A stretch of DNA of 64,000 nucleotides, taken from NCBI GenBank assembly GCA_034659915.1, contig JAYEID010000002.1:2089-66088 (forward strand). The letters are read 5' to 3'. The stretch is from Patescibacteria group bacterium (GTDB lineage Bacteria; Patescibacteriota; WWE3; JAUXAW01; JAYEID01). Below the pieces are notes generated by a model. It had not been told where the DNA came from and ran no database searches. It worked only from the letters and a program-made list of their open reading frames with translations. Position numbers and translations under genes: made by a program. Below, one piece after another: positions 1 through 64,000 of this stretch (the first letter of the stretch is position 1; every line of letters begins with the position of its first letter).

Positions 1-357
1 TCTTTTCTTTGGTATTGTGTTATTGGGGAAATGTCCAGCACGGATTAATTCTATAAGAAGATCTTCAGCAATTTGGTGTGGATCTAACTTGGCGTTGAAT
101 CGGAAACCTAGTTCGGAAAGGAACCTTCTTTTTAAATTGCGTTCAATTGCTGTTCTCCGGATAAGATGCTCATCTTTCCAATCAATAATAATACGTAGCC
201 TTTCGTAAAAAGCAGCAACTTTAGAAGCTATAGTATCCACATGGATAGTTTGGAGAGATTCCTCTTCCTTTTTTTCATCTAGCTTTTGCTGATACTCTTC
301 TATAAATTGAAGAGTGTTTTGAGAAAAGCTCCTATCTTTCTGGTTATTTTTTGCCAT
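1..357 (-). CDS. hypothetical protein; N-terminus in window (ATG at 357), gene continues past position 1
   Basis: Open minus-strand frame from ATG at 357 (MAKNNQKDRSFSQNTLQFIEEYQQKLDEKK...) with no stop before the window edge. It is absent from the ORF track because no stop is reached. Translation was done by eye. Confidence 0.35.
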   Translation of the reverse strand, partial: MAKNNQKDRSFSQNTLQFIEEYQQKLDEKKEEESLQTIHVDTIASKVAAFYERLRIIIDWKDEHLIRRTAIERNLKRRFLSELGFRFNAKLDPHQIAEDLLIELIRAGHFPNNTIPKKR

Positions 358-1175
358 AGTAGTGTAGATTATACAGCAAAAATTAAGGTTAGTCTAACCC
401 AGATTAAAAATCCTGTAGTATTATAGACTTAAATTTGGCTGGAAAAAAGAAAAAAGCACCCCAATGGGATAGAGAAATCTATTCCCGCTTAGGGTGCTTG
501 GTGATGTGCAGTTATAGTGCCAGCACAATCAGTGGTGCTAGTGCATAGATGCTGAGTGTGAGCACTGTGAAACCTGAGATTAATAGGAACTTTCCCAAGT
601 TCCACGCTTTGCGCTGTTTCCAGAGCTCGGTGAGTATCCTTATGGTAAGTGCAAAGTAAGCCCCGGCTACTACTAGGTACGTTAGTCCTAGAGATAACCC
701 TAAGGGAACAATGACTATTTCTGGATTTATTCCGAGTTCAAACATCGAGCCCCTCCTAGACTTCTACAGGCTTTAACCGAAGTGATGCTGGAACCATTCC
801 TGTGATTTTTTGCAAGGTGCTTGGTTTTGGGTCAGTGTATAGAGTGGGCGAGGGACACGTGGCGGGTTTTTCCCATCCTTTTAGTAGAGAACTTCTCTTG
901 CAGTTACGGTGGCTACAACTAGCATAATTACAAACATGCGCTGATTGCTAGCTAACAGACCGTAAATAATAGCTGCTAAGTTCTCCTTGGCTTCTTTGGT
1001 AGGTTTCTTTGCTTGGCTTGCCAAGCAAGGTAGATAGCTAAACCCGTAAGCATAATTATTAGTACAACTACTTCATACAGGGGTGAAAAACCGTAAGGGA
1101 CTTTTGTAACGTCTTCCAAACTTTTGCCTGCGAGAAATCTAAGCTCCTTGTTGAGCATATGCTTGAAACTCCTTT

Positions 1176-1997
1176 CTAAAAAGCTACTGTTTCCAAGAGT
1201 TTTCTCACTTTTCGGAGTGATTTTCCCAACTCTTTTGGCTTTAACATAACTCTTGGTTCCCACAGAGTAGGCGGAATTTCAATAACCAAATCCCCTTCGA
1301 AACTCTCTAGGTAGCTAAGCATTCGCCACAGCTCTGTCTGATAGCCATCTAGGGTTCTTGTGAGTTCTTCTCTGCTCAAAGGTTGGATGTGTACTGCTTG
1401 GGAAATAGGGAACAGGGTTTCCCAAAATACTTCCCAAGGTTGAAGTGGGCTAGGTATCCCCTCTCGGTGCTCCCGCCGCATGTGTTTGGTGTCTAGAACA
1501 TAGGGCTTATCTGTTTCCAGACAAGATGCAGCTGCAAGATTTAAGTTTCCCGGAGGCATATCCAGCTCGGGGTGAATTTCCGTCAAGTAATTCCAAGACT
1601 TGTAACTTGCACTGGGGATTTCGTGCTTGATTAGCACTGCTTCGGGGAATGTTAACAGAAATTCCGAAGTCCGCAGAGTTGAAATTCGCGGATGTGGGAA
1701 AAGCAGAATGTCTTGCCACATGCTGGGCGTTCCCGCGTTTCCTTCTTCTCCGCGGAGGTGACGCCAGAGCGTGGTTCCGTTCCAGGCAAGCTCTGCGTAG
1801 CGTACAGGAATTTCTGCTTTTTCTAGAGCTGCTGCCGTTACGCCTTTGAATGGCAATACTTGCCAGAAGCTCGCACCAATTTCCTTGGTCATGGCCGCTG
1901 CAATGGGTATGGCGAAGGATCTTGCCAAAAAATCCCACAGCGGAAAAGCGCACCAAGGCAATAAACTTCCCAACGAAATTCCAATCTTTTCCTGCAC
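1176..1997 (-). CDS. hypothetical protein (273 aa), compositionally GC-richer than neighbours
   Basis: Long minus ORF with no recognisable motifs. Alternative overlapping frames (1507..1956, 1649..1849) are shorter. Start is uncertain. Confidence 0.3.
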   Translation of the reverse strand: MQEKIGISLGSLLPWCAFPLWDFLARSFAIPIAAAMTKEIGASFWQVLPFKGVTAAALEKAEIPVRYAELAWNGTTLWRHLRGEEGNAGTPSMWQDILLFPHPRISTLRTSEFLLTFPEAVLIKHEIPSASYKSWNYLTEIHPELDMPPGNLNLAAASCLETDKPYVLDTKHMRREHREGIPSPLQPWEVFWETLFPISQAVHIQPLSREELTRTLDGYQTELWRMLSYLESFEGDLVIEIPPTLWEPRVMLKPKELGKSLRKVRKLLETVAF

Positions 1998-2183
1998 TTT
2001 CTACCTACTATTTTCTTTGTGCTGCTTTTTAACGTGCTTCTGGTCTCTCTAAATGTAATTTTTATTATACCAGAGAAGAACTACAAATTAAACCTTATAA
2101 AATCCGGATAACCGTTCCTCCTTTTTTTTTCTCCTCTAGTGATTTTTAGTGTGCAACATATAGCATATAATACATAATATGTA

Positions 2184-2250
2184 ATATACAGTGTACAGTG
2201 TATAGTATACAGTATACAGTATACAGTATACAGTGCACTGTATATTGTAC
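2184..2250. repeat. tandem microsatellite, unit ~TATACAGT (about 6 units)
   Basis: Direct reading: tacagtgtacagtgtatagtatacagtatacagtatacagtatacagtgcactgtata. Confidence 0.8.
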
Positions 2251-2329
2251 ATTGGAGTTTGGGGTGTGCGTTGTTTTAGTGGTTTATGCTTTTATAATCT
2301 CATATAATCTCACGCTTCTGAGCGTAATT

Positions 2330-2660
2330 TCTCCTAATTTTAGCCGTAGGCTAAATTCTCTCTGCTATTTGTTATTTGTAATTTGGTATTTGTTGTTTAT
2401 TATTTCTTATCTCTTGTGTATCCACTGTGTTTCCTTTCTCTTTTCTTCAATTTCACGGGTCTGCCCGTAATTTTTAATTTCATGCCTCTGGGCTAATTTC
2501 TCTCCGCAATCCGCTCTCCGCTTTTGTAATTTGATATTTGTCATTTGTAATTTATTATCTCTTATCTCCTATCCCTTATCCCATATTCACTATTTCTTAT
2601 TCCATATCCCGTATCCAATATCTATTATTTCTTATTCACTTCCTAGTGTTGTGCTAAAAT
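2330..2660. repeat. pyrimidine-rich degenerate repeat block (TTATTTCTTATCC / TATCCCTTATCCC units), non-coding leader upstream of 2670 CDS
   Basis: Strong CT strand skew and short degenerate tandem units. Mirror-image AG-rich blocks occur at 27970-28140 and 28530-28610. Track ORF 2198..2470 is a low-complexity artefact. Confidence 0.6.
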
Positions 2661-2669
2661 ACGTCTGCA

Positions 2670-4283
2670 ATGAAAGTAGCAATTGGCTACCCTCCTTTTG
2701 ACAATCCCAAAGGTCGTGCGTTTTTGGCACAAAACAGGCAGTTTCAGTGGGGTACATCTCCTTGGACTGCTTACCCCGTTGTTCCCGCGTATGCCGCGTC
2801 TTTCCTGCAAGAGAAGGGTTATGAAGTATATTGGCTGGACGGGATTTGGGGTATGCAAACATACGCCGAATGGGAAAAAGATCTTTTGGAAATTAATCCC
2901 GATGTTTTGATGTTGGAGACCAAAACCCCGGTTATCAAACGCCATTGGGAGATTATTGATAGGTTGAAGGACATAACTTGCCCGCATTCCCTAGCCCCTG
3001 GGGCTGCGGCCAAAGAAGCCCCAGGGGCTTCTCCTGCGGGCAGTGGTCTAAGTATTGTTCTTGTTGGTGACCATGTGACTGCTTTGCCGGAGGAATCAAT
3101 GCAAAACAGCAAGGTGGATTATATCCTTACCGGTGGGGATTACGACTTTTTGCTTCTTAATCTTTGCAATCATCTTTCTAAAGGGGAAGATCTTGAACCC
3201 GGAATTTGGTATAGAAAGCCCGCTGCAGGGAAAGCCCCAGGGGCTGGACCTGCCTTGCCGGCAGGCAGGTCTGCAGAAGCCCCTGGGGCTGAGGAATGCA
3301 GCGGATCATCTCCTTCGGCCGACTATTCCTCCACCGGCCATTTTGTCCTCAACCACGACCTTAACGAACTCCCTTTTATTGACCGCGACCTTACCCAGTG
3401 GGAGCTTTACGCCTACCAAAATTCCAACTACGCGCGCACTCCCGGAACTTATACCATGTTTGGCCGTGACTGTTGGTGGGGTAAGTGCACATTTTGCAGC
3501 TGGACGACTTTGTATCCCGGAGAGCACTTTAGGGTAATGAGTGTTGAAAGGGCTTTGGACGAGGTAGGCCACATCCTTGAAAATTACCCAGTTCGTGAAA
3601 TTATGGATGATTCGGGTACTTTTCCAGTAGGCGAGTGGCTCACCGATTTTTGCCGCGGCATGATTGAGCGCGGGTATAATGAAAAAGTGCGGATTAGTTG
3701 TAATATGCGTTTTAATGCCGGATTGGACAAGGAGGATTACGAGCTGATGCGGGAGGCGGGTTTTCGCTTTTTGCTTTACGGTTTGGAATCTTACAACCAA
3801 GAAACTTTGGATAGAATTCAGAAAAACCTTAAAGTGGAGCAAATTGAGCCCCAACTCAAGTGGGCAAAAGAGGCGGGCTTAAACCCCCACCCTACGGCAA
3901 TGGTTGGCTACCCTTGGGAAAGTAAAGAGGAGGCAAAGCGCACCCTGAACTTTGCCCGGGAAATGTTTAAAAAAGGCTATAGCGATACTTTGCAAGCAAC
4001 CATTGTTACTCCCTACCCCGGTACACCGCTGTTCCGCGAGGCGGAGGAAAAAGGCTGGCTCAAAACTAAAGATTGGGATCGTTATGACATGCGCGAACCA
4101 ATTTTAAAAACAGAAATGAGTGACGAAGAAATAAAAGGCTTGGTGCAAGGCTTGTATAAATCTGTACTTACGCCGAAATTTATTGCGCGCAAAGCATGGG
4201 AAGCTCTAACTGACTGGGAAACTTTTAAATACTACTTCCGCATGATGCGAAAGTTTTTTAGCAAACTGGTGGACTTCCGCTGA
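2670..4283 (+). CDS. B12-binding-domain/radical-SAM-like protein (C-x4-C-x2-C cysteine cluster) carrying two in-frame REP-like inserts
   Basis: N-terminal Rossmann-like segment (VAIGYPPFDNPKGRAF...KGYEVYWLDG). Cys cluster CWWGKCTFCSW followed by YGLESYNQETLDRI, typical of class-B radical SAM enzymes. Family-A palindromic elements at 2982-3040 and 3222-3303 are translated as ...APGAAAKEAPGASPAGSG... and ...AGKAPGAGPALPAGRSAEAPGAEECSGSS. Confidence 0.5.
   Translation: MKVAIGYPPFDNPKGRAFLAQNRQFQWGTSPWTAYPVVPAYAASFLQEKGYEVYWLDGIWGMQTYAEWEKDLLEINPDVLMLETKTPVIKRHWEIIDRLKDITCPHSLAPGAAAKEAPGASPAGSGLSIVLVGDHVTALPEESMQNSKVDYILTGGDYDFLLLNLCNHLSKGEDLEPGIWYRKPAAGKAPGAGPALPAGRSAEAPGAEECSGSSPSADYSSTGHFVLNHDLNELPFIDRDLTQWELYAYQNSNYARTPGTYTMFGRDCWWGKCTFCSWTTLYPGEHFRVMSVERALDEVGHILENYPVREIMDDSGTFPVGEWLTDFCRGMIERGYNEKVRISCNMRFNAGLDKEDYELMREAGFRFLLYGLESYNQETLDRIQKNLKVEQIEPQLKWAKEAGLNPHPTAMVGYPWESKEEAKRTLNFAREMFKKGYSDTLQATIVTPYPGTPLFREAEEKGWLKTKDWDRYDMREPILKTEMSDEEIKGLVQGLYKSVLTPKFIARKAWEALTDWETFKYYFRMMRKFFSKLVDFR
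2982..3040. repeat. family-A GC-rich double palindrome (AGCCCCWGGGGCT cores), in-frame inside CDS 2670..4283
   Basis: ccgcattccctagcccctggggctgcggccaaagaagccccaggggcttctcctgcggg. The core GAAGCCCCWGGGGCTTC is self-complementary except for the centre base. Confidence 0.85.
3222..3303. repeat. family-A element (opposite orientation) with nested family-D hairpin CCTGCCTTGCCGGCAGGCAGG, in-frame inside CDS 2670..4283
   Basis: gctgcagggaaagccccaggggctggacctgccttgccggcaggcaggtctgcagaagcccctggggctgaggaatgcagcgg. Confidence 0.85.
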
Positions 4284-4329
4284 AACTAGGAAAATTCAAA
4301 CGAAGTGAAGAGTTTTCCTTCAGTTGAAG

Positions 4330-4375
4330 CGGCCCCGTACCGTATCCCGACTTGTCGGGATTCTGGTTCGGGGTC
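4330..4375. repeat. nested cruciform-type hairpin (family F core ATCCCGACTTGTCGGGAT inside CCCCGTACC/GGTTCGGGG stem) in GC-rich spacer between radical-SAM-like gene and uxs-like gene
   Basis: ggccccgtaccgtatcccgacttgtcgggattctggttcggggtc. The same CCCGAC..GTCGGG core recurs at 29568-29586 and 29628-29648 inside CDS 29007..30950. Confidence 0.6.
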
Positions 4376-4513
4376 AATGGGGAGTAGCGACGTTTACGCT
4401 GCACTCCACAATCCGCGGGAATCCAGTACAAATCAGCGAAAATCCGTAACAACTGCGGAATGCGGAAAGCTGTGTGCGGATAACCGAAACCACAATAGTT
4501 AACTAGTACAATT

Positions 4514-5467
4514 ATGAACAACAGAAAGAAAATTTTAATAACCGGAGTGACCGGGTTTATTGGGACTAATTTGGTTAAAGAATTACTTTCCCGCGGGCAT
4601 AAGGTTGTCGGTATAGACAATTTTTACGCTAGCTCGCGGGAGCGCTTGCAGCTTTTTGCGGATGAAGAAAATTTCCGCTTTCTGGAAGCGGATATCCGCA
4701 ATCCGTTGGAAATAGAAGGGGAAATTGACCAAATTTATAACCTCGCCTGCCCAGCTTCCCCACCTGTTTACCAAAAAGAGCCCCTTTACACTCTAGAAAC
4801 AAATATTATGGGGATGAAAAATGTGTTGGAACTGGCAGAGGAAAAGGGGGCAAAAGTTTTGCAAGCTAGCACATCCGAAGTTTACGGCGACCCAAAAAAA
4901 CACCCGCAAAAAGAGACTTACTGGGGAAATGTAAACCCGGTGGGACCGCGCAGCTGTTATGATGAGGGCAAGCGGGCAGCAGAGACTTTTTGCCTTGAAT
5001 ATTTTAACCGCGGGGTGGATGTGCGCGTCGCGCGCATTTTTAATACTTACGGGCCGTATATGAGTCCGGACGACGGGCGAGTGGTAACCAATTTTATTAC
5101 TCAGGCGTTAAATGATGAGGATTTAACAATTTACGGTGACGGGGAGCAAACGCGGAGCTTTTGTTTTGTAGATGATTTGGTGCGCGGTTTGGTTAAATTT
5201 ATGAATTATGAGGGGGAGCTTTTTGGACCCTTGAATTTGGGTAATCCGGTGGAATACACCATTTTGGAACTGGCGGACAAGGTGCTTGCGCTCCTGCCGG
5301 AAAGCTCCAGTGAACTTACCTACGAACCTTTGCCGGAGGACGACCCGCAAAAACGCCGCCCGGATATCTCCCGCGCAAAACAAAAACTCTCCTGGCAGCC
5401 GGAGGTTGGGTTGGAGGAAGGTTTGAAAAAGACGCTTCAGTATATAAAATATAAATGTTCGGAATAG
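4514..5467 (+). CDS. UDP-glucuronate decarboxylase (UDP-xylose synthase), SDR family NAD-dependent epimerase/dehydratase
   Basis: GVTGFIGTNLV Rossmann motif, catalytic YDEGKR (YxxxK), and STSEVYGDP, a strong match to the UXS/ArnA-decarboxylase family. RBS-like sequence upstream. Confidence 0.85.
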   Translation: MNNRKKILITGVTGFIGTNLVKELLSRGHKVVGIDNFYASSRERLQLFADEENFRFLEADIRNPLEIEGEIDQIYNLACPASPPVYQKEPLYTLETNIMGMKNVLELAEEKGAKVLQASTSEVYGDPKKHPQKETYWGNVNPVGPRSCYDEGKRAAETFCLEYFNRGVDVRVARIFNTYGPYMSPDDGRVVTNFITQALNDEDLTIYGDGEQTRSFCFVDDLVRGLVKFMNYEGELFGPLNLGNPVEYTILELADKVLALLPESSSELTYEPLPEDDPQKRRPDISRAKQKLSWQPEVGLEEGLKKTLQYIKYKCSE

Positions 5468-5507
5468 GTTGTACCCATACCTATAAGAAGACCAACTAAT
5501 TTTTATC

Positions 5508-7763
5508 ATGATTGCAGATCTTTTGAAGAAAAATTATTTTGATAAAGTTCTCAAATATGCTTTCTTAGTACTTCTTTCTTTTACTTCTCTTTATCCTTTC
5601 TTGTCAAAGTATCTTTTTGACTTTTCTCTCAGCAATCGTCTCAAAATATGTTTAATTGCAGTAACAAGTCTGCTCGGCATCGGCTTGTTTTGGAGAGATA
5701 GAAAGGAAATAGTAAAGAAAGTACATTCAGAAAAGGAACAAGAAAAAAGAGCAGAAGAAAAGAGAAAAGAAGAATTCAAAAACAAATATCCCAAAATAAA
5801 TAATATTCCAATTGTTAAAAATATTTTTGGATGGATGTATAAAGAGGGTTGGGTTTTTTCTTTGGGGTTAGGTTTGATTATTTTAACAGGTTGCCTTGTT
5901 TACACTCACAATATCAATTATGAATTTAGGGAAGATGAGTACCAAGTTATTGGTTCTGCTGCAGGTTATTACTACACTTCAGAGTTTTATGTTTGGGACT
6001 GGCTAAAAGGGGCGCAAGGTAGTAGACATTACGACCGGGCGTGGCCCCATACATGGTTTGTTGCCCAGTCGTACAGAATTTTTGGTATTTCTGAATTTTC
6101 TTCGCGCATAGTTTCCGTTTTATTTGGGTTGATATTTTTAGTTAGTGTTTATTTTGTGACTAAATATTTTTGGGAGAGTAAAAAATTAGCTCTTCTTACT
6201 ACAGTGTCATTTGTATTTTATTCGCGGTTTATAGATATTTTTAGATACACACGGATGTATGCCGTTTTAATTCCTATTTTCTTACTCCTGTTTTACTTTA
6301 TTTATAGGAGTATTACCGAGAGCAGGAAAGTAAATATAAAATTAAAGCCCCTGGGAAGATTTATAGAAAACAATCTAGATTTTAATTGGAAGGCTTCGTT
6401 CCTTGCTTTGCTCTTTCTGATTCTAAATTATTTTATCCACATTAATTCACTCGTACTGTTACCAGTATTATTGTTGTTTATTATTTACTTAGCAATAGTG
6501 AAAAAAGAGCGCAAGTATATTTTTGTAGGTTTCTTGGGGCTTGTCATTACCTTTTCTGTATTTTTACTTTATTATTTCGGTTTTACGGAACGATTTTTGC
6601 ATCATATTTCTTTTTTCGGAAGAAATAATCGTATTTACTTAAAATATCTAACCAGTTTCCCTTTTATTAAGGAAGCCGGAATTACACTTCTTTTAGTAGG
6701 ATTAATATATCCCTTAATTTTTAGCAAGGAAAAAAGATCGAAGTTGGTATATTCCTATCTAACTGTATCTCTATCCTTAGTTTTCTTTATATGGATCGCT
6801 GATCGGTATTCCCATTTTTATTACATTTCTCACATTGTGCCAATCTCGATTATTCTGATTCTTTTTTCTTATTATCTCGTTATCAAACTCTTTGATTTAA
6901 AAGTAATAAAAATATTCTTGTATTGTCTTCCTGGTTTTTTAATCCTTTTTAATTTTTATAATAGTTTAGAAACTCTTTATGCTGATGAACACAGTTACGG
7001 ACGGTTTCGCGAGGCGTATAGAGTGATTGTTGAAAATTACAACCCCGAGGAAGATGTTTTGTTTGGGCAATACCTTAGAACATATTATTTAAGAGAACTT
7101 GGGGATGATCTTACAGCTATAAGTATGCGCAACAAGCGTAAGTACGATTTTTTTGAGTTTTTGGAGGATCTAGGTAAATGTAAGTCTGGTTGGGTAACTT
7201 GGGAAACTAGGAAGGGTTATCACATTCAGGAGGATATTATAGATTATATTGAAGAAAACTTTGAGAAATATCACGGTCAGGGAGTGGATAATACTAATGT
7301 CGAAGTTTATTATTTTAATCAGGACATGGTTAAAGAGTTTAGGAGTATGGCTTCTTACAGTGGAAAAGAGCTAGTGGAAGAGGCGTCGGATACAAAAGGG
7401 GTTATTTACAATAATGACTATGATTTTGTCCAACCTGCTGAATACAATCAGCCAGGGTACTTGGAGTATGAGATTGACATACTGGAGCCTGTGGCCAATC
7501 TTAGTATATGGTGGAATGCTTTTGTTCTTTACGAGGGTAATTATATAAAACTGTGGTATTCTAACGATGCAAAAAATTACGAATTGCTAGAACGTCTTGA
7601 AGGGTCGAAGAAAGGTTTGCGGAGAAAAGGCTTTTTGGATATTCCTTGGGATGAGGAGTACCCAGCTCTTTACTTAAGGGTGGAGTTGTTTGCAAACCAA
7701 GAAACAAGTGCGGTTAAATTTGATTCTCGTATTACGGAGTTTAAGGTCTATTCTACCTTTTGA
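5508..7763 (+). CDS. multi-pass membrane protein (GT-C/PMT-ArnT-like architecture) with conserved ~130-aa C-terminal soluble domain shared with CDS 14849..16891
   Basis: More than 10 predicted TM helices. The C-terminus YSGKELVEEASDTKGVIYNNDYDFVQPAEYNQPGYLEYE...LYLRVELFANQETSAVKFDSR aligns almost residue-for-residue with the C-terminus of the 680-aa protein at 14849..16891. Confidence 0.5.
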   Translation: MIADLLKKNYFDKVLKYAFLVLLSFTSLYPFLSKYLFDFSLSNRLKICLIAVTSLLGIGLFWRDRKEIVKKVHSEKEQEKRAEEKRKEEFKNKYPKINNIPIVKNIFGWMYKEGWVFSLGLGLIILTGCLVYTHNINYEFREDEYQVIGSAAGYYYTSEFYVWDWLKGAQGSRHYDRAWPHTWFVAQSYRIFGISEFSSRIVSVLFGLIFLVSVYFVTKYFWESKKLALLTTVSFVFYSRFIDIFRYTRMYAVLIPIFLLLFYFIYRSITESRKVNIKLKPLGRFIENNLDFNWKASFLALLFLILNYFIHINSLVLLPVLLLFIIYLAIVKKERKYIFVGFLGLVITFSVFLLYYFGFTERFLHHISFFGRNNRIYLKYLTSFPFIKEAGITLLLVGLIYPLIFSKEKRSKLVYSYLTVSLSLVFFIWIADRYSHFYYISHIVPISIILILFSYYLVIKLFDLKVIKIFLYCLPGFLILFNFYNSLETLYADEHSYGRFREAYRVIVENYNPEEDVLFGQYLRTYYLRELGDDLTAISMRNKRKYDFFEFLEDLGKCKSGWVTWETRKGYHIQEDIIDYIEENFEKYHGQGVDNTNVEVYYFNQDMVKEFRSMASYSGKELVEEASDTKGVIYNNDYDFVQPAEYNQPGYLEYEIDILEPVANLSIWWNAFVLYEGNYIKLWYSNDAKNYELLERLEGSKKGLRRKGFLDIPWDEEYPALYLRVELFANQETSAVKFDSRITEFKVYSTF

Positions 7764-7804
7764 GTTAGCCCCGGTTTAACTACGGGTCAGAAGGTGATAT
7801 TGAG

Positions 7805-9001
7805 CTATAGTAACTTTTTAACTTCTCTCCAATTCAAAAATACATAGGGAATGTAGGAGGCAGAGGTTGCAACAGCCGCACCTCCGGCCCCGTAGCTAGG
7901 AATTAACAGAAGATTAAGAGCTAAATTGAGAACAGCTGCTATGCTGAGGTTCGCTGCTCTCTTGTTTGCTAATCCTTGGTAGTCTAAAAGAGATGATAAA
8001 AATACCGAATAAGAACTTAGTAACATATAAGGTGTAAGTAAAATTAGGATGGTTGTTGATTTGCTGTAATCCGCTCCGAAAATCAAGGGAATGAAATACC
8101 AACCCAGCGTTAAAATTCCCAGTGTTATTACCCCAAATATAGCAGTATTGTATTTAAGTAATTTATAAAAAGTTTTTCTCAACTTTCTCCTGTTACTATT
8201 GTTTAATTTTGCAAATATAGGCATTGTGCCGGTGGCGATTGCCAAAGAAATATGCGGTAAGTTTGTAACAACTTGTTTGGCAACTGAAAACACCCCGACC
8301 TCCGTGTCTGTGCTAAGAAAACCCAACATTGTTGTGTCTAATTCTGTCATTACTATAAATCCTAAGTTGATGAGGAACAAGGGAAAACTATATTTCAAAA
8401 TTTTCTTTTCAAATTTCTTTTTTGATGGTTGTCTCCGTTTGTAAAATTTAAGAAATAAAAGTACTAATCCAATTACAGAAGTTAGTAAAAAAGCGAGATT
8501 AAAAGAATAAATGACATTTAAAACATTAGCCGAATAAATAAATAGTAAAAATACAAAGAGAAGTTTTAAACCATATTCTAAAAAGTTGATCATAAAATGA
8601 TATTTTAAACGGTGTAACCCTTGGAAAACACTTTTTAAATATTCTGTTAAGCCTTTAAGTATAAATAAAGGGGAAGCAAGTAAAAATAAAGTTTTCAAAT
8701 CAGGACGATTTAGGAATACTGCAATTTGTTTGTGAGCAATAAAAAAAGAAACAGCAATTATAATACTAAACAAAAACCTAAGTTTTAAGGAGGCTTTCAA
8801 TACATTCCCTAATAAATCTGTCTTATTAAATCGAGCAAGGAAAACCCTGATAGAAGGATTAATACCAAGATACGAAAATACTAATAGTATTGAAATTATG
8901 GAATAAAAATAAGACCAGGTTCCAAAAGCTTTTACTCCCAATCGGCGGGCAAGAAGTATATTTAAAGCAAAGTAAAATACAAACCCAACACCTTGGGCCA
9001 T
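7805..9001 (-). CDS. Wzx-like oligosaccharide flippase (MOP superfamily polysaccharide biosynthesis protein)
   Basis: About 12 TM helices. N-terminal region ...NILLARRLGVKAFGTWSYFYS... is typical of Wzx/RfbX flippases. Confidence 0.6.
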   Translation of the reverse strand: MAQGVGFVFYFALNILLARRLGVKAFGTWSYFYSIISILLVFSYLGINPSIRVFLARFNKTDLLGNVLKASLKLRFLFSIIIAVSFFIAHKQIAVFLNRPDLKTLFLLASPLFILKGLTEYLKSVFQGLHRLKYHFMINFLEYGLKLLFVFLLFIYSANVLNVIYSFNLAFLLTSVIGLVLLFLKFYKRRQPSKKKFEKKILKYSFPLFLINLGFIVMTELDTTMLGFLSTDTEVGVFSVAKQVVTNLPHISLAIATGTMPIFAKLNNSNRRKLRKTFYKLLKYNTAIFGVITLGILTLGWYFIPLIFGADYSKSTTILILLTPYMLLSSYSVFLSSLLDYQGLANKRAANLSIAAVLNLALNLLLIPSYGAGGAAVATSASYIPYVFLNWREVKKLL

Positions 9002-9061
9002 AAAACTCCAAATTGTCTCTTTAAACAGTTTTTTTTTTGAGAATAAATCTTTTTAATTTTT

Positions 9062-9976
9062 TTAACATTTCCAGTGTGATAAGTCTTTATTTAATAATTT
9101 CTCTAGATTTTCAATATCTTCTTGATAAAAATTTTTTAAATAATTTTCTGTTTGTGTATCGATCTTTTGATGTTTTCTTCTTTTAGTAATGAATTGCATA
9201 ATAAATTTTTTGATTCCAATGTTTTTCAATAACCTTATTAGCCAAGAAAGATTGAGACTGATTAATAACTCAGAGAATATACCCATTAGTCTGGGTATAC
9301 TTGTGGTTTTTACTGATTTAGAAGCATTTGTTCGTTTTTCCAACCCTTCCGGTTCAAAAGAGCCATCTACTTCTAAGAATTGATATACGTCTTTTATGGT
9401 TTTGTCGGGTTCATTTTTAATTTTCTTGAACAAGATTATATGCATTTGAGACTTATTAAAATATTTTAAATATCTCGTTAGTTGTTTATAATAAAGTCCT
9501 CTTTCTCTATATTCTTCTTCTACTCTTACAACTTTTTCAAAAGATCTTTCTTCGACTTTATAGTATTTATTGTATACTCGATACTGAGAATATGCCCTAT
9601 TTATAGGATTTCTTAAGCATATTATTATTTTAATGTTGGGAAAGTGTTTATAAATATTTCTTGGGGCGTATTTATCAAATAAGTAGATTGTGGAAAATTC
9701 ACCTTGTTTTTGATTTGTTTTACAATGAGCAAAACGTTTTCGATACCAATTAAATGATTTTTTGTAATTTTCATTCATTGAGTTATGAATATAGCTTCTT
9801 TTCTTATTAAAATAACAAATTTCCTTAGGTACTGAAATACAAATTTTTGGATGCTGATCTAGTTTTTCTGCTAACCAAGTTGTTCCAGACCTTTGAGCAC
9901 CAATTCCTATGAAATTCAATTTTATTTTGTTATTTAATTTTGATTTCATTATTTTTTTATTCCTATTACTATGCAC
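9062..9976 (-). CDS. sulfotransferase family protein
   Basis: PAPS 5'-phosphosulfate-binding-type motif IGAQRSGTTWL near the N-terminus. Size and context fit a carbohydrate sulfotransferase. Confidence 0.65.
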   Translation of the reverse strand: MHSNRNKKIMKSKLNNKIKLNFIGIGAQRSGTTWLAEKLDQHPKICISVPKEICYFNKKRSYIHNSMNENYKKSFNWYRKRFAHCKTNQKQGEFSTIYLFDKYAPRNIYKHFPNIKIIICLRNPINRAYSQYRVYNKYYKVEERSFEKVVRVEEEYRERGLYYKQLTRYLKYFNKSQMHIILFKKIKNEPDKTIKDVYQFLEVDGSFEPEGLEKRTNASKSVKTTSIPRLMGIFSELLISLNLSWLIRLLKNIGIKKFIMQFITKRRKHQKIDTQTENYLKNFYQEDIENLEKLLNKDLSHWKC

Positions 9977-10653
9977 GAGGCATGTGCCAGATTTTTTATT
10001 TTATAAGATTTATTTTTAAAAATTAGTTTTGTTATGTTCAATTTATAAAGCAATTCTGATATTAAATCAATAAATTTTGTAGGAAAAGTTCCTTTAAAGC
10101 ATAAAGCTCGAATATTTGTATATTTAATTTTAAAGTCAAAATCGACAAAGATTTGTTTCAGACTATATAAAGATAAAGGGAAATCATGAGTATAATCACA
10201 TCCAAAAAAATCTTCCTTAAAATATCTTATGTCTGGAACTGCAATGAACAAAAGACCTTGGTTATTTAGATGCTCTTTACACTCTTCGATTAATTTTAAA
10301 GCCTGGTCTCTGTTTTCCATATGTTCAAAAACTTGGTCCATGAAAATGATGTCAAAGGTTCCCTTCAAATTTAAAGGTGGCACCATTTTATTATATACTT
10401 TGATGCCTTTTTCTTTTAACTTTTTACACATAAAATCATTACCTTCGATTGCGGTATAGTTTATATTTTGTTTAACGCATTCTTGGGCAAAATAACCCTT
10501 ACCAGGTCCTATTTCTAATATTTTTAAATTTTCCTTATCTTTCTTTGCGAATTTTAGTATTAGTTCAAGATAAAATTTATTCTTGTTATTAACTAAAAAT
10601 TTTCCGAATCTTGTTATTTTATCCCGTTGGTAATAATTATCGTAAAAGCTCAT
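9949..10653 (-). CDS. class I SAM-dependent methyltransferase
   Basis: Motif I ILEIGPGKGYF and a downstream acidic loop (IIFMDQVFEHM). Overlaps its neighbours by 4 bp, indicating an operon. Confidence 0.65.
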   Translation of the reverse strand: MSFYDNYYQRDKITRFGKFLVNNKNKFYLELILKFAKKDKENLKILEIGPGKGYFAQECVKQNINYTAIEGNDFMCKKLKEKGIKVYNKMVPPLNLKGTFDIIFMDQVFEHMENRDQALKLIEECKEHLNNQGLLFIAVPDIRYFKEDFFGCDYTHDFPLSLYSLKQIFVDFDFKIKYTNIRALCFKGTFPTKFIDLISELLYKLNITKLIFKNKSYKIKNLAHASCIVIGIKK

Positions 10654-11477
10654 TTTAAATATTGTAAATAATCCTGAAAGAAATCACCATTCTTCAAAGA
10701 ATTTAAACTTTCCTTCCCCATTTCACTAAAAATATTTTTGAAAAAATTATAATTTAATATTTTCTTGAACATAAATTTAATTAGAGCCTTTTTATCATTT
10801 GAATGATCAAAATAACTCCAGATTTCATTAAATGTTAATTTTTCATTCCATAAATAGGATAAATTTCTTTTATCAGTTCTGACGCGACTTAAATATAGCG
10901 GTTCTTGGATATTATAAAGTAATGGTTTTTTTTTGCATAAAATATATTTCATAAAATAGGTGTCAGTTTTGTATTTCACTTTAGTATTATATTTTAATCC
11001 TTGTTTATTTCTAAAAACCAAAGAGGGATGAGCAGCAAAAGTTCCTTGTTTTTTGATTTTTACATATTTAAATGTACTGTCCTTTTCGAAATATTTACAT
11101 AAATTCGTACCGCAGCCAACAAACTTTTTGTTTTGGGATAGAAAATCCACTTGCTTGCTAATTTTTTGGGGATGATAAATATCATCGTGGTCAGTTATTG
11201 AAATGTATTTACCTTTTGCTTTATTTAGTAAAAAATTTAAGCCTCTGTAGGGTCCTAAATTTTTATCTCCCAAAAAGGTTTTAATATTACTGAATTTTTT
11301 TTCATATTCTTTTAGTATTTTCGAGGTTTTGTCTTGAGAATTATTATCTAAAATTAAAATTTCGGTATTACTATACTCCTGGTTAATTAAAGAATCAAAC
11401 GTGGGTTTTATAAACTTTTCAGCATTATATGTGACATTTAAAATCGACACCAATGGTTGATTAATACTCTTATTCAT
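10650..11477 (-). CDS. glycosyltransferase family 2
   Basis: VSILNVTYNAEKFI...ILILDNNSQDKT...ITDHDD (DxD), the GT-A fold signature. Confidence 0.8.
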   Translation of the reverse strand: MNKSINQPLVSILNVTYNAEKFIKPTFDSLINQEYSNTEILILDNNSQDKTSKILKEYEKKFSNIKTFLGDKNLGPYRGLNFLLNKAKGKYISITDHDDIYHPQKISKQVDFLSQNKKFVGCGTNLCKYFEKDSTFKYVKIKKQGTFAAHPSLVFRNKQGLKYNTKVKYKTDTYFMKYILCKKKPLLYNIQEPLYLSRVRTDKRNLSYLWNEKLTFNEIWSYFDHSNDKKALIKFMFKKILNYNFFKNIFSEMGKESLNSLKNGDFFQDYLQYLK

Positions 11478-12363
11478 AGATTTCTTTAACCTTAAATTTA
11501 TTTAATTTTGGGTAGAATTTATTATTTTCAAAATTCACACTCAATAAAGCCGATTGTCTATTTTGTTTTAGCCGGTTATCCTGGGAATGAAATATAAAAT
11601 CACCCAAAACATAAATATTGTTCTTTTCATATTTTGTTTTAACATAAACATGTGGATGATGGATAACAGTTAAATCAGCATTTAGTTGGTTTATTTTTTC
11701 TAAGTCTAATCCAAGCTGGGATTCATTTTCAGCTAGTTCTTTCCCCCCATGAATAATCAAAATAACTTTTTTATCTTTGTCTTTATACCTTTTTATCTTT
11801 TGAGATAGCTTATTATAAGTTTTATAATTTGCGCCAAAACCATTATTTGTTGCAGAATATAGATGAAAGGGGACACCAAGTTTTTTTACACCAACTAAAT
11901 TTATATTTATAAAGACAATACTATTAACTTCAAAATCCTTACATTCCTGTAAATTACTCCCTACTCCGATGTAATCAATATTGTTATTTCCTAATACTTT
12001 TAAGGTGTTTTTAAATGCATTTTTACCATAATCTTTGATATGATTGTTAGCTAAGGTAACTAACGTATTTTTATTTAGTTTTAATAAAGGAATAATTTTT
12101 TCAGTTGAATATACGTATCTTTGCTTTTTATTAAATATTTTAGAACTTAAGGTATTTAGAGAAGTAATTAAAAAGTTTTGGAACTTATTTTCACGGAATT
12201 GTAAATTCTTTTGGTATTGTCTAGGATTAATAATCGGCCCTTCAAGGTTGTAAATAACTAAATCCTGTTGCTTTATTAAGTTTAAGTATTTAGGATCAAC
12301 CTTTTCAACTGAAAAATTTTCTATATTCCGATTGGAAATGTCTCCAGTAATTAATATTTTCAT
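11470..12363 (-). CDS. CapA-family (PGA_cap/metallophosphatase-like) protein
   Basis: ANNHIKDYG and IHGGKE motifs resembling the CapA poly-gamma-glutamate/capsule synthesis family. Weak. Confidence 0.4.
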   Translation of the reverse strand: MKILITGDISNRNIENFSVEKVDPKYLNLIKQQDLVIYNLEGPIINPRQYQKNLQFRENKFQNFLITSLNTLSSKIFNKKQRYVYSTEKIIPLLKLNKNTLVTLANNHIKDYGKNAFKNTLKVLGNNNIDYIGVGSNLQECKDFEVNSIVFININLVGVKKLGVPFHLYSATNNGFGANYKTYNKLSQKIKRYKDKDKKVILIIHGGKELAENESQLGLDLEKINQLNADLTVIHHPHVYVKTKYEKNNIYVLGDFIFHSQDNRLKQNRQSALLSVNFENNKFYPKLNKFKVKEIYE

Positions 12364-13673
12364 TTAACTTTACTTATCGTATATAAATATTTCCCGCTTT
12401 TGGTTGGGGGAATTTTATCCACAAATTCCCACTTAATTTCAAACTCATTGCCCAAAAAATCAAATAATAATTTATCAATCTCCTTCATTTCTTCTTTGTT
12501 TTCTTTTCCAACAATTTTAATCAAAATTTTATTATAATTTTGCTGGATTAATTGAAACTGCTTTATCCAATCTCTAAAAAACAACTGCTGAACAATAAAA
12601 TGTGTATGTTTCAAAGAACCGTCTCTTAACTTGAAAAAACCTAAAGTTCTCCCAACCACATTTCCAATCGTTAAGTAGCTTTTAGTTTTTCCTATGGAGT
12701 AACTTTCACCTAAGGCGGCAACATCTCCTATGTCATATCTAATAAGAGGCATAGAATAATTATCAAGCGATGTTAAGATAATCTTCTTTTCTTTTGACTT
12801 GCCTTTTAATTCAAGGAACTGTCTCCAAAAGCAAACATCTAGTTCTGACTTATTTTCAAAAGCAATCCAGCCAACTTCTCTTGAGCCGTACTGATTATAA
12901 ACAGAACAACTAAAAGCTTTTTCTATCTTTTTTCTTGCTTTTTCATACAATGGCCCGATGGTAGTAACTATAATTTTGGGAGAGTACACAGAAATATTAT
13001 TTTCTAATATATAGTCGGCAAATTCTTCCATTGCATCAACATAGGCCCAATATGCAGTTGGCTGAAAGCAATTGTGCAGTTCAATTAGTTCATCGAATTT
13101 CCCTTTATCCAAATCGTAGGTATTGAAAAATCTTCGATTATATAAGAAGTTTATTATTTTGTCTTTTAAGGTAAGTGTTCCTTCAATAATATCTCTATCC
13201 GATCCCCAGAATTTTATTTCTGGCTTCCCTATGTCTTTTCCAAATTTCTTAAATAGATAGATTTTTGTTGCCTTATTTATTTCGTCATAGGTTTTATCCT
13301 GAATAAACCTAACCGGCTCTCCGGTGCTGCCACCGGATGTATTCTCGTAAAATCCTCTTTGTTTATAATCTTTTGGGTAAAGATTTTTACCTTGGGTTCT
13401 AATGATCTCCTTTGTTAAGACCGGAATATTGTCAAAATTTTCTAAATGTACTTTACTGTTAACAACCACTTTAGCCTTAGGCAAGACTTTTTTATAGTAA
13501 GGAACATTTTTCCAGGCGTGGAGAAGCAGTTTTTTAAGTTCTTCTTTTTGGTATTTTTCTTTGCCCTTTTTAGAGAAATTAGCAACCCTCTCGAACTCTT
13601 TCAAATACTTGGGTATTTTACTGCCAGATAAATGTAGGAGTGTATAAATTGCAGGTTTGCGCCAGTTTATCAT
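12360..13673 (-). CDS. adenylate-forming phenylacetate-CoA-ligase-like (CapK/F390-synthetase-like) protein
   Basis: NTSGGSTGEPVRF AMP-binding-like motif. This family is commonly found in polysaccharide loci. Confidence 0.45.
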   Translation of the reverse strand: MINWRKPAIYTLLHLSGSKIPKYLKEFERVANFSKKGKEKYQKEELKKLLLHAWKNVPYYKKVLPKAKVVVNSKVHLENFDNIPVLTKEIIRTQGKNLYPKDYKQRGFYENTSGGSTGEPVRFIQDKTYDEINKATKIYLFKKFGKDIGKPEIKFWGSDRDIIEGTLTLKDKIINFLYNRRFFNTYDLDKGKFDELIELHNCFQPTAYWAYVDAMEEFADYILENNISVYSPKIIVTTIGPLYEKARKKIEKAFSCSVYNQYGSREVGWIAFENKSELDVCFWRQFLELKGKSKEKKIILTSLDNYSMPLIRYDIGDVAALGESYSIGKTKSYLTIGNVVGRTLGFFKLRDGSLKHTHFIVQQLFFRDWIKQFQLIQQNYNKILIKIVGKENKEEMKEIDKLLFDFLGNEFEIKWEFVDKIPPTKSGKYLYTISKVK

Positions 13674-14806
13674 TTGTTCATTATCTGCTGGTAAAGTTGG
13701 TAGTAATCGTTAGTGATTTTTTCCCAGCTTAATTTTTCTGCTTTTTTCTTGCTTTCTCTGCCCATTTCCTCTAATTTCTCTTTATTGTCGTAAAGTGTTG
13801 AAAGAGCGTTGGCGATGTCTTTACTGCTTTTCTTTTTTACAATTATTCCATTGCTCGTATCAACCAGTTCGGCGGTGCCTCCGGTGTCAGTTGCAATTAC
13901 GGGGAGCTGGCAAGCCATTGCTTCCAAGAGCGAGTTGCTCATTCCCTCGTTAAGGGAAGGCAAAACAAAAACATCCGCACGTTGATATTTTTCAGGGATG
14001 TCTTCGTGGGGGACAGAGCCAGAAAATTTTATACTAGAGTTAAGACCCCGTTCTTTTGCCATTATGAAAAGTTCGCTTTTTTTATTTCCGCTGCCTACTA
14101 GGATTAGCTCGGACTCTGGTACTTTTTTGTGGAATTTTGCGAAACCTTTGATTAAGTAAGAAATTCCCTTGCGGCTGGTTAGTCTGGAGGTGGAAAGGAT
14201 TTTAAAAATACTATTATCTTTCTTTTTTTGTGCGGGGGCAAAAGTTTTGGTATCAATTCCGTTATAAATTACTTTTATTTCTTGTTTTGGTTTTGTTTTT
14301 AGGGCAAGTTTTTTTAGTCCTTCGGAGTTGGCAGTAACTGCGCTTGCTTTGCCCCAAATAATTTGGTCCAAATGGGGGAACACGTAGTTGTTTAAATTTT
14401 GGAACCGGTTGCTAAAGCCGGGGACGTCCATTCCCCGGAGGGCAACAATGTAAGGCTTACCCAAAAACATTGCCACAAAACCCGCCGGAATGCCGAACCA
14501 GGCGTGGGTAAGGTCGTAATTTTTATCTTTTTTAAGCTTTTTTGCAAAAGAGAAGCTGTTAGCAGCGTATCTTAGTAGGTCCTTGTGTTTTTGGTAATGT
14601 CCGTTTTTTGAGTTTTTGTTAATATCCAGGTGGTAGACAGTTATATTGCCGTTTAGGGTTTCCTCGTAGTAGCTGTCCGGGGAAGATGTAATTAGGTCAA
14701 TTTCTAAATCTGGTCTTTTTGCAAATTCTTTTAGCAAACTTTGGCAGGCAGTTGCGGCACCACCACCCAGCGGAGGATATTCGTAGTTTAGCATTAAGAT
14801 TTTCAT
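13670..14806 (-). CDS. glycosyltransferase family 4 (GT-B fold)
   Basis: MKILMLNYEYPPLGGGAATA N-terminus; C-terminal E-x7-E region (NEGMSNSLLEAMACQLPVIATDTGG). Confidence 0.85.
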   Translation of the reverse strand: MKILMLNYEYPPLGGGAATACQSLLKEFAKRPDLEIDLITSSPDSYYEETLNGNITVYHLDINKNSKNGHYQKHKDLLRYAANSFSFAKKLKKDKNYDLTHAWFGIPAGFVAMFLGKPYIVALRGMDVPGFSNRFQNLNNYVFPHLDQIIWGKASAVTANSEGLKKLALKTKPKQEIKVIYNGIDTKTFAPAQKKKDNSIFKILSTSRLTSRKGISYLIKGFAKFHKKVPESELILVGSGNKKSELFIMAKERGLNSSIKFSGSVPHEDIPEKYQRADVFVLPSLNEGMSNSLLEAMACQLPVIATDTGGTAELVDTSNGIIVKKKSSKDIANALSTLYDNKEKLEEMGRESKKKAEKLSWEKITNDYYQLYQQIMNK

Positions 14807-14848
14807 AGTTTATGTTCCTTCTAAGTCTCATGTTATCATAATATTTAG

Positions 14849-16891
14849 ATGATGCGTATTTTTAAACTTGAACTTGAAAAGCAGAATATTAGTGGATTTT
14901 TCCGTGAGTACGGGCTTTTGGTTTTGATTACTGCAGTGGCGACTGCATTGCGGTTTTATAGACTAGGTCGGTACGGGCTTTGGCTAGATGAGATTTTTAG
15001 CACTCTTCGAGCGGAGCAAGGTATTCGCTATGTGCTTTTTGAGAGATTTAAGCTAACTGATTTTTTTATATTTTTGGAGCTTTTCTTTGGTAATAGCGAG
15101 TTTATTATCCGGTTTTACTCGGCTCTTTTTGGAGTTCTTGGGGTGGTTGCTTTGTATCTTTGCTGTGAAAAGCTTTGGGGAAAACGGTTAGCTTTTCTTT
15201 CTTCTCTTTTGCTTACTTTTAACTATTTTCATATTTATTATTCGCAAGACGCGCGTTATTATGCGGTTGTTTTTTTCTTTTCTGTGCTTTCTATTTTTTT
15301 CCTCTTCAAATTGCTTTTGGAACGTGATTTTAAACATCTATTCTTTCTAATTGCAGTTTATTTTCTGGGTATAAAAACACACTCAACCTTTTATTTGCTT
15401 ATTGCCTCTGAACTATTATTTTTGATTTCTGTGTTTTTGTACTGGGTGGTTAGAAATAAGCTTTCCTTCGGTTCGTGGGAATTTTTTGGGAATAATATAA
15501 AAACATTGTTTTTTAAATTTAAGGAATCCAACCCAGTTTTAAAGGTGGGGGTATTTGTTTTTGCTTTGGCTGGTGGGTATTTCCTTTTTAAAAATTTTTA
15601 CAGTCCGGGTATTATATCTAGATTTGATTTTAGGTGGTTTCCTACAGATCCGGAGTTGATTCCTCTTCGGTTTAAGTTGCCCCCCCTTTTTTACTGGGAG
15701 CTTTTTGAAAGGTTCTCGGAAGTTAGTTTAATTTTTCGAAGATTTTTAGTGTTACTGTTCCTTATTGGTTTAGAGTACTCCTTCTCCCAAGAGCGTTATT
15801 ATTTGGTATTTTTAGGATTTTTAATCTTTTCTATACCTGTTCTTATGATTTGGCTACTCAATCCACACCTAGCATTTAATTACCGGTATGTGATGTTTAT
15901 GCTTCCGCTGTGGATAGTTTTTATTGCTCAAGGAATGATTGTTATTTCTGATCTTTTGTTTTTGTTGTTGGGTAGAGTTTCTAAGTTTTTTGAGGGAAAG
16001 GATTTGTTGGAGAATACTGCTGTTTTTTCTTTAGCTGTGTTTTTTTTCATTTATCCTTCTTATTCTCCGCTTTGCAATCGTTTTAGTGGGAGTCGTAGAT
16101 ATGCTTGGCGGGAAATTGCAGAGATACTGCATGAAAACTATAAAGAGGGGGATATTATTTATTCAAACCACTACGATTCTTTACAATCTGTTCCCTATTA
16201 TTTGATGAAGCTAGAAGGGGAATCTATTGCTGGGCATCCAGTTATTCAGAGATCTGTACGGTTACAGAAATTTTCGGAAAAGGAGGTAGAAGTTGGGAGA
16301 TACTGGTTTGTGTTTGATGGAGATTATCTAGCTGAGATTTTGGGTAACTTTGATGGCAAGGTTTGGGTTGCTTGGCACAGCGCTGATGTCCCTTCTATCC
16401 CGTTTCCAAAGGGACGTCAGTACCGGTTTTCAAAATTGGGAGGTACTTTAACTGAGTTTCGCATTGTACCTCCTGTAGTTTCTTATAGTGGTCGGGAACT
16501 TGTGGAAGAAGCACTTTATTCCCAAGGAATTATCTACAATGACGAGTATAATTTTGTTCAACCAGCGGCTTATGGCCAACCGGGGTATTTAGAATATGAG
16601 GTAGAAGTGTCAGCGGACTTAAGTAGGCTTAGAGTTTCTTGGAACGCTTTTGTTAAATACGAGGGTAATTATGCGAAGTTATGGTATTCTACCGATGCGG
16701 AGAATTATAAATTGATAGAGCATTTAGAAGGCTCAGATAAAGATTTAAGGAGCAAACAGTTTTTTGATATCCCTTGGGATGTTAGCGACAATACCTTGTA
16801 TTTACGGGTTGAGTTGTTTACAAACCAAGAAACAAGCGTAGTTGAGTTTGATTCCCGGTTTATGGGTATTAGTGTTCATTCTGGTCTTTGA
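14849..16891 (+). CDS. multi-pass membrane protein (ArnT/GT39-like) with the same C-terminal soluble domain as CDS 5508..7763
   Basis: N-terminal YGLWLDEIFS (ArnT/PMT-like loop-1 acidic motif) and many TM helices. C-terminus YSGRELVEEALYSQGIIYNDEYNFVQPAAYGQPGYLEYE...LYLRVELFTNQETSVVEFDSR is paralogous to 5508..7763. Confidence 0.5.
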   Translation: MMRIFKLELEKQNISGFFREYGLLVLITAVATALRFYRLGRYGLWLDEIFSTLRAEQGIRYVLFERFKLTDFFIFLELFFGNSEFIIRFYSALFGVLGVVALYLCCEKLWGKRLAFLSSLLLTFNYFHIYYSQDARYYAVVFFFSVLSIFFLFKLLLERDFKHLFFLIAVYFLGIKTHSTFYLLIASELLFLISVFLYWVVRNKLSFGSWEFFGNNIKTLFFKFKESNPVLKVGVFVFALAGGYFLFKNFYSPGIISRFDFRWFPTDPELIPLRFKLPPLFYWELFERFSEVSLIFRRFLVLLFLIGLEYSFSQERYYLVFLGFLIFSIPVLMIWLLNPHLAFNYRYVMFMLPLWIVFIAQGMIVISDLLFLLLGRVSKFFEGKDLLENTAVFSLAVFFFIYPSYSPLCNRFSGSRRYAWREIAEILHENYKEGDIIYSNHYDSLQSVPYYLMKLEGESIAGHPVIQRSVRLQKFSEKEVEVGRYWFVFDGDYLAEILGNFDGKVWVAWHSADVPSIPFPKGRQYRFSKLGGTLTEFRIVPPVVSYSGRELVEEALYSQGIIYNDEYNFVQPAAYGQPGYLEYEVEVSADLSRLRVSWNAFVKYEGNYAKLWYSTDAENYKLIEHLEGSDKDLRSKQFFDIPWDVSDNTLYLRVELFTNQETSVVEFDSRFMGISVHSGL

Positions 16892-16926
16892 TATTTATTT
16901 TATAAATTAGTGAGAGAATTCTTTTT

Positions 16927-17943
16927 ATGAAATCGCCTTTTGTAAGTGTTGTAATTCCAACTCTTAACGCCGCTTCTGTTTTGGAGGAGTGTTTGGAAGC
17001 TATTTCCAAACAGGATTATCCCGAAGATAAGGTGGAGATTGTGGTGGCGGATGGAGGATCCACAGATGGTACAGTTGCGTTGGCAGAAAAGTACGGAGCG
17101 CGGGTAGTTGAAAATAAGTTAAAAACGGGGGAGGCAGGTAAAGCTGTGGGGGTTAAGGCGGCGCAGGGCGATTTGGTCGCGCTGATTGACTCTGATAATA
17201 TTTTGCCGAGTAAGAATTGGTTTAGGAGAATGGTAGAGCCTTTTGAGGATCCAGAGATTGTGGGCAGTGAGCCTTGGAAATATACTTGGCGCACGGAAGA
17301 CGGTTTTATTGACCGTTACTGCGCGCTAATGGGAATGAACGACCCGTTTTGTTATTTTACTGGTAATTACGATCGATTGAATGTGTTGAGTGGTAAGTGG
17401 ACAGGGTTAGATTTGGAAGAGGAGGATAAAGGCAGGTGGCTCAAAGTAACTTTAAGTAAGAAGGGCATTCCTACAATTGGCGCTAATGGGACTATGCTTA
17501 GGAGAAGTTTTTTAGAAGAAGTAGGGGTTGGGGATTATCTTTTTGACATTGATCTTTTGGCTAGCGCGGTAGAGGACCGAGGAGAATTAAAATTTGCTAA
17601 GGTTAAAGTGGGGATAATTCATCTTTACTGCGGGAGTAATATTTCTAAATTTGTTCGTAAACAACGCCGGCGGGTACGGGACTTTTTGTACCATGAGAAA
17701 GTGGGAGATAGGGACTACCCTTGGCAAGAATACAACCGCGGAGGAATTATAAAGTTTGTTGCTAGTTGTGTTACTATACTTCCCCTTATTTATCAAACTG
17801 TTAAAGGATTTTTAAAGAAACCCGACTTTGCTTGGCTTTTCCACCCCTTGGCTTGTTGGGCAACGCTTTGGGTTTATGGGTGGGGTAGGGTTCGCGGGTT
17901 CTTTTCCGTTTCGGAGTTAAGTCGGGAAGGTTGGGGACAGTAA
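16927..17943 (+). CDS. glycosyltransferase family 2
   Basis: VSVVIPTLNAASVL...IVVADGGSTDGT...IDSDN (DxD). Confidence 0.8.
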   Translation: MKSPFVSVVIPTLNAASVLEECLEAISKQDYPEDKVEIVVADGGSTDGTVALAEKYGARVVENKLKTGEAGKAVGVKAAQGDLVALIDSDNILPSKNWFRRMVEPFEDPEIVGSEPWKYTWRTEDGFIDRYCALMGMNDPFCYFTGNYDRLNVLSGKWTGLDLEEEDKGRWLKVTLSKKGIPTIGANGTMLRRSFLEEVGVGDYLFDIDLLASAVEDRGELKFAKVKVGIIHLYCGSNISKFVRKQRRRVRDFLYHEKVGDRDYPWQEYNRGGIIKFVASCVTILPLIYQTVKGFLKKPDFAWLFHPLACWATLWVYGWGRVRGFFSVSELSREGWGQ

Positions 17944-17976
17944 CTTATTTTTTATCTTTCATAAATTTTTCCAAGA

Positions 17977-19110
17977 ATGAAAAACAAACCTAAATTAATT
18001 TCTTTCATGAATGCTTATTCTCAGGGTAAAAGTGGGGGGGATATGGTCTTTATAGAAGTATCTAAGCGTTTAGAGGAATACGAAAAGATTGTTGTTACAT
18101 CTTTTTTGGGTAAAAAACTTTGCCAGGATAATGGTTTGGAGGCTAATTTTTTATTGACAACGAAGGAACATCAGTTTGGTAATATTGTTTTTATTTATTT
18201 AAAGAGATTGATTTTTGCGTTACTTCTATTATTTAAGATTTCTGTGGGCAACGATGATGTTATATTGGCGACTTCGGACTTTTTTCCTGATGTGTTACCT
18301 GCTTTTATTTTGAAAAAGTTTAATTCTAATGCGCTTTGGCTTCAGCGTATATACCACTTGATACCAAGCTCGCGAAAATTACCCTACTGGTTTCAACGTA
18401 TTAGTTTTTGGTTTATTAAGCGCTGGGCCGATTTGATTACTGTGGATAATACTCTTTTGGAAGAAGAATTAGTGGGTATGGGTTTTCCCCACGATAAAAT
18501 CCGGGTTAGTTATCCGGGTATTAGGTTAGAATATCTTAAGGGTATTTCTTCAAAGGAAGTAAAAAAGTATACTGCTACATTTATGGCACGACTGCACCCT
18601 TCCAAGGGGGTTTTTGATTTACCGCAAATTTGGAAAATGGTTTGTGAGGAGCTTCCGCAGGCTAAATTGGGAATAATTGGTAAGGGAGATGAAGAAACAG
18701 TTCGTGAGCTTAGAAACGTTACTAAGGAGATGGGTTTAGAGGATAACATTGATTTGTTGGGCTTTTTACCTGACGACGAGGCTTTTTCTACTATAAAGGC
18801 AAGTAAGGTTTTTGTTTTTCCTAGTAGAGAGGAAGGTTTTGGTATTGCGCCTCTTGAAGCTCAAGCTCTAGGAACGCCTGTTGTTGCTTGGGATTTACCC
18901 GTTTTTTCAGAAGTGTTTCCTCAGGGTATGGTTTGTGTCAGCCAAAGTTCTTCCAACAGAAAATTCGCAATGTCCGTGATAAACGTTCTTAGTGACAATA
19001 ATTTACACGAAGAACTTTCACGTGAGGTGGAAAAAAACGCAGAGCGTTTTTCATGGGAAGAAACAGCACGTCGTGAGAAGTTATTATTGGAATCCTTACA
19101 GCAAAAATGA
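17977..19110 (+). CDS. glycosyltransferase family 4 (GT-B)
   Basis: C-terminal EGFGIAPLEAQALGTPVVAWDLPVFSEV (E-x7-E motif). Confidence 0.8.
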   Translation: MKNKPKLISFMNAYSQGKSGGDMVFIEVSKRLEEYEKIVVTSFLGKKLCQDNGLEANFLLTTKEHQFGNIVFIYLKRLIFALLLLFKISVGNDDVILATSDFFPDVLPAFILKKFNSNALWLQRIYHLIPSSRKLPYWFQRISFWFIKRWADLITVDNTLLEEELVGMGFPHDKIRVSYPGIRLEYLKGISSKEVKKYTATFMARLHPSKGVFDLPQIWKMVCEELPQAKLGIIGKGDEETVRELRNVTKEMGLEDNIDLLGFLPDDEAFSTIKASKVFVFPSREEGFGIAPLEAQALGTPVVAWDLPVFSEVFPQGMVCVSQSSSNRKFAMSVINVLSDNNLHEELSREVEKNAERFSWEETARREKLLLESLQQK

Positions 19111-20105
19111 AACAGCTTAAATTTAGTATCGCAATACCAACATATAATGGGTCCGAATGGATAGTCGAAACTTTGGAAAGCATTCTTTCTCAGGGTTTTC
19201 AAAATTATGAAATTGTTATTTCTGATGATTGCTCCACCGATGATACCTTAGATGTAATTAAAAGTTTCGATGAGCCCCGTATTAAGATTTTTCAGAATAA
19301 GGAGAATTTGGGATACGGGAAAAATTTAAAGACGTTGAAGAACAGGATTTCCGGGGATGTGCTGTTCCTAATGGGGCAGGATGACCTTCTTTTAAAAGGG
19401 GCCTTAGAGAAAACACACAGTGCTTTTTTTCTTGAGGATAATATTGGTGTTGTTACTCGTCCTTATTATTGGTTTGATGACGACCCGGGAACACCCGTCC
19501 GAGCTGTGCGCCCTTATAGCAAGGAACTTGATTCTGTTATGTCTGTACAGGATGGCAGGGAAGAAGTTCAGAAGATCTTTGAATCTGTAGGGCAACTTTC
19601 AGGGCTTGCTTATAGGGTAGAATATATGGAGCGAAATTTTCACGAGCATTGTTTTCCCTCTCATATCTATCCTTTTGCAGAAATAACAAAGAGACACAAG
19701 GTTGCTTTTCTTAAGGATTATACAGTTGCTGTTAGGATAGCTTCTAGCCAAACACGTTTTAAATCTAGTATTTATGATATTTCTCCGACAAAAACATGGG
19801 TTAAAATGTTTGAAACTGTTTATGCCGGGAATGAATATGAGAATGTTCGTGATTGGGGTATAGAGCAAGTAGCAACTAATTTTGTTGGACTTGTGCAATT
19901 GAAGAACTACAGTACATTTAAGAATTTAATACGCGAGATTGCATTTCTTGTTAAAATACGCCCACAAAATTTGCTTAACTTTAAGTTCTGGTTTTTTAGT
20001 TTGGGGGTTATTGTTATGCCTCGTTCTTTTTTAATTCCTATGGTAGATATGTATAAAAACACTATTAACTCCTGTACACTTACCGATATTGAGATCAATT
20101 TATGA
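19107..20105 (+). CDS. glycosyltransferase family 2
   Basis: FSIAIPTYNGSEWI...IVISDDCSTDDT. Overlaps the upstream gene by 4 bp. Confidence 0.8.
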   Translation: MKQLKFSIAIPTYNGSEWIVETLESILSQGFQNYEIVISDDCSTDDTLDVIKSFDEPRIKIFQNKENLGYGKNLKTLKNRISGDVLFLMGQDDLLLKGALEKTHSAFFLEDNIGVVTRPYYWFDDDPGTPVRAVRPYSKELDSVMSVQDGREEVQKIFESVGQLSGLAYRVEYMERNFHEHCFPSHIYPFAEITKRHKVAFLKDYTVAVRIASSQTRFKSSIYDISPTKTWVKMFETVYAGNEYENVRDWGIEQVATNFVGLVQLKNYSTFKNLIREIAFLVKIRPQNLLNFKFWFFSLGVIVMPRSFLIPMVDMYKNTINSCTLTDIEINL

Positions 20106-20761
20106 CCAATTTATTTAATAAGTTACACAGTTCCAAACTATTGGCTAGTATTTTTTCTACGCTTAATTCCTGTCTAAAGCGTGAGTTGAAGAAGTGCTCC
20201 ACAGTTTTGGATATTGGTTGTGGCCCATCATCCCCTTTACAGCACTGCGAAAGTATTGAATATAGTGTTGGGGTAGAGCCGTATAAACCATATCTACAAA
20301 AAACCAAAGAAAAGAATATTCATAATGATTATTATGATAAAAAGATTGAAAGTTTGAATTTTGAAAAAAATCAGTTTGATGCTGTGATAATGTTAGAAGT
20401 AATTGAGCATCTACCCAAAGATGCAGGATTTGAACTTTTAAAACGGTCTGAAAAATGGGCAAAGAAGAAAATTATTATTTCTACGCCCAATGGTTTTTTG
20501 GAACAGGGCGAAAGTGATGAAAACCCATTGCAAAGACATCGTTCGGGTTGGGGAGTTGAGGAACTGCATTCTTTTGGTTTAGCAGGTTTGAAGCTGCTTC
20601 GATGTGAAAATCAGGATGATAGTATGGTAGAGGGAAATTTGTTGTCTTCAATACGCTGGCAACCGAAGCCATTTTGGTTTGGTGTGGCAACATTATCCCA
20701 GGCACTAACTTATTATTTGCCGAATTTTGCATTTGAACTTTTTGGCGTTAAGGAATTATGA
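20102..20761 (+). CDS. SAM-dependent methyltransferase
   Basis: VLDIGCGPSSP motif I; ...VIMLEVIEHL motif. Confidence 0.55.
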   Translation: MTNLFNKLHSSKLLASIFSTLNSCLKRELKKCSTVLDIGCGPSSPLQHCESIEYSVGVEPYKPYLQKTKEKNIHNDYYDKKIESLNFEKNQFDAVIMLEVIEHLPKDAGFELLKRSEKWAKKKIIISTPNGFLEQGESDENPLQRHRSGWGVEELHSFGLAGLKLLRCENQDDSMVEGNLLSSIRWQPKPFWFGVATLSQALTYYLPNFAFELFGVKEL

Positions 20762-20780
20762 AAACAAAAGAAATTAAGTA

Positions 20781-23700
20781 ATGAAAAAAACGTTGTTTGT
20801 TTTTATTTTTTACGGACTGATAACTCTTTTTTTTCTAAGAGGGGTTTTGTTTTTTCCGGGACAACCTGCTGGCGGGGATTGGGGGTTTCCATTTACTCCG
20901 GCACAAGTAAGTCGTTATTTCGAAAGTAATCTTTATACCTGGACAGATACACAGCTTTTTGGGAGCCAGCAATACTTTCTTAATGGATTACCCTTTCGAT
21001 TTTTGACTTTGGTAGTGACTAGTTTGGGTATAACATGTGATATATATGCCAAGATTCTTCTAATCGTAGCGTTTGTTTTTCCTGCATTGTCAATGTATGC
21101 CCTTTGCAACTTTCTTGGTTGTGATAGGAAAGAAAGTTTTCTGGGCGGGCTTTTTTATATTACTTTTCCCTTCGTTTTTAACTATATAGCAATGGGATGG
21201 TTATTTGTTTTGTTCTCTATGGGTATATTGCCTTTGGCTGTTGTTTTTTTTATTAAATCAGTTGAAGATAAAAACATTTTTTACGCTATCTTGACAGGAG
21301 TTTTGTATTTTCTGGCAATGATCCAATCCCAAACCCTCATTTGGTATCCTTTAGTTTTTCTTTCTTTGAGTATATTTTTTGTGGGAGAAAGAGAAAGAAT
21401 TTTTTCTTACGTCAAATCATTTTTAGTTGTTCTTTTGGTCTTTTCTGCTCTCAACACGTACCTTTGGTTACCGTTATTTTTGGGTGAGGGAAGCGGTGTT
21501 GTTTCTACAAAACTTGCGTTATCGCCAGGCAGCTTGGGAACATGGGCTAGATTGAGTTATCCAAATGTTTTAAGAGCTTGGGGTAGCTTATTTAATTATC
21601 AATATGAGTCTAGCTATCCAGTAGTTTTGACACCTTTTTCTTTTTTTATTCCCGTTTTAGCGTATTCTTCACTATTTTTAGTTTTTGGCAAAAAGAAAAA
21701 AATCGTGTTGTCTTTTGCCGCGTTGTCGTTTATACCCTTATTTCTGCTTATATTAGGCCCAGATATCATTGTAAAGCTACCCTTTTCCGATATCATCCGT
21801 GATGCTGGAAGATTTTCAGTTCTTTCCTCTTTCTCCTATGTTGTTATGGCAATTTTAACTTTGCGGGTTCTGTTTAAACAGGCTAAGGGCCATTCTAATA
21901 TATTTAAAATTGGGTTGATTATTGTTCTTGCTATTAATACGTATCCATTTTGGTCAGGTGCTCTTTATGGAGAACAAGAGCATCAATATGATATTAGGTT
22001 GCGGGGTTATGAGTTTCCTCTAGGATACACTTCTCTAGAAGAAAGTTTAAAGAACAAAAGGGGGGACATTAAAGTTTTGTATCTCCCAATTGGGGGCAGT
22101 TTAAACATTGTTGACGATAAAAGGTTTTACGGTCCCTTTAAGGAAATACAGGATATTTTTGCAGCCCTTTCGCCCAAACCGGGAGTTATTACTATTAATG
22201 ACAGAGACTTAGGTGCTGCCTCAAAATTGATTTTTCATATGAGAACGGTGCTTAAGAGCCAGCATTTTAATACCTTTGATAGTTTACTTCCTTTGATGAA
22301 TGTGCGCTATATTGCAGTTAGAGAAAATGTAAAGCATTCGCCAGGCCTTCCGGGAAAAGGACAGACTATTTTATTGAGTGAAAAGACTGATTTAAATATG
22401 GAGAACCGGTGGAGCAGAATTTCGCTATTGAAAAATGAAAGATTTATTCCTCATTTTTATGTACCTAGAACAGAAAATTACGTGGTAGGTGAAGTTTCAA
22501 TCTTGTCAGATGTTTTGGATATTTTAGAATCTCCGTTACGCACTTCAATGTATATTGTTCCTTTGGAAACAATGCAAGAGGGTTTGAGTACTCCTATTTT
22601 AAAGAAAAAAAGAACAAATGTTCTAACTCGGGCAGATAGTGTTTTGGTTGAGGCTTCTTTATTTTATTTTGATAGTTTTGATGAGGTATTGGAATGGGGT
22701 GATGGCTGGGTGTGGCCGGAAGTGAGTGTGGATCCGGATAGTTGGAAATATCCTGCGGTGAAAATTAAAGAACGTTGGGTGGAGTTCCGGGCTGGGGATT
22801 CTCTGGCGGAGGCGGATGTTTTGATTTGGCATGCGAGTAAGAAGATAGCGGAGATTGAAAAGTTCAATCCAGCGAAGGCTAAAGCCGAAAAATTGCTGGA
22901 GAATTATTTGGAGAAGGCTGGGAGGTCTGTTGATGTGCTCAAGAGTGTTCCGGAGGAAGAAAGAGACGAGGATTATTGGGGGATGGTGAATAAAGTTCTG
23001 GCGTACACTGATAAAGCTGAAGAGAAGATCGCTGAGAACACTGATGGGAAATCGGAGGAGATTAGGAAATTAAGGGATGATTTTAGGGGTTGGGTGGAGG
23101 AGGAAGGTGACTTTTGGTGTCCGGAGGAGAAGTATTGTTATGAGGTGGGTGTGCCTGAGGGCGGTCTATATACGCTGTATATAGACAAGAACACCCTTCG
23201 ATCAGACTCAGGGCAGGCAGATGACACAGATAAGGGGCAGATCGAACAGATAGATGGGGAGGCAAAGAACACGGATAATACGGATAGAGGACAGATTGAA
23301 CGGATCAATGCTGAAGTTGTTAATCTAGAACCAGTAACGGAGGAAATTGATGGAGGGCCTGTCCCCCATAGCTTTAGCGACGGGGGATGGGTGAGTTATG
23401 GGGAGTATGAGTTTGAGGAAAGTGAAGGGCAGAAAATTGTTCTGGATCTGCCGGAGATGCCTAATTTGGTTGGAACTGATTTACGAGATGTATCGTTTTC
23501 CGGCTTTTTAAGTATGCGGGATAGGTTCTTGCGCGACGAGATTCAAGATTGGCAAGCCGGTGAGAATTATAAACTTTCTTTTGATTATACGACTTTAGGC
23601 GGGGGTATTGGCGTGGCGGTTTTTGAAGAAACTTTTGATTGGGAGAAGCTTGCCGAAAGTGGGGCAGGTTACGAAGAGGTAAAGGATGATCCGGAATTTT

Positions 23701-24662
23701 TTGAAATGAATACTATTTTTAGAAAAGAATTACAAAGTCCTTCTCTGTATTTTGAAGAAGAGGGGTACCTTGACAGTTGGGAAAGTTTTGAGACGGAACT
23801 TGAACCAAGTTCTTATACCCGCGGGGCAACGCTTCTTATTTATGCTGTTCCTGATGAAGATGGGTTTACTGAGGCTGGCGCTCGGGATGTTTCGGTGCAG
23901 AGAATTTTGGAGCCCAAACTGGTTCTTAGGAAAGACGCGGAGAACGCGGATATAGATACGGAGAACGCGGACGCGGACACCGATAACGCGGATAAGGAGC
24001 TGATAACGCGGGATATTCCGAACATAAAATTTATAAGGGTTAATCCGACGAAATACAAGATTCAAGTTAGTGGGGCGACGGAGGCTTATCCGTTGGTGTT
24101 TAGTGAGAGTTTTCATGATGGATGGAAGGTTTACGCGGATAATACTGACGGGGAAACGGATAACGCGGAAAGAGACGAAGGAAAAATAGGGAATAGTGAA
24201 GAAGATAAGGGATATGGAATAGGGAATAATATAACAAGAACTTTTTGGAGCGTATTGGGAAGAGGTTTAGCTTGGATTACTGATTTGTTTTTGGATAACG
24301 GGGATTATGGAGAGGAGGTTGCCAGTTATTTTGACGGGGAAATTCGTGAGGGTACGCATAGGAATACTTTTATGGAACCGGCAACTTTTGAAACTTGGGG
24401 TAAGAAGCCTATTGAAGCAGAACATATTAAAGTGAATGGCTATGCCAACTCTTGGTACATTGATCCAACACGGATTTGCGCGGATGCAGATATATGTACG
24501 GAGAACGCGGATGGGAGTTATGATATGGAGTTGGTGGTGGAGTTTTTCCCCCAGCGTCTTTTTTACCTAGGATTACTGATAAGTAGCTTAACGCTGGTTG
24601 GTTGTGTTAGCTATTTGGGATTTGCAGTAATTAAGGGCAAAAAAGACGTGAGAAATTCATAA
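20781..24662 (+). CDS. 1293-aa membrane protein: N-terminal multi-TM domain, long acidic repeat-containing extracytoplasmic region, C-terminal TM anchor
   Basis: At least 9 TM helices in the first ~400 aa. Imperfect peptide repeats DDTDKGQIEQIDGEAKNTDNTDRGQIERINAEV (about 23215-23310) and ENADIDTENADADTDNADKE (about 23935-24010), with further TDNAE/TENADG motifs built on an AACGCGGA DNA motif. C-terminal anchor PQRLFYLGLLISSLTLVGCVSYLGFAV. Confidence 0.55.
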   Translation: MKKTLFVFIFYGLITLFFLRGVLFFPGQPAGGDWGFPFTPAQVSRYFESNLYTWTDTQLFGSQQYFLNGLPFRFLTLVVTSLGITCDIYAKILLIVAFVFPALSMYALCNFLGCDRKESFLGGLFYITFPFVFNYIAMGWLFVLFSMGILPLAVVFFIKSVEDKNIFYAILTGVLYFLAMIQSQTLIWYPLVFLSLSIFFVGERERIFSYVKSFLVVLLVFSALNTYLWLPLFLGEGSGVVSTKLALSPGSLGTWARLSYPNVLRAWGSLFNYQYESSYPVVLTPFSFFIPVLAYSSLFLVFGKKKKIVLSFAALSFIPLFLLILGPDIIVKLPFSDIIRDAGRFSVLSSFSYVVMAILTLRVLFKQAKGHSNIFKIGLIIVLAINTYPFWSGALYGEQEHQYDIRLRGYEFPLGYTSLEESLKNKRGDIKVLYLPIGGSLNIVDDKRFYGPFKEIQDIFAALSPKPGVITINDRDLGAASKLIFHMRTVLKSQHFNTFDSLLPLMNVRYIAVRENVKHSPGLPGKGQTILLSEKTDLNMENRWSRISLLKNERFIPHFYVPRTENYVVGEVSILSDVLDILESPLRTSMYIVPLETMQEGLSTPILKKKRTNVLTRADSVLVEASLFYFDSFDEVLEWGDGWVWPEVSVDPDSWKYPAVKIKERWVEFRAGDSLAEADVLIWHASKKIAEIEKFNPAKAKAEKLLENYLEKAGRSVDVLKSVPEEERDEDYWGMVNKVLAYTDKAEEKIAENTDGKSEEIRKLRDDFRGWVEEEGDFWCPEEKYCYEVGVPEGGLYTLYIDKNTLRSDSGQADDTDKGQIEQIDGEAKNTDNTDRGQIERINAEVVNLEPVTEEIDGGPVPHSFSDGGWVSYGEYEFEESEGQKIVLDLPEMPNLVGTDLRDVSFSGFLSMRDRFLRDEIQDWQAGENYKLSFDYTTLGGGIGVAVFEETFDWEKLAESGAGYEEVKDDPEFFEMNTIFRKELQSPSLYFEEEGYLDSWESFETELEPSSYTRGATLLIYAVPDEDGFTEAGARDVSVQRILEPKLVLRKDAENADIDTENADADTDNADKELITRDIPNIKFIRVNPTKYKIQVSGATEAYPLVFSESFHDGWKVYADNTDGETDNAERDEGKIGNSEEDKGYGIGNNITRTFWSVLGRGLAWITDLFLDNGDYGEEVASYFDGEIREGTHRNTFMEPATFETWGKKPIEAEHIKVNGYANSWYIDPTRICADADICTENADGSYDMELVVEFFPQRLFYLGLLISSLTLVGCVSYLGFAVIKGKKDVRNS

Positions 24663-24668
24663 ACTATT

Positions 24669-24926
24669 ATGTTCTACGTTTATGTATTGCTGAGTGAAAA
24701 AGATGGTAAACGTTATATTGGTTATACCGAGGATTTGAGAAAGCGCGTTAAGGAACATAATTCAGGTAAAGTTAAATCAACCAGACATCGAAGACCTTTA
24801 CACTTGATTTATTATGAGGCTTGTCTAAATAAGAAAGATGCGAAGGCGAGAGAAAAGTATTTGAAAGGTGCGTGGGGATATAAATTTTTGGACAAACGCC
24901 TTAAGAATTTCTATGAAAGTTTATGA
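24669..24926 (+). CDS. GIY-YIG nuclease family protein (85 aa, catalytic domain only)
   Basis: FYVYVLLSEKDGKRYIGYTEDLRKRVKEHN matches the GIY...YIG...R...E...N motif set. Starts 7 bp after the stop of the 1293-aa gene. Confidence 0.8.
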   Translation: MFYVYVLLSEKDGKRYIGYTEDLRKRVKEHNSGKVKSTRHRRPLHLIYYEACLNKKDAKAREKYLKGAWGYKFLDKRLKNFYESL

Positions 24927-24965
24927 ATTTCGGGGGCAAGTATCCCCGAATTTTGGGACAAAATT

Positions 24966-25083
24966 CTTGGGGTGGCCCCAGAGGCTCTTTTATCTTGGAC
25001 TTTTAATTAGTAGTGTAACTTTGCTGGGTTGCTTGAGTTATCTAGGTTATGCTCTCGTAACTAACGCTAATAAACGCGAATGA
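24966..25083 (+). pseudogene. orphan gene fragment paralogous to the C-terminal TM anchor of CDS 20781..24662
   Basis: Encodes GWPQRLFYLGLLISSVTLLGCLSYLGYALV, against PQRLFYLGLLISSLTLVGCVSYLGFAV at the end of the 1293-aa protein. DNA differences are mostly synonymous or conservative. The upstream part of track ORF 24868..25083 overlaps the GIY-YIG gene out of frame. Confidence 0.45.
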
Positions 25084-25116
25084 CTGCGCGAATTCACGCG
25101 AAATCTATAAGCAGTA

Positions 25117-25755
25117 TTAGTTCTCCTTTTTTTCATAGAAACCGGATAGTTCGTAGAGTTTATCTAAGACAGGGAGGGAGGTGTTGATGATTTTTTGCAC
25201 ATCTTCCCGTTTTAGAACTGGGTAGTAATCCAAAGGCTTACAAATAGTAAGAATTTCGTGAACTGCCTCGTAAAGCTCGTTGGAAAGGTAGCCCTTTTCG
25301 TGCAGATGCTTGGCAACATCTTCTGCCGGTTGGTCGTGAATTTTTTCTTTGTCTTTTAACCACCGTTCTTGAATTTCATAAAGCCTTTTCTTTATTTGCT
25401 GACGAATTTTTCCAGTAGTAAGGCAGGGGTTGGTGTCATCCGTTGAATTCTTTATTTTTTCTTGCACTTGGTTTTTTACGTTTTCATTTTCCACACCGTC
25501 TTTTTGGCGCAAATTGCGTACAGCCTGGCGCGCCCGCTCCAAATCTCTTTCGAAAGAAAAGAAATAGGCAATGTTCCCTTTCTTAATAGAAGGAAGAATA
25601 AGCATAATAAAAAGAATTGCTAAAAACCAGGCGGAATGGCGATCCACATTAACTAGGTTAGGAAAAAAGGTATGGAGAATAAGGATAAGGAGGACAAGTA
25701 GAGTGTAAAGCAATGCTGGTGTAATCTTGCGAAAAATATTCTTAACAATCTCCAC
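25117..25755 (-). CDS. hypothetical membrane-anchored protein (2 N-terminal TM helices plus charged soluble domain)
   Basis: ORF only; no motifs recognised. Confidence 0.45.
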   Translation of the reverse strand: MEIVKNIFRKITPALLYTLLVLLILILHTFFPNLVNVDRHSAWFLAILFIMLILPSIKKGNIAYFFSFERDLERARQAVRNLRQKDGVENENVKNQVQEKIKNSTDDTNPCLTTGKIRQQIKKRLYEIQERWLKDKEKIHDQPAEDVAKHLHEKGYLSNELYEAVHEILTICKPLDYYPVLKREDVQKIINTSLPVLDKLYELSGFYEKKEN

Positions 25756-25793
25756 AATTACAAGTTAGCGCAGGATTTGTAGTATGTCAACTG

Positions 25794-26501
25794 TTGGACG
25801 ATTGTCCTTCAGTTCTTGACAAAATTCCATTTTTATTCCACAATTACTACCAAATGATTAGTATTTCTGGAATAAAATACCAAGAAAAACTGGAAAAATT
25901 GCCGTATTTTAATAAAAAGACGGCGGGGATGCTTATTGGCAAAAGCGGCAAGAATTTGGATAAGAAAATACAAGCCCTTTTGGATAAGGGTTACCTTGTT
26001 TCGTTAAAAAAGGGCCTCTATGTCACTTCGACGTTTGCAGAAAAGGAGAGCAGTAAATCTCGGTATTTGGAATATTTGGCCAATGTTTTGCGCTACCCTT
26101 CTTATGTTTCCTTGGAATATATTTTAGCGAAAAACGGGTTGATTCCGGAAGCTGTTTATTCAATTACCTCCATAACTCTTAAAACCACGCGCACTTACAA
26201 AAACGAGTTAGCCAGTTTTATCTACCGCAACATTAAGGAGCCTCTTTTCTGCGGTTATAATACAAAGCGTTATTTGGATAACAAGGTTAAAATAGCTGTG
26301 CCTGCCAAAGCACTTTTTGATTTTTTGTACCTTAAAAGCGGCTTAACGGACAATTTAGAATATCAACTTTTGGAGAAACTTCGTATTAATTGGGAGCAGT
26401 TGGTTAGGCAAGATGTGGAAGAGTTCCGTGCGTTCGTTAAAAAAGCGGATTCTTCAAAGATGGAGAGTATTCTTGAAGTTTTAGAAAAGGAGGTATTTTA
26501 A
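25794..26501 (+). CDS. AbiEi-like antitoxin/transcriptional regulator (type IV TA), putative
   Basis: Sits immediately upstream of, and overlaps by 1 bp (ATGA), an AbiEii-family nucleotidyltransferase gene. Size and the basic N-terminal region are consistent with the AbiEi wHTH family. Assignment rests mainly on context. Confidence 0.45.
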   Translation: MDDCPSVLDKIPFLFHNYYQMISISGIKYQEKLEKLPYFNKKTAGMLIGKSGKNLDKKIQALLDKGYLVSLKKGLYVTSTFAEKESSKSRYLEYLANVLRYPSYVSLEYILAKNGLIPEAVYSITSITLKTTRTYKNELASFIYRNIKEPLFCGYNTKRYLDNKVKIAVPAKALFDFLYLKSGLTDNLEYQLLEKLRINWEQLVRQDVEEFRAFVKKADSSKMESILEVLEKEVF

Positions 26502-27331
26502 TGCTTGTTAACAGTCTGGCTCGCACTGTAAATGAAAATCAAGATGAACCAAAAATATTTCTCCGCAATCTTTTAAAGGAGGTATTGCAGGGGTATACAT
26601 TAAATTTTATTTATACCTCTAATTACCAAGATGACTTTCTTTTTACGGGAGGGACTTGCCTGCGTTTTTGTTTTGGTTTGAACAGGCTTTCGGAAGATTT
26701 GGATTTGGATATAAAAAACGAAGATGATTTTGAACTTGATAAATTCTTAGTAGATTTGGGAGATTATTACCAGAAAGATTTGCAGTTCAAAGATTTGGAA
26801 ATAAAGACAGCGGGTAACGAAAGGCAGGTCTACCTTAAATTCCCTGTGCTGCGGGAGCTTGGTCTTGCAGAAGATGACAGTGAAAGCAATATTCTCTTTT
26901 TGCGATTGGATATTAACCCGTTACCTTCTTTGGTTTTTAGCGAGGATGTTTCTATGTATTCCAGTGCAGACTTTAGTTTTGTGATCAGGAGATATTCTTT
27001 GGAGGACATCTTTGCTTCCAAATTGGCGGCTATCCTCACACGCGAGTTTGAAAAGGGCGGGGGTTCGGCTACTTTCAAAGGAAGAGATTATTATGATTTA
27101 ATTTGGTTTTTGCAAAAAGACGTCGAACCTAACTACGAAAGGATAGAAGACCTTACGGAGTTTGACTCGCGAGAAGTTATTTTAAAGAATCTCGATGAAA
27201 AAGTGCAAGCCGTTAGTGAGCGTGCTTTGGAAGCGGATCTTTTGCCTCTTTTTGATAACCCGGATTTTGTAAAGGATTTTTCTCGTCAATTTAAAGAGCT
27301 TTATTCGGAGCTCCGCCCCCGTTTAGCTTAA
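26501..27331 (+). CDS. nucleotidyltransferase AbiEii/AbiGii toxin family protein (DUF1814)
   Basis: GGTCLRFCFGLNRLSEDLDLD matches the GGTAL...R.SeDlDf signature of AbiEii NTase toxins. Confidence 0.65.
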   Translation: MLVNSLARTVNENQDEPKIFLRNLLKEVLQGYTLNFIYTSNYQDDFLFTGGTCLRFCFGLNRLSEDLDLDIKNEDDFELDKFLVDLGDYYQKDLQFKDLEIKTAGNERQVYLKFPVLRELGLAEDDSESNILFLRLDINPLPSLVFSEDVSMYSSADFSFVIRRYSLEDIFASKLAAILTREFEKGGGSATFKGRDYYDLIWFLQKDVEPNYERIEDLTEFDSREVILKNLDEKVQAVSERALEADLLPLFDNPDFVKDFSRQFKELYSELRPRLA

Positions 27332-27401
27332 TTTTTTTTGTTATTTTCTATTCCTTATTTTCTATTTCCCATTTCCTATTGATTATGCTATAGTTACGGT
27401 A

Positions 27402-27968
27402 ATGAAGCGATTGCTGGCGGTGACATTTTTGGGGCTCTTTTTTGCTGGGGATGTGTATGCCGGGGAGATTTTGGAGGAGGCGGCGCGGGTTTCCGGGGAA
27501 TTTGGCCGTAAAGATATTAAGCTGGCGGAAGAAGCCCAGGCGGGGGGGATTTATAAACTTCCGTCCATTTCAGTAAAAAATACAGGAACCAACGAAGAAC
27601 GGTTCCAGGTTGACATTGTCTTTTTGGGTAGTGAGGGAGAAGGCTCTGGTGTTTCCTGGCTTAATGTGGAACCTTGGCGAATCACGCTTGACGCGGGAGA
27701 GGAAGCGGATGTAAAGCTGGGGCTAAAAGTTCCTGCCGGGGCGCGGGCAGGGGAATATAATTATCACTTAGAACTTAGGCGGGTATTGGAAGACGGCAAG
27801 GCGCACCCCAATCCGATGGATACTGCCGATATTCGGTTTAATGTGGAGGAGGGAAGTTTTTTTTCTGCAGTGAAGAGGAGGGTATCTTCTTACTTTAGTG
27901 CTAACCCAACGATGAGTCTTGTGGTTGCAGGGATTTTAATAGTTATTGCCATTAGTTTTCTTTGGTAA
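27402..27968 (+). CDS. secreted protein with signal peptide and C-terminal TM anchor, function unknown
   Basis: MKRLLAVTFLGLFFAGDVYA signal-like N-terminus. C-terminal hydrophobic segment MSLVVAGILIVIAISFLW. Confidence 0.45.
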   Translation: MKRLLAVTFLGLFFAGDVYAGEILEEAARVSGEFGRKDIKLAEEAQAGGIYKLPSISVKNTGTNEERFQVDIVFLGSEGEGSGVSWLNVEPWRITLDAGEEADVKLGLKVPAGARAGEYNYHLELRRVLEDGKAHPNPMDTADIRFNVEEGSFFSAVKRRVSSYFSANPTMSLVVAGILIVIAISFLW

Positions 27969-27969
27969 G

Positions 27970-28140
27970 ACGGTGTGGAAGATACTGGATAAGAAATAAG
28001 AAATAGGGAATAATGGATAATGAATAGGAAATAAGAGATAAGGAATAATAAATAAGGGATATAGGGAATAAGAAATAGGGGATAGGGAATACTAAATACT
28101 AGATACCAAATACTAAATACCAAATACTGAATACGATTTA
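27970..28140. repeat. purine-rich degenerate repeat block (GGAATAAG / AATACTAAATAC units), mirror of 2330-2660 block
   Basis: gataagaaataagaaatagggaataatggataatgaataggaaataagag... Similar blocks at 27335-27400 (CT-rich) and 28530-28610 (AG-rich). Confidence 0.6.
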
Positions 28141-28533
28141 ATGGTGAAATTTATAAAAATCATAAAGACAAAGATCAGAAGTTTGTTTGCGTTAATTAAG
28201 GGTAAGTTGGGGCCGTTTCGTTACTATCTTTTGGCATTTACAGCCCTCGGGATTTTTGTGGATACCTTCTTTTTTGACTTTACCTCTGATTTGGTTATTT
28301 TGTTTTTTATTTTTCTTTGGATTATGGCAAGCTGGCTTTTTTCTTTTGAAGGGAGGGTTTCGGTGGGGGTTGGCCTTGGGTTCTTGGTGCTTTGCCCCTT
28401 TCTTTTAATTTTTAAGGCGGATTTTATTGCAGAAAAGGCAGCTGTTTGGGCGTATATGTTTCTTTTGGTGGGTGTTGTACATGAAATCATTGAGTTTAGG
28501 GAGGAAAGAACGCAGGAAGCAAATACTAAATAG
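28141..28533 (+). CDS. small hypothetical membrane protein (130 aa)
   Basis: Three predicted TM helices. Embedded between repeat blocks. Weak. Confidence 0.3.
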   Translation: MVKFIKIIKTKIRSLFALIKGKLGPFRYYLLAFTALGIFVDTFFFDFTSDLVILFFIFLWIMASWLFSFEGRVSVGVGLGFLVLCPFLLIFKADFIAEKAAVWAYMFLLVGVVHEIIEFREERTQEANTK

Positions 28534-28639
28534 TAAATAGTAAATAATAAATAAGAAATAATGAATAAAAAATAGGGAATAATGGATAAGGAATAAGAAG
28601 ATACGTTGTTCCATTGTTCTAGGGCTCGATTGCTAGATA

Positions 28640-28922
28640 CAAACGTTAATGAACGCGAATACTACAAACACGAATCTACGCGAATCAAAAGCGAATAAAC
28701 GCGAATGTAGATTATTGGTGTACTAGTTAGCTGGGTATGAAAAGAAACCTAAGCTCCCGTCATTCTGGAACGGAGGTTGTCAAGGCGGAGTGATAGAATC
28801 TCGGCCCAAAGGGCCGGACGGGAGCGGATAAAAGGAAGACTCTATCAGGCTCGGGGGACCGAGCCTTCCAGAGTGACTGCCTTTTTGTACAAGTTACTAG
28901 TTACGAGTTGCCAGTTACTAAA
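28640..28922. repeat. intergenic composite: G-family ACGCGAAT repeats (28640-28710), hairpin-rich segment (28745-28885), H-family AGTTACTAGTTAC repeats (28888-28922)
   Basis: The same G and H repeat families recur inside CDS 29007..30950 (29826-30088, 30787-30822) and after genes at 25065-25105, 32642-32696 and 33388-33490. Confidence 0.55.
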
Positions 28923-29006
28923 TACTACATACTAAATATTAAATATTAAATATTAAATAGGGATATCAAGTAATGGGTTGCTAACTATTAACTACCAAAA
29001 AAACCA

Positions 29007-30950
29007 ATGACCTCGCAATTCAAAAAAACACTCCTTTTTATTATTATTTTTTCCTCGATTTTCCTTTTTTACTTTTCTCCGCTTGTGTTTAATGTATTTG
29101 GTTCAAGAACTTTGGGTTATTGGGGCGACAAGTTGGGGTTAATTGCCCGCTTGAGGGAAGGGCGCATCGGCTTTTTGAATCAACCTGCGTTACGCTTGAT
29201 GATTGGAATTCTTCGATCGGGTTTTTCTCCTTTTGGAGTTTATAATTTTTTGGTTCTTTTGAGTTTTCCTTTGACCTGCTTTTTTTCTTACCGGTTTTTC
29301 TGTAAAGTTCTGGGCAACGGAAAGACCCTTGAAAACAATAAGACCCGTCCTTCAGGAAAGGACGGGTCTTTCTATCTCTGTGGGGATGGGGGTTTCCTCT
29401 CTTTTCTCTCCTTTGTGCTAGCATTGATTTTTACTTTTTCCCCTTATCATATTTATAAAAGTTATAACCACGTTGACCTTGCGCAGATTTGGGTTTTTCC
29501 TCTTTTCTTTTCTGCGCTTTTGGATTTTGATTATGCAATTAGAAAACGTTTTTTGAGCAGTCATCCTGATCCCGACTTATCGGGAGAAGGATCTACTGCG
29601 AGGGACCTATACAGCAGGGGATTCTTCACCCCCGACAGGTCGGGGGTTCAGAATGACGAGGGAAATATTGTGCAAGCTACTTTGAGGCTTTCTGTTGTGA
29701 TGGCGGGGACGACGTTGATTTCTAATTATTATGGATACTTTACCTTGCTGATAATTGCGATATATTTCACTATTGAACTTTTACGAAATATTGAGAAATA
29801 TGTGCATAGATTTGAGTTATCAGCTACTGATTTACGCAGATTGATAACGGATTTACGCCGATTGTTGAAAACGAACGCTAATCAACGCGAATTGAAAACG
29901 AATATACGCGAATTGAAGAAGGATTTTCGCGGATGGATAGCTGATTTACGCCGATCAGAGGATTCACGTGGATTAATAGCTGATTCACACAGATCGGAAA
30001 ACGAAATGCCGAATGCGGATGGCGGAATGCGGATGGCGGAACGCGGTTTACAAATTACCAGTTACCTGTTACTAGTTGCAAGTTACGTTCTTTTCACCGT
30101 TCCTTTTTTGCTGCCCTATATACGCGGGATTTATTTTGGGGATACTGGTGGTGATGAAGTTGTAGCTCGGGTGGCAACTGGTGTTTCTCGGCGAGATGTG
30201 ACGGATTTTGTGGCTTTTTCCGCGCGGCCGTGGTATTACATTGTTCCCTCTATTGACCACCCTATTTTTGGCAACTTTGCTCAAGGTGTACACGACTGGT
30301 TTGAAAGCACGGGATACTTCCTTTTTGATGATTTTTTTTGGGAAGAACATTCGGCGGTCTATTTAGGAATAGTTAATTTAATTTTGACAGGTTACGCTAT
30401 ATATAAGTTATTCTGGGCAAAAAGAACCGCCGAATGCGGGGTAGAAAATAATGAATATGGAATAAGGAAAGAGGAGGAAATGGTAGATGATAAATTGCAA
30501 ATTTCGAACAATGAAAAAAATGGCAGGGGTACTAGTTACGATCCGCCAGCTGGCGGAACGAATTACATTTCTCTCTTTTTCTGGCTTGGGGTTGGTCTGT
30601 TCATTCTTTCCATGCCGCCGTTTATTTCGTTGGGTTTTGCAAAAATTTATTTACCTTCTTATCTTTTGATGAAGGTCTTTCCGATGTTTAGGACAATTTC
30701 TCGCTTGGGGCTTCCTTTGCTTCTTTGCGTTTTGGTTCTTACCGGCTACGGTTTACAGTTGTTGAAGGAGCGATTTTCTCTTTCTCGTACTAGTTACTTG
30801 TTACTAGTTACCAGTTATTGTTTCCTAGCGCTCTTCGAATTCTACTTCCCGCCGGTGATTAAAAAGGTTCCTCCCGGAGGGTGGCGAATTGATTTCGATA
30901 TTATTTCCGAAAATCCAGAGGTGCGTGAGGTGAATATTATTGAAGAGTAA
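29007..30950 (+). CDS. multi-pass membrane protein (GT-C-like) with a mosaic of in-frame repeat insertions
   Basis: TM-rich N- and C-terminal portions. The central segment is built from F-family hairpins (29568-29648), G-family 'gatttacgc/acgcgaat' repeats (ATDLRRLITDLRRLLKTNANQRELKTNIRELKK...), GCGGAATGCGGATGGCG repeats, H-family repeats, and a family-C hairpin at 29340-29372. Confidence 0.5.
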   Translation: MTSQFKKTLLFIIIFSSIFLFYFSPLVFNVFGSRTLGYWGDKLGLIARLREGRIGFLNQPALRLMIGILRSGFSPFGVYNFLVLLSFPLTCFFSYRFFCKVLGNGKTLENNKTRPSGKDGSFYLCGDGGFLSFLSFVLALIFTFSPYHIYKSYNHVDLAQIWVFPLFFSALLDFDYAIRKRFLSSHPDPDLSGEGSTARDLYSRGFFTPDRSGVQNDEGNIVQATLRLSVVMAGTTLISNYYGYFTLLIIAIYFTIELLRNIEKYVHRFELSATDLRRLITDLRRLLKTNANQRELKTNIRELKKDFRGWIADLRRSEDSRGLIADSHRSENEMPNADGGMRMAERGLQITSYLLLVASYVLFTVPFLLPYIRGIYFGDTGGDEVVARVATGVSRRDVTDFVAFSARPWYYIVPSIDHPIFGNFAQGVHDWFESTGYFLFDDFFWEEHSAVYLGIVNLILTGYAIYKLFWAKRTAECGVENNEYGIRKEEEMVDDKLQISNNEKNGRGTSYDPPAGGTNYISLFFWLGVGLFILSMPPFISLGFAKIYLPSYLLMKVFPMFRTISRLGLPLLLCVLVLTGYGLQLLKERFSLSRTSYLLLVTSYCFLALFEFYFPPVIKKVPPGGWRIDFDIISENPEVREVNIIEE

Positions 30951-30982
30951 CGAAGCGGGGAGCGGAGTGCGGAAAAGTTATT

Positions 30983-32656
30983 GTGCTAATATACATAACA
31001 ATGCGTGATTCACAGAAAGTTTTTTTATTACTTTGTTTTTTTACAGCGCTACGGATAGCTCTTTTTGATGTAAATGCTTGTGAGTGGGGAGATTCATATC
31101 GAGTTCTTGCTAGCGCAAAAAGAATTTCCGAGCTTTCCTTTCCTTTAGAAAATTTTCAATTACCTTTCTTCTCTGCTTTTATTGCTCCTTTCCTTTTCAT
31201 TTTTAAGCCTTTGGTTGCTGGAAGATTGGTTGCCGCCTTGGCTAGTTTTGTGGTTTTAATTCTTTCCTACGAGGTTTCCAAAAAAATATTTCCTGAGCGC
31301 GATTTTCACATTTGGGTACCTGTTATTTTAGCCCTATCTCCAGTTTTCTTTTATTGGTCGCTACGGATAACCTCTATCACCATTTTTACTGCGCTTGTGC
31401 TTTTAGCTTTTTACCTTTTTTATGATTGGCGGGTGGATCTAGTTCCCCGTTTAATTAAGGAAGATCCTCCCCTTCTTAACTATATTTTTATTGGGCTTGT
31501 TATTGGCTTGGCTTGTCTTACCCGGAGAGAAGGAATTTTGCTTTTACCCGGTTTTCTTTTTTATTTTCTTAGACAAAAAAGATGGGTAGAAACAATTCTT
31601 TTTATTTTTGCTTGGGCAGTTGTGGTTTTGCCTTTATTTTTTGGTGGTAGTTTTGTTTTTGCAAATTTTTCTCCTAACACTTTTCTCGCTGACTTATTTT
31701 CTTATCAAGTTGTAACTTGGAATTGGGTTTGGTTTTTTTCCCTTTCTTATCTTTTCTTGTTTATATTTCCGCCCTTTTTTGTGTTTGTTTTTAAAGGTGT
31801 GTTTTCTTTTTTGGAAACTACGCGAGATATGTTGGTGCACTTCCCTCTTTTTGCTTTTATTCTCTTGTTAGAAATTTTGGTTCTCTTGCTTTGGACTTTT
31901 TCTGTTCCCTTAGTTTTGATTCCTTTAATGCCGTTGATTTTACCCTTCTTTTTGGAAGGTGTGGAGAAAATTTTTGCAAAACAGGATGGAGTTGTATTTA
32001 GAACTTGTATTCTTGTGCCTTGGTTTTTTGTTAGTTTGGGTTTGTTTGTGCTGTATATTGTCGGACAGTATTATGTGCGTTCCTATTTTCTTGTTCTTTC
32101 TCGCGGGGGATTGGTACTTGCTTTGGCTTTTTCTGCCTTAGCTTTAATTGCCCTTTTTATTCAAAATGCTGAGAAAGGGCGTAAACTTTTCTTTGCTTCT
32201 TTAGTTGCTGCTTTATCTGTTTCTTCCTTCGTCGTGATTGGAAATCAACGCAAGGTCTATGCTACTGTAGCAAGTTTGGCAAAGAAAGCTCAGAGTTTGG
32301 AAGGTAGGGTTGCCTACTCAGATGAAACTGGTGTTTCTTGGTGGTATTTGGATATCCAAAGCGATAAGGGTGTTTATTATGAGCAAGATATGAATTATGA
32401 AGAGGATGAACAATGGCAGTGGTTGAAGGAGAACAATATTCATTATCTTTTGTGGACCACAGAGTTTAATCGGGGTAGTGTTTTAGATATTGTGAATGCA
32501 GATAATTATAAAGATAGATTTGAACTTAAATTCCAGCGCGAACAAGAGATTGCAGATGCTATTGATACCTTTTTAATTAGACAAGGTGTTTTGCCGGAGA
32601 GGGAGTATCCGGAGTTGGAGAGTAGAATATATGAAGTAAAATCGGATTTACGCTGA
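30983..32656 (+). CDS. multi-pass membrane protein, GT-C-like (PMT/ArnT-related?)
   Basis: At least 12 TM helices with a C-terminal soluble domain. No insertion elements noticed. Confidence 0.5.
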   Translation: MLIYITMRDSQKVFLLLCFFTALRIALFDVNACEWGDSYRVLASAKRISELSFPLENFQLPFFSAFIAPFLFIFKPLVAGRLVAALASFVVLILSYEVSKKIFPERDFHIWVPVILALSPVFFYWSLRITSITIFTALVLLAFYLFYDWRVDLVPRLIKEDPPLLNYIFIGLVIGLACLTRREGILLLPGFLFYFLRQKRWVETILFIFAWAVVVLPLFFGGSFVFANFSPNTFLADLFSYQVVTWNWVWFFSLSYLFLFIFPPFFVFVFKGVFSFLETTRDMLVHFPLFAFILLLEILVLLLWTFSVPLVLIPLMPLILPFFLEGVEKIFAKQDGVVFRTCILVPWFFVSLGLFVLYIVGQYYVRSYFLVLSRGGLVLALAFSALALIALFIQNAEKGRKLFFASLVAALSVSSFVVIGNQRKVYATVASLAKKAQSLEGRVAYSDETGVSWWYLDIQSDKGVYYEQDMNYEEDEQWQWLKENNIHYLLWTTEFNRGSVLDIVNADNYKDRFELKFQREQEIADAIDTFLIRQGVLPEREYPELESRIYEVKSDLR

Positions 32657-32702
32657 TCTGCCTCATCGGCAGACAAGTTGATAGCTGATTCTCGCCAATA
32701 TT

Positions 32703-33383
32703 ATGGATCTTTCTGTAGTGGTACCTGTTTATAATGAAAAAGAAACTATTGAGGAAGTTATTAGTAGGGTCCAAGCATTACCTTTGGAGAAAGAGATAAT
32801 CTTGGTTGATGATAATTCTACCGATGGTTCAACTGAGATTTTAAAAAAGTATCAGGAGGAGAGAAACATTAAGGTGGTGTTTTTTTCTGAAAATAGGGGA
32901 AAGGGTATAGCTCTTAGGGAGGGGTTTGAACACGTTTCTGGTTTGTATACTGTGGTGCAAGATGGTGATTTGGAATATGATCCCCGGGATCTAGTAAAGA
33001 TGTATGAATTTGCCAGGGAGAAAAATGCAGATGTGGTTTATGGAAACCGGTTTTGGGAAGAAGGAAAACCAGAAGGAATGGCTTGGGGAAATTATATTTT
33101 TAATTTAGTACTGGCTAAGCTGGCTACTGTTTTGTATGGTCGAAAAATTAATGACGCTGCTACCTGTTATAAAATGTTTAGGACGGAGTTTTTAAAAAGC
33201 TTGTCTTTGGAGTGTAGGGGCTTTGAGTTTTGTTCCGAAGTTACTGCCAAGTCCCGATTGCGCGGAAAAAGGATTTATGAAGTGCCTATTTCCTATACAC
33301 CGCGAACTGTCTGCGAGGGAAAGAAAATCCGCCCGTGGCATGCTCTTGATTTTTTCTGGGCATTGTTGAAATATAGGTTATGA
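32703..33383 (+). CDS. GT2 polyprenol-phosphate glycosyltransferase (Dpm1-like dolichol/undecaprenyl-phosphate mannosyl- or glucosyltransferase)
   Basis: LSVVVPVYNEKETI...ILVDDNSTDGS...VQDGDLEYDP, with no TM tail, like soluble Dpm1-type enzymes. Confidence 0.75.
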   Translation: MDLSVVVPVYNEKETIEEVISRVQALPLEKEIILVDDNSTDGSTEILKKYQEERNIKVVFFSENRGKGIALREGFEHVSGLYTVVQDGDLEYDPRDLVKMYEFAREKNADVVYGNRFWEEGKPEGMAWGNYIFNLVLAKLATVLYGRKINDAATCYKMFRTEFLKSLSLECRGFEFCSEVTAKSRLRGKRIYEVPISYTPRTVCEGKKIRPWHALDFFWALLKYRL

Positions 33384-33571
33384 GGTTAGCGAATTGGTAT
33401 GGCTAATTTACGCGAGTTTAATAGCGCGAATTAATGCGAATAATCAGTAGTAGGAAGTAGCTAGCAACTAACACCTAGTAATTAGAGACTTGGCTTGCCG
33501 GTAGGTACTGACAGTAGTGTGTTTTTATTAAGTCAGTTTACTTTATCAATTATAAAAAACTGCATGAGATA

Positions 33572-35161
33572 GTGAACAATAGCCGAAAGACACTTTTATT
33601 AACAGGATTTATTTTTTTAATTTTTTTCATTCCTCGTGTTATTTCCCTAGGTCAAAGTATGGTTTCGGATGGGGGGGCGCGTTTCTGGCAGCCGCGGTCT
33701 CGTGAGTTTAGGCAGGCGGTGTTGGAAGGTGATTGGGAATCAACCTATCGCAAATACCACCCGGGGGTAACTGTTATGTGGCTTTCTGGTTTTTCTGAGC
33801 ATCTGTTTGAGAAAGCAGCTGAGTTTAAGCTGGGACGTAATTTACGAAACGAACCTCGCTACGAACCTTATCGCCAAATTGCTTTGAAGCTGCCTTTGGT
33901 GTTTGTAATTTCAGCAGTGGCAGCTTTTTGTTTTTATTTGCTTAGAAGCGTAGTTGATACTGGATTTGCGTTTTTAGCTTTACTCTTTCTTTGTTTGGAA
34001 CCCTTTTTCCTAGGTATTAGTAGATATGTGCATGTTTCTGCTTTGGTTGGAATATTGCCTTTTGCAGTTTTAGTAGCAGCTTATCTTTATCTAAAAAAGG
34101 GGGAGTGGGTTTATCTTATTTTAGCCGGGGCATTTTTTGGCTTATCTGTGATGACTAAAATTGTTGGTGTGGTGGCGGGGGTTTCAGTTTTTGTTCTCTT
34201 TTTAATTTTGCGTAAATTTTGGGAACATTTTAAAAATAAAGATTTTTGGAAGCAGTATATTTTGGAGATGCTAGTTTTTGGTGGTATTGCACTTCTGGTT
34301 TTCTTTTTGTGTTTTCCTGCTGTGTGGATGGATGTAATTGGTGTGTGTCGGCGAATAATAAATGAGGGTGCTATGGGAGTTGCGTTTAGAGGTATTCGCC
34401 CGGATATGATTGTTGATTCAGATTTTACTTATTATTTGGAGATTTTTATTTTCCGTTCAACTCCTGTGGCTGTTTTCTTTTTCTTTTTGTCCTTCTATTA
34501 TCTTTTGAGTGCTAAAGAAAGTGAGGAAAAGAGATTTTCGCTAGCTGCGTTGATTTTTTATGCAGTGACCTGGTTTGCTCTTTCTTATCCTTCAAAGTTA
34601 AAAGATCGGTATTTGGTTGATCTTTATCCATATACTTCTGTTTTATCTGCATACGGGGTATGGGAACTTACCAAGAATTGCGGCAAAAAATTAAAAGTTG
34701 TTCTTGGTTGTGTTGCTGTGTTGTTTTATGGTTCTATTTTTGTGCGTTATCATCCTGAGTATTCTTTTTATTATAATGATGCTCTTGGCGGTGCTGCTGG
34801 GCGCGAGGAACTGGGGCTTTCAGTTAAGAACCGAGGCGAGTATTATGCTCAAGTTGCTACTTATTTAAATAGCTCGGCTCCGGAGCCCGAGATTTGTAAT
34901 AAAAATGCAGTTGTTCTTGATCGGGAAAGAATACCAAGCTTTAAAAACCATTTTATGGGTAAAACATTTTCTGATCCTTCTAATATGCCTGATGGTTATC
35001 ACGCCCACTATTTTGTGACTGATGCTAGATATATTTCTCAAGTGCCGGAGACTTGCTCTTTAATTAAAGAGTTTGGTCCCCGCTTTTATCCTCGGCATAC
35101 TGCATTGTATGTATATGATTGCGGTAAGTCTATAGACAATACTTATGATACTTCAAATTGA
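33572..35161 (+). CDS. GT-C-like membrane protein, tandem paralog A (YRKYHPGVTVMWLSG / MPDGYHAHYFVT signature)
   Basis: Shares N-terminal (HPGVT[VL]MW[LI]SG) and C-terminal (MPDGYHAHY[FI]VT) blocks with 35145..36761 and the HPGVTLMWIG block with 43204..45036. Confidence 0.5.
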   Translation: MNNSRKTLLLTGFIFLIFFIPRVISLGQSMVSDGGARFWQPRSREFRQAVLEGDWESTYRKYHPGVTVMWLSGFSEHLFEKAAEFKLGRNLRNEPRYEPYRQIALKLPLVFVISAVAAFCFYLLRSVVDTGFAFLALLFLCLEPFFLGISRYVHVSALVGILPFAVLVAAYLYLKKGEWVYLILAGAFFGLSVMTKIVGVVAGVSVFVLFLILRKFWEHFKNKDFWKQYILEMLVFGGIALLVFFLCFPAVWMDVIGVCRRIINEGAMGVAFRGIRPDMIVDSDFTYYLEIFIFRSTPVAVFFFFLSFYYLLSAKESEEKRFSLAALIFYAVTWFALSYPSKLKDRYLVDLYPYTSVLSAYGVWELTKNCGKKLKVVLGCVAVLFYGSIFVRYHPEYSFYYNDALGGAAGREELGLSVKNRGEYYAQVATYLNSSAPEPEICNKNAVVLDRERIPSFKNHFMGKTFSDPSNMPDGYHAHYFVTDARYISQVPETCSLIKEFGPRFYPRHTALYVYDCGKSIDNTYDTSN

Positions 35162-36761
35162 TAAACTTAAATCTGGGTTGGACCAAAAACGATTGCTAAT
35201 TTTGTTAGTTTTTTTAATTTTCTTTGTTCCCCGGATTGTTTCTTTGGGCTGGGATCTTACTAATATTGATGCGCACCATTGGCGGCCAAGAATGTGGAAT
35301 TTTTGGGAGGGTTTGGAAAGTGGTAACTTTGGAAAAACTTATCAAAAGTATCATCCCGGTGTTACCTTAATGTGGATTTCTGGTAGTTCTGAACGAGTTT
35401 TTGATCATCTAAGTGAATTCTTATTGGGTTACAATACTCGTAATCTTCCAAAATGGTATCCTTACCGACATTTTGCAGCTAAAGCTCCTTTAGTAATAGT
35501 TATCTCTATTTTAGGTGCCTATTGCTATTTTGTGTTAAAGAAAGCTACAACTAGCACATATGCACTTATATTTTCTATTCTTCTTTCACTTGAACCGTTT
35601 TTTCTTGGTGTTAGCCGTTATTTGCATCTTTCTGCGCTAACTTCAATGTTTATGTTTAGTTCCTTTATAACATTGTATCTTTACACTTTAGAGAAGAAGC
35701 GGTGGCAGTTTGTGCTATCCGCAGTTTTTTTGGGATTGGCAGTATTGACTAAAGTTAATGGGGTGATAGTGGCTTTTACTAATGCGCTACTTTTAGTTTC
35801 TTCTTGTTTTGATTCTCTTGATGATCTGGGCGATTTTTCCAGGTGGAAAAAGTTTTTTGTTCGGGGTTTTGGTTATGCTGCTATTTCTGTTTTTGTATTT
35901 TTTGCTCTTTGGCCCGCAATGTGGGTAGAGCCGCTTGGTGTTGTTAGAAAGATGCTGGATAAGGGTATTGGAGATACTGCTTTTGATAGTGATGGCGCGG
36001 TTATGCTTGTCCCTACCCGCTATTTGTTTTACTTTGAAACGTTTTTCTTGCGTTCCTCACCAATTACTGCTTTGTTGTTTGTTCTTTCTCTGCCTTTAGC
36101 ATTATTTTCTGATTCAGATTTAAAAAACATAAAAAAGCTGTTGCTTTTCTCCCTTTCTTTCCTTTTCTTTAGCTGGTTGTTTTTGTCTATTCCTGATAAG
36201 GTAAAGGACCGCTATTTAATTTCTATGTACCCCGCGTTTTTTGTTTATATTAGTTTTGCTTTGTATGAAATATTGCAACTAGTTCCCAAGCGTGCTGCGG
36301 TTTTAATTTTATTTTTCTTGGGGTCTTATTATGGCTTGACTATTTATAGGTATCACCCACAATATTCTTTTTACTGGAATGATGCTATTGGTGGTCAGCA
36401 CGGGTTAAAGGCTCTGGGCTTGCCAACAATTCGAAGGGGGGAGTATTTTTATCAAGCTGCTTTTTATATAAATAAACTAAGTGATGAGCCGCGAGATAAA
36501 AATACTGTTATTTTTAACTTTGGTATGGAGCCTTGTTTTAAATTTGCTTTTTATGGCAAGACTTTTACAAGTTGGGGTTTTATGCCTGATGGATATCATG
36601 CCCATTATATTGTAACCAGTCCTGAGTATTTGGATAAAGTTCCGTCTTTTTGTGAGTTTAAGAAGACGTTTGGTGTGCGTTCTCCCAATCCTTATCCAGC
36701 TGTTAGAGTTTTTGAATGCGGGAAGAAGATAGATAACACTTTCGAAGAGGAAGATACCTAA
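35145..36761 (+). CDS. GT-C-like membrane protein, tandem paralog B
   Basis: YQKYHPGVTLMWISG...MPDGYHAHYIVTSPEY. Overlaps paralog A by 17 bp. Confidence 0.5.
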   Translation: MILQIDKLKSGLDQKRLLILLVFLIFFVPRIVSLGWDLTNIDAHHWRPRMWNFWEGLESGNFGKTYQKYHPGVTLMWISGSSERVFDHLSEFLLGYNTRNLPKWYPYRHFAAKAPLVIVISILGAYCYFVLKKATTSTYALIFSILLSLEPFFLGVSRYLHLSALTSMFMFSSFITLYLYTLEKKRWQFVLSAVFLGLAVLTKVNGVIVAFTNALLLVSSCFDSLDDLGDFSRWKKFFVRGFGYAAISVFVFFALWPAMWVEPLGVVRKMLDKGIGDTAFDSDGAVMLVPTRYLFYFETFFLRSSPITALLFVLSLPLALFSDSDLKNIKKLLLFSLSFLFFSWLFLSIPDKVKDRYLISMYPAFFVYISFALYEILQLVPKRAAVLILFFLGSYYGLTIYRYHPQYSFYWNDAIGGQHGLKALGLPTIRRGEYFYQAAFYINKLSDEPRDKNTVIFNFGMEPCFKFAFYGKTFTSWGFMPDGYHAHYIVTSPEYLDKVPSFCEFKKTFGVRSPNPYPAVRVFECGKKIDNTFEEEDT

Positions 36762-36915
36762 CTAGCCTCTGTTTTTCTTCAAAAAATTTTACCGGCGAGT
36801 TTAAGAATATGTCTTTATTTTAAAGATATGTATAGGCTGGATTTATAGCGAGGGATGTCTTATAATATTAGTTACTGTCTTTGGCAAGGTTACTTGTTCA
36901 ATTAGGAGGTGGGAA

Positions 36916-37242
36916 ATGGGTACGCCGGTTGAGACCATTGGGGATTTTACCGGGCTTGTAGCGACGCCCGAGTGGAGATGGGAGATGGGGTTGTCGGAGG
37001 GCGCAGCGCTCCTTATTATCCGTGTTGTGGGTATACTTCAACGTGCGCCTTTGGATCGCTTTGGGGATAGTGTCGCTTTGAGTGCGGCACTTCCCGATAT
37101 TAGGAGCGCTGTAGAGGATTTTAAGGACCGGAGCTCGGAGGGAGATCTGCTTATGGAAAAGGTACTTTCCGCAAGTGGTGATCCGGGGGAAGAAGCTCTG
37201 GATTTTTTGGATACTTTGGAGGTGAAGAGCGCGTACTGCTAG
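36916..37242 (+). CDS. hypothetical protein (108 aa), GC-rich relative to locus
   Basis: Strong Shine-Dalgarno AGGAGGTGGGAA immediately upstream of the ATG. Composition is atypical for the window. Confidence 0.4.
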   Translation: MGTPVETIGDFTGLVATPEWRWEMGLSEGAALLIIRVVGILQRAPLDRFGDSVALSAALPDIRSAVEDFKDRSSEGDLLMEKVLSASGDPGEEALDFLDTLEVKSAYC

Positions 37243-37325
37243 TTCCGGTAGGGTAGGAGGAAAGGTGTTTGTTGTCTATTTCGAGAAGGTTAAATTAGGA
37301 ACCGGAAGGACCGGCTCACTAACAG

Positions 37326-38090
37326 ATGGAGGGAGATTCGATGAGTGCTGTAGAGGAGAGGTTCGACGTCTGTGCTGCGCTTGGGGAAAAGCAAAGGATG
37401 TTTGACCCTAACGTAGGAGAATGGTTTGAGTTTTTGGTAACTGACCCGCTTATTATATGTGCACCTGCGCAGTTTTGGTATGTGCAGAGGGTCTTTCCAC
37501 ACTGGTTGGCAGATCTCGAGGTAGCTGGTTTGCGCGTTTTGGGGTGGGAAATACCCGAACCTGGAGCTTATCTAACCGAATCGCGCCAGTTTAAACCAAG
37601 AGGTCTTTACGGGGCACGGACAGAGGTCAACTTTTCAGTTAAGTTGGCAACGCAAGGTGCAATTCGTGACATGGGCGTGGAAGACGATAATGTGGTGACA
37701 GGGGTTGTGAGCCTTGTTCGCAAGAAGTTCGCACTTTTTGTGCTAGAAAAGTACCCACTACCTTTCGATCCATTGAATCCTCTTTACGAAGCGGAGTCAA
37801 GAGTAAGTCTTTTTGGTGGGCTCCCGCGTGCTTCAGTAGAGGAGCTGGAATTGTGTAGGTTCAAGGAGTTTCTAGATGAGGAAGGCGCTGCGTTGCTTTC
37901 CTTTGAGACTAGAAAGTACAATTATTCGTCGAGTGTGATGCTCTTTGAGGGAGCTTTTACTTGGCACCATCCTTTTTCCGAGCTAGCTATTATGGGAGTT
38001 CGGAGGCGTGCGGGGGAATGGTTGGGAAGAAAGTCGCGACTTAAGCATCCGATCCGGGAGTTCCATTTGGATTTTGAGTCACCAAGGTAG
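37326..38090 (+). CDS. hypothetical protein (254 aa), GC-rich relative to locus
   Basis: Long ORF with no motifs recognised. Adjacent to RAYT-1. Confidence 0.4.
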   Translation: MEGDSMSAVEERFDVCAALGEKQRMFDPNVGEWFEFLVTDPLIICAPAQFWYVQRVFPHWLADLEVAGLRVLGWEIPEPGAYLTESRQFKPRGLYGARTEVNFSVKLATQGAIRDMGVEDDNVVTGVVSLVRKKFALFVLEKYPLPFDPLNPLYEAESRVSLFGGLPRASVEELELCRFKEFLDEEGAALLSFETRKYNYSSSVMLFEGAFTWHHPFSELAIMGVRRRAGEWLGRKSRLKHPIREFHLDFESPR

Positions 38091-38164
38091 AGCTGAGTAG
38101 CGAAGAATATATTGCCGGAGTTTTGGACGTTCGCGTCCCGGGCTCCGGCCTTTTTTTGCGATAT

Positions 38165-38198
38165 GAAAGGACGATATGAAAGGACGGGTCTTGCGAGC
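38165..38198. repeat. family-C half-site (GAAAGGACGggtcttgcgagc with local 13-bp duplication), right-hand inverted terminus flanking RAYT-1
   Basis: gaaaggacgatatgaaaggacgggtcttgcgagc. Its reverse complement matches 38883-38903 (gctcgcaagacccgtcctt). Confidence 0.75.
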
Positions 38199-38219
38199 TA
38201 CTGTTTTTATAGGAAAAAG

Positions 38220-38873
38220 TCAATCTAGCATTAAATATTTCAGATTGAGTTTTTCTGGTTCGGTTATTGGGGCTTCTGTGAATTTCTTGTATTCTACGTT
38301 TTTTGGTTCTGGGAGTTGGTCCAGTGTAGGATTGGTATTGATTAGGTTGTTGGGTTCATTGCCAATGTAAATGTGATAGCTGGACCACGGGTAATCTTCT
38401 GGGTTTCTAACTATGCCGGATTGACACGGGTTAAGATGAATATATCTGGAGAGGTTTAGTAAATCTGCATCGTCTGCTACCTCGCGTGCTTTAAATCTTC
38501 CTTGAAAAAGGGACCCGACACGCTCATATTTTTGATTGAAGTACATTACATAAGTGGTGCCAATTGTTCTCATAAAGTTACTTATGCTTTTTTCTTGGTC
38601 TAGTTGTTTGAGGATAAAGTGGAAGTGGTTGGGCATAAGTGTGTAAGCAATTAGACTAACTTTTTCTCTAAATTTGCCCAAGTTGGAAAGTCCCATCCTT
38701 GCGGAAAGGACGGGACTTTCCTTTCCCTTTTCTCTTAATATTAAATAGTATCGGAGTATGTTTGTGAAGTTTTTATAATCGGCGTAATCTACAAAAATTG
38801 TACGCTTTTCAACTCCGCGGTTGTAAATGTGGTAGTAGCCACCTTTGTGGAAAATAGTTTTTCGATAAGGCAT
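38220..38873 (-). CDS. REP-associated tyrosine transposase (RAYT; IS200/IS605-like HUH Y1 transposase)
   Basis: GYYHIYNRGVEKRTIF (TnpA_REP N-motif), HUH motif MPNHFHFIL, and C-terminal RYIHLNPCQSGIVRNPEDYPWSSY (catalytic Tyr plus NP...WSSY). It contains its own family-C hairpin at 38686-38722. Confidence 0.8.
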   Translation of the reverse strand: MPYRKTIFHKGGYYHIYNRGVEKRTIFVDYADYKNFTNILRYYLILREKGKESPVLSARMGLSNLGKFREKVSLIAYTLMPNHFHFILKQLDQEKSISNFMRTIGTTYVMYFNQKYERVGSLFQGRFKAREVADDADLLNLSRYIHLNPCQSGIVRNPEDYPWSSYHIYIGNEPNNLINTNPTLDQLPEPKNVEYKKFTEAPITEPEKLNLKYLMLD

Positions 38874-38882
38874 AAGATTAAG

Positions 38883-38918
38883 GCTCGCAAGACCCGTCCT
38901 TGCAAACGTCCTTGCAAA
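38883..38918. repeat. family-C half-site (gctcgcaagacccgtcctt plus duplicated cgtccttgcaa), left-hand inverted terminus flanking RAYT-1
   Basis: gctcgcaagacccgtccttgcaaacgtccttgcaa. Inverted relative to 38165-38198. Confidence 0.75.
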
Positions 38919-38921
38919 ATA

Positions 38922-41036
38922 CTATTCGCAGAGCGTTTTGCCGTTTGGGTATGTACTTTCTTTCCCGTAGATTTTGGTTATTGGGTGGTTAGCGATGAAG
39001 TATGTTTTTAGTTCTATGTAGCTATCCAGAGTTTTGTCTAGACTTTCGTAGTACCAGCTGATAGGAGCCTCGACTATAATTATATTATCTGCGTCTTTTT
39101 CAAAAACGTTTTCTTGGTCTGCAATTGGTTCTTTTCCAAGGTAAAAAGCGGGAATGCGAGCCTTCTCGTTGGTACTGTAGCTCCCTGTTAAACAACCGTT
39201 TTTGTAAAGCTTTGCTATCTTTTCCCAACCACGTCTGTGTGGGAAACCAAAGATTCCTTGGACTTTGTTGGCAAGATTTTTGTCAATACTAATCATTTCT
39301 CGACCAAAAACTTTTTTACTTCCCCACATATATTCGGGTCTTTTTTCGACGAAGATTTTGTGGTTGTAGGTTAGCGTTGTAGTAGTAATATAGATACCGA
39401 CTAATACTGTAATAAGTTGGACTGCCCGCCCAATTCCCCAGAACCAGGTTCTGGGACCGGTCTTAGAACCTGATTCTTTTCCTTGGCCAGCTCTAGACTT
39501 TGCGTTGAGAAGGGAAAAGGTTTTCGCAATCGTATAACCTGAAAGGATAAACAAGGGGATAAAGATAATATAAACATGGGTGCGGGGAGTTTTGTTGAAG
39601 AACAAGTAAAAACAAGAAGAAGCTAGAAACCAGGCAAAAAGGCTGGCTTTGATTTTATCAATTTTTGGGGTAAAGAAAAGAACGCCAAGGGTAATTAGGG
39701 TTAAAGTGTAAAACATTAAAGTGGATCCGCGCGGTTTGATCCATTGGGTAGAAAACCAGAAGGTGAAAATTAAGGTAACAGGTAATAGGTAATAGGTGAT
39801 AGGGATTAGTTTGCGGAAGGCGGAGAGCGGTGTGCGGAAAGCGGATGTATTTTTGAGAAGAGGGAATTGAGAATTGCGAATGATGAAATATAGAGAAAGG
39901 CAAGAAAGAATTACCAACGCAAAAATCATCTCTTTCGGCATATAGAATTTCATAAGAATTTTGCTATAAAGGGTGCGGGGCATGAAACCACTCCCTAGGA
40001 CTCTTCTTTGCAAATAGTTTGAGGTTTCTCCGGCGGTGGAGTTTAGAAAAAAGGGAACGTAGAAACTTGCTGTTAGAATTAGAAAAGGTGTGAAGAAGGC
40101 TAGGGCTTTCTTTTTCCAAAATCCAAGCTTTATAGAATTGCAGTCATTCTGAGGTCTCCCGGGCTGCTGGGAGGCCGAAGAATCCTCTGCTGTATGCTGC
40201 GTGCTTTGTTGTAGGTGGTCTTTAGTCGCGGGGGATTCTTCGTCGTTTGGAGACTCACTCCTCAGAATGACACGGGATATTAGATCTTTTCCGAAATAGA
40301 AGCAAATAAAGGCAAGGAAGGTTAGCGCGTCGTAGTGGGCGAGTACTGCAATTCCGAAGAGTAATCCGGCTAAACAAAAGTAGCCGCATTCCCCAGCCCC
40401 TGGGGCTGCAGTCAAAGAAGCCCCAGGGGCTTCTCCTGCGGCGGCCGGGGAATCGCCCGGCTTTGATTTTATATTTGCAATTCCAAACAACGATCCTGCT
40501 AGTGGAAGCTGCCCAATTCCCCAGAACCAGGTTCTGGGACCGGTCTTAGAACCTGGTTCTTTTCCTTGGCCAGCCTTTTTGTTCTCAACAGCAAGGAGAA
40601 ATAAGATAATTAAACCAAGTAACAACTGCACAAAGGCTTGGTATTGGGTAATCCTTGAAAAAGCAATGAACAGACCGTTAGTTCCTGCTAGTGCTGCACT
40701 AAGTATGCCTGCCCAATTGTTTTTTGTGAGCTTTCGTGTAACTTCGAAAAGTACATAGACAAAGGCAATACCAGCAAGGGCGTAAGGCAGGCGAATTATC
40801 CATTCTTCCCAGGTACCTGTTAAGTTATATGTCAACCAATTGATAACAAATTGTAAAGGGCCTTTATCGCGGCTCAGGAGGTATTGAATAAAGCTGCCCT
40901 GAAAGTAACGGAAGTCTAGAGTAAGAATTTCGTCACCTTGGTATTCCGCGTATCCTAAATCCTGCAACCGAACCCAGGCGGAGTAGGCGAGCGTGATGAT
41001 AAGTGTTATCTTTTGTGTTAGTTTTAGTTTTTTCAT
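38922..41036 (-). CDS. multi-pass membrane protein (GT-C-like) carrying two family-B and one family-A in-frame inserts
   Basis: TM-rich throughout. The peptide AGQGKESGSKTGPRTWFWGIG occurs twice, encoded by family-B elements at 39431-39490 and 40514-40573. AAAGEAPGASLTAAPGAGECG is encoded by a family-A element at 40384-40444. Confidence 0.5.
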   Translation of the reverse strand: MKKLKLTQKITLIITLAYSAWVRLQDLGYAEYQGDEILTLDFRYFQGSFIQYLLSRDKGPLQFVINWLTYNLTGTWEEWIIRLPYALAGIAFVYVLFEVTRKLTKNNWAGILSAALAGTNGLFIAFSRITQYQAFVQLLLGLIILFLLAVENKKAGQGKEPGSKTGPRTWFWGIGQLPLAGSLFGIANIKSKPGDSPAAAGEAPGASLTAAPGAGECGYFCLAGLLFGIAVLAHYDALTFLAFICFYFGKDLISRVILRSESPNDEESPATKDHLQQSTQHTAEDSSASQQPGRPQNDCNSIKLGFWKKKALAFFTPFLILTASFYVPFFLNSTAGETSNYLQRRVLGSGFMPRTLYSKILMKFYMPKEMIFALVILSCLSLYFIIRNSQFPLLKNTSAFRTPLSAFRKLIPITYYLLPVTLIFTFWFSTQWIKPRGSTLMFYTLTLITLGVLFFTPKIDKIKASLFAWFLASSCFYLFFNKTPRTHVYIIFIPLFILSGYTIAKTFSLLNAKSRAGQGKESGSKTGPRTWFWGIGRAVQLITVLVGIYITTTTLTYNHKIFVEKRPEYMWGSKKVFGREMISIDKNLANKVQGIFGFPHRRGWEKIAKLYKNGCLTGSYSTNEKARIPAFYLGKEPIADQENVFEKDADNIIIVEAPISWYYESLDKTLDSYIELKTYFIANHPITKIYGKESTYPNGKTLCE
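39431..39490. repeat. family-B palindromic element (CCAGGTTCTGGGACCGGTCTTAGAACCTG), in-frame in CDS 38922..41036
   Basis: caattccccagaaccaggttctgggaccggtcttagaacctgattcttttccttggccag. Copies at 40514-40573 (same gene) and 55030-55090 (plus-strand gene). Confidence 0.8.
40384..40444. repeat. family-A element in-frame in CDS 38922..41036
   Basis: ccgcattccccagcccctggggctgcagtcaaagaagccccaggggcttctcctgcggcgg. Confidence 0.85.
40514..40573. repeat. family-B element, second copy in same CDS
   Basis: caattccccagaaccaggttctgggaccggtcttagaacctggttcttttccttggccag. Confidence 0.8.
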
Positions 41037-41063
41037 TTTCTATTTCGAGTTAATTAAAAATCT

Positions 41064-41270
41064 CTTTTCCCTTTTCGAGCGATTCTTGGAGCGAGAAATC
41101 ACAGTAAGAGAATTTATTCCTATTTTGACTTAATGAGACTTTCCGCTTTGTTGGGATTCGTTCGAAATGGTCCATAGGGTTACTTACCTTTTCGAAGGAG
41201 TCCCGACTGAGGAATCACAATATAAGAAGATCCCTATTTTGATTTCTCCCCAGGCCTCGAAAAGGGAATT
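41064..41270. repeat. two tandem ~100-bp repeat units (TTTTCCCTTTTCGAGCGATTCTTGGAGCGAGAAATCACA...TTTATTCCTATTTTGATTTCTC) upstream-flanking GIY-YIG gene
   Basis: The units share a conserved TTTTCGAG...CTCGAAA inverted pair. Two further copies lie at 41590-41775. Confidence 0.7.
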
Positions 41271-41276
41271 GTAGAT

Positions 41277-41585
41277 TCAAGGTTCTTTCCAAGTTGTCTT
41301 AATTGTTTCATTCAGATGTTCTATTTGTTTTTTTCTTTCTTCTGACATATTGTCGATTAGATCTTCCTTCTTCTTTTGGCTATAGTCTTTGATTTGCCTT
41401 TCTCGTTTCAGGGCCTCTCTTTTAGTATCACACATTTCAAAATAAACTAATTTCAACGGTCTTCTTGTTTTGGTATAACTAGGGCCAAGGCCATTGTGGT
41501 GCTTCCAGAATCTTAACTTTAGATCGTTGGTCATCCCAGTATAATATCGTGCAGTTCTAAGTTTAAGTATGTAAATGAAAAACAT
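41277..41585 (-). CDS. GIY-YIG nuclease family protein (102 aa)
   Basis: FFIYILKLRTARYYTGMTNDLKLRFWKHHNG (GIY/YIG-type N-motif; R...H.N) plus a basic C-terminus. Confidence 0.7.
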   Translation of the reverse strand: MFFIYILKLRTARYYTGMTNDLKLRFWKHHNGLGPSYTKTRRPLKLVYFEMCDTKREALKRERQIKDYSQKKKEDLIDNMSEERKKQIEHLNETIKTTWKEP

Positions 41586-41589
41586 TTTA

Positions 41590-41775
41590 TTTCTTCCTTT
41601 TCGAGCGATTCTTGGAGCGAGAAATCACAATAAAAGGATTTATTCCTATTTTGATTTCTCAGAGTATTTCGAAATGGGTGATAGGTTTATTTCCCTTTTC
41701 GAGTGATTCTTAGAGCGAGAAATCACAAAAGAAAGATTTTTCCTATTTTGATTTCTCGGCAGACCTCGAAATGGA
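41590..41775. repeat. two further tandem copies of the ~100-bp repeat flanking the GIY-YIG gene
   Basis: ttccttttcgagcgattcttggagcgagaaatcacaataaaaggatttattcctattttgatttctc / tttcccttttcgagtgattcttagagcgagaaatcacaaaagaaagatttttcctattttgatttctc. Confidence 0.7.
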
Positions 41776-43167
41776 TCTGTTGCCCTGAAAAGTTTCTAGA
41801 TAAGTTTCTGCAACAGCTTCCCACCTATAACCCTTCGCCATTTCTTTCGCATTTTCTGCTAAGTTTCTGCGTAATTCTGCATTCTTTTCTAATCTTATCA
41901 TCTCTTCCGCGAGTTCCTCGGCGTTTTTAGTTTCGAAGAGAAGTGCGGTTTTTCCATCTTCAAGTATTTCGGCGAGGCCCCCAGTCTTAGAGGCAATTAT
42001 TGGTTTACCTGCTGCTGCTAACTCTAAGGCAACAATGCCGAAGGGTTCTCTGTACGAGGGGATAATTGTAAAGTTTGCGTTTTGTATGTATTGAAGCAGT
42101 TCGATCCCTGATTTGAATCCCACAAAGCTGATTTTTTCCTCTAGGTTTTTTACTTTTACTAATTTTTCTAATTCTTTGCGGCTGGTACCGTCGCCGACAA
42201 TAACTAAATTACTGTTCAACTCGTCTTCTACTTTTGCGTAGGCTTTGATTAAGGTATCCACACCTTTTTTTGGTACTAGACGGCCGAGGTAAAGAATGTA
42301 GGGGGAAAGACTCGCCAATTTTTGAGGGTCGGCTAACTTCTCAACCGCCGCACCTGCCTGCCGGCAAGGCAGGTTCCCTAGCCTCTGGGGCTGCGGAAAA
42401 GAAGCCCCAGGGGCTTCTCCTGCGGCGGCGCAGGCACCTACTTGGGCTAAGGGGCAGCCGGTGCAGGATGATTTTGTGGGTGATAAGTCCCGTCCTTTTT
42501 GTAAGGACGGGACTTTACTTTTTAAAAGGTCTCCGATTTGGAAAAATTTTTGGTCAACACCGTTAGCAATTATTTCAATTTTCTTCTCGGCTTGGGGAAA
42601 GTTATTGGTAAGGTCTTCTTTTATGTATTCGGAGTTAACAATAATTTTTCTTGCGCGGTTAATTAGTTTTTTTAGGAAGAACCGGTACCACAGCTTTTTT
42701 CCAAAAACTTGTAGATCATTGCCGTGGATGTTGAGGATTAGAGGTGCAGGGTTGGGTGAGAATAGGTCGCCGCATTCCTCAGCCCCAGGGGCTGGGTCCG
42801 CAGAAGCCCCTGGGGCTTCTCCTGCGGCTAACGCTAACCAGACATAGACCGAGGAATCGTCCGGAAAGTGGTAGTTGACAATGTCCGGGTTATATTTAGA
42901 AACAAGTCGAACGAGATTGGTTAGACCGGTTAGGAAACGAAAGGGGAACGCAAGGAAACCCAGAAGTGATCGCGGTAAGTTTAACCAGACTCGTTGAACA
43001 TCTATGCCGTCCACTTGAGCTTTTTTCTCTTTTGCCTTACCCATTTGGGAAGCAATAACTAATACTTCATGACCCTTTGCTTTAAATTCTTTTGCCAGAT
43101 TTAAAACAACATTTTCGACCCCTCCAGTAAAAGGAAAAAATCTGGAAGAAATTAAAAGTATTTTCAT
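41743..43167 (-). CDS. glycosyltransferase family 4 (GT-B) carrying two family-A inserts and one family-C insert
   Basis: MKILLISSRFFPFTGGVENVV N-terminus; C-terminal EPFGIVALELAAAGKPIIASKTGG (E-x7-E). Inserts are translated as LAAGEAPGASADPAPGAEECGDL (42769-42828), GACAAAGEAPGASFPQPQRLGNLPCRQAGAAV (42354-42428) and KVPSLQKGRDLSP (42485-42517). Confidence 0.8.
   Translation of the reverse strand: MKILLISSRFFPFTGGVENVVLNLAKEFKAKGHEVLVIASQMGKAKEKKAQVDGIDVQRVWLNLPRSLLGFLAFPFRFLTGLTNLVRLVSKYNPDIVNYHFPDDSSVYVWLALAAGEAPGASADPAPGAEECGDLFSPNPAPLILNIHGNDLQVFGKKLWYRFFLKKLINRARKIIVNSEYIKEDLTNNFPQAEKKIEIIANGVDQKFFQIGDLLKSKVPSLQKGRDLSPTKSSCTGCPLAQVGACAAAGEAPGASFPQPQRLGNLPCRQAGAAVEKLADPQKLASLSPYILYLGRLVPKKGVDTLIKAYAKVEDELNSNLVIVGDGTSRKELEKLVKVKNLEEKISFVGFKSGIELLQYIQNANFTIIPSYREPFGIVALELAAAGKPIIASKTGGLAEILEDGKTALLFETKNAEELAEEMIRLEKNAELRRNLAENAKEMAKGYRWEAVAETYLETFQGNRSISRSAEKSK
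42354..42428. repeat. composite family-D hairpin plus family-A element, in-frame in GT4 gene
   Basis: ctgcctgccggcaaggcaggttccctagcctctggggctgcggaaaagaagccccaggggcttctcctgcggcgg. Confidence 0.8.
42485..42517. repeat. family-C full hairpin (AAGTCCCGTCCTTtttgtAAGGACGGGACTT), in-frame in GT4 gene
   Basis: aagtcccgtcctttttgtaaggacgggacttta. Near-identical copies at 63758-63791, 55603-55642 and 38686-38722. Confidence 0.85.
42769..42828. repeat. family-A element in-frame in GT4 gene
   Basis: gccgcattcctcagccccaggggctgggtccgcagaagcccctggggcttctcctgcggc. Confidence 0.85.
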
Positions 43168-43203
43168 TAGGGTAAGAATAGCATATTTGGTTGGTAGTTC
43201 TAG

Positions 43204-45036
43204 TTGTGCTTTAATAGAGGTGTGAAGATAAAGAAGCTCTGGCGTGAAATTTCTATTTTTCTTTTCTCTGTTTTTTTGCGCTTGCCAAAGCTTGGCACGG
43301 GAATTTTCAACGCAGATGCTTTTCGTTGGAAAGCGCGTTCCTATAATTTTTGTAGTGGTTTGTTTGGTTTAGACTTTGCACAAACTGTCCAGTCTTCGCA
43401 TCCTGGGGTTACGCTGATGTGGATTGGAACTGTGGGGATAAAAGTGTACAACGCATTTAACAGTTTATTTCGCGGTTCTTTACCTAGCGGAGATCAGCAA
43501 GTATTTGAATTGCACTTTGTGCAGAAGTTTTTTGTTGTGTTGGTATTTGCCGCTCTTTTTAGTTTTGCTTTTTACCTTTTGCGGAGATTGACAAACACTA
43601 CCATTGCTTTTTTTGCTGTGCTGCTTTTAACTTTTGAACCTCATTTTTTGGCTCACACTAGGATTTTTCATCTTGATGGGCTACTTTCCATGTTTATGTT
43701 TGTTTCTGTGTTGGCACTCCTGTGCTATTTCGAGTTTTCGGGGAATCAAAATAGGGAGGTCAGCGGCGGTGATGAAGGCCAGCCAATTCCTCAACTCCGG
43801 AGGTTAAATCGAACTGCCGCATTCCCAAGCCCCAGGGGCTTCTGCGGACCTAGCCCCTGGGGCTTTCCATGCAGCGGTTTTCCCTTGCTAGTGTGTTTGA
43901 TGCTTTCCGCGGTGTTTGCTGGCCTGGCTTTGCTTACTAAAAGCACCGCCTTATTTCTTATTCCTTTTGTGGGTCTGTTTGTGTTATTGGAATTATTTTT
44001 AAAAAGGGTTCGTCCAGCCGCCTCTCTAATCTCCGAGGTTAAATCCGCAGAAACCTTGGAGGTTTTCCCGGCGGCCTCTTTGTGGAAGGAATATTTTTTG
44101 TCATTTGGGATTTGGATTTTGGTGCTTGCGGCAACTTTCACTGCTTTTTGGCCGGTAATGTGGGTGCAGCCTCTAAAAACTCTTCAACTTTATTATTCTG
44201 GTATTACTTTGGAAGGATTTGGCGGGCACGGAAACTACTTTTTTGGTCAACGGACTACAGATCCTGGACCCTTGTTTTATTTAATGAGCTTGTGGATTCG
44301 GTTGTCACCGTGGCTTTTGGTTCTGGTTGTTTATGAGGTTTTTTCTTGTACTGCAAAAACTCTAAGGTCTTTATGTCAAAAAGAAAAGTTGGGAGTTGTT
44401 TTAAAAAAGAAGGGTTTGACAGTGGCTTTTTCTCTTTTTGTCATTCTTTTTTACATTTTTATATCTGTTCCTTCCAAAAAGCTAGAAAGATATTCTTTGC
44501 CTTTGTACCCAGCCTTGGCTGTATTGGGTGGCGTTGGCCTGTATAATGCCAAGAAAATCTTGGTTGTTTGGCTGAAAAGGTTTGAACTCGGATTTTCAAA
44601 TCTCAAACAGGTTTTGATTTCTAGATTTAATGTAGTAGTGGCATTGTTGCTTTTTGTAGCCTTTATGGGTTCTACTCGAGGGTTGTTTCCGGATTATTTA
44701 GCTTACCGCTCGCCTTTGGCTGAGGGTTTGGAAGGTACTGTGGGTATAATACAGCCTGATTGGGTGTTTGGCGCTTCTCGAGTAGGTGAATTTTTTAATA
44801 GCTTGGAATTGGAAAAAACTCCTGTTGTTTATACTTTTAATCCTGGGCAGTTTCGACTATTTTTGCCTGGATATGTACGAGATACGCAAGATGTGGAAGG
44901 GCTGAGCACCGCAGACTTTATTATTCTTCCTGTTTGGTCGGAGCGTAATTTGGAAATAGATCCTGAGCTTTTTGATCTTGTTGAGGTGATAGAGGTTAAC
45001 AACACTCCTGTATATAATATTTACCAGGCGCGCTGA
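43204..45036 (+). CDS. GT-C-like membrane protein (HPGVTLMWIG paralog family) with a family-A insert read in an alternative frame
   Basis: FRWKARSYNF...HPGVTLMWIGTVG matches the 33572/35145 paralogs. The family-A element at 43817-43877 is translated here as RTAAFPSPRGFCGPSPWGFPCSG rather than the GEAPGAS-type peptide. Start codon is uncertain. Confidence 0.5.
   Translation: MCFNRGVKIKKLWREISIFLFSVFLRLPKLGTGIFNADAFRWKARSYNFCSGLFGLDFAQTVQSSHPGVTLMWIGTVGIKVYNAFNSLFRGSLPSGDQQVFELHFVQKFFVVLVFAALFSFAFYLLRRLTNTTIAFFAVLLLTFEPHFLAHTRIFHLDGLLSMFMFVSVLALLCYFEFSGNQNREVSGGDEGQPIPQLRRLNRTAAFPSPRGFCGPSPWGFPCSGFPLLVCLMLSAVFAGLALLTKSTALFLIPFVGLFVLLELFLKRVRPAASLISEVKSAETLEVFPAASLWKEYFLSFGIWILVLAATFTAFWPVMWVQPLKTLQLYYSGITLEGFGGHGNYFFGQRTTDPGPLFYLMSLWIRLSPWLLVLVVYEVFSCTAKTLRSLCQKEKLGVVLKKKGLTVAFSLFVILFYIFISVPSKKLERYSLPLYPALAVLGGVGLYNAKKILVVWLKRFELGFSNLKQVLISRFNVVVALLLFVAFMGSTRGLFPDYLAYRSPLAEGLEGTVGIIQPDWVFGASRVGEFFNSLELEKTPVVYTFNPGQFRLFLPGYVRDTQDVEGLSTADFIILPVWSERNLEIDPELFDLVEVIEVNNTPVYNIYQAR
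43817..43877. repeat. family-A element (variant arrangement) inside CDS 43204..45036
   Basis: ccgcattcccaagccccaggggcttctgcggacctagcccctggggctttccatgcagcgg. Confidence 0.8.
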
Positions 45037-45078
45037 GTACTTTTGGGGTGTAGCTACGAATAATAAGAATTTATTAAA

Positions 45079-47280
45079 ATGGATTTAAAATTATTTATTA
45101 GGAAAAATTTCTGGTTAATTTTGGTTTTGATTGCTGTTGGACTGCATTTGGCAGTGGCGCTCCGGTTAGCTTTTTTTTGGTACAACAATTACAATATTGG
45201 AAAGTTTGATTTGGGTAATGCTGCCCAGGTTGTTTATAACACACTTCAAGGTGACTTTTTTGTGTATACAAATGAATTTGGTGCGCAGATCAGCCGACTT
45301 TCAAACCACGCTGATTTTATCCTTCTCCTTTTTGTTCCTTTTTTTACTATTTTTAAGACTCCTTTGGTATTGGTTGTTGCTCAGTGCCTTGCTTTATCAA
45401 TAAGTGGGGTGGTTATTTATCTGCTTGCGCAGGAGTTTAATTTTTCCGAATTTGCTTCTTTTCTTTTTGCCGCTGCTTACTTGTTTAATGCAGATGTTGG
45501 TTATTTAGCTTTGGATGCTTTTCACGGTATAACTTTTGCTATTCCTTTTGTGCTGCTTAGTTTTTACTTCTTGGACAAGTACTCTAAGAGCCTGAAAAAG
45601 CGAGATTTAATTTGGTTTTTGCTCATGGCTTTTTTGGTGCTTATTTCTAAGGAGCAGACATCGCTTTTTATTGCTCTCTTGGGTTTGTACGCAGTATTTG
45701 TAAAGAAGCAAGCTAAATTGGGGTGGGGTTTATTTTCTGTGGGAGTGCTTTGGTTTGTTGGATACTTTTTTGTTGTTTCTCCTGCTTTTGGTGAGGCGCG
45801 GATTCAAAGTGCAGAAGTGTATATGCAACAGTTGGGGTTGGGAGCAGAATTGGGGGTAGATTTGCGGGAGAACCCTTTTATTTCTCGTTATGCGCACTTG
45901 GGGGATAGTTTGATTGATCTTGTTACTTTTCCTATTAGAAAGCCTTTTTTATTTCTTTCTGCAGCTTTTGATTGGAAGTATTTAAAAAGAATTTTGCTTC
46001 CTTGGGGATTTTTGCCGCTATTTGCTCCCGGTGCGCTTATTTTGGCTGTTCCCCAGTATTTGATAAATGTTCTCTCGCAGGGCGCTTTTATGACCCACCG
46101 CCACTATGGTGTTTTACATTATATTTCTTTAATCATTCCAATTGTAGCTTATGCTGCTGTTCTAGGTGCAGATAGAGTGAAAAAGTTATTACGGAAAGGT
46201 AGTTATAAGTTAGAATATTTGCCAGCTTTGGCAGTTTTTGTTTTTTCAGTTTTTGTGGCATGGAATGCAGAAAATCCTGTTGTGGTTAACCCAGTGGTAA
46301 TTGGTAGAAGCGATGTCTTGCTAGTGGTTAGGAAATGGGCAGAAGAGCAAGAATTGGAAAGGCTTGCTGCTCTGTTGGGTGGCACGAGTTCTGGTGACGG
46401 GGATCGGGAGTCTTCTGCGGCAAGTGATAAAGAACCTGTGACAGATAGCGGTGATCGGGATGAAGTTGGAGCTACTGAAGAACCTGCAAAGCAAGTATTA
46501 AAGCCGCGAAAAGCTACTAGTGTGTATATTCTAAACCCCCGTCATAGTGGTGGGTACGATTTGGTTTTTGAATATTTAAAGGATAAATCAGGATCCATAA
46601 GTGGGCCAAATTCTCTTGGGGCAAAGCTGGTATTTAGAGATAATTATAATTTTTTTCCTTTACGCTGGCGGGATTCCAAATACGCGGTTGTGGATCTTAG
46701 CGGTCCTCCTAAGTTTTCGGGAAGTAGTGAAAAAAGTATTTCTCAACTTTTGCGTAAACTGCTTTGGGATTTAGAGGAAAGCGATTCTTTTGGGGTTGGT
46801 CTTTCCGGAAATGGTTTGGTTGTATTTGAAAATGGTTTGTCAGCTAGTCTTTATCAAGAGCTTGAACCACGGGTAGAGGAGGATTATGGTTGGTTAAGTC
46901 GCGATATTGTTGTTCGTAATTTTTCTGCTCCGGAGGAAGTTATGAAGGGCGAGGAGTTTAGTTTTGAGCTAGGATGGAGATGTTCTTTTGCAGATGAAAC
47001 CAAGCCTTGTGGAAACTCTTTAGGATCTATGCCCTTTGTGGCTTTGGTTCCCAACGGAGAAAAATTTACTAGTTTTTACGATGCTGTGTACGGAATTTTC
47101 TTGCCACTTGGCAGGGATGTGCACTTATCTCGCTTTGAGCAAACATTAGAAATTCCGCAAAATGTTTCTCCGGGGATTTATAAAATTTGTCTTGGTTGGT
47201 ATGAACTTATTCCCACAGAAATGTCAGGAAATGTTAAGCTGAAGGACGCCGTAGAGTTAGGGCAGGTAATTGTGAAATAA
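45079..47280 (+). CDS. DUF2079-like multi-pass membrane protein with large C-terminal soluble domain
   Basis: N-terminal FDLGNAAQVVYNTLQGDFFVYTNEFG...SRLSNHADFILLLFVPFF resembles the DUF2079 family often found beside PMT-like GT-C genes. No inserts noticed. Confidence 0.45.
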   Translation: MDLKLFIRKNFWLILVLIAVGLHLAVALRLAFFWYNNYNIGKFDLGNAAQVVYNTLQGDFFVYTNEFGAQISRLSNHADFILLLFVPFFTIFKTPLVLVVAQCLALSISGVVIYLLAQEFNFSEFASFLFAAAYLFNADVGYLALDAFHGITFAIPFVLLSFYFLDKYSKSLKKRDLIWFLLMAFLVLISKEQTSLFIALLGLYAVFVKKQAKLGWGLFSVGVLWFVGYFFVVSPAFGEARIQSAEVYMQQLGLGAELGVDLRENPFISRYAHLGDSLIDLVTFPIRKPFLFLSAAFDWKYLKRILLPWGFLPLFAPGALILAVPQYLINVLSQGAFMTHRHYGVLHYISLIIPIVAYAAVLGADRVKKLLRKGSYKLEYLPALAVFVFSVFVAWNAENPVVVNPVVIGRSDVLLVVRKWAEEQELERLAALLGGTSSGDGDRESSAASDKEPVTDSGDRDEVGATEEPAKQVLKPRKATSVYILNPRHSGGYDLVFEYLKDKSGSISGPNSLGAKLVFRDNYNFFPLRWRDSKYAVVDLSGPPKFSGSSEKSISQLLRKLLWDLEESDSFGVGLSGNGLVVFENGLSASLYQELEPRVEEDYGWLSRDIVVRNFSAPEEVMKGEEFSFELGWRCSFADETKPCGNSLGSMPFVALVPNGEKFTSFYDAVYGIFLPLGRDVHLSRFEQTLEIPQNVSPGIYKICLGWYELIPTEMSGNVKLKDAVELGQVIVK

Positions 47281-47307
47281 GGATTTATTTTATTTTTTTC
47301 AAATGTT

Positions 47308-48813
47308 TTGTATATAGAGATGACTAAATTAGTTAAATGGCAATTTTTTAGTATGATTTCGCGCTTTGCAGCCATGGGCATTGGTATTCTGCAAAGCATT
47401 TTTGTTGTCCGTTATCTTTCCACAGCAGAGTACGGGTTGGTTGGTTTGGTTACCTCGTTGGGAAGTGTGGTTGGAATTCTTTTGCACTTGGGCTTGGTTT
47501 CGGGAACAATTAGGGAAATTGCTGCGAATGAGGACGTGCGCGAAAAATTCCAGATCTTTGTTACATCTTTTTTTATCCGGTTAAGTGTGGCTGTTTTGCT
47601 TTCTCTTGTTCTTTTCTTTTCTGCTCCCTTGGTTGCTCGGAAGTTTTACTCTCATCCAGAGATTGCTTTTCCAATTAGGATTTTTGCAGTAACACTTTTT
47701 GTTCAGTCTGTTCAGGGTATTTTTGATGCAGTGCTTTCAGGTTTTAAGAGATTTAAGCAATTGTTTGTTTTTCAAGTAGCAATTGCTTTAGTCAGCTTGG
47801 CTTTATATATTCCTTTAATTTTAAAATTTGGGTTTTACGGTTACTTTTGGGCAATGTTGGGTCTAGCCATAATTCATTCTTTTGCTCTTTTTGTTTTGGC
47901 AATTGATTGTTTCAGTAAACAGTTTGGTTATTTAGCGTTTCCTCTGAAACAGTTTCCTGCTTTGGTTCAAAAACTGTTTCGTAATTTAGGATGGAATCGG
48001 CTTATTGTTTATGGAAAACGGATCTTTTCTGTAGGTTTTTCTATTTATATTGTTAAAATTTTATTTACTCTTTGGGAAAAATTCGGGCCGTTGGCGTTAG
48101 GTAGAGTAGTTAGCGCTTCGGACTTGGGTATATTTAATTTTGGTTTGTTTTTTGCAACCAAACTTATGACTGCGTCCGATGCGGTAACTGCAGTTAATCT
48201 TCCTGTTTTTTCAGAAAGTTTTGGGGATGGGCTGGAGAAGTTTAGGCAAGAATTTGATTCTAATTTTAAGAAGATTTTTGCTTTTATTACATTTTCTGCT
48301 GCTACTGCTGTTTTTTGGTCTCCTGAGCTTTTTTACATAGTAGTAGGAAGTAAATATAATGCTACTTTGCCTCTTGTTCCTTGGTTAGTTGTTGCTTTTT
48401 GGTGTTATTCTTTTGTCAATATTATTAATTCTAGTATATTAATTCCAGCTAAGATGACTCGAGACATGATTGTTTCTTATTTAATTCTATTGGTGGGAAC
48501 TGCAGTATCGTTTTTTGTTTTACCAGACGGTCTTTATGCAATGGCATATGCGATGTTTCTGGGAAGCGATTTAGCACTACTTTGGCAAGCTTTTGCTCTT
48601 TTGCGCTATCCCGGAATTAGCATTTTTAGGCGGGAGACTGTTGTGCTAATGATTATTTCTATACCTCTTTTTGCTTTGTATCTTGTTTTTTCTAGTTTGG
48701 TTTTTAAAGCTTTGTTCTTTATCGTGATTTTTCTTGCGTTTGCTTATTTTGTGGACAGGTTTGGGATATTAAAATTTAGTAGAGTTTGCGAGCTTATAAA
48801 TAAGCGACTTTAG
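47308..48813 (+). CDS. Wzx-like flippase / polysaccharide biosynthesis protein (MOP superfamily)
   Basis: About 14 TM helices with a Wzx-like topology. Second flippase in the window. Confidence 0.55.
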   Translation: MYIEMTKLVKWQFFSMISRFAAMGIGILQSIFVVRYLSTAEYGLVGLVTSLGSVVGILLHLGLVSGTIREIAANEDVREKFQIFVTSFFIRLSVAVLLSLVLFFSAPLVARKFYSHPEIAFPIRIFAVTLFVQSVQGIFDAVLSGFKRFKQLFVFQVAIALVSLALYIPLILKFGFYGYFWAMLGLAIIHSFALFVLAIDCFSKQFGYLAFPLKQFPALVQKLFRNLGWNRLIVYGKRIFSVGFSIYIVKILFTLWEKFGPLALGRVVSASDLGIFNFGLFFATKLMTASDAVTAVNLPVFSESFGDGLEKFRQEFDSNFKKIFAFITFSAATAVFWSPELFYIVVGSKYNATLPLVPWLVVAFWCYSFVNIINSSILIPAKMTRDMIVSYLILLVGTAVSFFVLPDGLYAMAYAMFLGSDLALLWQAFALLRYPGISIFRRETVVLMIISIPLFALYLVFSSLVFKALFFIVIFLAFAYFVDRFGILKFSRVCELINKRL

Positions 48814-48914
48814 CTGGTTCTTGCCTATTTTACAGTTGGAGGTGCGCTTAGTTTATGTTATTCTTGTTTTGATGATTTCTGTAATAATACTTATTTATAA
48901 CCCCCTTCGCTAAA

Positions 48915-48935
48915 ACTGCCTGCCGGTAAGGCAGG
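48915..48935. repeat. family-D hairpin (CTGCCTGCCGGTAAGGCAGG), intergenic
   Basis: aaactgcctgccggtaaggcagggct; related copies nested in family-A elements at 3251-3270 and 42354-42374. Confidence 0.6.
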
Positions 48936-48974
48936 GCTATGGGGACATGTTCCGAGAGGAGTTAAATTTTTAAT

Positions 48975-49922
48975 ATGTTGTCAGTAGTTATACCAATTTA
49001 TAATGAAGAGAAAAGTCTCGGGAAGCTTTATGACCGTTTAACTAAGACTTTATCAAAGATAGATGAGGAGTACGAAATTATTGCTGTAAATGACGGTTCT
49101 AGCGACGATTCTTTGCGAGTTCTAAAAAAGCTTCATAAGCAGGACTCCCGCTTTAAGGTAGTTGATTTTCGCCGAAATTTTGGGCAGACTGCTGCGTTGG
49201 CTGCAGGTTTTGATTATGCGCAGGGCGACGTGGTTGTTTCTATTGATGCAGATTTAGAAAATGATCCAAATGATGTTCCAAAGCTTTTGGATAAGCTTGA
49301 TGAGGGTTATGATATTGTTTCTGGTTGGCGGCAAAACCGGTGGGTTGGAGGGTTACTTCAAAAGATTGTCCGCCGTGTTCCTTCTGAGATAGCTAATTTT
49401 CTGGTCCGAAGAGTAACAGGACTTGAACTTCATGATACAGGGTGTACTCTCAAAGCTTATCGGGCGGAAGTTTTGGAGCATGTTGAGCTTTACGGGGAAA
49501 TGCATCGGTTTGTTCCTGCAATTGCAACTCGTTACGGAGCTAAAATTGCCGAGGTCCCGGTAAACTACCAGCCGCGAGAGTTTGGTTCTTCTAAATATGG
49601 GTTTTCACGTACAGTACGTGTTCTTTTGGATTTGGTTCTTCTTAAGTTTCTTTTGGGTTATGGTACAAGACCAATTCAGTTTTTTGGACTGCTAGGTGTT
49701 GTGCTTGGAGGTTTGGGATTTGTTTTTTCGTTATATTTGACGTACGTGAAATTTGGGTTGAATCAATCAATTGGACAGAGACCCCTTCTTCTGCTAGCTG
49801 TGCTGTTGATGGTTTTGGGTGTGCAGTTTGTAACCATGGGTCTTTTGGGTGAGATAGTGATGCGGACTTATTTTGAGTCGCAAAACAAGAAAATTTATGC
49901 GGTGAGGGAGTTTTTGGATTAG
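48975..49922 (+). CDS. GT2 polyprenol-phosphate glycosyltransferase with C-terminal TM helices (GtrB/ArnC-like)
   Basis: LSVVIPIYNEEKSL...IIAVNDGSSDDS...VSIDADLEND plus two C-terminal TM helices (LLGVVLGGLGFVFSLYL...LLLLAVLLMVLGV), the classic GtrB/ArnC architecture. Confidence 0.85.
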   Translation: MLSVVIPIYNEEKSLGKLYDRLTKTLSKIDEEYEIIAVNDGSSDDSLRVLKKLHKQDSRFKVVDFRRNFGQTAALAAGFDYAQGDVVVSIDADLENDPNDVPKLLDKLDEGYDIVSGWRQNRWVGGLLQKIVRRVPSEIANFLVRRVTGLELHDTGCTLKAYRAEVLEHVELYGEMHRFVPAIATRYGAKIAEVPVNYQPREFGSSKYGFSRTVRVLLDLVLLKFLLGYGTRPIQFFGLLGVVLGGLGFVFSLYLTYVKFGLNQSIGQRPLLLLAVLLMVLGVQFVTMGLLGEIVMRTYFESQNKKIYAVREFLD

Positions 49923-49952
49923 TCGTATTAGTCCTATCGGACCTATCTTCCA

Positions 49953-50876
49953 ATGAAGAAAACAATTATAAAAGTAATAGTTAGTGTTGGGCTTTTTTTT
50001 CTGCTCTCTCGTTTGGTAGATTTTGGTGAGCTTTGGCAAACAATTGCTACTGCAAATCTTGCTTTTTTCCTTCTCGGTGCGGCTGTTGTTGCTTTCAACT
50101 ACTTTATTGGTGCTGTCCGTTGGAGTGTACTTCTTGAAGAGGACTCTCCTTCTTTTTTAACTCTTCTTAAGTTTTATTATCTAGGGGGATTTTTTAATAA
50201 TTTTATGCCTTCTAGTGTAGGAGGGGATGCGTATAAGATGTACCGCTTGGGTAAGGAGCTTGGAGACGGTGTTCAGGGCATAGCGGCTACTTTTATGGAT
50301 AGATTTGTGGGTCTTTTCGCACTTTTTTGCCTTTCTTCTTTTGGATTAATTAGTTTTTTGGGAATTAGAGGTTTGGGCGTTTTTCTTGCTTTTTTAGTTT
50401 TGGCTGCGATTGGTTTGTGGTTTTTGAAGTTTGCTTCTCCTTGGCATCCGAAAATCGCCGAGTTTCAAGGACTTATTTATGCTTATCAAAATAAGTATAG
50501 AGTTCTTTTGAAAGCTTTTTTGCTTTCTTTTGGGGTTCAGCTTTGTTCTGTAGGAGCGCAACTTTTAGCTTTTCGTGCTTTAGATCTTTACCCTCCTTTG
50601 GGCAAGGCATTTTTTGTATTGCCGCTTATTAATTTTATTGCCTTTCTTCCTATTTCTTTTAATGGTTTGGGAGTTCAGGATATTTTATTTTCGCGCGCCT
50701 TTCCTTTGCTAGGAGTTGCTGGTGAAAGCGCTGTGGCTGCTTCCCTTGTTTATCACGCAATGAGGTTTGTGATCTCCTTGGTAGGAGGTTTAATTTATGC
50801 GCTAGAAGCTTTTGGAAATGGCACCCCACCTCCAAAAGAAGTTGAGGAATCTGTTTCAACCTCCTCTCGAGTTTAA
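49953..50876 (+). CDS. UPF0104/LPG-synthase-TM 'flippase-like' membrane protein
   Basis: FFNNFMPSSVGGDAYKMYRL matches the GGDalR signature of the UPF0104 (MprF TM-domain-like) family commonly paired with GtrB-like GT2 enzymes. Confidence 0.6.
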   Translation: MKKTIIKVIVSVGLFFLLSRLVDFGELWQTIATANLAFFLLGAAVVAFNYFIGAVRWSVLLEEDSPSFLTLLKFYYLGGFFNNFMPSSVGGDAYKMYRLGKELGDGVQGIAATFMDRFVGLFALFCLSSFGLISFLGIRGLGVFLAFLVLAAIGLWFLKFASPWHPKIAEFQGLIYAYQNKYRVLLKAFLLSFGVQLCSVGAQLLAFRALDLYPPLGKAFFVLPLINFIAFLPISFNGLGVQDILFSRAFPLLGVAGESAVAASLVYHAMRFVISLVGGLIYALEAFGNGTPPPKEVEESVSTSSRV

Positions 50877-50898
50877 TTGGGTTAATTTTTTGTAGCTT

Positions 50899-52773
50899 AT
50901 GCTTAAGAAAATAAAAATAGACAGACTTCTTTTAGTCATTTTTGTTCTTGCTCTTATTCTTCGTCTTTTCGGTATCTGGCACGGTTGGCCGTTTATTTAT
51001 AATATAGATGAACCAGCTTTGGTTCGGAGTGCTATTGGGATTCGTTTTAATCCTAATCCTGGACATTTTGACTGGCCTCATTTGCATTTTTATCTTTCTT
51101 TTGGTGTTTTAGCTTTTTTTTACCTAGTTCGCGGTTTTTTTCAGATTGTGGGTTTGCAACTTCTTTTGATGCAGATAATCCCGTTCTTTTGGAAAGACCC
51201 CGCAATCTATTACTTGATTGTGCGTGTTTTTAATGCGCTTCTTGGTGCGCTGACTATTGTTCCTGTGTATCTTACAGGGAGGGTTTTGTTTGTAGGGGAG
51301 GAGGTTGTCGCAGGAGAAGCCCCTGGGGCTTCTGCAGACCCAGCCCCTGGGGCTGAGGAATGCGGCGGGGGAGATTTGGCGGGCCGTCAATCCAGCTCTC
51401 GCAAGGACGGGTCTTTCCTAGGCCGTTGGTTCGGTGATTTTAGTAATATAGCTTCTTTGCTTTCTGCTTTGGCGTTTGCGGTCTTTCCACTCCATGTAAG
51501 AGATTCTCACTTGGCAACAGTTGATGTTCCTATGGTGTTTTGGCTTGCTTGGTCCATGTATTTTGCGGCGAAAGTTTTAAAAAGTTCTGCTTGGCGCAAT
51601 TATATTTTTGCTGGAATATTTGCAGGGTTGGCTGCTTCAACTAAGTATAACGGTGTCTTTATTTTGTTAGTTATTGTTTTGGCACACTGTTTGCAAATTT
51701 GGTTAAAAAGCCAGGGAGAAGAAACAAAGTTTGTTGCGACTTTTTTCTCAAAGAAGCTTTTGAAAGTTTTTGTTTCTGGGCTCTCTGCTCTACTTGTTTT
51801 CTTTCTTGGTACTCCTTACATTCTTTTTGATTTTAAAACCTTTTGGTCTTATGAGTATGGGCGGGGTTTTCTTTGGTTGTTAGAAGAAACTGGTAGTGTT
51901 TCCAGCTGGGCGGAGTATTTTGCCAATTTTAAATATTTAAGTTCTTTACCTAAGGATCTTTCTTGGACCCTTTATTTAATAGTCCTTTTTTCAATTGGTG
52001 AGTTTTTATGTTTACTACTTAAAAAGATTATTAAGATAGAATTTAAATTACCTGTCAGAATGAATGTTTGCAAGGACGGGTCTTGCCAAAGTGCTTTTTC
52101 ATGGCAATTAGCGAGACTTGCTTTTTTGCTCTTCTTTCCTGTTTTTTATTGTTTATTTGTTATGCGGGGGAAGAAGTTTAATCCTCACTATTTCTTAGCG
52201 GTATACCCGTTTCTTGCATTGGTAGTGGGAAGATTTACAGCAAAAATCGGTCGTTTTGCTAGTTATTTATGGAATTCGGCAGAAGTACCAAGCACCAGAT
52301 CACAAAATCTAAATAAATCTCAAGTTTCAAAACGACAGATCAAAAATAGGGGCGGCGAAGGTGGGACATTTGGGATTTCCGCGCGTAGCGTACTCTTTGC
52401 ACTTATCTTGTTTGTTTTTGTAGTTCCTTTGTATCGCTCTTTTTACACTGGGTTGGTATATTCACGTGTAGATACGAGAACGCAAGCTAGTCAATGGGTA
52501 GGTGAAAATGTTTCGCTGGGATCTAGGGTTGCAATTGTAGGAACAGAAACTATTGAATTAACTGTAGAAGGTGTAAAGTATAAGACATACAAAAAGCTTA
52601 GTATTTTGGATAAGTTTGGGCAATACGATTTTGTGCTTGTTACTAATGAAAAACAAGATTATATGCTGGAAAAAATGGCTGATAATGGTTTTGAATTAGT
52701 TCAGGAGTATAGTAACGAAAAACCAACTCGCCGCGGTCCTTATGTTTGGATTTTTAAAAATATACAAGAGTGA
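50899..52773 (+). CDS. GT39/ArnT-PMT-like glycosyltransferase (GT-C) with family-A and family-C in-frame inserts
   Basis: YNIDEPALVRSAIG (DE loop-1 motif of ArnT/PMT enzymes) and many TM helices. The insert VVAGEAPGASADPAPGAEECGGGDLAGRQSSSRKDGSFLGRW is encoded by 51308-51368 plus 51399-51417. A second family-C-derived CKDGSC lies at 52069-52088. Confidence 0.6.
   Translation: MLKKIKIDRLLLVIFVLALILRLFGIWHGWPFIYNIDEPALVRSAIGIRFNPNPGHFDWPHLHFYLSFGVLAFFYLVRGFFQIVGLQLLLMQIIPFFWKDPAIYYLIVRVFNALLGALTIVPVYLTGRVLFVGEEVVAGEAPGASADPAPGAEECGGGDLAGRQSSSRKDGSFLGRWFGDFSNIASLLSALAFAVFPLHVRDSHLATVDVPMVFWLAWSMYFAAKVLKSSAWRNYIFAGIFAGLAASTKYNGVFILLVIVLAHCLQIWLKSQGEETKFVATFFSKKLLKVFVSGLSALLVFFLGTPYILFDFKTFWSYEYGRGFLWLLEETGSVSSWAEYFANFKYLSSLPKDLSWTLYLIVLFSIGEFLCLLLKKIIKIEFKLPVRMNVCKDGSCQSAFSWQLARLAFLLFFPVFYCLFVMRGKKFNPHYFLAVYPFLALVVGRFTAKIGRFASYLWNSAEVPSTRSQNLNKSQVSKRQIKNRGGEGGTFGISARSVLFALILFVFVVPLYRSFYTGLVYSRVDTRTQASQWVGENVSLGSRVAIVGTETIELTVEGVKYKTYKKLSILDKFGQYDFVLVTNEKQDYMLEKMADNGFELVQEYSNEKPTRRGPYVWIFKNIQE
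51308..51368. repeat. family-A element (canonical 'forward' copy) in-frame in GT39-like gene
   Basis: tcgcaggagaagcccctggggcttctgcagacccagcccctggggctgaggaatgcggcggg. Confidence 0.85.
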
Positions 52774-52842
52774 CCCCAAGTAAGTGCTCCACGTTTGTTT
52801 GAAGTTTGAGGAGGTGATTATCTTTGGTAAAATAGGATATAT

Positions 52843-54342
52843 ATGGATTTAAAAGACATCTTTTTTTCTAGAGCGTTTTTTGTTTTTGTAATTTCTTTTT
52901 CTATATTTTTCTTTTCCTGGTTTTTTGTTTGTAAAACGGGTATTAACGATACCGCTATTCAAAGTCACGATACATTGCCAGCATTATTTATACCTGCTTC
53001 GGTCAGTGTAGAGGGAAACCTCGATTTGGATGAGTACTTTGAGATGCTCATTTCTGAGCATCCTCATCCAGACGGGGAAAGTATTCCCTTTTATTTAAGA
53101 GTAGTTGATGGTCATTTTTATTCCGCTTTTCCTGTTATTACAGGATTACTTGCTATTCCTGTTTATTTTGTTCCTCTCCAACTAGGGTTACCAGTTACTT
53201 TTGAAACTGTAGCATTGCTTGGCCACATTTCCGCCTCTTTTATTGTTGCGCTATCTGCAGTGTTTATATATTTGATCTTTCGGCGGATGGCGGTAAGCGG
53301 AAGGCGACCTGTGATTCTTGCGTTGGTTTACGCATTAGGCACGTGCTCTTTTGCTCTTACTTCCCAGGGCTTGTGGCAGCATACTGCTAGTCAGCTTATG
53401 CTTTCTTTGGCTTTGTACTTCCTTGTTTTGGGATTTGATTCTCCAAATAAAGCACCCTGGTCGGGACTTTTTTTAAGCTTGGCAACTCTTGCTCGTCCAA
53501 CAGGAGCTGTGGCAGTTTTGTTGCTGTCTTTGTATTTTCTACTTCGTTACAGTTGGGTTAATTTTTTAAAATATGTTTCTCTTGGTCTTTTTCCTGTTGC
53601 TGTTTTTTTGGCTGTCCCTGGTATGCATAAAGGTGTTTTTGCTGGTTATGCTTCTCAAGTTGGTTCCAATTGGACAGCACCCTTTCCACAGGGGTTTTTA
53701 GGAGTTTGGTTTTCTCCAAGCAAAGGCGTGCTAATCTATTCGCCCGTTTTTCTGTTTTCGTTTGTGAGTGTATGGATTTTAGTCGCTGATGAGTTAGCTG
53801 ATAAAAATCCTAAATCCGAAACTCTAAATCCTAAACAAATACAAAATTCAAATGACAAAAATTCAAAACGTTTTGAAAATTTGAATTTAGGTAATTCGGA
53901 TTTGTTTAGGATTTCGGATTTCGTGCTTCGAATTTGCCGACGTATAGAAGCGCGGGGGAAACTTGTTTTATTTTACTTTGTGTTTCTGTGCGTGTTTGTC
54001 CATTCCTTTGTCGTCGGCAAGTGGTACCATTGGTATGGTGGTTGGGCTTTTGGATATCGGATGATGAGTGATATGATTCCTTTTCTTGCCTTTTTGTGGG
54101 TACCTTTTGTTAAATCTGAGTATTGGAATAAGTTAAAATATTGGTTTTACTTGGCAGCTGTATGGTCAGTGGGAATTCAGCTTGCAGGGATAGCTTTTTT
54201 TGATGGTGTTTGGCACAACTTGTTTGATGAGGGGCCTGATCAGCAGGCTTGGCTTTGGTCAGTCAAGAACAGCGAGATGCTTTATTACGTGCGACGGCTA
54301 ATTGCAAAACTGCAAGGAAAGCCAACCAGTTTGGTAAGATAA
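52843..54342 (+). CDS. multi-pass membrane protein with an internal long palindromic insertion
   Basis: TM-rich. Residues KNPKSETLNPKQIQNSNDKNSKRFENLNLGNSDLFRISDF are encoded by a ~125-bp inverted-repeat element at 53800-53925, which includes the perfect palindrome TTCAAAACGTTTTGAA. Confidence 0.45.
   Translation: MDLKDIFFSRAFFVFVISFSIFFFSWFFVCKTGINDTAIQSHDTLPALFIPASVSVEGNLDLDEYFEMLISEHPHPDGESIPFYLRVVDGHFYSAFPVITGLLAIPVYFVPLQLGLPVTFETVALLGHISASFIVALSAVFIYLIFRRMAVSGRRPVILALVYALGTCSFALTSQGLWQHTASQLMLSLALYFLVLGFDSPNKAPWSGLFLSLATLARPTGAVAVLLLSLYFLLRYSWVNFLKYVSLGLFPVAVFLAVPGMHKGVFAGYASQVGSNWTAPFPQGFLGVWFSPSKGVLIYSPVFLFSFVSVWILVADELADKNPKSETLNPKQIQNSNDKNSKRFENLNLGNSDLFRISDFVLRICRRIEARGKLVLFYFVFLCVFVHSFVVGKWYHWYGGWAFGYRMMSDMIPFLAFLWVPFVKSEYWNKLKYWFYLAAVWSVGIQLAGIAFFDGVWHNLFDEGPDQQAWLWSVKNSEMLYYVRRLIAKLQGKPTSLVR
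53800..53925. repeat. AT-rich long inverted repeat (AAATCCTAAATCCGAAA ... TTTAGGATTTCGGATTT around TTCAAAACGTTTTGAA) inserted in-frame in CDS 52843..54342
   Basis: Direct reading. Related CAAATTTCAAAT motifs occur at 54345-54400, 55540-55562 and 61522-61550. Confidence 0.65.
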
Positions 54343-54380
54343 GTTTTATGAAGTTCAAATTTCAAAATCCAAATATCAAA

Positions 54381-54775
54381 TGAATGACAGATGTCAAAAT
54401 TCAAAGAAGAGCTATTATGATCTTGAGGAGAGAACAGCTAAATTTGGAGAAGCTATTATTGATTTTGCTAGAAAGATTAAAGTGGAACAATAAATAGAGT
54501 GTTGGTTAGTCATGTGGTTAGAGCAGGAACGAGCATTGGGGCAAATTATATGGAGGCTGATGGTGCAGAGTCAAAAAAAGATTTCAAGCATAAAATAGCT
54601 TTGTGTAAGAAGGAAGCAAAGGAAACAAAGCATTGACTGAGAATGATTTCAAAAGCAGCGCCACGCTACTCTAAGCAATGTAAAGTTCTTTGGCAGGAGG
54701 CACAGGAATTAACTTTGATATTTTCAGCTATTTTGCTAGGTAAGAAGAAAAAGTAAGGGTTTTCTGTTTTGTAAT
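54381..54775 (+). pseudogene. degraded four-helix-bundle ('23S rRNA intervening-sequence protein') gene
   Basis: Fragments MNDRCQNSKKSYYDLEERTAKFGEAIIDFARKI (stop), then in another frame VRAGTSIGANYMEADGAESKKDFKHKIALCKKEAKETKH(TGA)LRMI...LLGKKKK. This matches the family signature GSSIGANIAEA...KDF..KL.IA.KEA.ET.YWL.L but is interrupted by a frameshift and an in-frame TGA. Confidence 0.5.
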
Positions 54776-54828
54776 TTGGGTTTTGACATTGAATTGACAT
54801 TTGAGCTTTTTAATTTGAAATTTTTCCA

Positions 54829-56178
54829 ATGAAAATTATTTTTCTTTCTAACCAACTCTTCGACTACCCTTTAAAGACCAACAAATGGCACGTGGCTACC
54901 CGGGTGGCTGAGCGGGGGCATCGAGTTCTTTTTATTGATCCTCCAATTCGTTTTCGCAAAGTAATAAAACAAATTTTCCAAGGGCGTTGGGGTTTGGGAA
55001 GGTTACTTTCAGGGTTTTACGCTCCGGTCGGCAATTCCCCAAAGCCAGGTTCTGGGACTGGTCTTAGAACCTGGCTTTTGTCCTTGCCGATCGCTACTTT
55101 AAAAGTCTTTACCCCTCTGACCTCTGTGCCTTCCGAATCACCAAACCTTACTCGTTTCAACGTTAACCGAATGAAAAGGAGGGTTCCGGAATTTTTTGAT
55201 GGCGAAGCTATCCTTTGGGTTTATAATCCAGCAATGATTGAGTATATTGAGAAGATACCACACAAGTTATTGGTCTATGATTGTGTGGATGATTATCCTT
55301 CTATGGCTAATTACCAGCGGCTGGGGCTTTCTGATGAGATTGCGAAGAAGGAGGAGCAGATTGCGAGCCGTGCTGACCTTATTTTTGCAACAACTAAAAA
55401 TTTGGCGGAGAAGCTCCGGCAGCGGAATGACAACGTTTATTACGTGGGAAATGCGGGAGACTATGCACGCTTTGCCCCTGCGGCTAAAGCGGAAATTATA
55501 ACCCGCCAGCCCGCTTCACCGAATCGAGGCGAGCCGGCGGACAAATTTCAAATTTCAAATGAAGGAGAAGAAAGAAGAACCGGCGAGGAAAAGTTGCCAA
55601 AGGAAAGTCCCGTCCTTGCGGCTCAAAGGACGGGATTTTCCGGAGTACCAAAACCAATTATCGGCTTTACCGGAGCAATTGACGATTACAAAGTGAACCT
55701 CCCTCTTCTTGTTCGAGTTGCTAAGGACCATCCGGAAAAATCTTTAGTTTTGGTAGGACCAACTGGAGTAGCGGGCGACCAGCCTGATCTTTGTGACCTT
55801 AAAGGACTTGAAAATGTTTATTTTATTGGCGAACGTCCGTATGAAGAAATGCCCGCGTTTTTTGCCCGGTTTGATGTTTACATTATTCCCTATAATCTAA
55901 ACGACTATACGGTAAAGGGTTGTTTTCCGGTTAAGTTTTTGGATGCTTTGGCGGCTGGATTGCCCACTGTGGTTACCAATCTCCCTGCCTACGAAGATTT
56001 TGCTGACGTTTCTTATATTGCTGGAGATGACGAGGAGTTTGGTAAGTTGATTCAAAAAGCATTAGACGAAAATTCCAAGGAGAAAGTAGAGAAGCGTATG
56101 CGCATTGCTCGTCAAAATTCATGGAACAATAAGGTGGAAAAAATGCTTCAGATTGTTACTTCAAAGCTTTCTTCGTAG
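54829..56178 (+). CDS. GT-B-fold glycosyltransferase (GT1/GT4-like) with family-B and family-C in-frame inserts
   Basis: C-terminal half ...LVLVGPTGVAGDQ...FDVYIIPYNLNDYTVKGCFPVKFLDALAAGLPTVVTNL is GT-B-like. GNSPKPGSGTGLRTWLLSLP comes from the family-B element at 55030-55090. PKESPVLAAQRTGFSG comes from the family-C hairpin at 55603-55642. Confidence 0.55.
   Translation: MKIIFLSNQLFDYPLKTNKWHVATRVAERGHRVLFIDPPIRFRKVIKQIFQGRWGLGRLLSGFYAPVGNSPKPGSGTGLRTWLLSLPIATLKVFTPLTSVPSESPNLTRFNVNRMKRRVPEFFDGEAILWVYNPAMIEYIEKIPHKLLVYDCVDDYPSMANYQRLGLSDEIAKKEEQIASRADLIFATTKNLAEKLRQRNDNVYYVGNAGDYARFAPAAKAEIITRQPASPNRGEPADKFQISNEGEERRTGEEKLPKESPVLAAQRTGFSGVPKPIIGFTGAIDDYKVNLPLLVRVAKDHPEKSLVLVGPTGVAGDQPDLCDLKGLENVYFIGERPYEEMPAFFARFDVYIIPYNLNDYTVKGCFPVKFLDALAAGLPTVVTNLPAYEDFADVSYIAGDDEEFGKLIQKALDENSKEKVEKRMRIARQNSWNNKVEKMLQIVTSKLSS
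55030..55090. repeat. family-B element in-frame in plus-strand GT gene
   Basis: gcaattccccaaagccaggttctgggactggtcttagaacctggcttttgtccttgccg. Same DNA orientation as the two copies that are translated on the minus strand in CDS 38922..41036. Confidence 0.8.
55603..55642. repeat. family-C full hairpin in-frame in GT gene
   Basis: gaaagtcccgtccttgcggctcaaaggacgggattttcc. Confidence 0.8.
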
Positions 56179-56245
56179 TGTATACATTGCGACCCTTTCA
56201 TATATAGGTTATAATTTGGTTTAGGTTCAGGATATATAGTTTGGT

Positions 56246-56770
56246 TTGAGATGTAGAGTACAAGAGGGGGTAATAGCGGTGAATGATGAATGGGTGGGTC
56301 GGGTAATAGGGTGTTTGGAAGATTGGGATTTTGAGTCTGCTTTGAAAGAGGCAGAGGAAGCTTTGGAGGTTGCAGATACTCCTGAGAAGAGAGGTGAGGT
56401 TTACTTGTTAATTTCAGCTGTGGCTGAGCACACAGGGGATCGAGGTAAAAGGGGAGAAGCCCTATTTAAGGCTCTAGAGATATTTAGATCCTTAGGTGAT
56501 AGAGCTAAGGAGATTCAAGTCTTGGCTCTTATTGCTGATGCTCATTTAGAAAGGGAAGCAGAGTCAGCAGTTGATGATGCGCTCAATTGCTATAGTGAGG
56601 CATTAAAAATTGCTTTGCACGATAAAGCGCTATATCGACAGCTGTTGCCTCGCATTTTGAGTGGTGTGGGCAGTGCTCTTGTAGTTAGGGATTCGGAGTT
56701 GTCGAGAGAATTTTTCAAGCTTAGTTCCCGGCTTGAAGAAAAGTACAAGGAGGAGCTAGAGAGTGACTAA
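56246..56770 (+). CDS. hypothetical all-alpha protein (174 aa), GC-richer than locus
   Basis: ORF with helical, repeat-like composition (TPR-like?). No firm motif. Confidence 0.35.
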   Translation: MRCRVQEGVIAVNDEWVGRVIGCLEDWDFESALKEAEEALEVADTPEKRGEVYLLISAVAEHTGDRGKRGEALFKALEIFRSLGDRAKEIQVLALIADAHLEREAESAVDDALNCYSEALKIALHDKALYRQLLPRILSGVGSALVVRDSELSREFFKLSSRLEEKYKEELESD

Positions 56771-57029
56771 GGCAGATCTACAGCGAGTGGTTTTTGGTTT
56801 TGTCATAATTTTCTTGTTGGGGATACATATAGTGATTGCAATGTTTATACCCTTGCCGGAAAGGTTTCCAATACTGGTGTACGCGATTCTTGCAATCTTG
56901 GCTGTTATCTGTGTAGGCTTGCTGATAATTGCATATGCGGCATTAGTAAGAAGGGAGTGGGGAACGGGATGCGGTGCTGTCGGTTTCTACTTGATTATAA
57001 TGTTGCTGGCATTAAGGCAGTATATATAG
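56763..57029 (+). CDS. small hypothetical membrane protein (88 aa, 3 TM)
   Basis: Overlaps the upstream ORF by 8 bp and is followed by a strong intrinsic terminator. Confidence 0.35.
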   Translation: MTKADLQRVVFGFVIIFLLGIHIVIAMFIPLPERFPILVYAILAILAVICVGLLIIAYAALVRREWGTGCGAVGFYLIIMLLALRQYI

Positions 57030-57042
57030 TTTTCAACATGAG

Positions 57043-57091
57043 CAGGGAAGCTCGAAGGAGTATCCCTGCTTTTTTTTTTTTTTTTTTTTTT
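57043..57091 (+). terminator. rho-independent terminator: hairpin CAGGGAAGCTCGAAGGAGTATCCCTG followed by ~22-nt T tract
   Basis: Six-bp GC-containing stem followed directly by t(22). On the opposite strand the A-tract lies just 3' of the ABC ATPase gene, so it may act bidirectionally. Confidence 0.7.
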
Positions 57092-57111
57092 GGAAGGCGA
57101 AGAACTGGGTT

Positions 57112-58086
57112 TTAATAGTTATTAAAAATCTTTCTAATAATTTCTTCTAGGTGTGGTTCATCAATAGACAAATCGTCTACAGGAAATTCAGAAAGTAGTT
57201 TTGCTGCTCTTTCCGTTGCTTCTTTTCTGGGAACTTGAATAATTGCTTTATGTGGTGTGAATTCAGTTACTTTACCTATTTTCTCGAGGTCTTTTTCTTT
57301 TACATCATTTCCAAAGATCACAACTAATATTTTGTAAGTGGCGTGATCAGTAATTAGTTTTTTAACGGGTCCATCGAAGGCAAGAGCGCCTTTGTTTATC
57401 ATAATTACCCTCTCGCATAGGCTTCTGACATCTTCCATGTAGTGGCTGGTGAGAATAATTGTTGCTTTGTATCTTTTGTTATATTCCTGAATAAAATCGC
57501 GAATTTTCTTTTGCATTACTACGTCCAAACCAATTGTTGGCTCGTCAAGAAAGAGAACTTTTGGTTGGTGGAGGAGTGAGGCGATCAGCTCGCACTTCAT
57601 TCTTTGTCCCAGGGAAAGCTTTCGAACTTGCACGTCTAAAATCTCTCCAATATCTAAAAGTTCAACAAGTTCATTCAGAGTTTCTCTATATTGTTTTTCC
57701 GGAACCTCGTAGATTTCTTTATTCAGCCGAAAAGTTTCCTGGGCCGGCAGATCCCACCAGAGTTGGTTTTTTTGTCCCATGACCAGAGAAATTTGTTTTT
57801 TAAACTCGTTTTTCCGGTCTTTTGGTTCGTAGTCTAGAACGGTCACTTCGCCTGCGGTAGGGTAGAGGAGCCCAGAAAGACATTTTAAGGTTGTTGTTTT
57901 CCCTGCGCCATTAGGACCGATAAAACCAACCAGTTCCCCCTCGTCAATTGAAAAATTGATCCCGTCCACCGCTTTTACGTTTACGTACTTTCGTTTAATT
58001 AAAGATTTTAGGGAACCCTTTAGTCCGGGTTCTTTATGAAAAACTCTGTAATATTTTTTTAAATTTTTAACTGCAATTGCCGCCAT
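57112..58086 (-). CDS. ABC transporter ATP-binding protein (ABC-2 exporter type)
   Basis: Walker A GPNGAGKTTT, signature LSLGQRMKCEL, Walker B VLFLDEPTIGLD, H-loop SHYMED. Confidence 0.9.
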   Translation of the reverse strand: MAAIAVKNLKKYYRVFHKEPGLKGSLKSLIKRKYVNVKAVDGINFSIDEGELVGFIGPNGAGKTTTLKCLSGLLYPTAGEVTVLDYEPKDRKNEFKKQISLVMGQKNQLWWDLPAQETFRLNKEIYEVPEKQYRETLNELVELLDIGEILDVQVRKLSLGQRMKCELIASLLHQPKVLFLDEPTIGLDVVMQKKIRDFIQEYNKRYKATIILTSHYMEDVRSLCERVIMINKGALAFDGPVKKLITDHATYKILVVIFGNDVKEKDLEKIGKVTEFTPHKAIIQVPRKEATERAAKLLSEFPVDDLSIDEPHLEEIIRKIFNNY

Positions 58087-58152
58087 TGGGTGAATTGTAG
58101 CATAGTCCTATTTAGTAAACCCTTTTCTTATTATGACTATTGTTACAATAAT

Positions 58153-58180
58153 ATCTAGAGGCTGCCTCTAGATAAGGTTG
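58153..58180. repeat. family-E 28-bp palindromic element (ATCTAGAGGCTGCCTCTAGATAAGGTTG), 3'-flank of RAYT-2
   Basis: TCTAGAGGC/GCCTCTAGA is a perfect 9-bp inverted repeat. An identical copy at 59012-59041 lies in direct orientation on the other side of the gene. Confidence 0.85.
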
Positions 58181-58183
58181 TTT

Positions 58184-58960
58184 TTACAGTGTGTTCTTGA
58201 ATTGTTCTCGTAAATGCTTTTTGTAAGCCTTTTTTTGAGATCTGAACTTTTGGAACCAACCAAAATCATCATCTAAGGCTACTGTTTCTAGACGTAGAGG
58301 CTCAAATTCGTCGACTTCAGCCATGACAAATTCCAAGTATTCTCTAGGGGACTTAAACAAGCTAGTTACAACTTGGGGGTTAATAAAATTGCCATAATTT
58401 TCTTCTAGGTATGTAGATAAGCTAGACCACGGGTACTCAACTAGTTTATTTTTGCTTTCCAGCCTGAGCTTACGTGGGTTAATGTGTTGATATCGAGTTA
58501 GATGTACCAACTGTTCATTTGATTCTATTAGAACACTTTTGTAAGGTCCTTCAAACAACCGGCCAGTTCTTTCTAGTCTAATATTAAAGTAGTTAGTGTA
58601 TGCAACGCCAATTTTGTGCATGAAAAAAGAAATACCATCTTTTACTCGCTGTTTAAGTGTAATGTGGTAATGATTAGGCATTAAGCAAAAGGAAATTATG
58701 TCTACTGGAGGCTTGATTCGTTTTTGTTCTAAGTGTTTTAGAATTGTCTGTTTGCTGGGCTCTGTTTGTGACTGTTTAAGTCGTTTTAGTAGGGTACTGT
58801 AAGGATAATCGTATTTTAAGTAATGCTTAAGGAGGAAAATAAAACGTTTGTAGTAACTGGGGTCAGGAAATGTTTCGCGCTTTTCTACTCCTCGGTTGTA
58901 TATGTGGTAGATTCTCCCTGTTCTTAAAGGGTTTCTATCCATCGAGTTAATGATACTCAA
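58184..58960 (-). CDS. REP-associated tyrosine transposase (RAYT-2; IS200-like HUH Y1 transposase)
   Basis: GRIYHIYNRGVEKRETF, HUH motif MPNHYHITL, C-terminal RYQHINPRKLRL...EYPWSS. About 35-40% identical to RAYT-1 by eye. Confidence 0.8.
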   Translation of the reverse strand: MSIINSMDRNPLRTGRIYHIYNRGVEKRETFPDPSYYKRFIFLLKHYLKYDYPYSTLLKRLKQSQTEPSKQTILKHLEQKRIKPPVDIISFCLMPNHYHITLKQRVKDGISFFMHKIGVAYTNYFNIRLERTGRLFEGPYKSVLIESNEQLVHLTRYQHINPRKLRLESKNKLVEYPWSSLSTYLEENYGNFINPQVVTSLFKSPREYLEFVMAEVDEFEPLRLETVALDDDFGWFQKFRSQKKAYKKHLREQFKNTL

Positions 58961-59011
58961 TCTTTTATCTTTTGTAAAGCTTTTAATTGTTTTTTTGTTG
59001 TTGGTGAAGGG

Positions 59012-59041
59012 ATATCTAGAGGCTGCCTCTAGATAAGGTTG
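59012..59041. repeat. family-E palindromic element, 5'-flank of RAYT-2
   Basis: gatatctagaggctgcctctagataaggttg. Confidence 0.85.
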
Positions 59042-59090
59042 CCCTTATAAGTAGTTTATTCAGGGTGGTGTTTTGGAAGTGTTTAGGTGG

Positions 59091-59879
59091 TTAGGAGGAG
59101 GCGGAGTTGTAGTGGCGGAGGGCAAAATGCCAGAAGCGGTTGGATAGGTAAAGGAGAATGAGGGCGGCGGTGGGGAGCCAGAAAGTTTCAAAAAGGCCGG
59201 CTTTGTTCAAGAGCACTTTTGTTGGTACGGCGGCTAGGATAAGTAGAGGTATGATAAGGGTGAAAAAAAGCATTGCCGATCTACTGAAGATTTCGGGTGG
59301 GTAGCGGGAGAAGCCGTAGAGGCTGATAAAAACTTCGTGGATTTCTCTGAGTTGAGGAAACCAGATGGCTGGCGTAACGCTAATGAACCATAGTGCATAG
59401 CACAAAATTACACTGCAGAAAATGAAAGATGCGTAGGTGAAAATGATTGGTATTGAGGGGGAAAGGTTAAGATTGCCAAGGCTATATATTATGATAAATA
59501 GGCCACTTACTAGAGGGGTTACGGTGAATAATCGAATTTCACGGGTTGAGACATAGAATTGGGATGATACGGGGAATAAGAGTGAAAAATCAAGGGTACC
59601 TTTTCGGACGTGTTGGACAACCCCGTGCATATTTTTGATGAAGGGGCCGAAGTACAATCCGCGGATAATATTAGCTGTTCCATATAGAAGCAGAATTTCC
59701 TGGTAATCCCACCCGCCTAGGGAAGTAATTTGCCCGAAAATGATGTGTAACCCGAGAACTCCAATAGTTACGTTAATCAGTTCCGCGATAGTGTGGGAGA
59801 TGAAGTTCACCCTAAACATAGATTCTTTGATAAAGGCATTTTTTATAAATTGTAAGTAGAGTTTTATGTATCTTTTCAT
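59091..59879 (-). CDS. ABC-2 family transporter permease
   Basis: Six TM helices. Adjacent to the ABC ATPase (with RAYT-2 inserted between them), the typical ABC-2 polysaccharide exporter layout. Confidence 0.55.
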   Translation of the reverse strand: MKRYIKLYLQFIKNAFIKESMFRVNFISHTIAELINVTIGVLGLHIIFGQITSLGGWDYQEILLLYGTANIIRGLYFGPFIKNMHGVVQHVRKGTLDFSLLFPVSSQFYVSTREIRLFTVTPLVSGLFIIIYSLGNLNLSPSIPIIFTYASFIFCSVILCYALWFISVTPAIWFPQLREIHEVFISLYGFSRYPPEIFSRSAMLFFTLIIPLLILAAVPTKVLLNKAGLFETFWLPTAALILLYLSNRFWHFALRHYNSASS

Positions 59880-59939
59880 GATTTTTTGATCGAAACCTTT
59901 AGGGATTGCTTCGCAAACCCTAAAGGATTCTCTGGTTTG

Positions 59940-60737
59940 CTAACTTCCGTAGGCTTCGTGGCGACGGATTCCAAAGTGCCAGATGATTTTTAAGATAATA
60001 TAGAAAGACAGTACCCAAAGTGCTTGAACAAAGAGACCCACGCCAATTTCTAGCATAGTAAGTTTTCCTAAATAGACGTCAATTGGGAAGGCATAAAGAT
60101 AACGAAATGGTAGTGCGTTGAGGACCTTTTGCCAGGAAGTGGGGAAGGCAGAGAGTGGAAGAAGGGCGCCGCCAACAAATTTGGAAATTGAGCCAATAAG
60201 ATAGAACAAACCACTGATTTCTGTTGTCCAAAAACCGGAAAGACCAATTATTGATGTGTAGAAAAGATTTAAAAAAAGAGTTAGGGGAAGGACAAGGAGA
60301 AAAATCAAAGCCAGGTGTTGAAGGGAATTTGGTGGCAGGAGATAATTTTTGTAAATCCAAGCGAGCCCGATAAATACTGGTAGGCTGAGAATTGTATCAG
60401 CAATAAGGCGGGAGCCAAAAGCTTTTAAAAAACGAAAATGCAGGTAATGGAAGGGGAGAAGAAGGTAGTTGTTAATCTCCCCCGTCCCGATGTCGTGACT
60501 TATTCTCCAATGGATTGATAAGCTGGTTCTGTTCAAAAGAAATGAGAGAAAGCTGTAGGTAACCATTTCTTGTAAGGTATAGTTGCTAATCTGTTGGTTT
60601 GCATTGTAAACTGCCTGCCAGATAAGGATGGTTGTAACCAATGAAATTGCGGAAAGAGTTAACCTGAAGATTACTTTTGAGCGGGAAATTAACGTTTGTT
60701 CTATTGCAGTTTTTATTATTGCTTTTTCTTTTTTCAT
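59940..60737 (-). CDS. ABC-2 family transporter permease (second subunit)
   Basis: Six TM helices; paralogous topology to 59091..59879. Confidence 0.55.
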   Translation of the reverse strand: MKKEKAIIKTAIEQTLISRSKVIFRLTLSAISLVTTILIWQAVYNANQQISNYTLQEMVTYSFLSFLLNRTSLSIHWRISHDIGTGEINNYLLLPFHYLHFRFLKAFGSRLIADTILSLPVFIGLAWIYKNYLLPPNSLQHLALIFLLVLPLTLFLNLFYTSIIGLSGFWTTEISGLFYLIGSISKFVGGALLPLSAFPTSWQKVLNALPFRYLYAFPIDVYLGKLTMLEIGVGLFVQALWVLSFYIILKIIWHFGIRRHEAYGS

Positions 60738-60901
60738 TGTTCTCTAGTTGTATTTAGTTCGCGGGTTAAATAACTCATCCGCCAATTCCTCAACCTTGCA
60801 GGTTCCAAAAACCTCCAAGGTTTTTCCTTGGCGGTTCTTTGCTTTAGATTTTTCAGATCTCATTTAGTTTATCATAAAGGCTGTTTCATGCTATCATTTC
60901 C

Positions 60902-62209
60902 TTGATGAAAATTTGTTATGTTTTAAATTCGGGAGACCCCGGTGGGGTGGAACAACACGTTTTGGACCTGACGCGGGGAATGGTTGAACGTGGGCACGAG
61001 GTTTATGTGGTTTGTCCTTGGGGAAAGATGGTTAATAAATATTTTGAAATTGGAGCCCAAGTGCGGATAGATAAGCCCCAACTTGATGTTGACCCCTTTT
61101 ATATTTCACGGTTGGCCCGGTTTATTAATAAGATTCAACCGGATATTTTACATGTGCATATGTTGAAGACAACGGTGAACGGGTTGATTGCGTCTAAGGT
61201 TTTTAGATTGTCTTCTCGTATTTTGGGACAGCCCGGTTCCCCAACTTCCGCAGGAGAAGCCCCTGGGGCTGAGAAATGCGGTGCCCCTTCCTTGCCGGCT
61301 TCTTCATTGCCCTATACAGTTGCGCATATCCATACACCTCTTCCTGAGTGGCAAATTCCCGGGTGGAAGAAGAAGTTAAATATTTTTGTAAATAGGATAA
61401 TTTCTAATTGGGCGGCAGATGTGGTTATTGCTCTTACCGAATCTCGGAAAAGGGTTAAGATTGAAGGGGAGGGGATAGATCCAAAAAAGATACGCGTGAT
61501 ACCAAACGGAGTGGACACAAAAAATATCAAATTACAAATTTCAAATGACAAAGCAGATTACAGAAAGAAGTTGGGAATAAGGGAGGATGCTATTTTGGTA
61601 GGGACGCTATCTCGGCTGACAGTAGAGAAGGGAATAAGTTATTTAATTGAGGCAGTTCCTAAATGGCCAACATACAAAATACAAGATACTAAATGCGAAA
61701 TACTAATTGGGGGGTCGGGGGAGTTGAGAGAGGAATTGGAGGACAGGGCGCGGGAGTTGGGATTACAAGTTTGTGTAGAAGAAAAGTCCGCTGCAGAAGA
61801 AGCCCCAGGGGCTGAAGAATGCGGCGGTTCAGGTACAACGGTTCGGTTTCTTGGTTTTGTGCCCGAAGATGAGAAGTGGGATTATCTTGCTGCTTTGGAT
61901 ATTTTTGTTTTTCCTTCCCTTGCCGAGGGTTTTGGAATTTCTCTTATTGAGGCAATGGTAACTGGGTGTGCTTGTCTGGCTTCTGATTTGGAAGTTCTTC
62001 AGGAAGTAGGCGGGGAGACAGTTGAATTTTTTAGAGCTGGTGATCCGCAGAATTTAGCAAAGAGGCTGGCTGTTTTAATTAAGGACAAGGAGAAAAGGCA
62101 AAGTCTTGGGGATCGTGCTCAAAAGAGGGTGGAAAAAAAATATTCCCTGGAGTTGGTTTTGGATAATTACGAAAATCTTTATAAAGAGTTACGTTTAAAT
62201 TTTTCTTAA
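60902..62209 (+). CDS. glycosyltransferase family 4 (GT-B) with two short family-A in-frame inserts
   Basis: MKICYVLNSGDPGGVEQHVLDL...; C-terminal FPSLAEGFGISLIEAMVTGCACLASD (E-x7-E). The inserts SAGEAPGAEKCGAPS (61249-61282) and AAEEAPGAEECGGSG (61789-61826) are single-core family-A variants. Confidence 0.8.
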   Translation: MMKICYVLNSGDPGGVEQHVLDLTRGMVERGHEVYVVCPWGKMVNKYFEIGAQVRIDKPQLDVDPFYISRLARFINKIQPDILHVHMLKTTVNGLIASKVFRLSSRILGQPGSPTSAGEAPGAEKCGAPSLPASSLPYTVAHIHTPLPEWQIPGWKKKLNIFVNRIISNWAADVVIALTESRKRVKIEGEGIDPKKIRVIPNGVDTKNIKLQISNDKADYRKKLGIREDAILVGTLSRLTVEKGISYLIEAVPKWPTYKIQDTKCEILIGGSGELREELEDRARELGLQVCVEEKSAAEEAPGAEECGGSGTTVRFLGFVPEDEKWDYLAALDIFVFPSLAEGFGISLIEAMVTGCACLASDLEVLQEVGGETVEFFRAGDPQNLAKRLAVLIKDKEKRQSLGDRAQKRVEKKYSLELVLDNYENLYKELRLNFS

Positions 62210-62210
62210 T

Positions 62211-62942
62211 ATGAATAGCAATGAGATAAGTAGGTTACATGAATTGGAGAAATATTATTGGTGGCACGTTGGCCGAAAAAGAATTTTGGAAACTTTTTTA
62301 AAGAGAATATCTTTACCGAAAGATTCTAAGATTTTAGATGTAGGTTGTGGAACTGGAGAGACAACCAAAATTTTTGAAGATTATGGGAAAGTTTGGGGTG
62401 TTGATGTTTCAGACAAAGCTTTGGAGTTTTGCCGAAAGCAAGGATTGCAAAATCTTAGGCAAAGTGGTGCTCGCCATCTTCCTTTTGAAGACAGATTTTT
62501 TGATGTTGTTGCAATGTTGGATATTTTGGAACATATAGAAGAGGATGAGGAAGCATTGCGGGAAGTTTATCGTGTGCTTAAAGGCCATGGTTATTTACTT
62601 ATAACAGTTCCAGCTTGGCAGTTTTTGTGGAGTGACCACGATGAGGCGTTAGAGCACAAACGCCGGTATATACATTTTGAGTTACGCAGCAAGTTAGAAA
62701 AAGCTGACTTTAAGATTCAAAGGTTAAGTTATGCAATTATGTTTTTATCCTTTCCAATAGTTTTCTGGCGCTTGTTTCAAAAAATTTTTGTGCAAAGTTC
62801 GTATCCTAAGACTTCTTATGTTGTTCTTCCTCCTTGGCTAAATACTTTTTTTATTTTTTTACTTAGGCTAGAAGCAAGATTGTTAAAATATATCAACTTG
62901 CCATTTGGAATTTCTTTGGTATGTTTAGTCCGTAAGAAGTGA
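62211..62942 (+). CDS. class I SAM-dependent methyltransferase
   Basis: ILDVGCGTGETT motif I, DVVAMLDILEHI, LKGHGYLLI. Confidence 0.75.
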   Translation: MNSNEISRLHELEKYYWWHVGRKRILETFLKRISLPKDSKILDVGCGTGETTKIFEDYGKVWGVDVSDKALEFCRKQGLQNLRQSGARHLPFEDRFFDVVAMLDILEHIEEDEEALREVYRVLKGHGYLLITVPAWQFLWSDHDEALEHKRRYIHFELRSKLEKADFKIQRLSYAIMFLSFPIVFWRLFQKIFVQSSYPKTSYVVLPPWLNTFFIFLLRLEARLLKYINLPFGISLVCLVRKK

Positions 62943-62997
62943 TTGTAGAGGTTCAAGGACTGTGGTTGCAGAAGGCAAATTACTGGTTATTAATTAC

Positions 62998-64000
62998 AAT
63001 GAGAGTTTTATTTCAATCTCGGATAGATTTATTTGACCGCCGTGGAGGAGATACTGTGCAAATGGAAAGGACTGCACAGGAACTTAATAAACTCAGCGTA
63101 GATGTAGATATTGATTGTTCCCCAAGAAAGAATCTGTCTCAGTATGATTTGGTTCACCTTTTTAATATTGATTGGCCAGCCAATGTTTATCTGTGTGCAA
63201 GAAATGCGAAAAAACAAGGTAAACCTATTGTTCTTTCACCTATCCACCATTCTTTTGAAGAAATAGAACGTTACGAAAGGGAATATCAGTTCGGTCTCCG
63301 GCGCATAGTTAATCTACTTTTTAGAGGGCGAGAACAACGCGAAAAATTTAAAGATTTTTATCGGGCAGTAGTTGATCCAAAGAAAATACCTTCGACGATT
63401 GTCGAATTTAAGAAGGGAGTTATGGAGGAACAGCGGGAGCTTCTGGGAATGGTGCATGCCGTTTTGGTGCAAACAGAAGCAGAGACAGCTGATATTGTGG
63501 AGGATTTTGGTGTGTGTTTTTCGATCGCCGCAGGAGAAGCCCCTGGGGCTTCCAGAGTTCTAGCCCCAGGGGCTAGGGAATGCGGGGGCCGTGTTTACAA
63601 GGTGGTAAATGGTGTGGACCAGCGTTTTGCAAACGCTATGCCCGATTGGTTTATAGAGAACTACGGGTGGGAGGATTTTGTGGTTTGCGTGGGCAGGGTT
63701 GAACCTCGTAAAAACCAGTTAGCAGTAATTGCTGCCGGTTTCCGTTTGCGGGAGAGGCAAGTCCCGTCCTTTTCGCAAGGACGGGACTTTCAAACTCCCC
63801 AACTCCTCTTTGTTGGGAAGATTTCCTGGCGTCATCCGGAATATGCCTTGCGTTTTAAGAACTTGGTTAGAAAATATAATTGGATTAAACACATTGAAAG
63901 TATCCCTTATAAAAAGATGGGTTCGGTTTATGCAGCAGCAAACACCCACGTTTCTGCTAGTTGGTTTGAAACTACTGGTTTGGTAAGCTTAGAAGCAGGG
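62998..64000 (+). CDS. glycosyltransferase family 4 (GT-B), 3' end beyond window; carries family-A and family-C in-frame inserts
   Basis: Open frame from ATG 62998 with no stop before the window end, which is why it is absent from the ORF track. VVCVGRVEPRKNQ and ...ETTGLVSLEAG (E-x7-E region). Inserts AAGEAPGASRVLAPGARECGG (63527-63586) and RQVPSFSQGRDFQT (63758-63791). Confidence 0.7.
63527..63586. repeat. family-A element in-frame in partial GT4 gene
   Basis: gccgcaggagaagcccctggggcttccagagttctagccccaggggctagggaatgcggggg. Confidence 0.85.
63758..63791. repeat. family-C full hairpin in-frame in partial GT4 gene
   Basis: caagtcccgtccttttcgcaaggacgggactttc. Confidence 0.85.

Follow-up and report, generated by a model that had tools for sequence, protein, structure and literature searches.

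A Y1 HUH transposase gene of a Patescibacteria bacterium that shares its flanking motif with a family of short intragenic repeats

Within a 64,000-nucleotide stretch of DNA from a Patescibacteria group bacterium (64 kb, hereafter the window), a short palindromic repeat, family C, recurs inside protein-coding genes and also brackets one gene for a RAYT-type transposase, RAYT-1. The locus thus raises the question whether enzyme and repeats belong to one system, and whether the enzyme spreads the repeats into coding sequence. We consider it probable (roughly 65%) that positions 38160-38918 form a unit of the REPtron/TIRtron type, in which a vertically inherited Y1 HUH gene would be accompanied by its cognate motif, dispersed as monomers and dimers. 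The tie between RAYT-1 and family C, through both flanks and a copy inside the gene, appears well supported by the sequence patterns described here; that RAYT-1 drives the spread of family C is what we infer from them. The locus is composed as follows.

38160-38172 and 38173-38185: tandem duplication, GATATGAAAGGAC twice, which overlaps the downstream motif in its outer half
38180-38198, plus strand: downstream flank motif (monomer), a 19-nt repeat arm, 21 nt past the stop codon
38220-38873, minus strand: RAYT-1 ORF, intact, a 217-aa Y1 HUH transposase-like protein with NHFH at residues 82-85, R143-Y144-I-H-L-N-P and a C-terminal YPWSSY
38686-38722: family-C inverted dimer inside the RAYT-1 coding sequence, encoding residues 51-63 (KESPVLSARMGLS); -16.3 kcal/mol, z = -4.5
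38883-38901, minus strand: upstream flank motif (monomer), a 19-nt repeat arm, 9 nt ahead of the ATG
38895-38906 and 38907-38918: tandem duplication, CGTCCTTGCAAA twice, which overlaps the upstream motif in its outer half

Motifs, profiles and predicted fold place RAYT-1 among the Y1 HUH enzymes of the RAYT/TnpA-REP kind, with predicted activity. Pfam reports Y1_Tnp (PF01797) alone, over residues 70-146 and at 34.6 bits against a cut-off of 23, and no C-terminal HTH-like domain (Bac_DnaA_C, HTH_23, HTH_28) was found by Pfam. In an alignment of 18 homologs, N82, H83, F84, H85 and Y144 are invariant. A search of solved structures with the homolog profile returned E. coli TnpA-REP (4ER8) first and ISDra2 TnpA next. 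The AlphaFold model (pLDDT 87.8) likewise has 4ER8 as its best Foldseek match (E = 3.4e-8, TM 0.70, target-normalised), followed by IS200/IS605 TnpA proteins at E ~2.5e-4. The assignment as a RAYT-type HUH Y1 transposase, made originally from the DNA alone, is thus borne out by the Y1_Tnp match, the best fold and the invariant HUH and Y144 residues. Against the NCBIfam equivalog NF047646 (REP_Tyr_transpos) the protein reaches 68.3 bits where the cut-off is 80, in a match that covers residues 69-164 only. The motifs NHFH, FQ, YIHLNP and the SS tail fit Quentin subclass 2.1 (Bertels group 1), an assignment made by motifs only, read against Table 1 of PMC6006769. The identical protein is recorded as "transposase" of a Patescibacteria MAG, and an independent Logan assembly contains the same locus with both flanks, the internal copy and the family-C copy at 29340.

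The original prediction held that an inverted family-C motif brackets the gene and that each terminus carries a short duplication. Indeed, a perfect 19-nt inverted repeat, AAGGACGGGTCTTGCGAGC, stands at both gene ends and occurs exactly twice in 64 kb, where shuffled sequences predict none, and both duplications can be read directly from the sequence. The left span had been given as 38165-38198; the repeat is present there, the arm proper being 38180-38198 and the remainder belonging to the duplication. At the downstream end the duplication boundary falls at AAGGAC/GGGTCTT, the centre of a 13-nt core, and the upstream boundary lies at the mirror position. In the dispersed family-C hairpins, the same 13 nt serve as the arm. 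Folded alone as single-stranded DNA, the flank monomers give z = -1.9 and +1.45, neither significant; hence a model in which a hairpin is recognised needs either dimers or pairing of one flank with the other. As minus-strand RNA, positions 38907-38883 can form a 10-pair stem that includes G-U pairs.

Searching the window for the family-C arm AAGGACGGGACTT with at most 2 mismatches yielded 15 matches against 1.5 expected, a number reached by 0 of 100 shuffles; 11 of the 15 have at most 1 mismatch, and a weak match at 36637 with 2 mismatches is probably due to chance. The matches resolve into five inverted dimers, two single units and the two gene flanks. Beside the dimer within RAYT-1, the dispersed copies are the following.

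29340-29372: T-variant dimer, in frame within the 647-aa ORF 29007-30950, encoding KTRPSGKDGSF
42485-42517: dimer, in frame in the GT4 glycosyltransferase gene 41743-43167 (minus strand), encoding SKVPSLQKGRDL; absent from the L002 ortholog
51399-51417, plus strand: monomer, in frame in the PMT_2 gene 50899-52773, encoding SRKDGSF
52069-52088, plus strand: monomer, in frame in the PMT_2 gene 50899-52773, encoding CKDGSC
55603-55642: dimer whose loop has 8 nt, in frame within the glycosyltransferase gene 54829-56178, encoding ESPVLAAQRTGFSG
63758-63791: dimer, in frame within a GT4-like ORF cut off by the window end, encoding QVPSFSQGRDFQ

All six dispersed copies and the one inside RAYT-1 lie in ORFs and are read through, with all three phases in use; the family-C arms, checked by eye, contain stop codons in 0 of 6 frames. 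For the complete hairpins that had been proposed within genes, positions and in-frame reading agree with ours, the exception being the peptide at 42485, which is KVPSLQKGRDL and not KVPSLRKGRDL. Five of the nine family-C sites are perfect or near-perfect inverted pairs with a 4-8-nt spacer, the arrangement by which a REPIN is recognised. Their stems comprise 13-16 bp, their loops 4-8 nt and the whole dimers 31-40 nt, and as single-stranded DNA the five dimers fold at -15 to -18 kcal/mol (z = -4.4 to -6.8). On their own, the monomers at 51399 and 52069 show no significant single-stranded fold. The 5' side of the former, GCTCTCGCAAGG, matches the upstream flank of RAYT in the related locus L002, and the latter has 21 nt, GTTTGCAAGGACGGGTCTTGC, in common with the upstream flank of RAYT-1.

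Which of these forms is the unit becomes apparent from the flanks in the related loci L002 and L004, where it reads CGCAAGG-ACGGA-CCTTGCG, a 7-bp stem with an asymmetric 5-nt loop. As this is a small complete hairpin in its own right, the sequences at 51399-51417 and 52069-52088, present as predicted, are better read as monomers than as the halves they had been taken for, and the "complete hairpins" as inverted dimers. It follows that the flanked gene is not the REPIN-like arrangement first suggested but is better described as a REPtron/TIRtron-type unit, the REPIN-like objects being the dispersed inverted dimers.

Two classes of known repeat were considered for family C and set aside. A canonical REP carries a 5' GT[AG]G foot tag and lies outside genes; in family C this tag is missing and the copies are intragenic. 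The tetranucleotide that had been anticipated 5' of each copy was likewise not found, GTAG adjoining no dispersed copy; the sole GTAG lies 3 nt from the downstream flank motif of RAYT-1. Nor is GTAG enriched in the flanks of ~158 homologs among the matches listed, at 2.1 per kb vs 2.3 per kb in the ORFs. CGTC-tagged REPs have an unpaired terminal CGTC, an 8-9-bp stem whose first pairs are A-T, and a CCA tail (PMC3733652); in family C, CGTC is within the stem/loop (CCCGTCCTT), with no unpaired end tag and no CCA tail. At Rfam gathering thresholds, no RNA family matched in the window.

Comparison with orthologs bears on how such copies came to lie within genes. The GT4 enzyme has 474 aa in the window vs 369 aa in its L002 ortholog, and PMT_2 has 704 aa vs 612 aa. 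In the GT4 alignment the family-C copy at 42485 is a clean gap in L002. This copy, the only dispersed family-C copy compared with an ortholog, is an insertion. Every element of two further palindromic families, A and B, in GT4 and PMT_2 is a clean gap in the L002 orthologs as well. A single copy adds 7-14 residues, and families A, B and C together have added 92-105 residues to these two cell-envelope glycosylation enzymes relative to the orthologs. The PMT_2 of L004 is without the window's insertions and has its own family-C dimer at another site; at the position occupied in L004, the PMT_2 DNA of the window shows no similarity to a decayed family-C copy.

The close-clade comparison rests on four loci whose RAYT proteins are 58% (L002 and L003), 67% (L004) and 49% (L005) identical to RAYT-1. 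The order GT4, PMT_2, RAYT is kept in L002, L003 and L004, the transposase gene lying directly downstream of PMT_2. In the same three loci the flanks AAGGACGGACCTT / AAGGTCCGTCCTT retain their inverted relation through changed bases: with CGCAAGGACGGACCTTGCG upstream and CGCAAGGTCCGTCCTT downstream, two bases are altered on both sides and the architecture is unchanged. L005 has the version AAGGCCCGTCCTT, such that all four loci combine the same flank architecture with co-varying bases. The core AAGGACGG is enriched in the window (13 occurrences vs 0.94 expected, 14-fold), in L002 (5 vs 0.6) and in L004 (7 vs 0.08). L002 contains monomers only; L004 and the window also have dimers, and those of L004, two perfect family-C dimers, lie within both neighbouring genes. 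Equal abundance of family C in relatives that lack a RAYT, named beforehand as the observation that would speak against the link, was not what we found: at up to 1 mismatch, the arm has 5 matches in 1.87 Mb from 160 other Patescibacteria loci, about 80-fold rarer per base, and 6 in the 3-kb L004 alone.

These data also bear on whether 38180-38901 might simply be a mobile insertion sequence, IS200/IS605-like or bounded by terminal inverted repeats, with the dispersed hairpins as its solo ends or MITE derivatives. Such an element would account for a 19-nt terminal inverted repeat placed tightly around a single transposase gene and for the short duplications at both ends, and Bertels group 1 is the most IS-like of the RAYT groups (PMC5581495). 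Yet RAYT-1 is present once in the window, its sole paralog being 37% identical and having other ends, and it occupies the same chromosomal position in L002, L003 and L004 at 58-67% protein identity. Low copy number in the window and vertical inheritance, as read from synteny with these three loci, are what is known of RAYTs. Furthermore, there is no tnpB, the tyrosine motif is YIHLNP and not the Y---Q of IS200, and the dimers have the order A-loop-A', the opposite of what a simple internal deletion of A'-gene-A would leave. We therefore regard a mobile insertion sequence as very improbable.

A more serious challenge to the REPtron/TIRtron-type reading is that the repeats might have spread without RAYT-1, by template switching or slippage at palindromes, by gene conversion or through another enzyme, with the locus simply attracting or retaining copies that might work as regulatory hairpins or as terminators. 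Perfect palindromic dimers, and duplications at the motif centre, are expected from strand switching, and the upstream motif as RNA resembles a terminator. The palindromes of families A and B have spread into genes likewise, partly the same genes as family C, and have no RAYT in the window. Conversely, the paralog RAYT-2 is flanked by hairpins (TCTAGAGGC...) in direct orientation that have no dispersed copies in the window. As such, within 64 kb a RAYT is neither visibly necessary nor sufficient for the spread of palindromes.

What this explanation leaves unaccounted for emerges from more distant homologs. We assembled two independent sets with 33-50% identity to RAYT-1, one from species genomes (the matches listed, up to 49%) and one from metagenome contigs (up to 50%), and scored a flank repeat where the 150 nt preceding the gene and the 150 nt following it had a sequence in common, with a score of at least 12. 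Such a repeat accompanies 82 of 92 genes among the matches listed from species genomes and 60 of 67 from metagenomes. In these at least 140 homologs it is nearly always a short hairpin, and it differs between genomes. Its orientation is not fixed: among the matches listed, 76 loci have the downstream copy in direct and 56 in inverted orientation. In many loci a TTGACA box adjoins the upstream hairpin.

The pairing of gene and hairpin is specific. An exact 11-mer of the gene's own flank repeat recurs within its own ORF in 22 of 82 genes (matches listed) and in 18 of 60, that is in ~27-30%, and the flank repeats of other loci do so in 24 of 6532 (matches listed) and 13 of 3462 comparisons, or 0.4%, own repeats thus being ~70-fold commoner. 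Spread independent of RAYT-1 explains neither this excess inside the gene (among the matches listed), nor the presence of an own, genome-specific hairpin on both sides of at least 140 homologs, nor the retention of the core AAGGACGG beside orthologs of 49-67% protein identity. We thus consider it rather unlikely, and hold that synteny, co-varying flanks and the family-wide recurrence of the own hairpin together support the link between RAYT and repeat well.

The copy inside RAYT-1 is one instance of this recurrence. A family-C copy within the gene itself had been anticipated, and 38686-38722 indeed contains a complete hairpin, the single mismatch of its stem being a G-U pair on the mRNA strand. 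In the AlphaFold model it falls into the loop that connects helix 30-44 to strand 72-79. Over residues 51-60 the mean pLDDT is 54 and secondary structure is absent, and the stretch 51-63 encoded by the dimer is the only part of the model that is both low in confidence and unstructured. The site is occupied in L004 and L005 too, and is decayed in L002, where the gene is intact. Furthermore, the internal copy follows the dispersed variant of each genome, AGTCCC...GGGACT in the window and AGACCC...GGTCT in L004.

Across the homologs (matches listed), internal copies are concentrated at two places, residues ~50-74 ahead of the HUH strand, where the RAYT-1 dimer also lies, and residues ~138-172 immediately after YIHLNP, and a recognisable copy is present in ~22% of genes at the first place and ~15% at the second. 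The first linker, which varies between 36 and 72 aa, is longer when occupied (median 65 aa vs 59, p = 0.003, among the matches listed). The second shows no gain in length with a copy (14 aa vs 13, among the matches listed), a result that simple insertion does not predict, so that length does not demonstrate insertion there. Orientation shows no preference, with 15 copies in the same and 14 in the inverted sense at one place and 13 vs 7 at the other (matches listed). When generic hairpins with a stem of 6 or more were counted along the ORFs, their density was too near chance to inform.

Alternatively, the copies at the RAYT locus, in the flanks and at the two intragenic places, could be elements of control that evolve jointly with the protein, and not passive insertions; the enzyme might, for instance, regulate itself by binding its gene or mRNA. 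This would agree with intragenic places that are fixed despite very different hairpin sequences, with a second linker of the same length whether or not a copy is recognisable, with the TTGACA box beside the upstream hairpin in many loci, and with the G-U pair that restores the internal stem of RAYT-1 on the mRNA strand. However, an element of this kind should hardly be recognisable in only ~22% and ~15% of genes, in random orientation (15/14 and 13/7) and in a first linker of 36-72 aa that is longer if occupied (all among the matches listed), nor should it decay in L002 while the gene stays intact. Linker lengths and random orientation speak more for insertion that recurred at permissive places than for a functional element that is fixed, and we regard the control elements as decidedly improbable.

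We thus propose a mechanism for the REPtron/TIRtron-type unit in which RAYT-1 would recognise a motif of ~13-19 nt with the core AAGGACGG, present in one inverted copy on each side of its gene. The enzyme would bind this motif on single-stranded DNA, cut and rejoin at it, and copy non-autonomous elements in trans; the inverted dimers, REPIN-like and able to form hairpins, would presumably be the mobile form. Since nearly all of the genome is coding sequence and the motif has no stop in any of six frames, copies would survive mainly in frame, as insertions into tolerant protein loops. The gene of the enzyme itself would be hit most often, at two permissive places, the one occupied in RAYT-1 being the putatively disordered loop from helix alpha-A to the HUH strand. 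Catalysis, the site of cleavage, the direction of copying and action near the own gene are all parts of this scheme that we infer.

One might go further and suppose, for RAYT-like enzymes of Patescibacteria, a self-referential system in which the cognate hairpins, at the two intragenic places and in the two flanks, serve as a substrate which the enzyme binds or cuts at its own gene, as part of its working or control and not as accidental debris; we deem this unlikely. Linked to it is the possibility of cleavage at the motif centre, AAGGAC/GGG, suggested by the mirrored duplication boundaries at both ends of RAYT-1. If true, this site would depart from the cleavage geometry of both IS200/IS605 and E. 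coli TnpA-REP.

These observations bear on how domesticated transposases copy REP-type repeats. With very small genomes, short and sharply defined units, clear differences in copy number and one enzyme subclass, the lineage offers a compact case, and the cognate hairpin, by recurring throughout the family within the gene of its enzyme, provides a handle on whether such enzymes act preferentially near their own gene. In an almost fully coding genome the repeats remodel proteins, which makes them a source of protein-length variation in Patescibacteria. REPtrons, TIRtrons and REPINs are known from other phyla (PMC3116915, PMC3733652), and in the literature we searched no paper was found that connects REP or RAYT to Patescibacteria or the candidate phyla radiation.

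Among known systems, the REPtron, a RAYT/TnpA-REP gene with REP and REPIN sequences (PMC2817692, PMC3116915, PMC3333891; structure 4ER8, PMC3479197), is the closest in organisation. As there, a single-copy, vertically inherited Y1 HUH gene has copies of a short repeat of its own on both sides, that repeat is over-represented (here in the window) and often forms inverted pairs that fold into one long hairpin, and each paralog has its own repeat family, family C for RAYT-1 and TCTAGAGGC... for RAYT-2. Unlike a REPtron, the present unit has no GTAG, all its dispersed copies are intragenic, its protein stays below the NCBIfam cut-off and its host is a Patescibacteria bacterium; its units of 13-19 nt and dimers of 31-40 nt with a 4-8-nt spacer are also much shorter than REPINs, which usually measure ~70-110 nt.

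TIRtrons and their TIRYT enzymes (Di Nocera 2013, PMC3733652) have been equated with TnpAY1 subclass 2.1 and Bertels group 1 (Quentin 2018, PMC6006769). RAYT-1 shares with them NH[YF]H, FQ, Y[IV]HLNP and the SS tail, a terminal inverted repeat around the gene in place of strong hairpins, and repeats that form moderately abundant families of singles, dimers or groups; it differs in that GGGGWSAS is missing from the repeat and that Pfam detects no C-terminal HTH. For subclass 2.1, no REP-like sequences were found (Quentin 2018, PMC6006769), whereas almost all Patescibacteria relatives among the matches listed have clear flanking hairpins. Insertions of REPs inside tnpA-REP genes have been reported for subclass 2.4 (Quentin 2018, PMC6006769), where the cognate repeat also lies in frame in a peripheral, variable region of the enzyme's gene; here, the subclass is another one and the places lie ahead of the HuH motif and immediately behind the Y motif.

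Intragenic REPs of other kinds, among them the Rickettsia palindromic elements, lie in frame in unrelated protein genes (PMC3733652). Like family C, these elements are short palindromes that occur in frame as singles and dimers and add 7-30 residues in tolerant regions; their sequences are unrelated, and a cognate Y1 gene is identifiable in the present case, whereas the CGTC-tagged elements, including Rickettsia RPE-4 and RPE-6, have no associated transposase (PMC3733652). With IS200/IS605 (IS608, ISDra2), RAYT-1 has the fold and the catalytic motifs in common, and the direct-orientation hairpins on both sides of RAYT-2 and many homologs resemble IS200 ends, but RAYT-1 is not multicopy, has no tnpB, keeps a syntenic position and carries the class 2 Y motif (Y---NP). 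Altogether, the ingredients of this locus are all known elsewhere, and what differs here is that they are joined in a Patescibacteria host, with short units, no GTAG, copies that are all intragenic, an enzyme subclass reported to be without REPs and other places of insertion within its gene.

The load of family-C dimers, the inverted, hairpin-forming pairs of this dispersed short motif, differs sharply across related lineages. Dimers are present both in the window and in L004, a locus syntenic with that of the transposase gene RAYT-1, whereas none occurs in the 20.7-kb segment (1-20729) of L002, another syntenic locus. That segment carries five small monomer hairpins of L002's own type, and the internal repeat copy of its RAYT has decayed.

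Two longer repeats, families A and B, are located as follows.

Family A, units of about 58 nt with two AGCCCCWGGGGCT palindromes (18 units in the window):
2982-3304
40384-40441
42368-42425
42770-42827
43817-43874
51309-51368
61225-61284
61768-61827
63529-63588
Family B, units of 64 nt with two AGAACCWGGTTCT palindromes:
39428-39491
40511-40574
55029-55092

In the genes checked, the glycosyltransferase gene GT4 and PMT_2, a neighbor of RAYT-1, family A units are in-frame insertions encoding peptides like GEAPGAS..APGAGE, and the L002 orthologs of both genes are devoid of the window's units. Likewise, AGQGKEPGSKTGPRTWFWGIG is encoded twice in PMT_2 by family B units, neither of which is found in the L002 ortholog. 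No RAYT is associated with family A in the 64-kb window.

A second RAYT paralog, RAYT-2 (37% identity to RAYT-1), is bracketed by two perfect direct copies of a hairpin that contains TAG and differs in sequence from that of RAYT-1; beyond these two flanks, the 64-kb window holds no further copies.

58184-58960, minus strand: RAYT-2
58154-58172 and 59015-59033: hairpin TCTAGAGGCTGCCTCTAGA

At the ends of RAYT-1, the boundaries of two tandem duplications (38160-38185 and 38895-38918) mirror each other and fall in the middle of the 13-nt motif, and the downstream motif of L004 is abutted by a 9-nt tandem duplication (TTCCTAAGC twice, about 2300-2325 of L004). These duplications might mark a point of breakage and rejoining. 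As RNA, the upstream motif (38883-38907, minus strand), which lies in the gap separating the stop codon of PMT_2 from the start of RAYT-1, folds into a stem of 10 pairs, some of them G-U; a simple scan flagged it as terminator-like.

Elsewhere in the window, AT-rich arrays with a 7/14-nt period (ATAAGGA/ATACTAA-type units) lie between ORFs, GC skew is positive in nearly all 2-kb bins (maximum 0.35; 1-64000) regardless of gene orientation, and GC content drops to 0.26-0.33 in an island at about 8-14 kb (8000-14000). Two large ORFs are paralogs, because their 3' ends (7500-7763 and 16628-16891) share about 75% DNA identity.

2349-2640, 27325-27390, 27954-28150, 28495-28610 and 28888-28973, both strands: AT-rich arrays
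5508-7763 and 14849-16891, plus strand: large ORFs with similar 3' ends

Among the distant Patescibacteria homologs of RAYT-1 (loci L006-L165), about 30% carry TAGC(T) or TTAGCTTGACA immediately 5' of the flanking hairpin, and in 13 the gene itself ends in TAGC. TAGC density reaches 4.9 per kb upstream, compared with 1.8 per kb within ORFs, and a TTGACA box lies between the ATG and the upstream hairpin (57 occurrences for 158 homolog genes).

Follow-up and report, generated by a model that had tools for sequence, protein, structure and literature searches.

The family B palindrome, a repeat of 63-64 nt present in three copies in the 64-kb window (the whole stretch of Patescibacteria DNA that was analysed), all in one DNA orientation (+), is best read as a non-autonomous, hairpin-forming selfish repeat. 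In this reading, to which we give a probability of roughly 0.7, it belongs to a superfamily specific to a lineage of the Patescibacteria/CPR, its copies pass a filter on frame, length and loop position, and a RAYT is the most likely agent of its mobilisation.

Two of the copies (39428..39491 and 40511..40574) share frame and orientation inside a GT-C gene and are read from the opposite strand as RAGQGKESGSKTGPRTWFWGIG and KAGQGKEPGSKTGPRTWFWGIG, respectively; the first of these carries one stem mismatch (G->A). The third (55029..55092), for which an orthologue is found at L002 2449-2512, lies within a GT-B gene and is read from the same strand as GNSPKPGSGTGLRTWLLSLP. The elements proposed in an earlier note (39431-39490, 40514-40573 and 55030-55090) are therefore real, the unit being slightly larger than proposed: a 30-nt core, CCAGGTTCTGGGACCGGTCTTAGAACCTGG, is matched three times at no more than one mismatch (39444, 40527 and 55045, all on the + strand), and not once in dinucleotide-preserving shuffles (0/100). 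Position and translation likewise confirm that the third copy keeps the same DNA orientation within a plus-strand GT-B gene (ORF 54829..56178). As for the duplicated peptide that the note attributed to the GT-C protein, both copies are indeed translated, but RAGQGKESGSKTGPRTWFWGIG and KAGQGKEPGSKTGPRTWFWGIG differ at one residue of the element (S/P), so the two peptides are not strictly identical. Five clear copies of B and one diverged variant were found when public collections were searched. The net inserted length would be 63 nt, provided that the 64th shared base is coincidental.

A scan of the window with the covariance model R1 places B in a superfamily with at least 15 members there (ten of family A, three of family B and two variants), which range from 39 to 81 nt, those of family A measuring 39, 63 or 81 nt. 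Of the 15, 14 lie in frame within genes, which is no significant departure from the ~88% coding density, and one is intergenic. The radical-SAM ORF 2670..4283 holds two A copies in frame, one with the architecture of B (2981..3043, +) and one of 81 nt (3222..3302, -) in which a family E palindrome is nested (3246-3272). The GT-C gene holds another (40383..40445, +; peptide AAGEAPGASLTAAPGAGECG), 66 nt from B copy 2. Within the GT4 ORF 41743..43167 lie a rearranged A copy (42368..42429, +), adjoining a family E palindrome (42350-42376), and a further one at 42769..42831 (+). The neighbouring ORF 43204..45036 carries a copy whose central segment is inverted ('flop'; 43816..43878, +), in a frame unlike that of most A copies, together with an in-frame variant that has other stems and the same architecture (44017..44078, +). 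The remaining A copies, all on the minus strand, are found in the PMT-type ORF 50899..52773 (51304..51366), in the GT4 ORF 60902..62209 (two short copies of 39 nt, a single-hairpin one at 61244..61282 and one at 61787..61825) and in the GT1 gene 62939..>64000, which runs off the window end (63524..63586). The sole intergenic member in the window (60780..60836, +) is a variant with B-like flanks (CGCCAATTCCTC...TTTTTCCTTGGCG). Over these 64 kb and a further 3.7 kb of the genome, the local density is approximately one A, B or C copy per 3 kb.

Families A and B share a common fold, in which a basal stem of 4-6 bp is followed by an asymmetric pyrimidine internal loop, an upper stem of 13-17 bp, and a variable apex that is found in both orientations. 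The loop is conserved across the families (ATTCCCC on the 5' side, TYTCCT on the 3' side), while the sequence of the upper stem varies between them through compensatory changes. In the covariation analysis, 94.7% of cells are paired and both sides have changed in 12 of 19 pairs; none of 500 shuffles reaches this value, and shifted-register controls yield only 32-56% pairing. The RNA is predicted to fold strongly (-24 to -35 kcal/mol, with z as low as -6.9). Furthermore, the GT-B gene is 76% identical overall to its orthologue in L002 and B copy 3 is 95% identical, which places it first among 1170 windows of 61 nt. The three substitutions that separate the two copies all fall at unpaired positions (P=0.015), and the conservation, which includes third codon positions, operates at the level of nucleotide and structure. 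Conservation so far above that of the host gene is unexpected of a purely neutral passenger.

These structural data are what would be anticipated if the hairpin were a functional nucleic-acid element under selection, be it a DNA cruciform or single-strand hairpin that is bound by a protein, or a structure in the mRNA with an effect on translation speed or stability. This reading is possible but unlikely. The hosts are unrelated genes, the frame differs between copies, the element runs with transcription in some cases and against it in others, a stem-breaking change is already present in copy 1, and homologues of the host proteins manage without the element, while Rfam 15 returned no match at the gathering threshold across the whole window. 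Moreover, complementarity between the arms may also be maintained by repair, conversion or homogenisation from active copies, for which no function in the host is needed.

A quite unlikely account is that local duplication or ectopic gene conversion between nearby sequences produced the copies, with no dedicated transposition. It draws its appeal from copies 1 and 2, which are identical at 63 of 64 positions, lie 1083 bp apart within one gene and share orientation and frame (copy 3 is 80% identical to both). However, similarity drops sharply beyond the ends of the element, the flanks being unrelated; other copies lie 14.5 kb away or in unrelated genes of other genomes (a GT2 and a release factor), and the 15 or more superfamily members are dispersed over the 64 kb.

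The GT-C (Pfam PMT_2) glycosyltransferase (38922..41036, -) is 704 aa long, against 570-657 aa in its closest homologues, and contains further palindromes besides its two B copies and one A copy. The GT-B (Glycos_transf_1) glycosyltransferase (54829..56178, +) is 449 aa long, copy 3 corresponding to residues 68-87, and its gene also contains a family C palindrome (55599-55641). Homologues of the GT-C protein (P0002-P0012) possess neither B peptide; those of the GT-B protein lack the copy-3 peptide, and two of them (P0031 and P0032) have unrelated inserts in that same loop. The AlphaFold model of GT-B has a mean pLDDT of 88 and falls below 50 only at residues 69-85, the B insert, and 227-256, while in that of GT-C residues 159-212 score below 50 and B copy 1 is placed between helices 489-518 and 530-563. 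The inserted peptides are thus predicted to form low-confidence loops in models that are otherwise of confident or moderate quality. In the GT-C homologue P0004 (L005), both loops are filled by other superfamily members that differ in frame or orientation, suggesting that permissive loops have been colonised repeatedly.

Six-frame translation of the B consensus gave four stop-free frames, in agreement with the earlier claim that the element is open in at least two frames on opposite strands. This openness is not, however, the distinctive property that it was taken to be, since 25-33% of composition-matched or palindrome-preserving shuffles also reach four open frames. Because B is a near-palindrome, mirrored frames on its two strands yield near-identical peptides, which is why either strand can be read while the element keeps one DNA orientation; the frames used in the window, +1 and -1, are such mirror images (PGSGTGLRTW and PGSKTGPRTW) and represent one property rather than two. 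Frame -1 is used twice in the window, frame +1 in the window and in L002, and frame -2 in a GT2 gene of L001, where the apex is inverted, and in the diverged variant of L005, which brings the total across genomes to three combinations of frame and orientation. A further superfamily member lies in frame inside a release-factor gene of L001. In family A, eight of the ten copies in the window use a single frame (binomial estimate ~4e-4); frame use is therefore biased, as would be expected under a selective filtering of insertions. Of the note's proposal of a passive in-frame hitchhiker, the in-frame insertion stands, given the homologues without B, the three combinations of frame and orientation and the low-confidence loops, whereas 'passive' may be too strong a word at the DNA level, copy 3 being the most conserved 61-nt stretch of the GT-B gene relative to L002.

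The same data bear on whether the repeated peptide is itself a selected module (such as a linker or a motif for interaction or sorting) that was duplicated at the protein level. The same 21-22 residues do occur twice in the GT-C protein, and the strongly preferred frame of family A encodes a small, flexible peptide of the AGEAPGA type; yet the use of the same DNA in three frames, with unrelated peptides as the outcome, largely refutes this explanation, and the predicted disorder of the peptides, the homologues without them and the nucleotide-level conservation of copy 3 leave it with very little credibility. Equally hard to credit is an artefact, either an assembly chimera or cyanobacterial DNA bearing SDRs or MITEs that was binned as Patescibacteria: heptamer tandem repeats and a GC content of 39% are reminiscent of the Nostocales, but an independent Logan assembly (SRR26901925; L011) contains B copy 3 together with the adjacent family A and C copies, so the region is not the product of a single assembly, and to this are added the orthologous copy in L002, three separate bins labelled Patescibacteria or Saccharibacteria, named relatives of RAYT-1 in the Woesebacteria, Curtissbacteria and Daviesbacteria, and a GT-C homologue on a contig of 945 kb, within the range of CPR genomes.

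Two RAYT-like genes are present in the window. RAYT-1 (38220..38873, -), a Y1/HUH transposase of the REP-associated type, lies directly downstream of the GT-C gene and itself contains an in-frame family C palindrome (38684-38727). It matches Pfam Y1_Tnp (2.3e-8) and, at 68.3 bits (below the 80-bit cut-off), NCBIfam REP_Tyr_transpos; its top PDB match is TnpA-REP (4ER8), and it carries the motifs HFH, YIHLNP and WSSY. The gene is bracketed by inverted REPs, which are half-sites of family C: the downstream one (38180..38201, -), whose half-site spans 38180-38192, reads GTAG-CTCGC-AAGACCCGTCCTT on the minus strand, and the upstream one (38889..38901, +) is inverted relative to it. Such inverted half-sites surround the RAYT in L003 and L012 as well, and the GTAG head 5' of the downstream REP is found in the window and in L012. 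REP-C doublets are in frame in five genes of the window, in which all three frames are used, and the full family C copies are inside ORFs, in frame, in five of five cases. The paralogue RAYT-2 (58184..58960, -; Y1_Tnp, 2.2e-5; orthologue at L002 6375-7049) is 37% identical to RAYT-1 and lies downstream of the GT-B gene, 2 kb away. It has a family D palindrome on each side, TATCTAGAGGCAGCCTCTAGATA downstream at 58152..58174 and a second one upstream at 59013..59035.

Copies of the selfish repeat would insert into genes, where they land because the genome is ~88% coding, and those that survive would be those whose length is a multiple of three, whose frame is free of stops and whose 13-27 residues fall in a tolerant loop; a surviving insert would then be translated as a disordered loop. 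We infer that this movement occurs by transposition, and the most likely mobiliser would be a single-strand DNA transposase of the RAYT-type Y1 (HUH) kind, with the folded hairpin as its substrate. The link between B and such an enzyme is likewise inferred. A and B elements are absent from the flanks of both RAYT genes, which are occupied by family C (RAYT-1) and family D (RAYT-2), the GTAG head is missing from every B copy, and no target-site duplication of B was found. By inspection, the inverted B apex AAGACCGGTCC shares 10 of 11 positions with the REP-C core AAGACCCGTCC (post hoc P ~0.003), a likeness at the level of sequence that suggests a possible link of B to a RAYT.

The layout of the hairpin has a structural analogue in the integron attC site, a folded recombination hairpin of single-stranded DNA. 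There, too, an unpaired central spacer separates the basal stem from the upper stem, the apex is variable, and the sequence varies around a conserved structure. The ends of B (GCCCAAT...CTTGGGC) even loosely resemble the attC core sites (RYYYAAC...GTTRRRY). Identity with attC is rejected: the upper stems are perfect, with no extrahelical bases, there is no cassette array, and the copies are dispersed within ORFs in both orientations. Pfam scans of the neighbouring ORFs revealed no integrase. The small dispersed repeats (SDRs) of cyanobacteria, reportedly 21-27 nt long, are also very small mobile repeats; the comparison is one of descriptions. Some SDR families are said to share a predicted secondary structure in the absence of sequence similarity, and SDRs reportedly also occur inside genes and nested in one another; we know of no reported link between SDRs and RAYTs.

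With MITEs, the elements have in common that they are small, non-autonomous, structured, dispersed and capable of in-frame fusion. MITE terminal inverted repeats, however, match those of a parent IS and are accompanied by target-site duplications; here, the basal stem of 4-6 bp could pass as a terminal inverted repeat, the 13 A and B copies have no direct repeat consistently at their flanks, and no IS with A- or B-type ends was found in the window or the fetched loci, both Y1 genes being otherwise flanked. Furthermore, residence in frame within genes is the rule here, whereas the bacterial MITEs ERIC, BOX, Correia/NEMIS and QMITE1 form occasional in-frame fusions with host ORFs (PMC10969869).

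REP/REPIN-RAYT systems offer a closer parallel, since they too comprise numerous short, dispersed hairpin repeats whose stems show compensatory changes (PMC2817692, PMC3116915, PMC5581495, PMC3479197), and the RAYT-like genes described above are vertically conserved in synteny (window, L003 and L012). RAYT-1 sits between its inverted REPs, one of which has a GTAG head, and family C, a hairpin-forming REP doublet, is REPIN-like. B, in contrast, neither flanks a RAYT nor has a GT(A/G)G head, and its internal loop, conserved but non-complementary, sets it apart from a simple inverted REP doublet. An almost invariably extragenic location is part of the definition of REPs and REPINs (PMC5581495), whereas nearly all copies here are intragenic and translated (14/15 for A/B, 5/5 for full C).

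Finally, the Rickettsia palindromic elements (RPEs; Ogata et al. 2000, 2002) are "protein-coding palindromes" of ~100-150 bp in the account given of them in PMC10969869. Compared by description and not by sequence, the present elements are shorter (39-81 nt), reside in a host of another phylum, use several frames and both strands, are accompanied by RAYT genes and possess a conserved internal loop with covarying stems. As far as that account describes them, RPEs are selfish palindromes that recur many times in the unrelated protein-coding genes of a small genome, where they keep the frame, are translated as extra segments compatible with the fold and have no transposase of their own. The superfamily resembles them in these respects, its palindromes lying in frame within many unrelated ORFs in a manner that the protein fold can accommodate. 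It seems, therefore, that these are in-frame hairpin repeats of a known kind in a host lineage from which they were previously unreported.

Family B proved real: three copies of its 30-nt core are present in the window, each with no more than one mismatch and on the plus strand, and none of 100 dinucleotide-preserving shuffles yielded a match. Alignment and repeat finding stretch the common unit to 63-64 nt (copy 1, 39428-39491; copy 2, 40511-40574; copy 3, 55029-55092), with copies 1 and 2 agreeing at 63 of 64 positions and copy 3 being 80% identical to both. Copies 1 and 2 lie within the minus-strand ORF 38922..41036 (704 aa, Pfam PMT_2, GT-C type) and copy 3 within the plus-strand ORF 54829..56178 (449 aa, Glycos_transf_1, GT-B type), so that the element is read twice from the opposite strand and once from its own. 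The peptides proposed in the earlier note were correctly translated; the duplicated GT-C peptide, described there as one sequence, is not strictly identical, one residue differing between its copies (KEPGS versus KESGS). Copy 3 was recovered, together with neighbouring repeats, in L011, which comes from an independent Logan assembly of run SRR26901925.

Folded as a single strand, every B copy forms a basal stem of 4-6 bp, an upper stem of 17 bp and a 4-nt tip, with a 6 x 5 internal loop that places TTCCCC opposite TTTCC. The identical fold is found in the much more abundant family A (e.g., CCGCATTCCCCAGCCCCTGGGGCTG...AAGCCCCAGGGGCTTCTCCTGCGG), which MAFFT aligned in register with B, the loop motifs ATTCC and T.TCCT being invariant. 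Within the A/B alignment, 94.7% of the cells are paired and both sides have changed in 12 of the 19 pairs; this level of pairing was reached in none of 500 shuffles, and shifted registers were only 32-56% paired. A covariance model built from this alignment (R1) recognizes 15 members in the window, namely ten of A, three of B, and variants at 44017-44078 and 60780-60836. In both families the central segment is found in either orientation relative to the flanks: the B apex reads GGGACYGGTCTT in the window and at L002 versus AAGACCGGTCCC at L001 (loci in the assemblies CAZOPS01 and CAYXRZ01, respectively), and the A apex reads GGGTCYGCAG versus CTGCRGACC.

All but one of the 15 members lie in frame inside ORFs, the sole intergenic one being 60780-60836. 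Given a coding density of 88%, this is the proportion expected from random placement; the A/B elements are therefore not excluded from genes, in contrast to classical REPs, which are. The model-defined lengths of family A (39, 63, and 81 nt) are all multiples of three, and eight of its ten window copies are in the frame that gives AAGEAPGAS..APGAEECG (a binomial estimate of approximately 4e-4 if its five open frames were used equally, corrected for five frames). Such a bias would follow from a protein-level filter for small, flexible residues; an insertion preference may also be its source, and the flanks of 13 copies displayed neither a target-site duplication nor a shared target motif. The insert is tolerated even in an essential translation factor, since at L001 a 96-nt member (5994-6089), whose apex contains a further small nested hairpin, is carried in frame by ORF 5757..6929, a peptide-chain release factor gene (PCRF, RF-1 domains). 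The elements also insert into each other: the family E palindrome GGACCTGCCTTGCCGGCAGGCAGGTC is nested in an A element at 3246-3272 and abuts a rearranged A at 42350-42376, in frame in both cases.

Six-frame translation of the B consensus leaves four of the six frames stop-free, and each closed frame carries one stop within the asymmetric CTTAGAA part. The proposal that open frames on both strands are a distinctive property did not survive, as at least four open frames were obtained in 25% of mononucleotide and 33% of palindrome-preserving shuffles of a 64-mer of 56% GC. In the window B uses frames +1 and -1, which mirror each other (P.PGSGTGLRTW and EPGSKTGPRTW); because a palindrome generates such mirrored frames, being open on both strands is one property rather than two independent ones, and the argument drawn from it is weak. 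Elsewhere, the orthologous GT-B gene of L002 carries copy 3 at the identical site and in the identical frame, while the B copy with the inverted apex in a GT2 gene of L001 uses a third frame, reading GKEKSQVLGPVLEPGFGELPG; a diverged B variant in L005, the gene of the GT-C homologue P0004, is also in that third frame type.

Comparison with homologous proteins identifies these segments as inserts. Neither B peptide is present in the closest GT-C homologues (P0002-P0006, aligned at 49-62% identity) or in more distant ones, and these also lack the family A peptide and the fourth long insert of the window protein; they measure 543-657 aa versus 704 aa in the window. The GT-B homologues are continuous across the copy-3 site without the insert, and two of them (P0031 and P0032) carry other, unrelated inserts at this loop. 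AlphaFold models the GT-B protein with a mean pLDDT of 88, and only two segments drop below 50: residues 69-85, which are the B peptide, and residues 227-256, where a family C palindrome forms part of a second insert zone. The GT-C model is weaker (mean pLDDT 69); its residues 159-212, comprising B copy 2 and the A element, are below 50, and B copy 1 joins helices 489-518 and 530-563.

In P0004 (L005), other superfamily members, in a different frame or orientation, fill the two GT-C loops where the window has B copies 1 and 2. These inserts were rejected as orthologues of copies 1 and 2 on account of that difference and because P0002 and P0003, which are closer than P0004, possess neither of the two; the simplest reading is that a few permissive GT-C loops were colonised repeatedly. 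Similarly, the GT-B gene carries a family C palindrome at 55599-55641, and at approximately the same site L002 carries a family A element (3027-3088) whose reading frame is a closed one in the A consensus of the window, so that one permissive loop, as far as this approximate correspondence goes, is occupied by different families. Further palindromic or repeated segments of the GT-C gene (40176-40242, CGAAGAATCCTCTGC...GCGGGGGATTCTTCG), along with a GCGGAAGGCGGAGAGC-type repeat at 39813-39842 that recurs at 4455 and 30008, underlie an insert of ~40 aa (SESPNDEES...QQPGRPQNDC) that is missing from the homologues. Repeats are the source of much of the additional length of the GT-C protein.

The L002 locus is syntenic with 52.1-59.9 kb of the window at a nucleotide identity of about 70-75%. 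Copy 3 (61 nt) is 95% identical between the two, against 76% for the GT-B gene overall, and ranks first among 1170 sliding windows in this gene. Its three differences all fall at unpaired positions (P = 0.015), and the copy-1/2 subtype differs from the copy-3/L001/L002 subtype at two stem pairs and the basal stem by compensatory changes; together, these observations indicate that the B stems are maintained. Possible causes are selection, either for a function or for continued mobility, correction of one arm by the other, or homogenisation by other copies. The suggestion of an in-frame hitchhiker is largely right as an interpretation of a real finding; stem maintenance is what a purely neutral passenger chiefly leaves unexplained.

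Directly downstream of the GT-C gene lies RAYT-1 (38220..38873), a 217-aa Y1/HUH transposase of the REP-associated type. It matches Pfam Y1_Tnp (2.3e-8) and NCBIfam REP_Tyr_transpos (68 bits, below the 80-bit cut-off), has E. coli TnpA-REP (4ER8) as its best solved relative, and contains the motifs HFH, YIHLNP, and WSSY. Its relatives number more than 7,500, some labelled RayT, the named ones being from Woesebacteria, Curtissbacteria, and Daviesbacteria. Inverted half-sites AAGACCCGTCCTT stand on both sides of the gene, the downstream one preceded by GTAG, and the same GT-C to RAYT arrangement with homologous flanking REPs is present in L003/L004 and L012; RAYT-1 with its flanking inverted REPs fits the published definition of a RAYT unit (PMC2817692). 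Family C is REPIN-like, since its palindromes are inverted doublets of this half-site, and they occur in frame in five window genes, among them RAYT-1 itself, using all three frames. The doublet within RAYT-1 (38684-38727, giving KESPVLSARMGLS) has counterparts at the same place in orthologues (L012 1752-1795; P0183 and P0184; ERPALSERTGLS, ERPVLSSRTGLS), more distant RAYTs bear other palindrome-like peptides at that site, and one RayT-labelled homologue is without the segment; it may be a conserved self-target or autoregulatory site.

A second paralogue, RAYT-2 (58184..58960), is 37% identical to RAYT-1 and is flanked by two same-orientation copies of CAACCTTATCTAGAGGCAGCCTCTAGATAT (58152-58174 and 59013-59035), a sequence with no further copies in the window. 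In L002 the orthologous gene stands between copies of another palindrome, GATATTCAGGACCTGGGACTGAATAT (6254-6280 and 7095-7120), and hence the hairpins at the flanks are exchanged even as the gene keeps its syntenic position. Neither RAYT gene is flanked by A or B elements. The only direct hint tying B to RAYT-1 is a post hoc observation, namely that the inverted B apex AAGACCGGTCC matches the core of the family C REP at 10 of 11 positions.

Among GTDB species-representative genomes, a collection that does not include the source genome, the B core was found at two loci only, L001 and L002. The B core was absent from the JGI metagenome collection, where a relaxed form of it gave five matches, all of them chance hits on unrelated high-GC or low-GC contigs, and the A, B, and C cores gave no match in IMG/VR viral contigs, where 22 matches to a flank-based pattern approximate the chance number and none was convincing under R1 (best E = 0.078). 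The four open-frame B peptides, concatenated and searched against 5.8 billion proteins, returned 236 word-sharing candidates, of which none scored; the window's own proteins likewise failed to score, and this search was uninformative. As diverged relatives would escape scans for exact matches, the superfamily may extend beyond what these counts show. No Rfam match was obtained anywhere in the window, and we found no paper on such elements in Patescibacteria. Labels differ among the three related bins ('Patescibacteria group' and 'Candidatus Saccharibacteria'), and the nearest named RAYT relatives belong to Microgenomates-type lineages.

The region holds further repeats. A small stand-alone GIY-YIG nuclease ORF (102 aa, 41277-41585), located between the GT-C gene and the GT4 gene, has around it a 67-nt repeat (41065-41131, 41591-41657, and 41689-41755) and a 42-nt repeat (41224-41265, 41636-41677, and 41733-41774), each in three copies, with a related repeat at L001 2784-2853; this may be a separate homing-type mobile unit. 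Degenerate 7-nt tandem repeats of the AATAAGG and ATACTAA types (2368-2619, 24177-24230, 27976-28147, 28503-28595, and 28895-28973) form long runs, largely in short spacers around small ORFs, and resemble cyanobacterial STRR repeats. The 647-aa ORF 29007..30950, which has no Pfam match, contains ~21-nt GATTTACGCAGATTGATAACG-like tandem repeats (29829-29994) and 14-nt GCGGAATGCGGATGGC-type repeats (29994-30051). The 3' ends of ORFs 5508..7763 and 14849..16891 are alike over about 250 nt (7500-7763 versus 16628-16891, exactly 9128 nt apart, 74-75% identity) and are paralogous C-terminal domains in a glycosylation locus. On the related JGI contig L003, a perfect 58-nt tandem duplication (5884-5999) sits at the junction of two called genes.

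How might these elements be mobilised? We tentatively consider, at a probability of roughly 0.3, that they are intragenic REPINs: a hairpin superfamily defined by structure, mobilised by RAYTs, adapted to CPR genes, and remodelling protein loops with a flip/flop of the apex. Such a superfamily would be specified by its structure and a short internal loop of conserved sequence, not by the sequence as a whole, and would move as folded single-stranded DNA through domesticated RAYT-type Y1 transposases. In ultra-small CPR genomes, which have almost no intergenic space, it would have adapted by taking lengths quantised in multiples of three (39, 63, and 81 nt) and by being largely stop-free, allowing persistence in essential and surface-glycosylation genes, where disordered protein loops would continually be made and remodelled while the apex flips in situ.

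Protein-coding palindromes have so far been treated as a peculiarity of Rickettsia. A lifestyle like that of the Rickettsia palindromic elements (RPEs) now appears in an unrelated reduced-genome lineage (Patescibacteria/CPR), with RAYT genes and cognate REPs at the same locus. If the RAYT link is true, the RPE-like phenomenon would gain its first candidate enzyme, the REPIN-RAYT relationship would no longer be confined to 'extragenic' space and would reach far outside the Proteobacteria in which it was defined, and CPR proteins, noted for their unusual inserts, would have an identified, steady source of insertions. If it is false, a well-documented new family of in-frame selfish repeats remains. 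In practice, predicted proteins are inflated and diversified by such elements, the GT-C protein exceeding its homologues by roughly 50-130 residues, and homology searches, structure prediction, and binning can all be led astray by the inserts.

A cyanobacterial origin (SDR- or Nezha-like), prompted by the heptamer repeats, was rejected since the source labels and the RAYT relatives point to CPR. Dispersed intragenic placement and perfect stems, without arrays or partner genes, likewise argue against attC sites, CRISPR repeats, TIGR arrays, and introns. As neither a target-site duplication nor a parent IS was found, B is not callable as a MITE, and it fails the formal criteria for a REP (extragenic, RAYT-flanking, and with a GTAG head). 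Family B is rather a 'protein-coding selfish palindrome', a known kind of element in a host lineage from which, to our knowledge, it has not been described before: it looks like a REPIN relative living inside genes and works like an RPE.

Follow-up and report, generated by a model that had tools for sequence, protein, structure and literature searches.

A minimal GIY-YIG nuclease gene set between arrays of hairpin repeats in a Patescibacteria genome: a candidate Ssn-like module

The locus described here probably constitutes an Ssn-like module, in which a gene for a minimal GIY-YIG nuclease lies between arrays of its cognate hairpin repeats and forms a functional pair with them; we put the probability of this reading at about 60%. 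It was found in a 64-kb stretch of DNA (39% G+C, referred to below as the window) from a metagenome-assembled genome of the Patescibacteria, or Candidate Phyla Radiation (CPR). The system that serves as reference was published by Chenal et al. (Nat Commun 2025; PMC11893778). In single-stranded DNA, SsnA of N. meningitidis, a 94-aa single-domain GIY-YIG protein (CDD cd10448), binds to the NTS hairpin (CGTCATTCCCGCGMAVGCGGGAATCYRG) and makes its cut immediately upstream; it acts on a single strand and is inactive on duplex DNA and on RNA. The SsnA/NTS pair modulates natural transformation in this species; the repeat of Neisseria is known as dRS3/NTS (PMC11893778). At least one repeat of the SRM type was found in the flanks of 71% of ssnA homologues, and on both sides of 42%, and the authors remarked on the IS-like layout NTS-ssnA-NTS and on its analogy to RAYT/REP pairs (PMC11893778). 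An IS-like mobility of such nuclease/hairpin-repeat pairs is suspected. The locus in the window appears to be a divergent example of this system rather than a classical homing endonuclease. Its departures from the published cases, namely a UPF0213-like nuclease, repeats outside the SRM motif, a CPR host and the availability of filled and empty orthologous sites, are of modest interest. Patescibacteria do not appear in the main text of that study (PMC11893778).

The features to which the text refers are the following (positions in the window):

29558-29660, second GC-rich doublet, inside the ORF 29007-30950
38220-38873, RAYT-like Y1 transposase gene, 2.2 kb away
38922-41036, minus strand, PMT_2/GT39 gene, neighbour of the nuclease gene
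40145-40269, GC-rich doublet GTCATTCTGA-stem-loop-GAAGAATC in both orientations, inserted in frame within the coding sequence of PMT, at 1 kb from the nuclease gene
41037-41742, inserted block of 706 bp between PMT start and GT4 stop codon, missing in orthologous loci
41064-41175, unit c1, with an intact half-site at 41072-41100 (+) and a divergent, longer 3' half
41180-41272, unit c2, inverted doublet 41189-41216 (+) and 41241-41263 (-), beginning 8 nt past the nuclease stop codon
41277-41585, minus strand, GIY-YIG nuclease gene (GIY#2; UPF0213-like / Ssn-like), 102 aa, single domain
41590-41682, unit c3, inverted doublet 41598-41626 (+) and 41653-41675 (-), immediately before the nuclease start codon
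41688-41780, unit c4, inverted doublet 41696-41724 (+) and 41750-41772 (-)
41743-43167, minus strand, GT4 gene, neighbour of the nuclease gene

A preliminary description of this DNA had reported four units of ~100 bp, two on each side of a 102-aa GIY-YIG gene and all between two large glycosylation genes. The units are present, with a length of ~93 nt and pairwise identities of 74-91%; the gene product matches PF01541 at 5e-16, and the neighbours encode GT4 and GT39/PMT proteins, both on the minus strand. The units are built as nested, imperfect palindromes, with the outer stem CCWTTTCGA/TCGAAAWGG and the inner stem GAGAAATCA/TGATTTCTC. The inverted pair TTTTCGAG/CTCGAAA, to which that description had drawn attention, is real and makes up the outer stem of the nested hairpin. 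The units are palindromic throughout and consist of two inverted (convergent) half-sites, each reading C[CT]WTTTC-GA-(variable distal part)-GA-GAAATCA. In c1 the second half was replaced or extended, with its complementarity to the first half kept. The end of c3 provides the nuclease gene with the Shine-Dalgarno-like sequence AAGGAAG, and the GT4 stop codon together with the last ~12 GT4 codons falls inside c4. A MITE would be expected to have terminal inverted repeats and a target-site duplication; no such duplication, for which an alignment of the units had been suggested earlier, is definable from the four tandem copies or from related loci in other genomes (L002, L008 and L014, introduced below).

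The repeats are concentrated at the nuclease gene. Every AT-type copy within the 64 kb lies around it, on both sides, at 5-12 nt from its start and 8 nt from its stop, and neither pattern nor covariance-model searches revealed a further copy of the AT-type unit elsewhere in the window. With up to 3 mismatches allowed, three copies of a 32-nt core, TTTTCGAGCGATTCTTGGAGCGAGAAATCACA, are found where shuffled sequences predict 0; CCTATTTTGATTTCTC gives 8 matches against 1.7 expected. With the relaxed half-site pattern WTTYYGA-N4-30-GARRAATC, 10 sites were found in the window (0.46 in shuffles); seven of them flank the nuclease gene as convergent doublets and two more lie 1 kb off, and 9 of the ~11 half-sites in the 64 kb fall within 1.2 kb of the gene.

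Whole units fold well. As RNA they reach -22 to -33 kcal/mol with z values from -1.7 to -3.8 (z <= -2 in 6 of the 8 unit/strand combinations), and two units folded as DNA gave -13.5 to -16 kcal/mol at z of about -3.6. The AT-type half-sites alone reach only -0.8 to -3.2 kcal/mol, values that shuffled sequences attain as well, and their distal stems are lost; pairing between the two halves is kept, and the AT-type copies fold only as a whole unit.

Orthologous loci in other genomes make it possible to compare filled and empty junctions. PMT orthologues with 48-52% identity were followed to their contigs. The GT4 and PMT genes overlap by 8 nt in two of these (L011, L012) and are separated by 30 nt in a third (L013), and none of the three loci has a GIY-YIG gene, a covariance-model match or a half-site. 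This tight GT4-PMT junction indicates that the 706-bp block at 41037-41742 is an insertion. A close relative (L001), whose nuclease is 90% identical, has the insertion as well, with fewer repeats (1 + 0.5 units): one full unit, to which c2 is the nearest copy in the window (86%), lies between the nuclease and PMT genes, and an upstream half unit abuts the nuclease ATG. A further locus (L014, PMT 49% identical) carries one diverged unit at the GT4-PMT junction and no nuclease gene. On this evidence the nuclease gene and the repeats form one inserted block. The earlier suggestion that the two belong together is thus strengthened by the tight junctions, by the different repeat number in L001 and by the documented pairing of ssnA with SRMs (PMC11893778). 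The same description went on to suggest active mobility; what the sequences show is evolutionary presence and absence.

An inserted nuclease gene invites comparison with classical freestanding homing endonucleases, which would make a double-strand break in the repeat and have their gene copied in by repair. Besides the insertion of the 706-bp block itself, such an origin might be seen in the half unit of L001 next to the start codon, which gives the impression of a unit broken by the gene, and in the window's other GIY-YIG gene, whose duplicated host-gene tail is typical of cassette insertion. We nevertheless regard it as highly improbable, given the properties of the protein. PF01541 (GIY-YIG; residues 1-73) is the sole domain of the 102 residues, no extra DNA-binding domain was detected with Pfam, and no match to group I intron or homing endonuclease families was obtained, nor any in the NCBIfam and PHROG searches. 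Among its relatives only the SsnA proteins have been characterised biochemically, and these are inactive on double-stranded DNA (PMC11893778). I-TevI and the Seg proteins resemble the present case in their GIY-YIG catalytic domain and in the insertion of the gene between conserved genes; they differ in having a long DNA-binding domain and in cutting double-stranded DNA, whereas the window protein is a catalytic domain alone. The preliminary label of a freestanding (homing) endonuclease is therefore given up: the protein is a bare catalytic domain, and those of its relatives that have been characterised bind a hairpin repeat and cut single-stranded DNA site-specifically.

In the alignment the nuclease keeps the catalytic residues Y5, Y15, R25, H29 and E50, together with G17, and with 102 aa it falls in the range of about 90-150 aa that applies to single-domain proteins of the Ssn family. 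The best phmmer matches among solved structures are the UPF0213 proteins BH0048 of B. halodurans (PDB 1zg2, 7e-13) and EF2693 of E. faecalis (PDB 1ywl, 4e-9), which have the same size and single domain; the alignment spans residues 3-78, that is, the similarity to UPF0213 (YhbQ/BH0048-like) extends over the whole domain. The sources consulted mention neither a function nor a repeat association for BH0048 and EF2693. Compared with SsnA of N. gonorrhoeae (translated from L065), identity is 32% over 76 aa (74% of the query, 81% of SsnA), with E = 6e-11 as the value from a single pairwise comparison only; homologues were defined in PMC11893778 by BLASTP at E < 1e-10 and at least 75% coverage, searched against a proteome. 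Ad hoc HMMs scored the nuclease at 89 bits as UPF0213-type and 75 bits as Ssn-type, and in a neighbour-joining tree it fell with the UPF0213 sequences, at a split of weak support (57%). With the same profiles, 147 of its 149 nearest representatives, drawn from 1.8 billion proteins, also scored higher as UPF0213-type, and the C-terminal motif NPxWxDL, typical of the Ssn-type sequences examined, occurs in none of the 149. These proxy tests (profiles, tree and motif) lean towards a placement with UPF0213-like proteins, outside the core Ssn clade (cd10448), without amounting to a verdict.

In its layout the locus matches the canonical loci. It shares with them a ~100-aa single-domain GIY-YIG protein, directional repeats in the frame CATTYC..GRAATC that sit tightly on both sides of the gene in arrays of convergent doublets, and the IS-like order repeat-gene-repeat of NTS-ssnA-NTS. 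Convergent (+,-) doublets of ~80-150 nt stand on both sides of the gene in N. gonorrhoeae ssnA (L065), Azospirillum (L062) and Rhizobium (L063), and the nucleases of L062 and L063 are of the same sequence type as that of L065. By the SRM motif, the Azospirillum locus has one doublet of 84-85 nt per side and the N. gonorrhoeae locus three doublets upstream and at least one and a half downstream. Because convergent doublets also occur in Azospirillum and N. gonorrhoeae, a tandem array of ~100-bp units is the normal look of such a locus. The repeat had been called satellite-like; its units are better described as doublets of hairpin half-sites from a widespread family. At the plasmid-collection loci of Azospirillum, Rhizobium, Novosphingobium and N. 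gonorrhoeae, perfect inverted repeats of 26-33 nt, of the type CCGTCATCCCCGCGAAGGCGGGGATCC, bracket the ORF; the Azospirillum nuclease locus lies between sufB and sufC. At another locus (L059) a GIY-YIG ORF is situated within a split element, with ATTGCGAG-hairpin-CGAAGCAATC upstream and GATCGCTTCG..CTCGCAATGAC downstream. Arrays of short units around particular genes are likewise a feature of the Neisseria dRS3/NIME elements, which are bounded by the inverted repeat ATTCCC-N8-GGGAAT (PMC11893778; seen in L065), although these differ in sequence and phylum and their units are larger and more numerous.

The locus also differs from the published ones. By the proxy tests the window protein groups with UPF0213-like sequences, it has no NPxWxDL tail, and the host is a Patescibacteria genome. 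The repeats have two GA/GA internal loops and decayed distal stems, so that only the 93-nt doublet folds. They also miss the published SRM pattern, HGTCWYN0-2YYVSBRHN0-5WNVSBRGN0-2RNCYNB, which is applied with the criterion of at least one occurrence within 500 bp on each side: it gives 0 matches in the 64-kb window and 9, 4 and 5 in the controls L065, L062 and L063. The failure is explained by the GA/GA internal loops and by a change of GT to CC in the 5' flank. Under a looser criterion, that of architecture, the window locus does qualify, since oriented, hairpin-forming repeats that share a conserved frame stand on either side of the gene.

The repeat family extends beyond the window and beyond nuclease genes. 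Scanning a genome collection with the unit pattern gave a single other locus for the AT-rich unit (L002), a Saccharibacteria MAG in which it lies between two glycosyltransferase genes. In metagenomes the unit pattern produced 8 matches, of which only one is real (L008), on a contig where the unit is found between thrS and infC on the strand opposite to the genes; a first scan of a viral collection with the AT-rich unit pattern found nothing. A covariance model, built from the AT-type copies and then used to search for diverged members, detects G+C-rich relatives at 24-43 bits. Three of these are in L014, one of them within the PMT coding sequence, and one more is in L008. About 30 loci of the viral-contig collection carry G+C-rich elements, and in an unrelated organism (L017/L018/L020) a GIY-YIG gene is followed by a 180-nt element that begins 2 nt beyond its stop codon. 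The plan common to the family is CATTYYGA, a small stem-loop and GARRAATC, followed by a spacer and then the reverse complement of the same. The G+C-rich members have a strong distal stem-loop as their variable part, and their half-sites fold in the manner of NTS: -12 kcal/mol at 40140-40190 and -14 kcal/mol at 29556-29600 in the window and -9.7 kcal/mol in L002, with -14.1 and -9.7 kcal/mol for the controls L062 and L065. The sequences form a series that leads from CATTCC..GGAATC (Neisseria) through GTCATTCTGA..GAAGAATC (window at 40145 and 29558; L014, L008) towards AT-rich forms, namely GTCATTTCGA..GAGAAATC (L014) and CCATTTCGA..GAGAAATC (c1-c4). Seen in this series, the half-sites of c1-c4 are AT-drifted relatives of the NTS/SRM hairpins GTCATTC..GAATC (CGTCATTCCCGCG..GCGGGAATC) that flank ssnA.

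Association between nuclease and repeat holds in one direction: the nuclease has its repeats, while the broader repeat family occurs mostly without a nuclease nearby. None of the 30 viral-collection loci with GC-type elements has a GIY-YIG gene, and none was present in the available flanks of L002, L008 and L014, where the AT-type unit is present as such or in a closely derived form; such repeats were absent from seven phage-borne UPF0213-like genes. The preliminary description had held that a widespread repeat with no association to nuclease genes would speak against its proposal. The repeat family is indeed widespread, which speaks against the proposal in the uninformative direction only; from nuclease gene to repeats the association holds. 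These observations are relevant to the reading that the pairing is a coincidence. According to it, palindromic mobile elements that contain no ORF (MITE-, REPIN- or RPE-like) and are moved by another enzyme or by recombination piled into the gap made when a GIY-YIG gene landed between GT4 and PMT, and the nuclease has nothing to do with them. The many loci with elements and no GIY gene agree with this, as do the element at the GT4-PMT junction of L014, where there is no nuclease gene, and the richness of the window in other palindromic insertions, even in coding sequences. We consider coincidence unlikely, however, as it does not account for the finding that all AT-type copies in 64 kb hug the nuclease gene on both sides, likewise in L001, or for a layout that equals that of the experimentally linked ssnA/NTS loci.

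The orientation of the elements bears on another reading, in which the units are transcribed structured RNAs, such as a cis-regulatory leader, an intercistronic processing site or small RNA genes. In the window and in L001, L002 and L014 the conserved strand runs the same way as the gene downstream of it, the hairpin is stable as RNA, and c3 provides a ribosome-binding site. Yet the orientation is opposite to that of the genes in L008 and for the element in the PMT coding sequence of L014, both strands fold about equally well, and members of the family lie inside coding sequences. Searches of the units for known RNA features were negative: Rfam gave nothing at gathering score and only chance-level miRNA matches, ARAGORN found no tRNA or tmRNA, and neither intrinsic terminators nor sigma-70 promoters exceeded the level of shuffles. 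Covariation is small (6 of 26 pairs in 8 sequences). An RNA function of the units thus seems extremely unlikely. A cis-regulatory RNA had been considered because the L002 element lies upstream of a glycosyltransferase gene, and was dropped in view of the opposite orientations in L008 and L014 and of the copies inside coding sequence.

Doublets of short palindromes are also the hallmark of REP/REPIN-RAYT systems, which share with the present locus the inverted arrangement, the long hairpins, the dispersal and the flanking of a single-copy enzyme gene. There the enzyme is a Y1 (HUH) transposase, and the window has a RAYT-like gene that could be supposed to mobilise REPIN-like doublets 2.2 kb away. 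Its product matches Pfam Y1_Tnp at 2e-8 and NCBIfam REP_Tyr_transpos at 68 bits, under the cut-off of 80, and the GIY gene of L016 also adjoins a Y1_Tnp gene. However, a 17-nt inverted repeat of its own, GGACGGGTCTTGCGAGC, stands on either side of the RAYT-like gene; this repeat is unrelated to the units and akin to a different palindrome family of the window. The RAYT-like gene is moreover syntenic in L011 and L012, which have no units. As its flanking repeat differs from the units, we reject this gene as their mobiliser, and the reading that invokes it is very unlikely.

The preferred reading, an Ssn-like pair of nuclease and repeats, suggests how the locus may work. By analogy with SsnA, the nuclease would recognise a folded repeat of the c1-c4 type in DNA that is single-stranded during replication, repair or DNA uptake, and would nick one strand beside it. 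Recombination, changes in copy number and spread might thereby concentrate at the repeats, and the gene could be carried along with them as an IS-like repeat-gene-repeat cassette. Such recombination may have multiplied the repeats in tandem, may account for the different array in L001 and may have brought the cassette to the GT4-PMT junction. A more far-reaching version is tentative and, on balance, doubtful: the block could be an IS-like element of Patescibacteria that still moves or did so recently, its nuclease, from the UPF0213-like rather than the Ssn clade, would recognise the complete 93-nt doublet as a hairpin in single-stranded DNA, and the doublets without an ORF, including those in frame within genes, could be its non-autonomous derivatives. 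If true, hairpin-guided cutting of single-stranded DNA would also be a property of a further family, a very large one whose small GIY-YIG proteins are uncharacterised, and comparative evidence for the movement of such cassettes would be available for the first time.

What the locus adds to the published cases is a comparison of filled and empty sites at an orthologous operon junction and a variation in copy number between close relatives. Since the nuclease apparently belongs to the sister UPF0213-like clade and its repeats fall outside the published motif, surveys based on this motif may undercount such systems, which suggests an undercount especially in AT-rich, reduced genomes like those of the Candidate Phyla Radiation. 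A functional pairing would also offer a new combination of enzyme and sequence specificity for single-stranded-DNA tools.

Many other palindromic insertions are scattered over the 64-kb window, some within coding sequences. Rickettsia palindromic elements, ~100 nt long, reportedly also occur in frame inside protein-coding genes (Ogata et al. 2000). The GC-rich doublets at 29558 and 40145 resemble them, by description only, in their length of ~100 nt and their in-frame position in genes; the latter is a window-specific in-frame insertion in PMT. Rickettsia is listed among the SRM-rich genomes (PMC11893778), and Rickettsia palindromic elements and SRM-type repeats may thus be related.

A hairpin family resembling the SRM/NTS repeats that flank ssnA nuclease genes (PMC11893778) occurs in the window both as AT-rich units around the second, UPF0213-like GIY-YIG gene and as G+C-rich doublets inside coding sequences, and the first GIY-YIG gene of the window has the appearance of an inserted cassette.

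24669-24926, + strand, first GIY-YIG gene of the window

The C-terminal tail of the 1293-aa ORF upstream of this gene (..FPQRLFYLGLLISSLTLVGCVSYLGF.., 5' of it) is present again, in diverged form, on its 3' side (..WPQRLFYLGLLISSVTLLGCLSYLGY.., at ~24965-25085; whole segment 24669-25085), and a hairpin (AATTTCGGGG..CCCCGAATT, -6.9 kcal/mol when folded as DNA) lies immediately 3' of the GIY-YIG stop codon. The gene thus looks like a cassette inserted at the 3' end of the 1293-aa ORF, bringing a replacement tail.

Insertion of repeat-flanked GIY-YIG cassettes into operons extends to other phyla, as two loci from elsewhere show. At L059 (2889-3330), from an unrelated MAG, a split nested palindrome encloses a GIY-YIG ORF; at L062 (889-1401), plasmid AZO_p3 of Azospirillum lipoferum has a GIY-YIG gene with flanking repeats between sufB and sufC. 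Many UPF0213-like GIY-YIG representatives (P0044, P0051, P0060 and P0075 are examples) carry N-terminal extensions resembling translated tRNA 3' ends, such as ..GFWSRDPRFES.., ..GPWFESKH.. and ..VGSNPAPAT... These extensions, together with locus L021 (351-545), in which the GIY-YIG gene comes after a tRNA and a perfect inverted repeat of 17 bp, suggest that UPF0213-like genes are often sited immediately 3' of tRNA genes.

The window also encodes a REP-associated Y1 transposase-like (RAYT-like) protein.

38220-38873, - strand, RAYT-like Y1 transposase gene (within 38184-38898)

A perfect 17-nt inverted repeat, GGACGGGTCTTGCGAGC, borders this gene on both sides (38184-38898) and is akin to palindromes AAGTCCCGTCCTT..AAGGACGGGACTT at 29340, 38688, 42485 and 63759, the copy at 38688 lying within the RAYT-like gene itself. 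At L011 and L012, which carry orthologues of the PMT glycosyltransferase gene, the RAYT-like gene is syntenic and adjoins PMT. Locus L016 (1727-2942) provides a second instance of the two gene types in proximity: there a Y1_Tnp (RAYT-like) gene immediately adjoins a GIY-YIG gene that shares its subgroup with the first GIY-YIG gene of the window.

The SRM-like doublets within genes recall the palindromic elements of Rickettsia. Just 2% of the NTS of N. meningitidis are intragenic (PMC11893778).

29558-29660, G+C-rich SRM-like hairpin doublet, in frame inside ORF 29007-30950
40145-40269, G+C-rich SRM-like hairpin doublet, in frame inside the PMT gene

Further families of G+C-rich nested palindromes, CCGCAGGAGAAGCCCCTGGGGCTTC.. 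(at least 12 copies) and GCCCAATTCCCCAGAACCAGGTTCTGGGACCGG.. (3 copies), have inserted in frame within PMT, the GT4 glycosyltransferase gene and other genes. The window's PMT comprises 704 aa compared with 570-657 aa in relatives, and its GT4 474 aa compared with 369-381 aa.

39447-39500, 40395-40547, 42368-42827, other G+C-rich nested palindromes
2982, 3215, 43817, 51300, 55029, 61240, 61783, 63520, further sites of such palindromes

Numerous tandem arrays with a 7-nt period, several of them intergenic, are also found in the window; their units include TATACAG, AATAAGG, AATACTA, AAATAAT and others.

2185-2637, 27342-27380, 27976-28147, 28503-28613, 7-nt-period arrays
28888-28973, 30011-30086, 39773-39881, 61522-61706, 7-nt-period arrays
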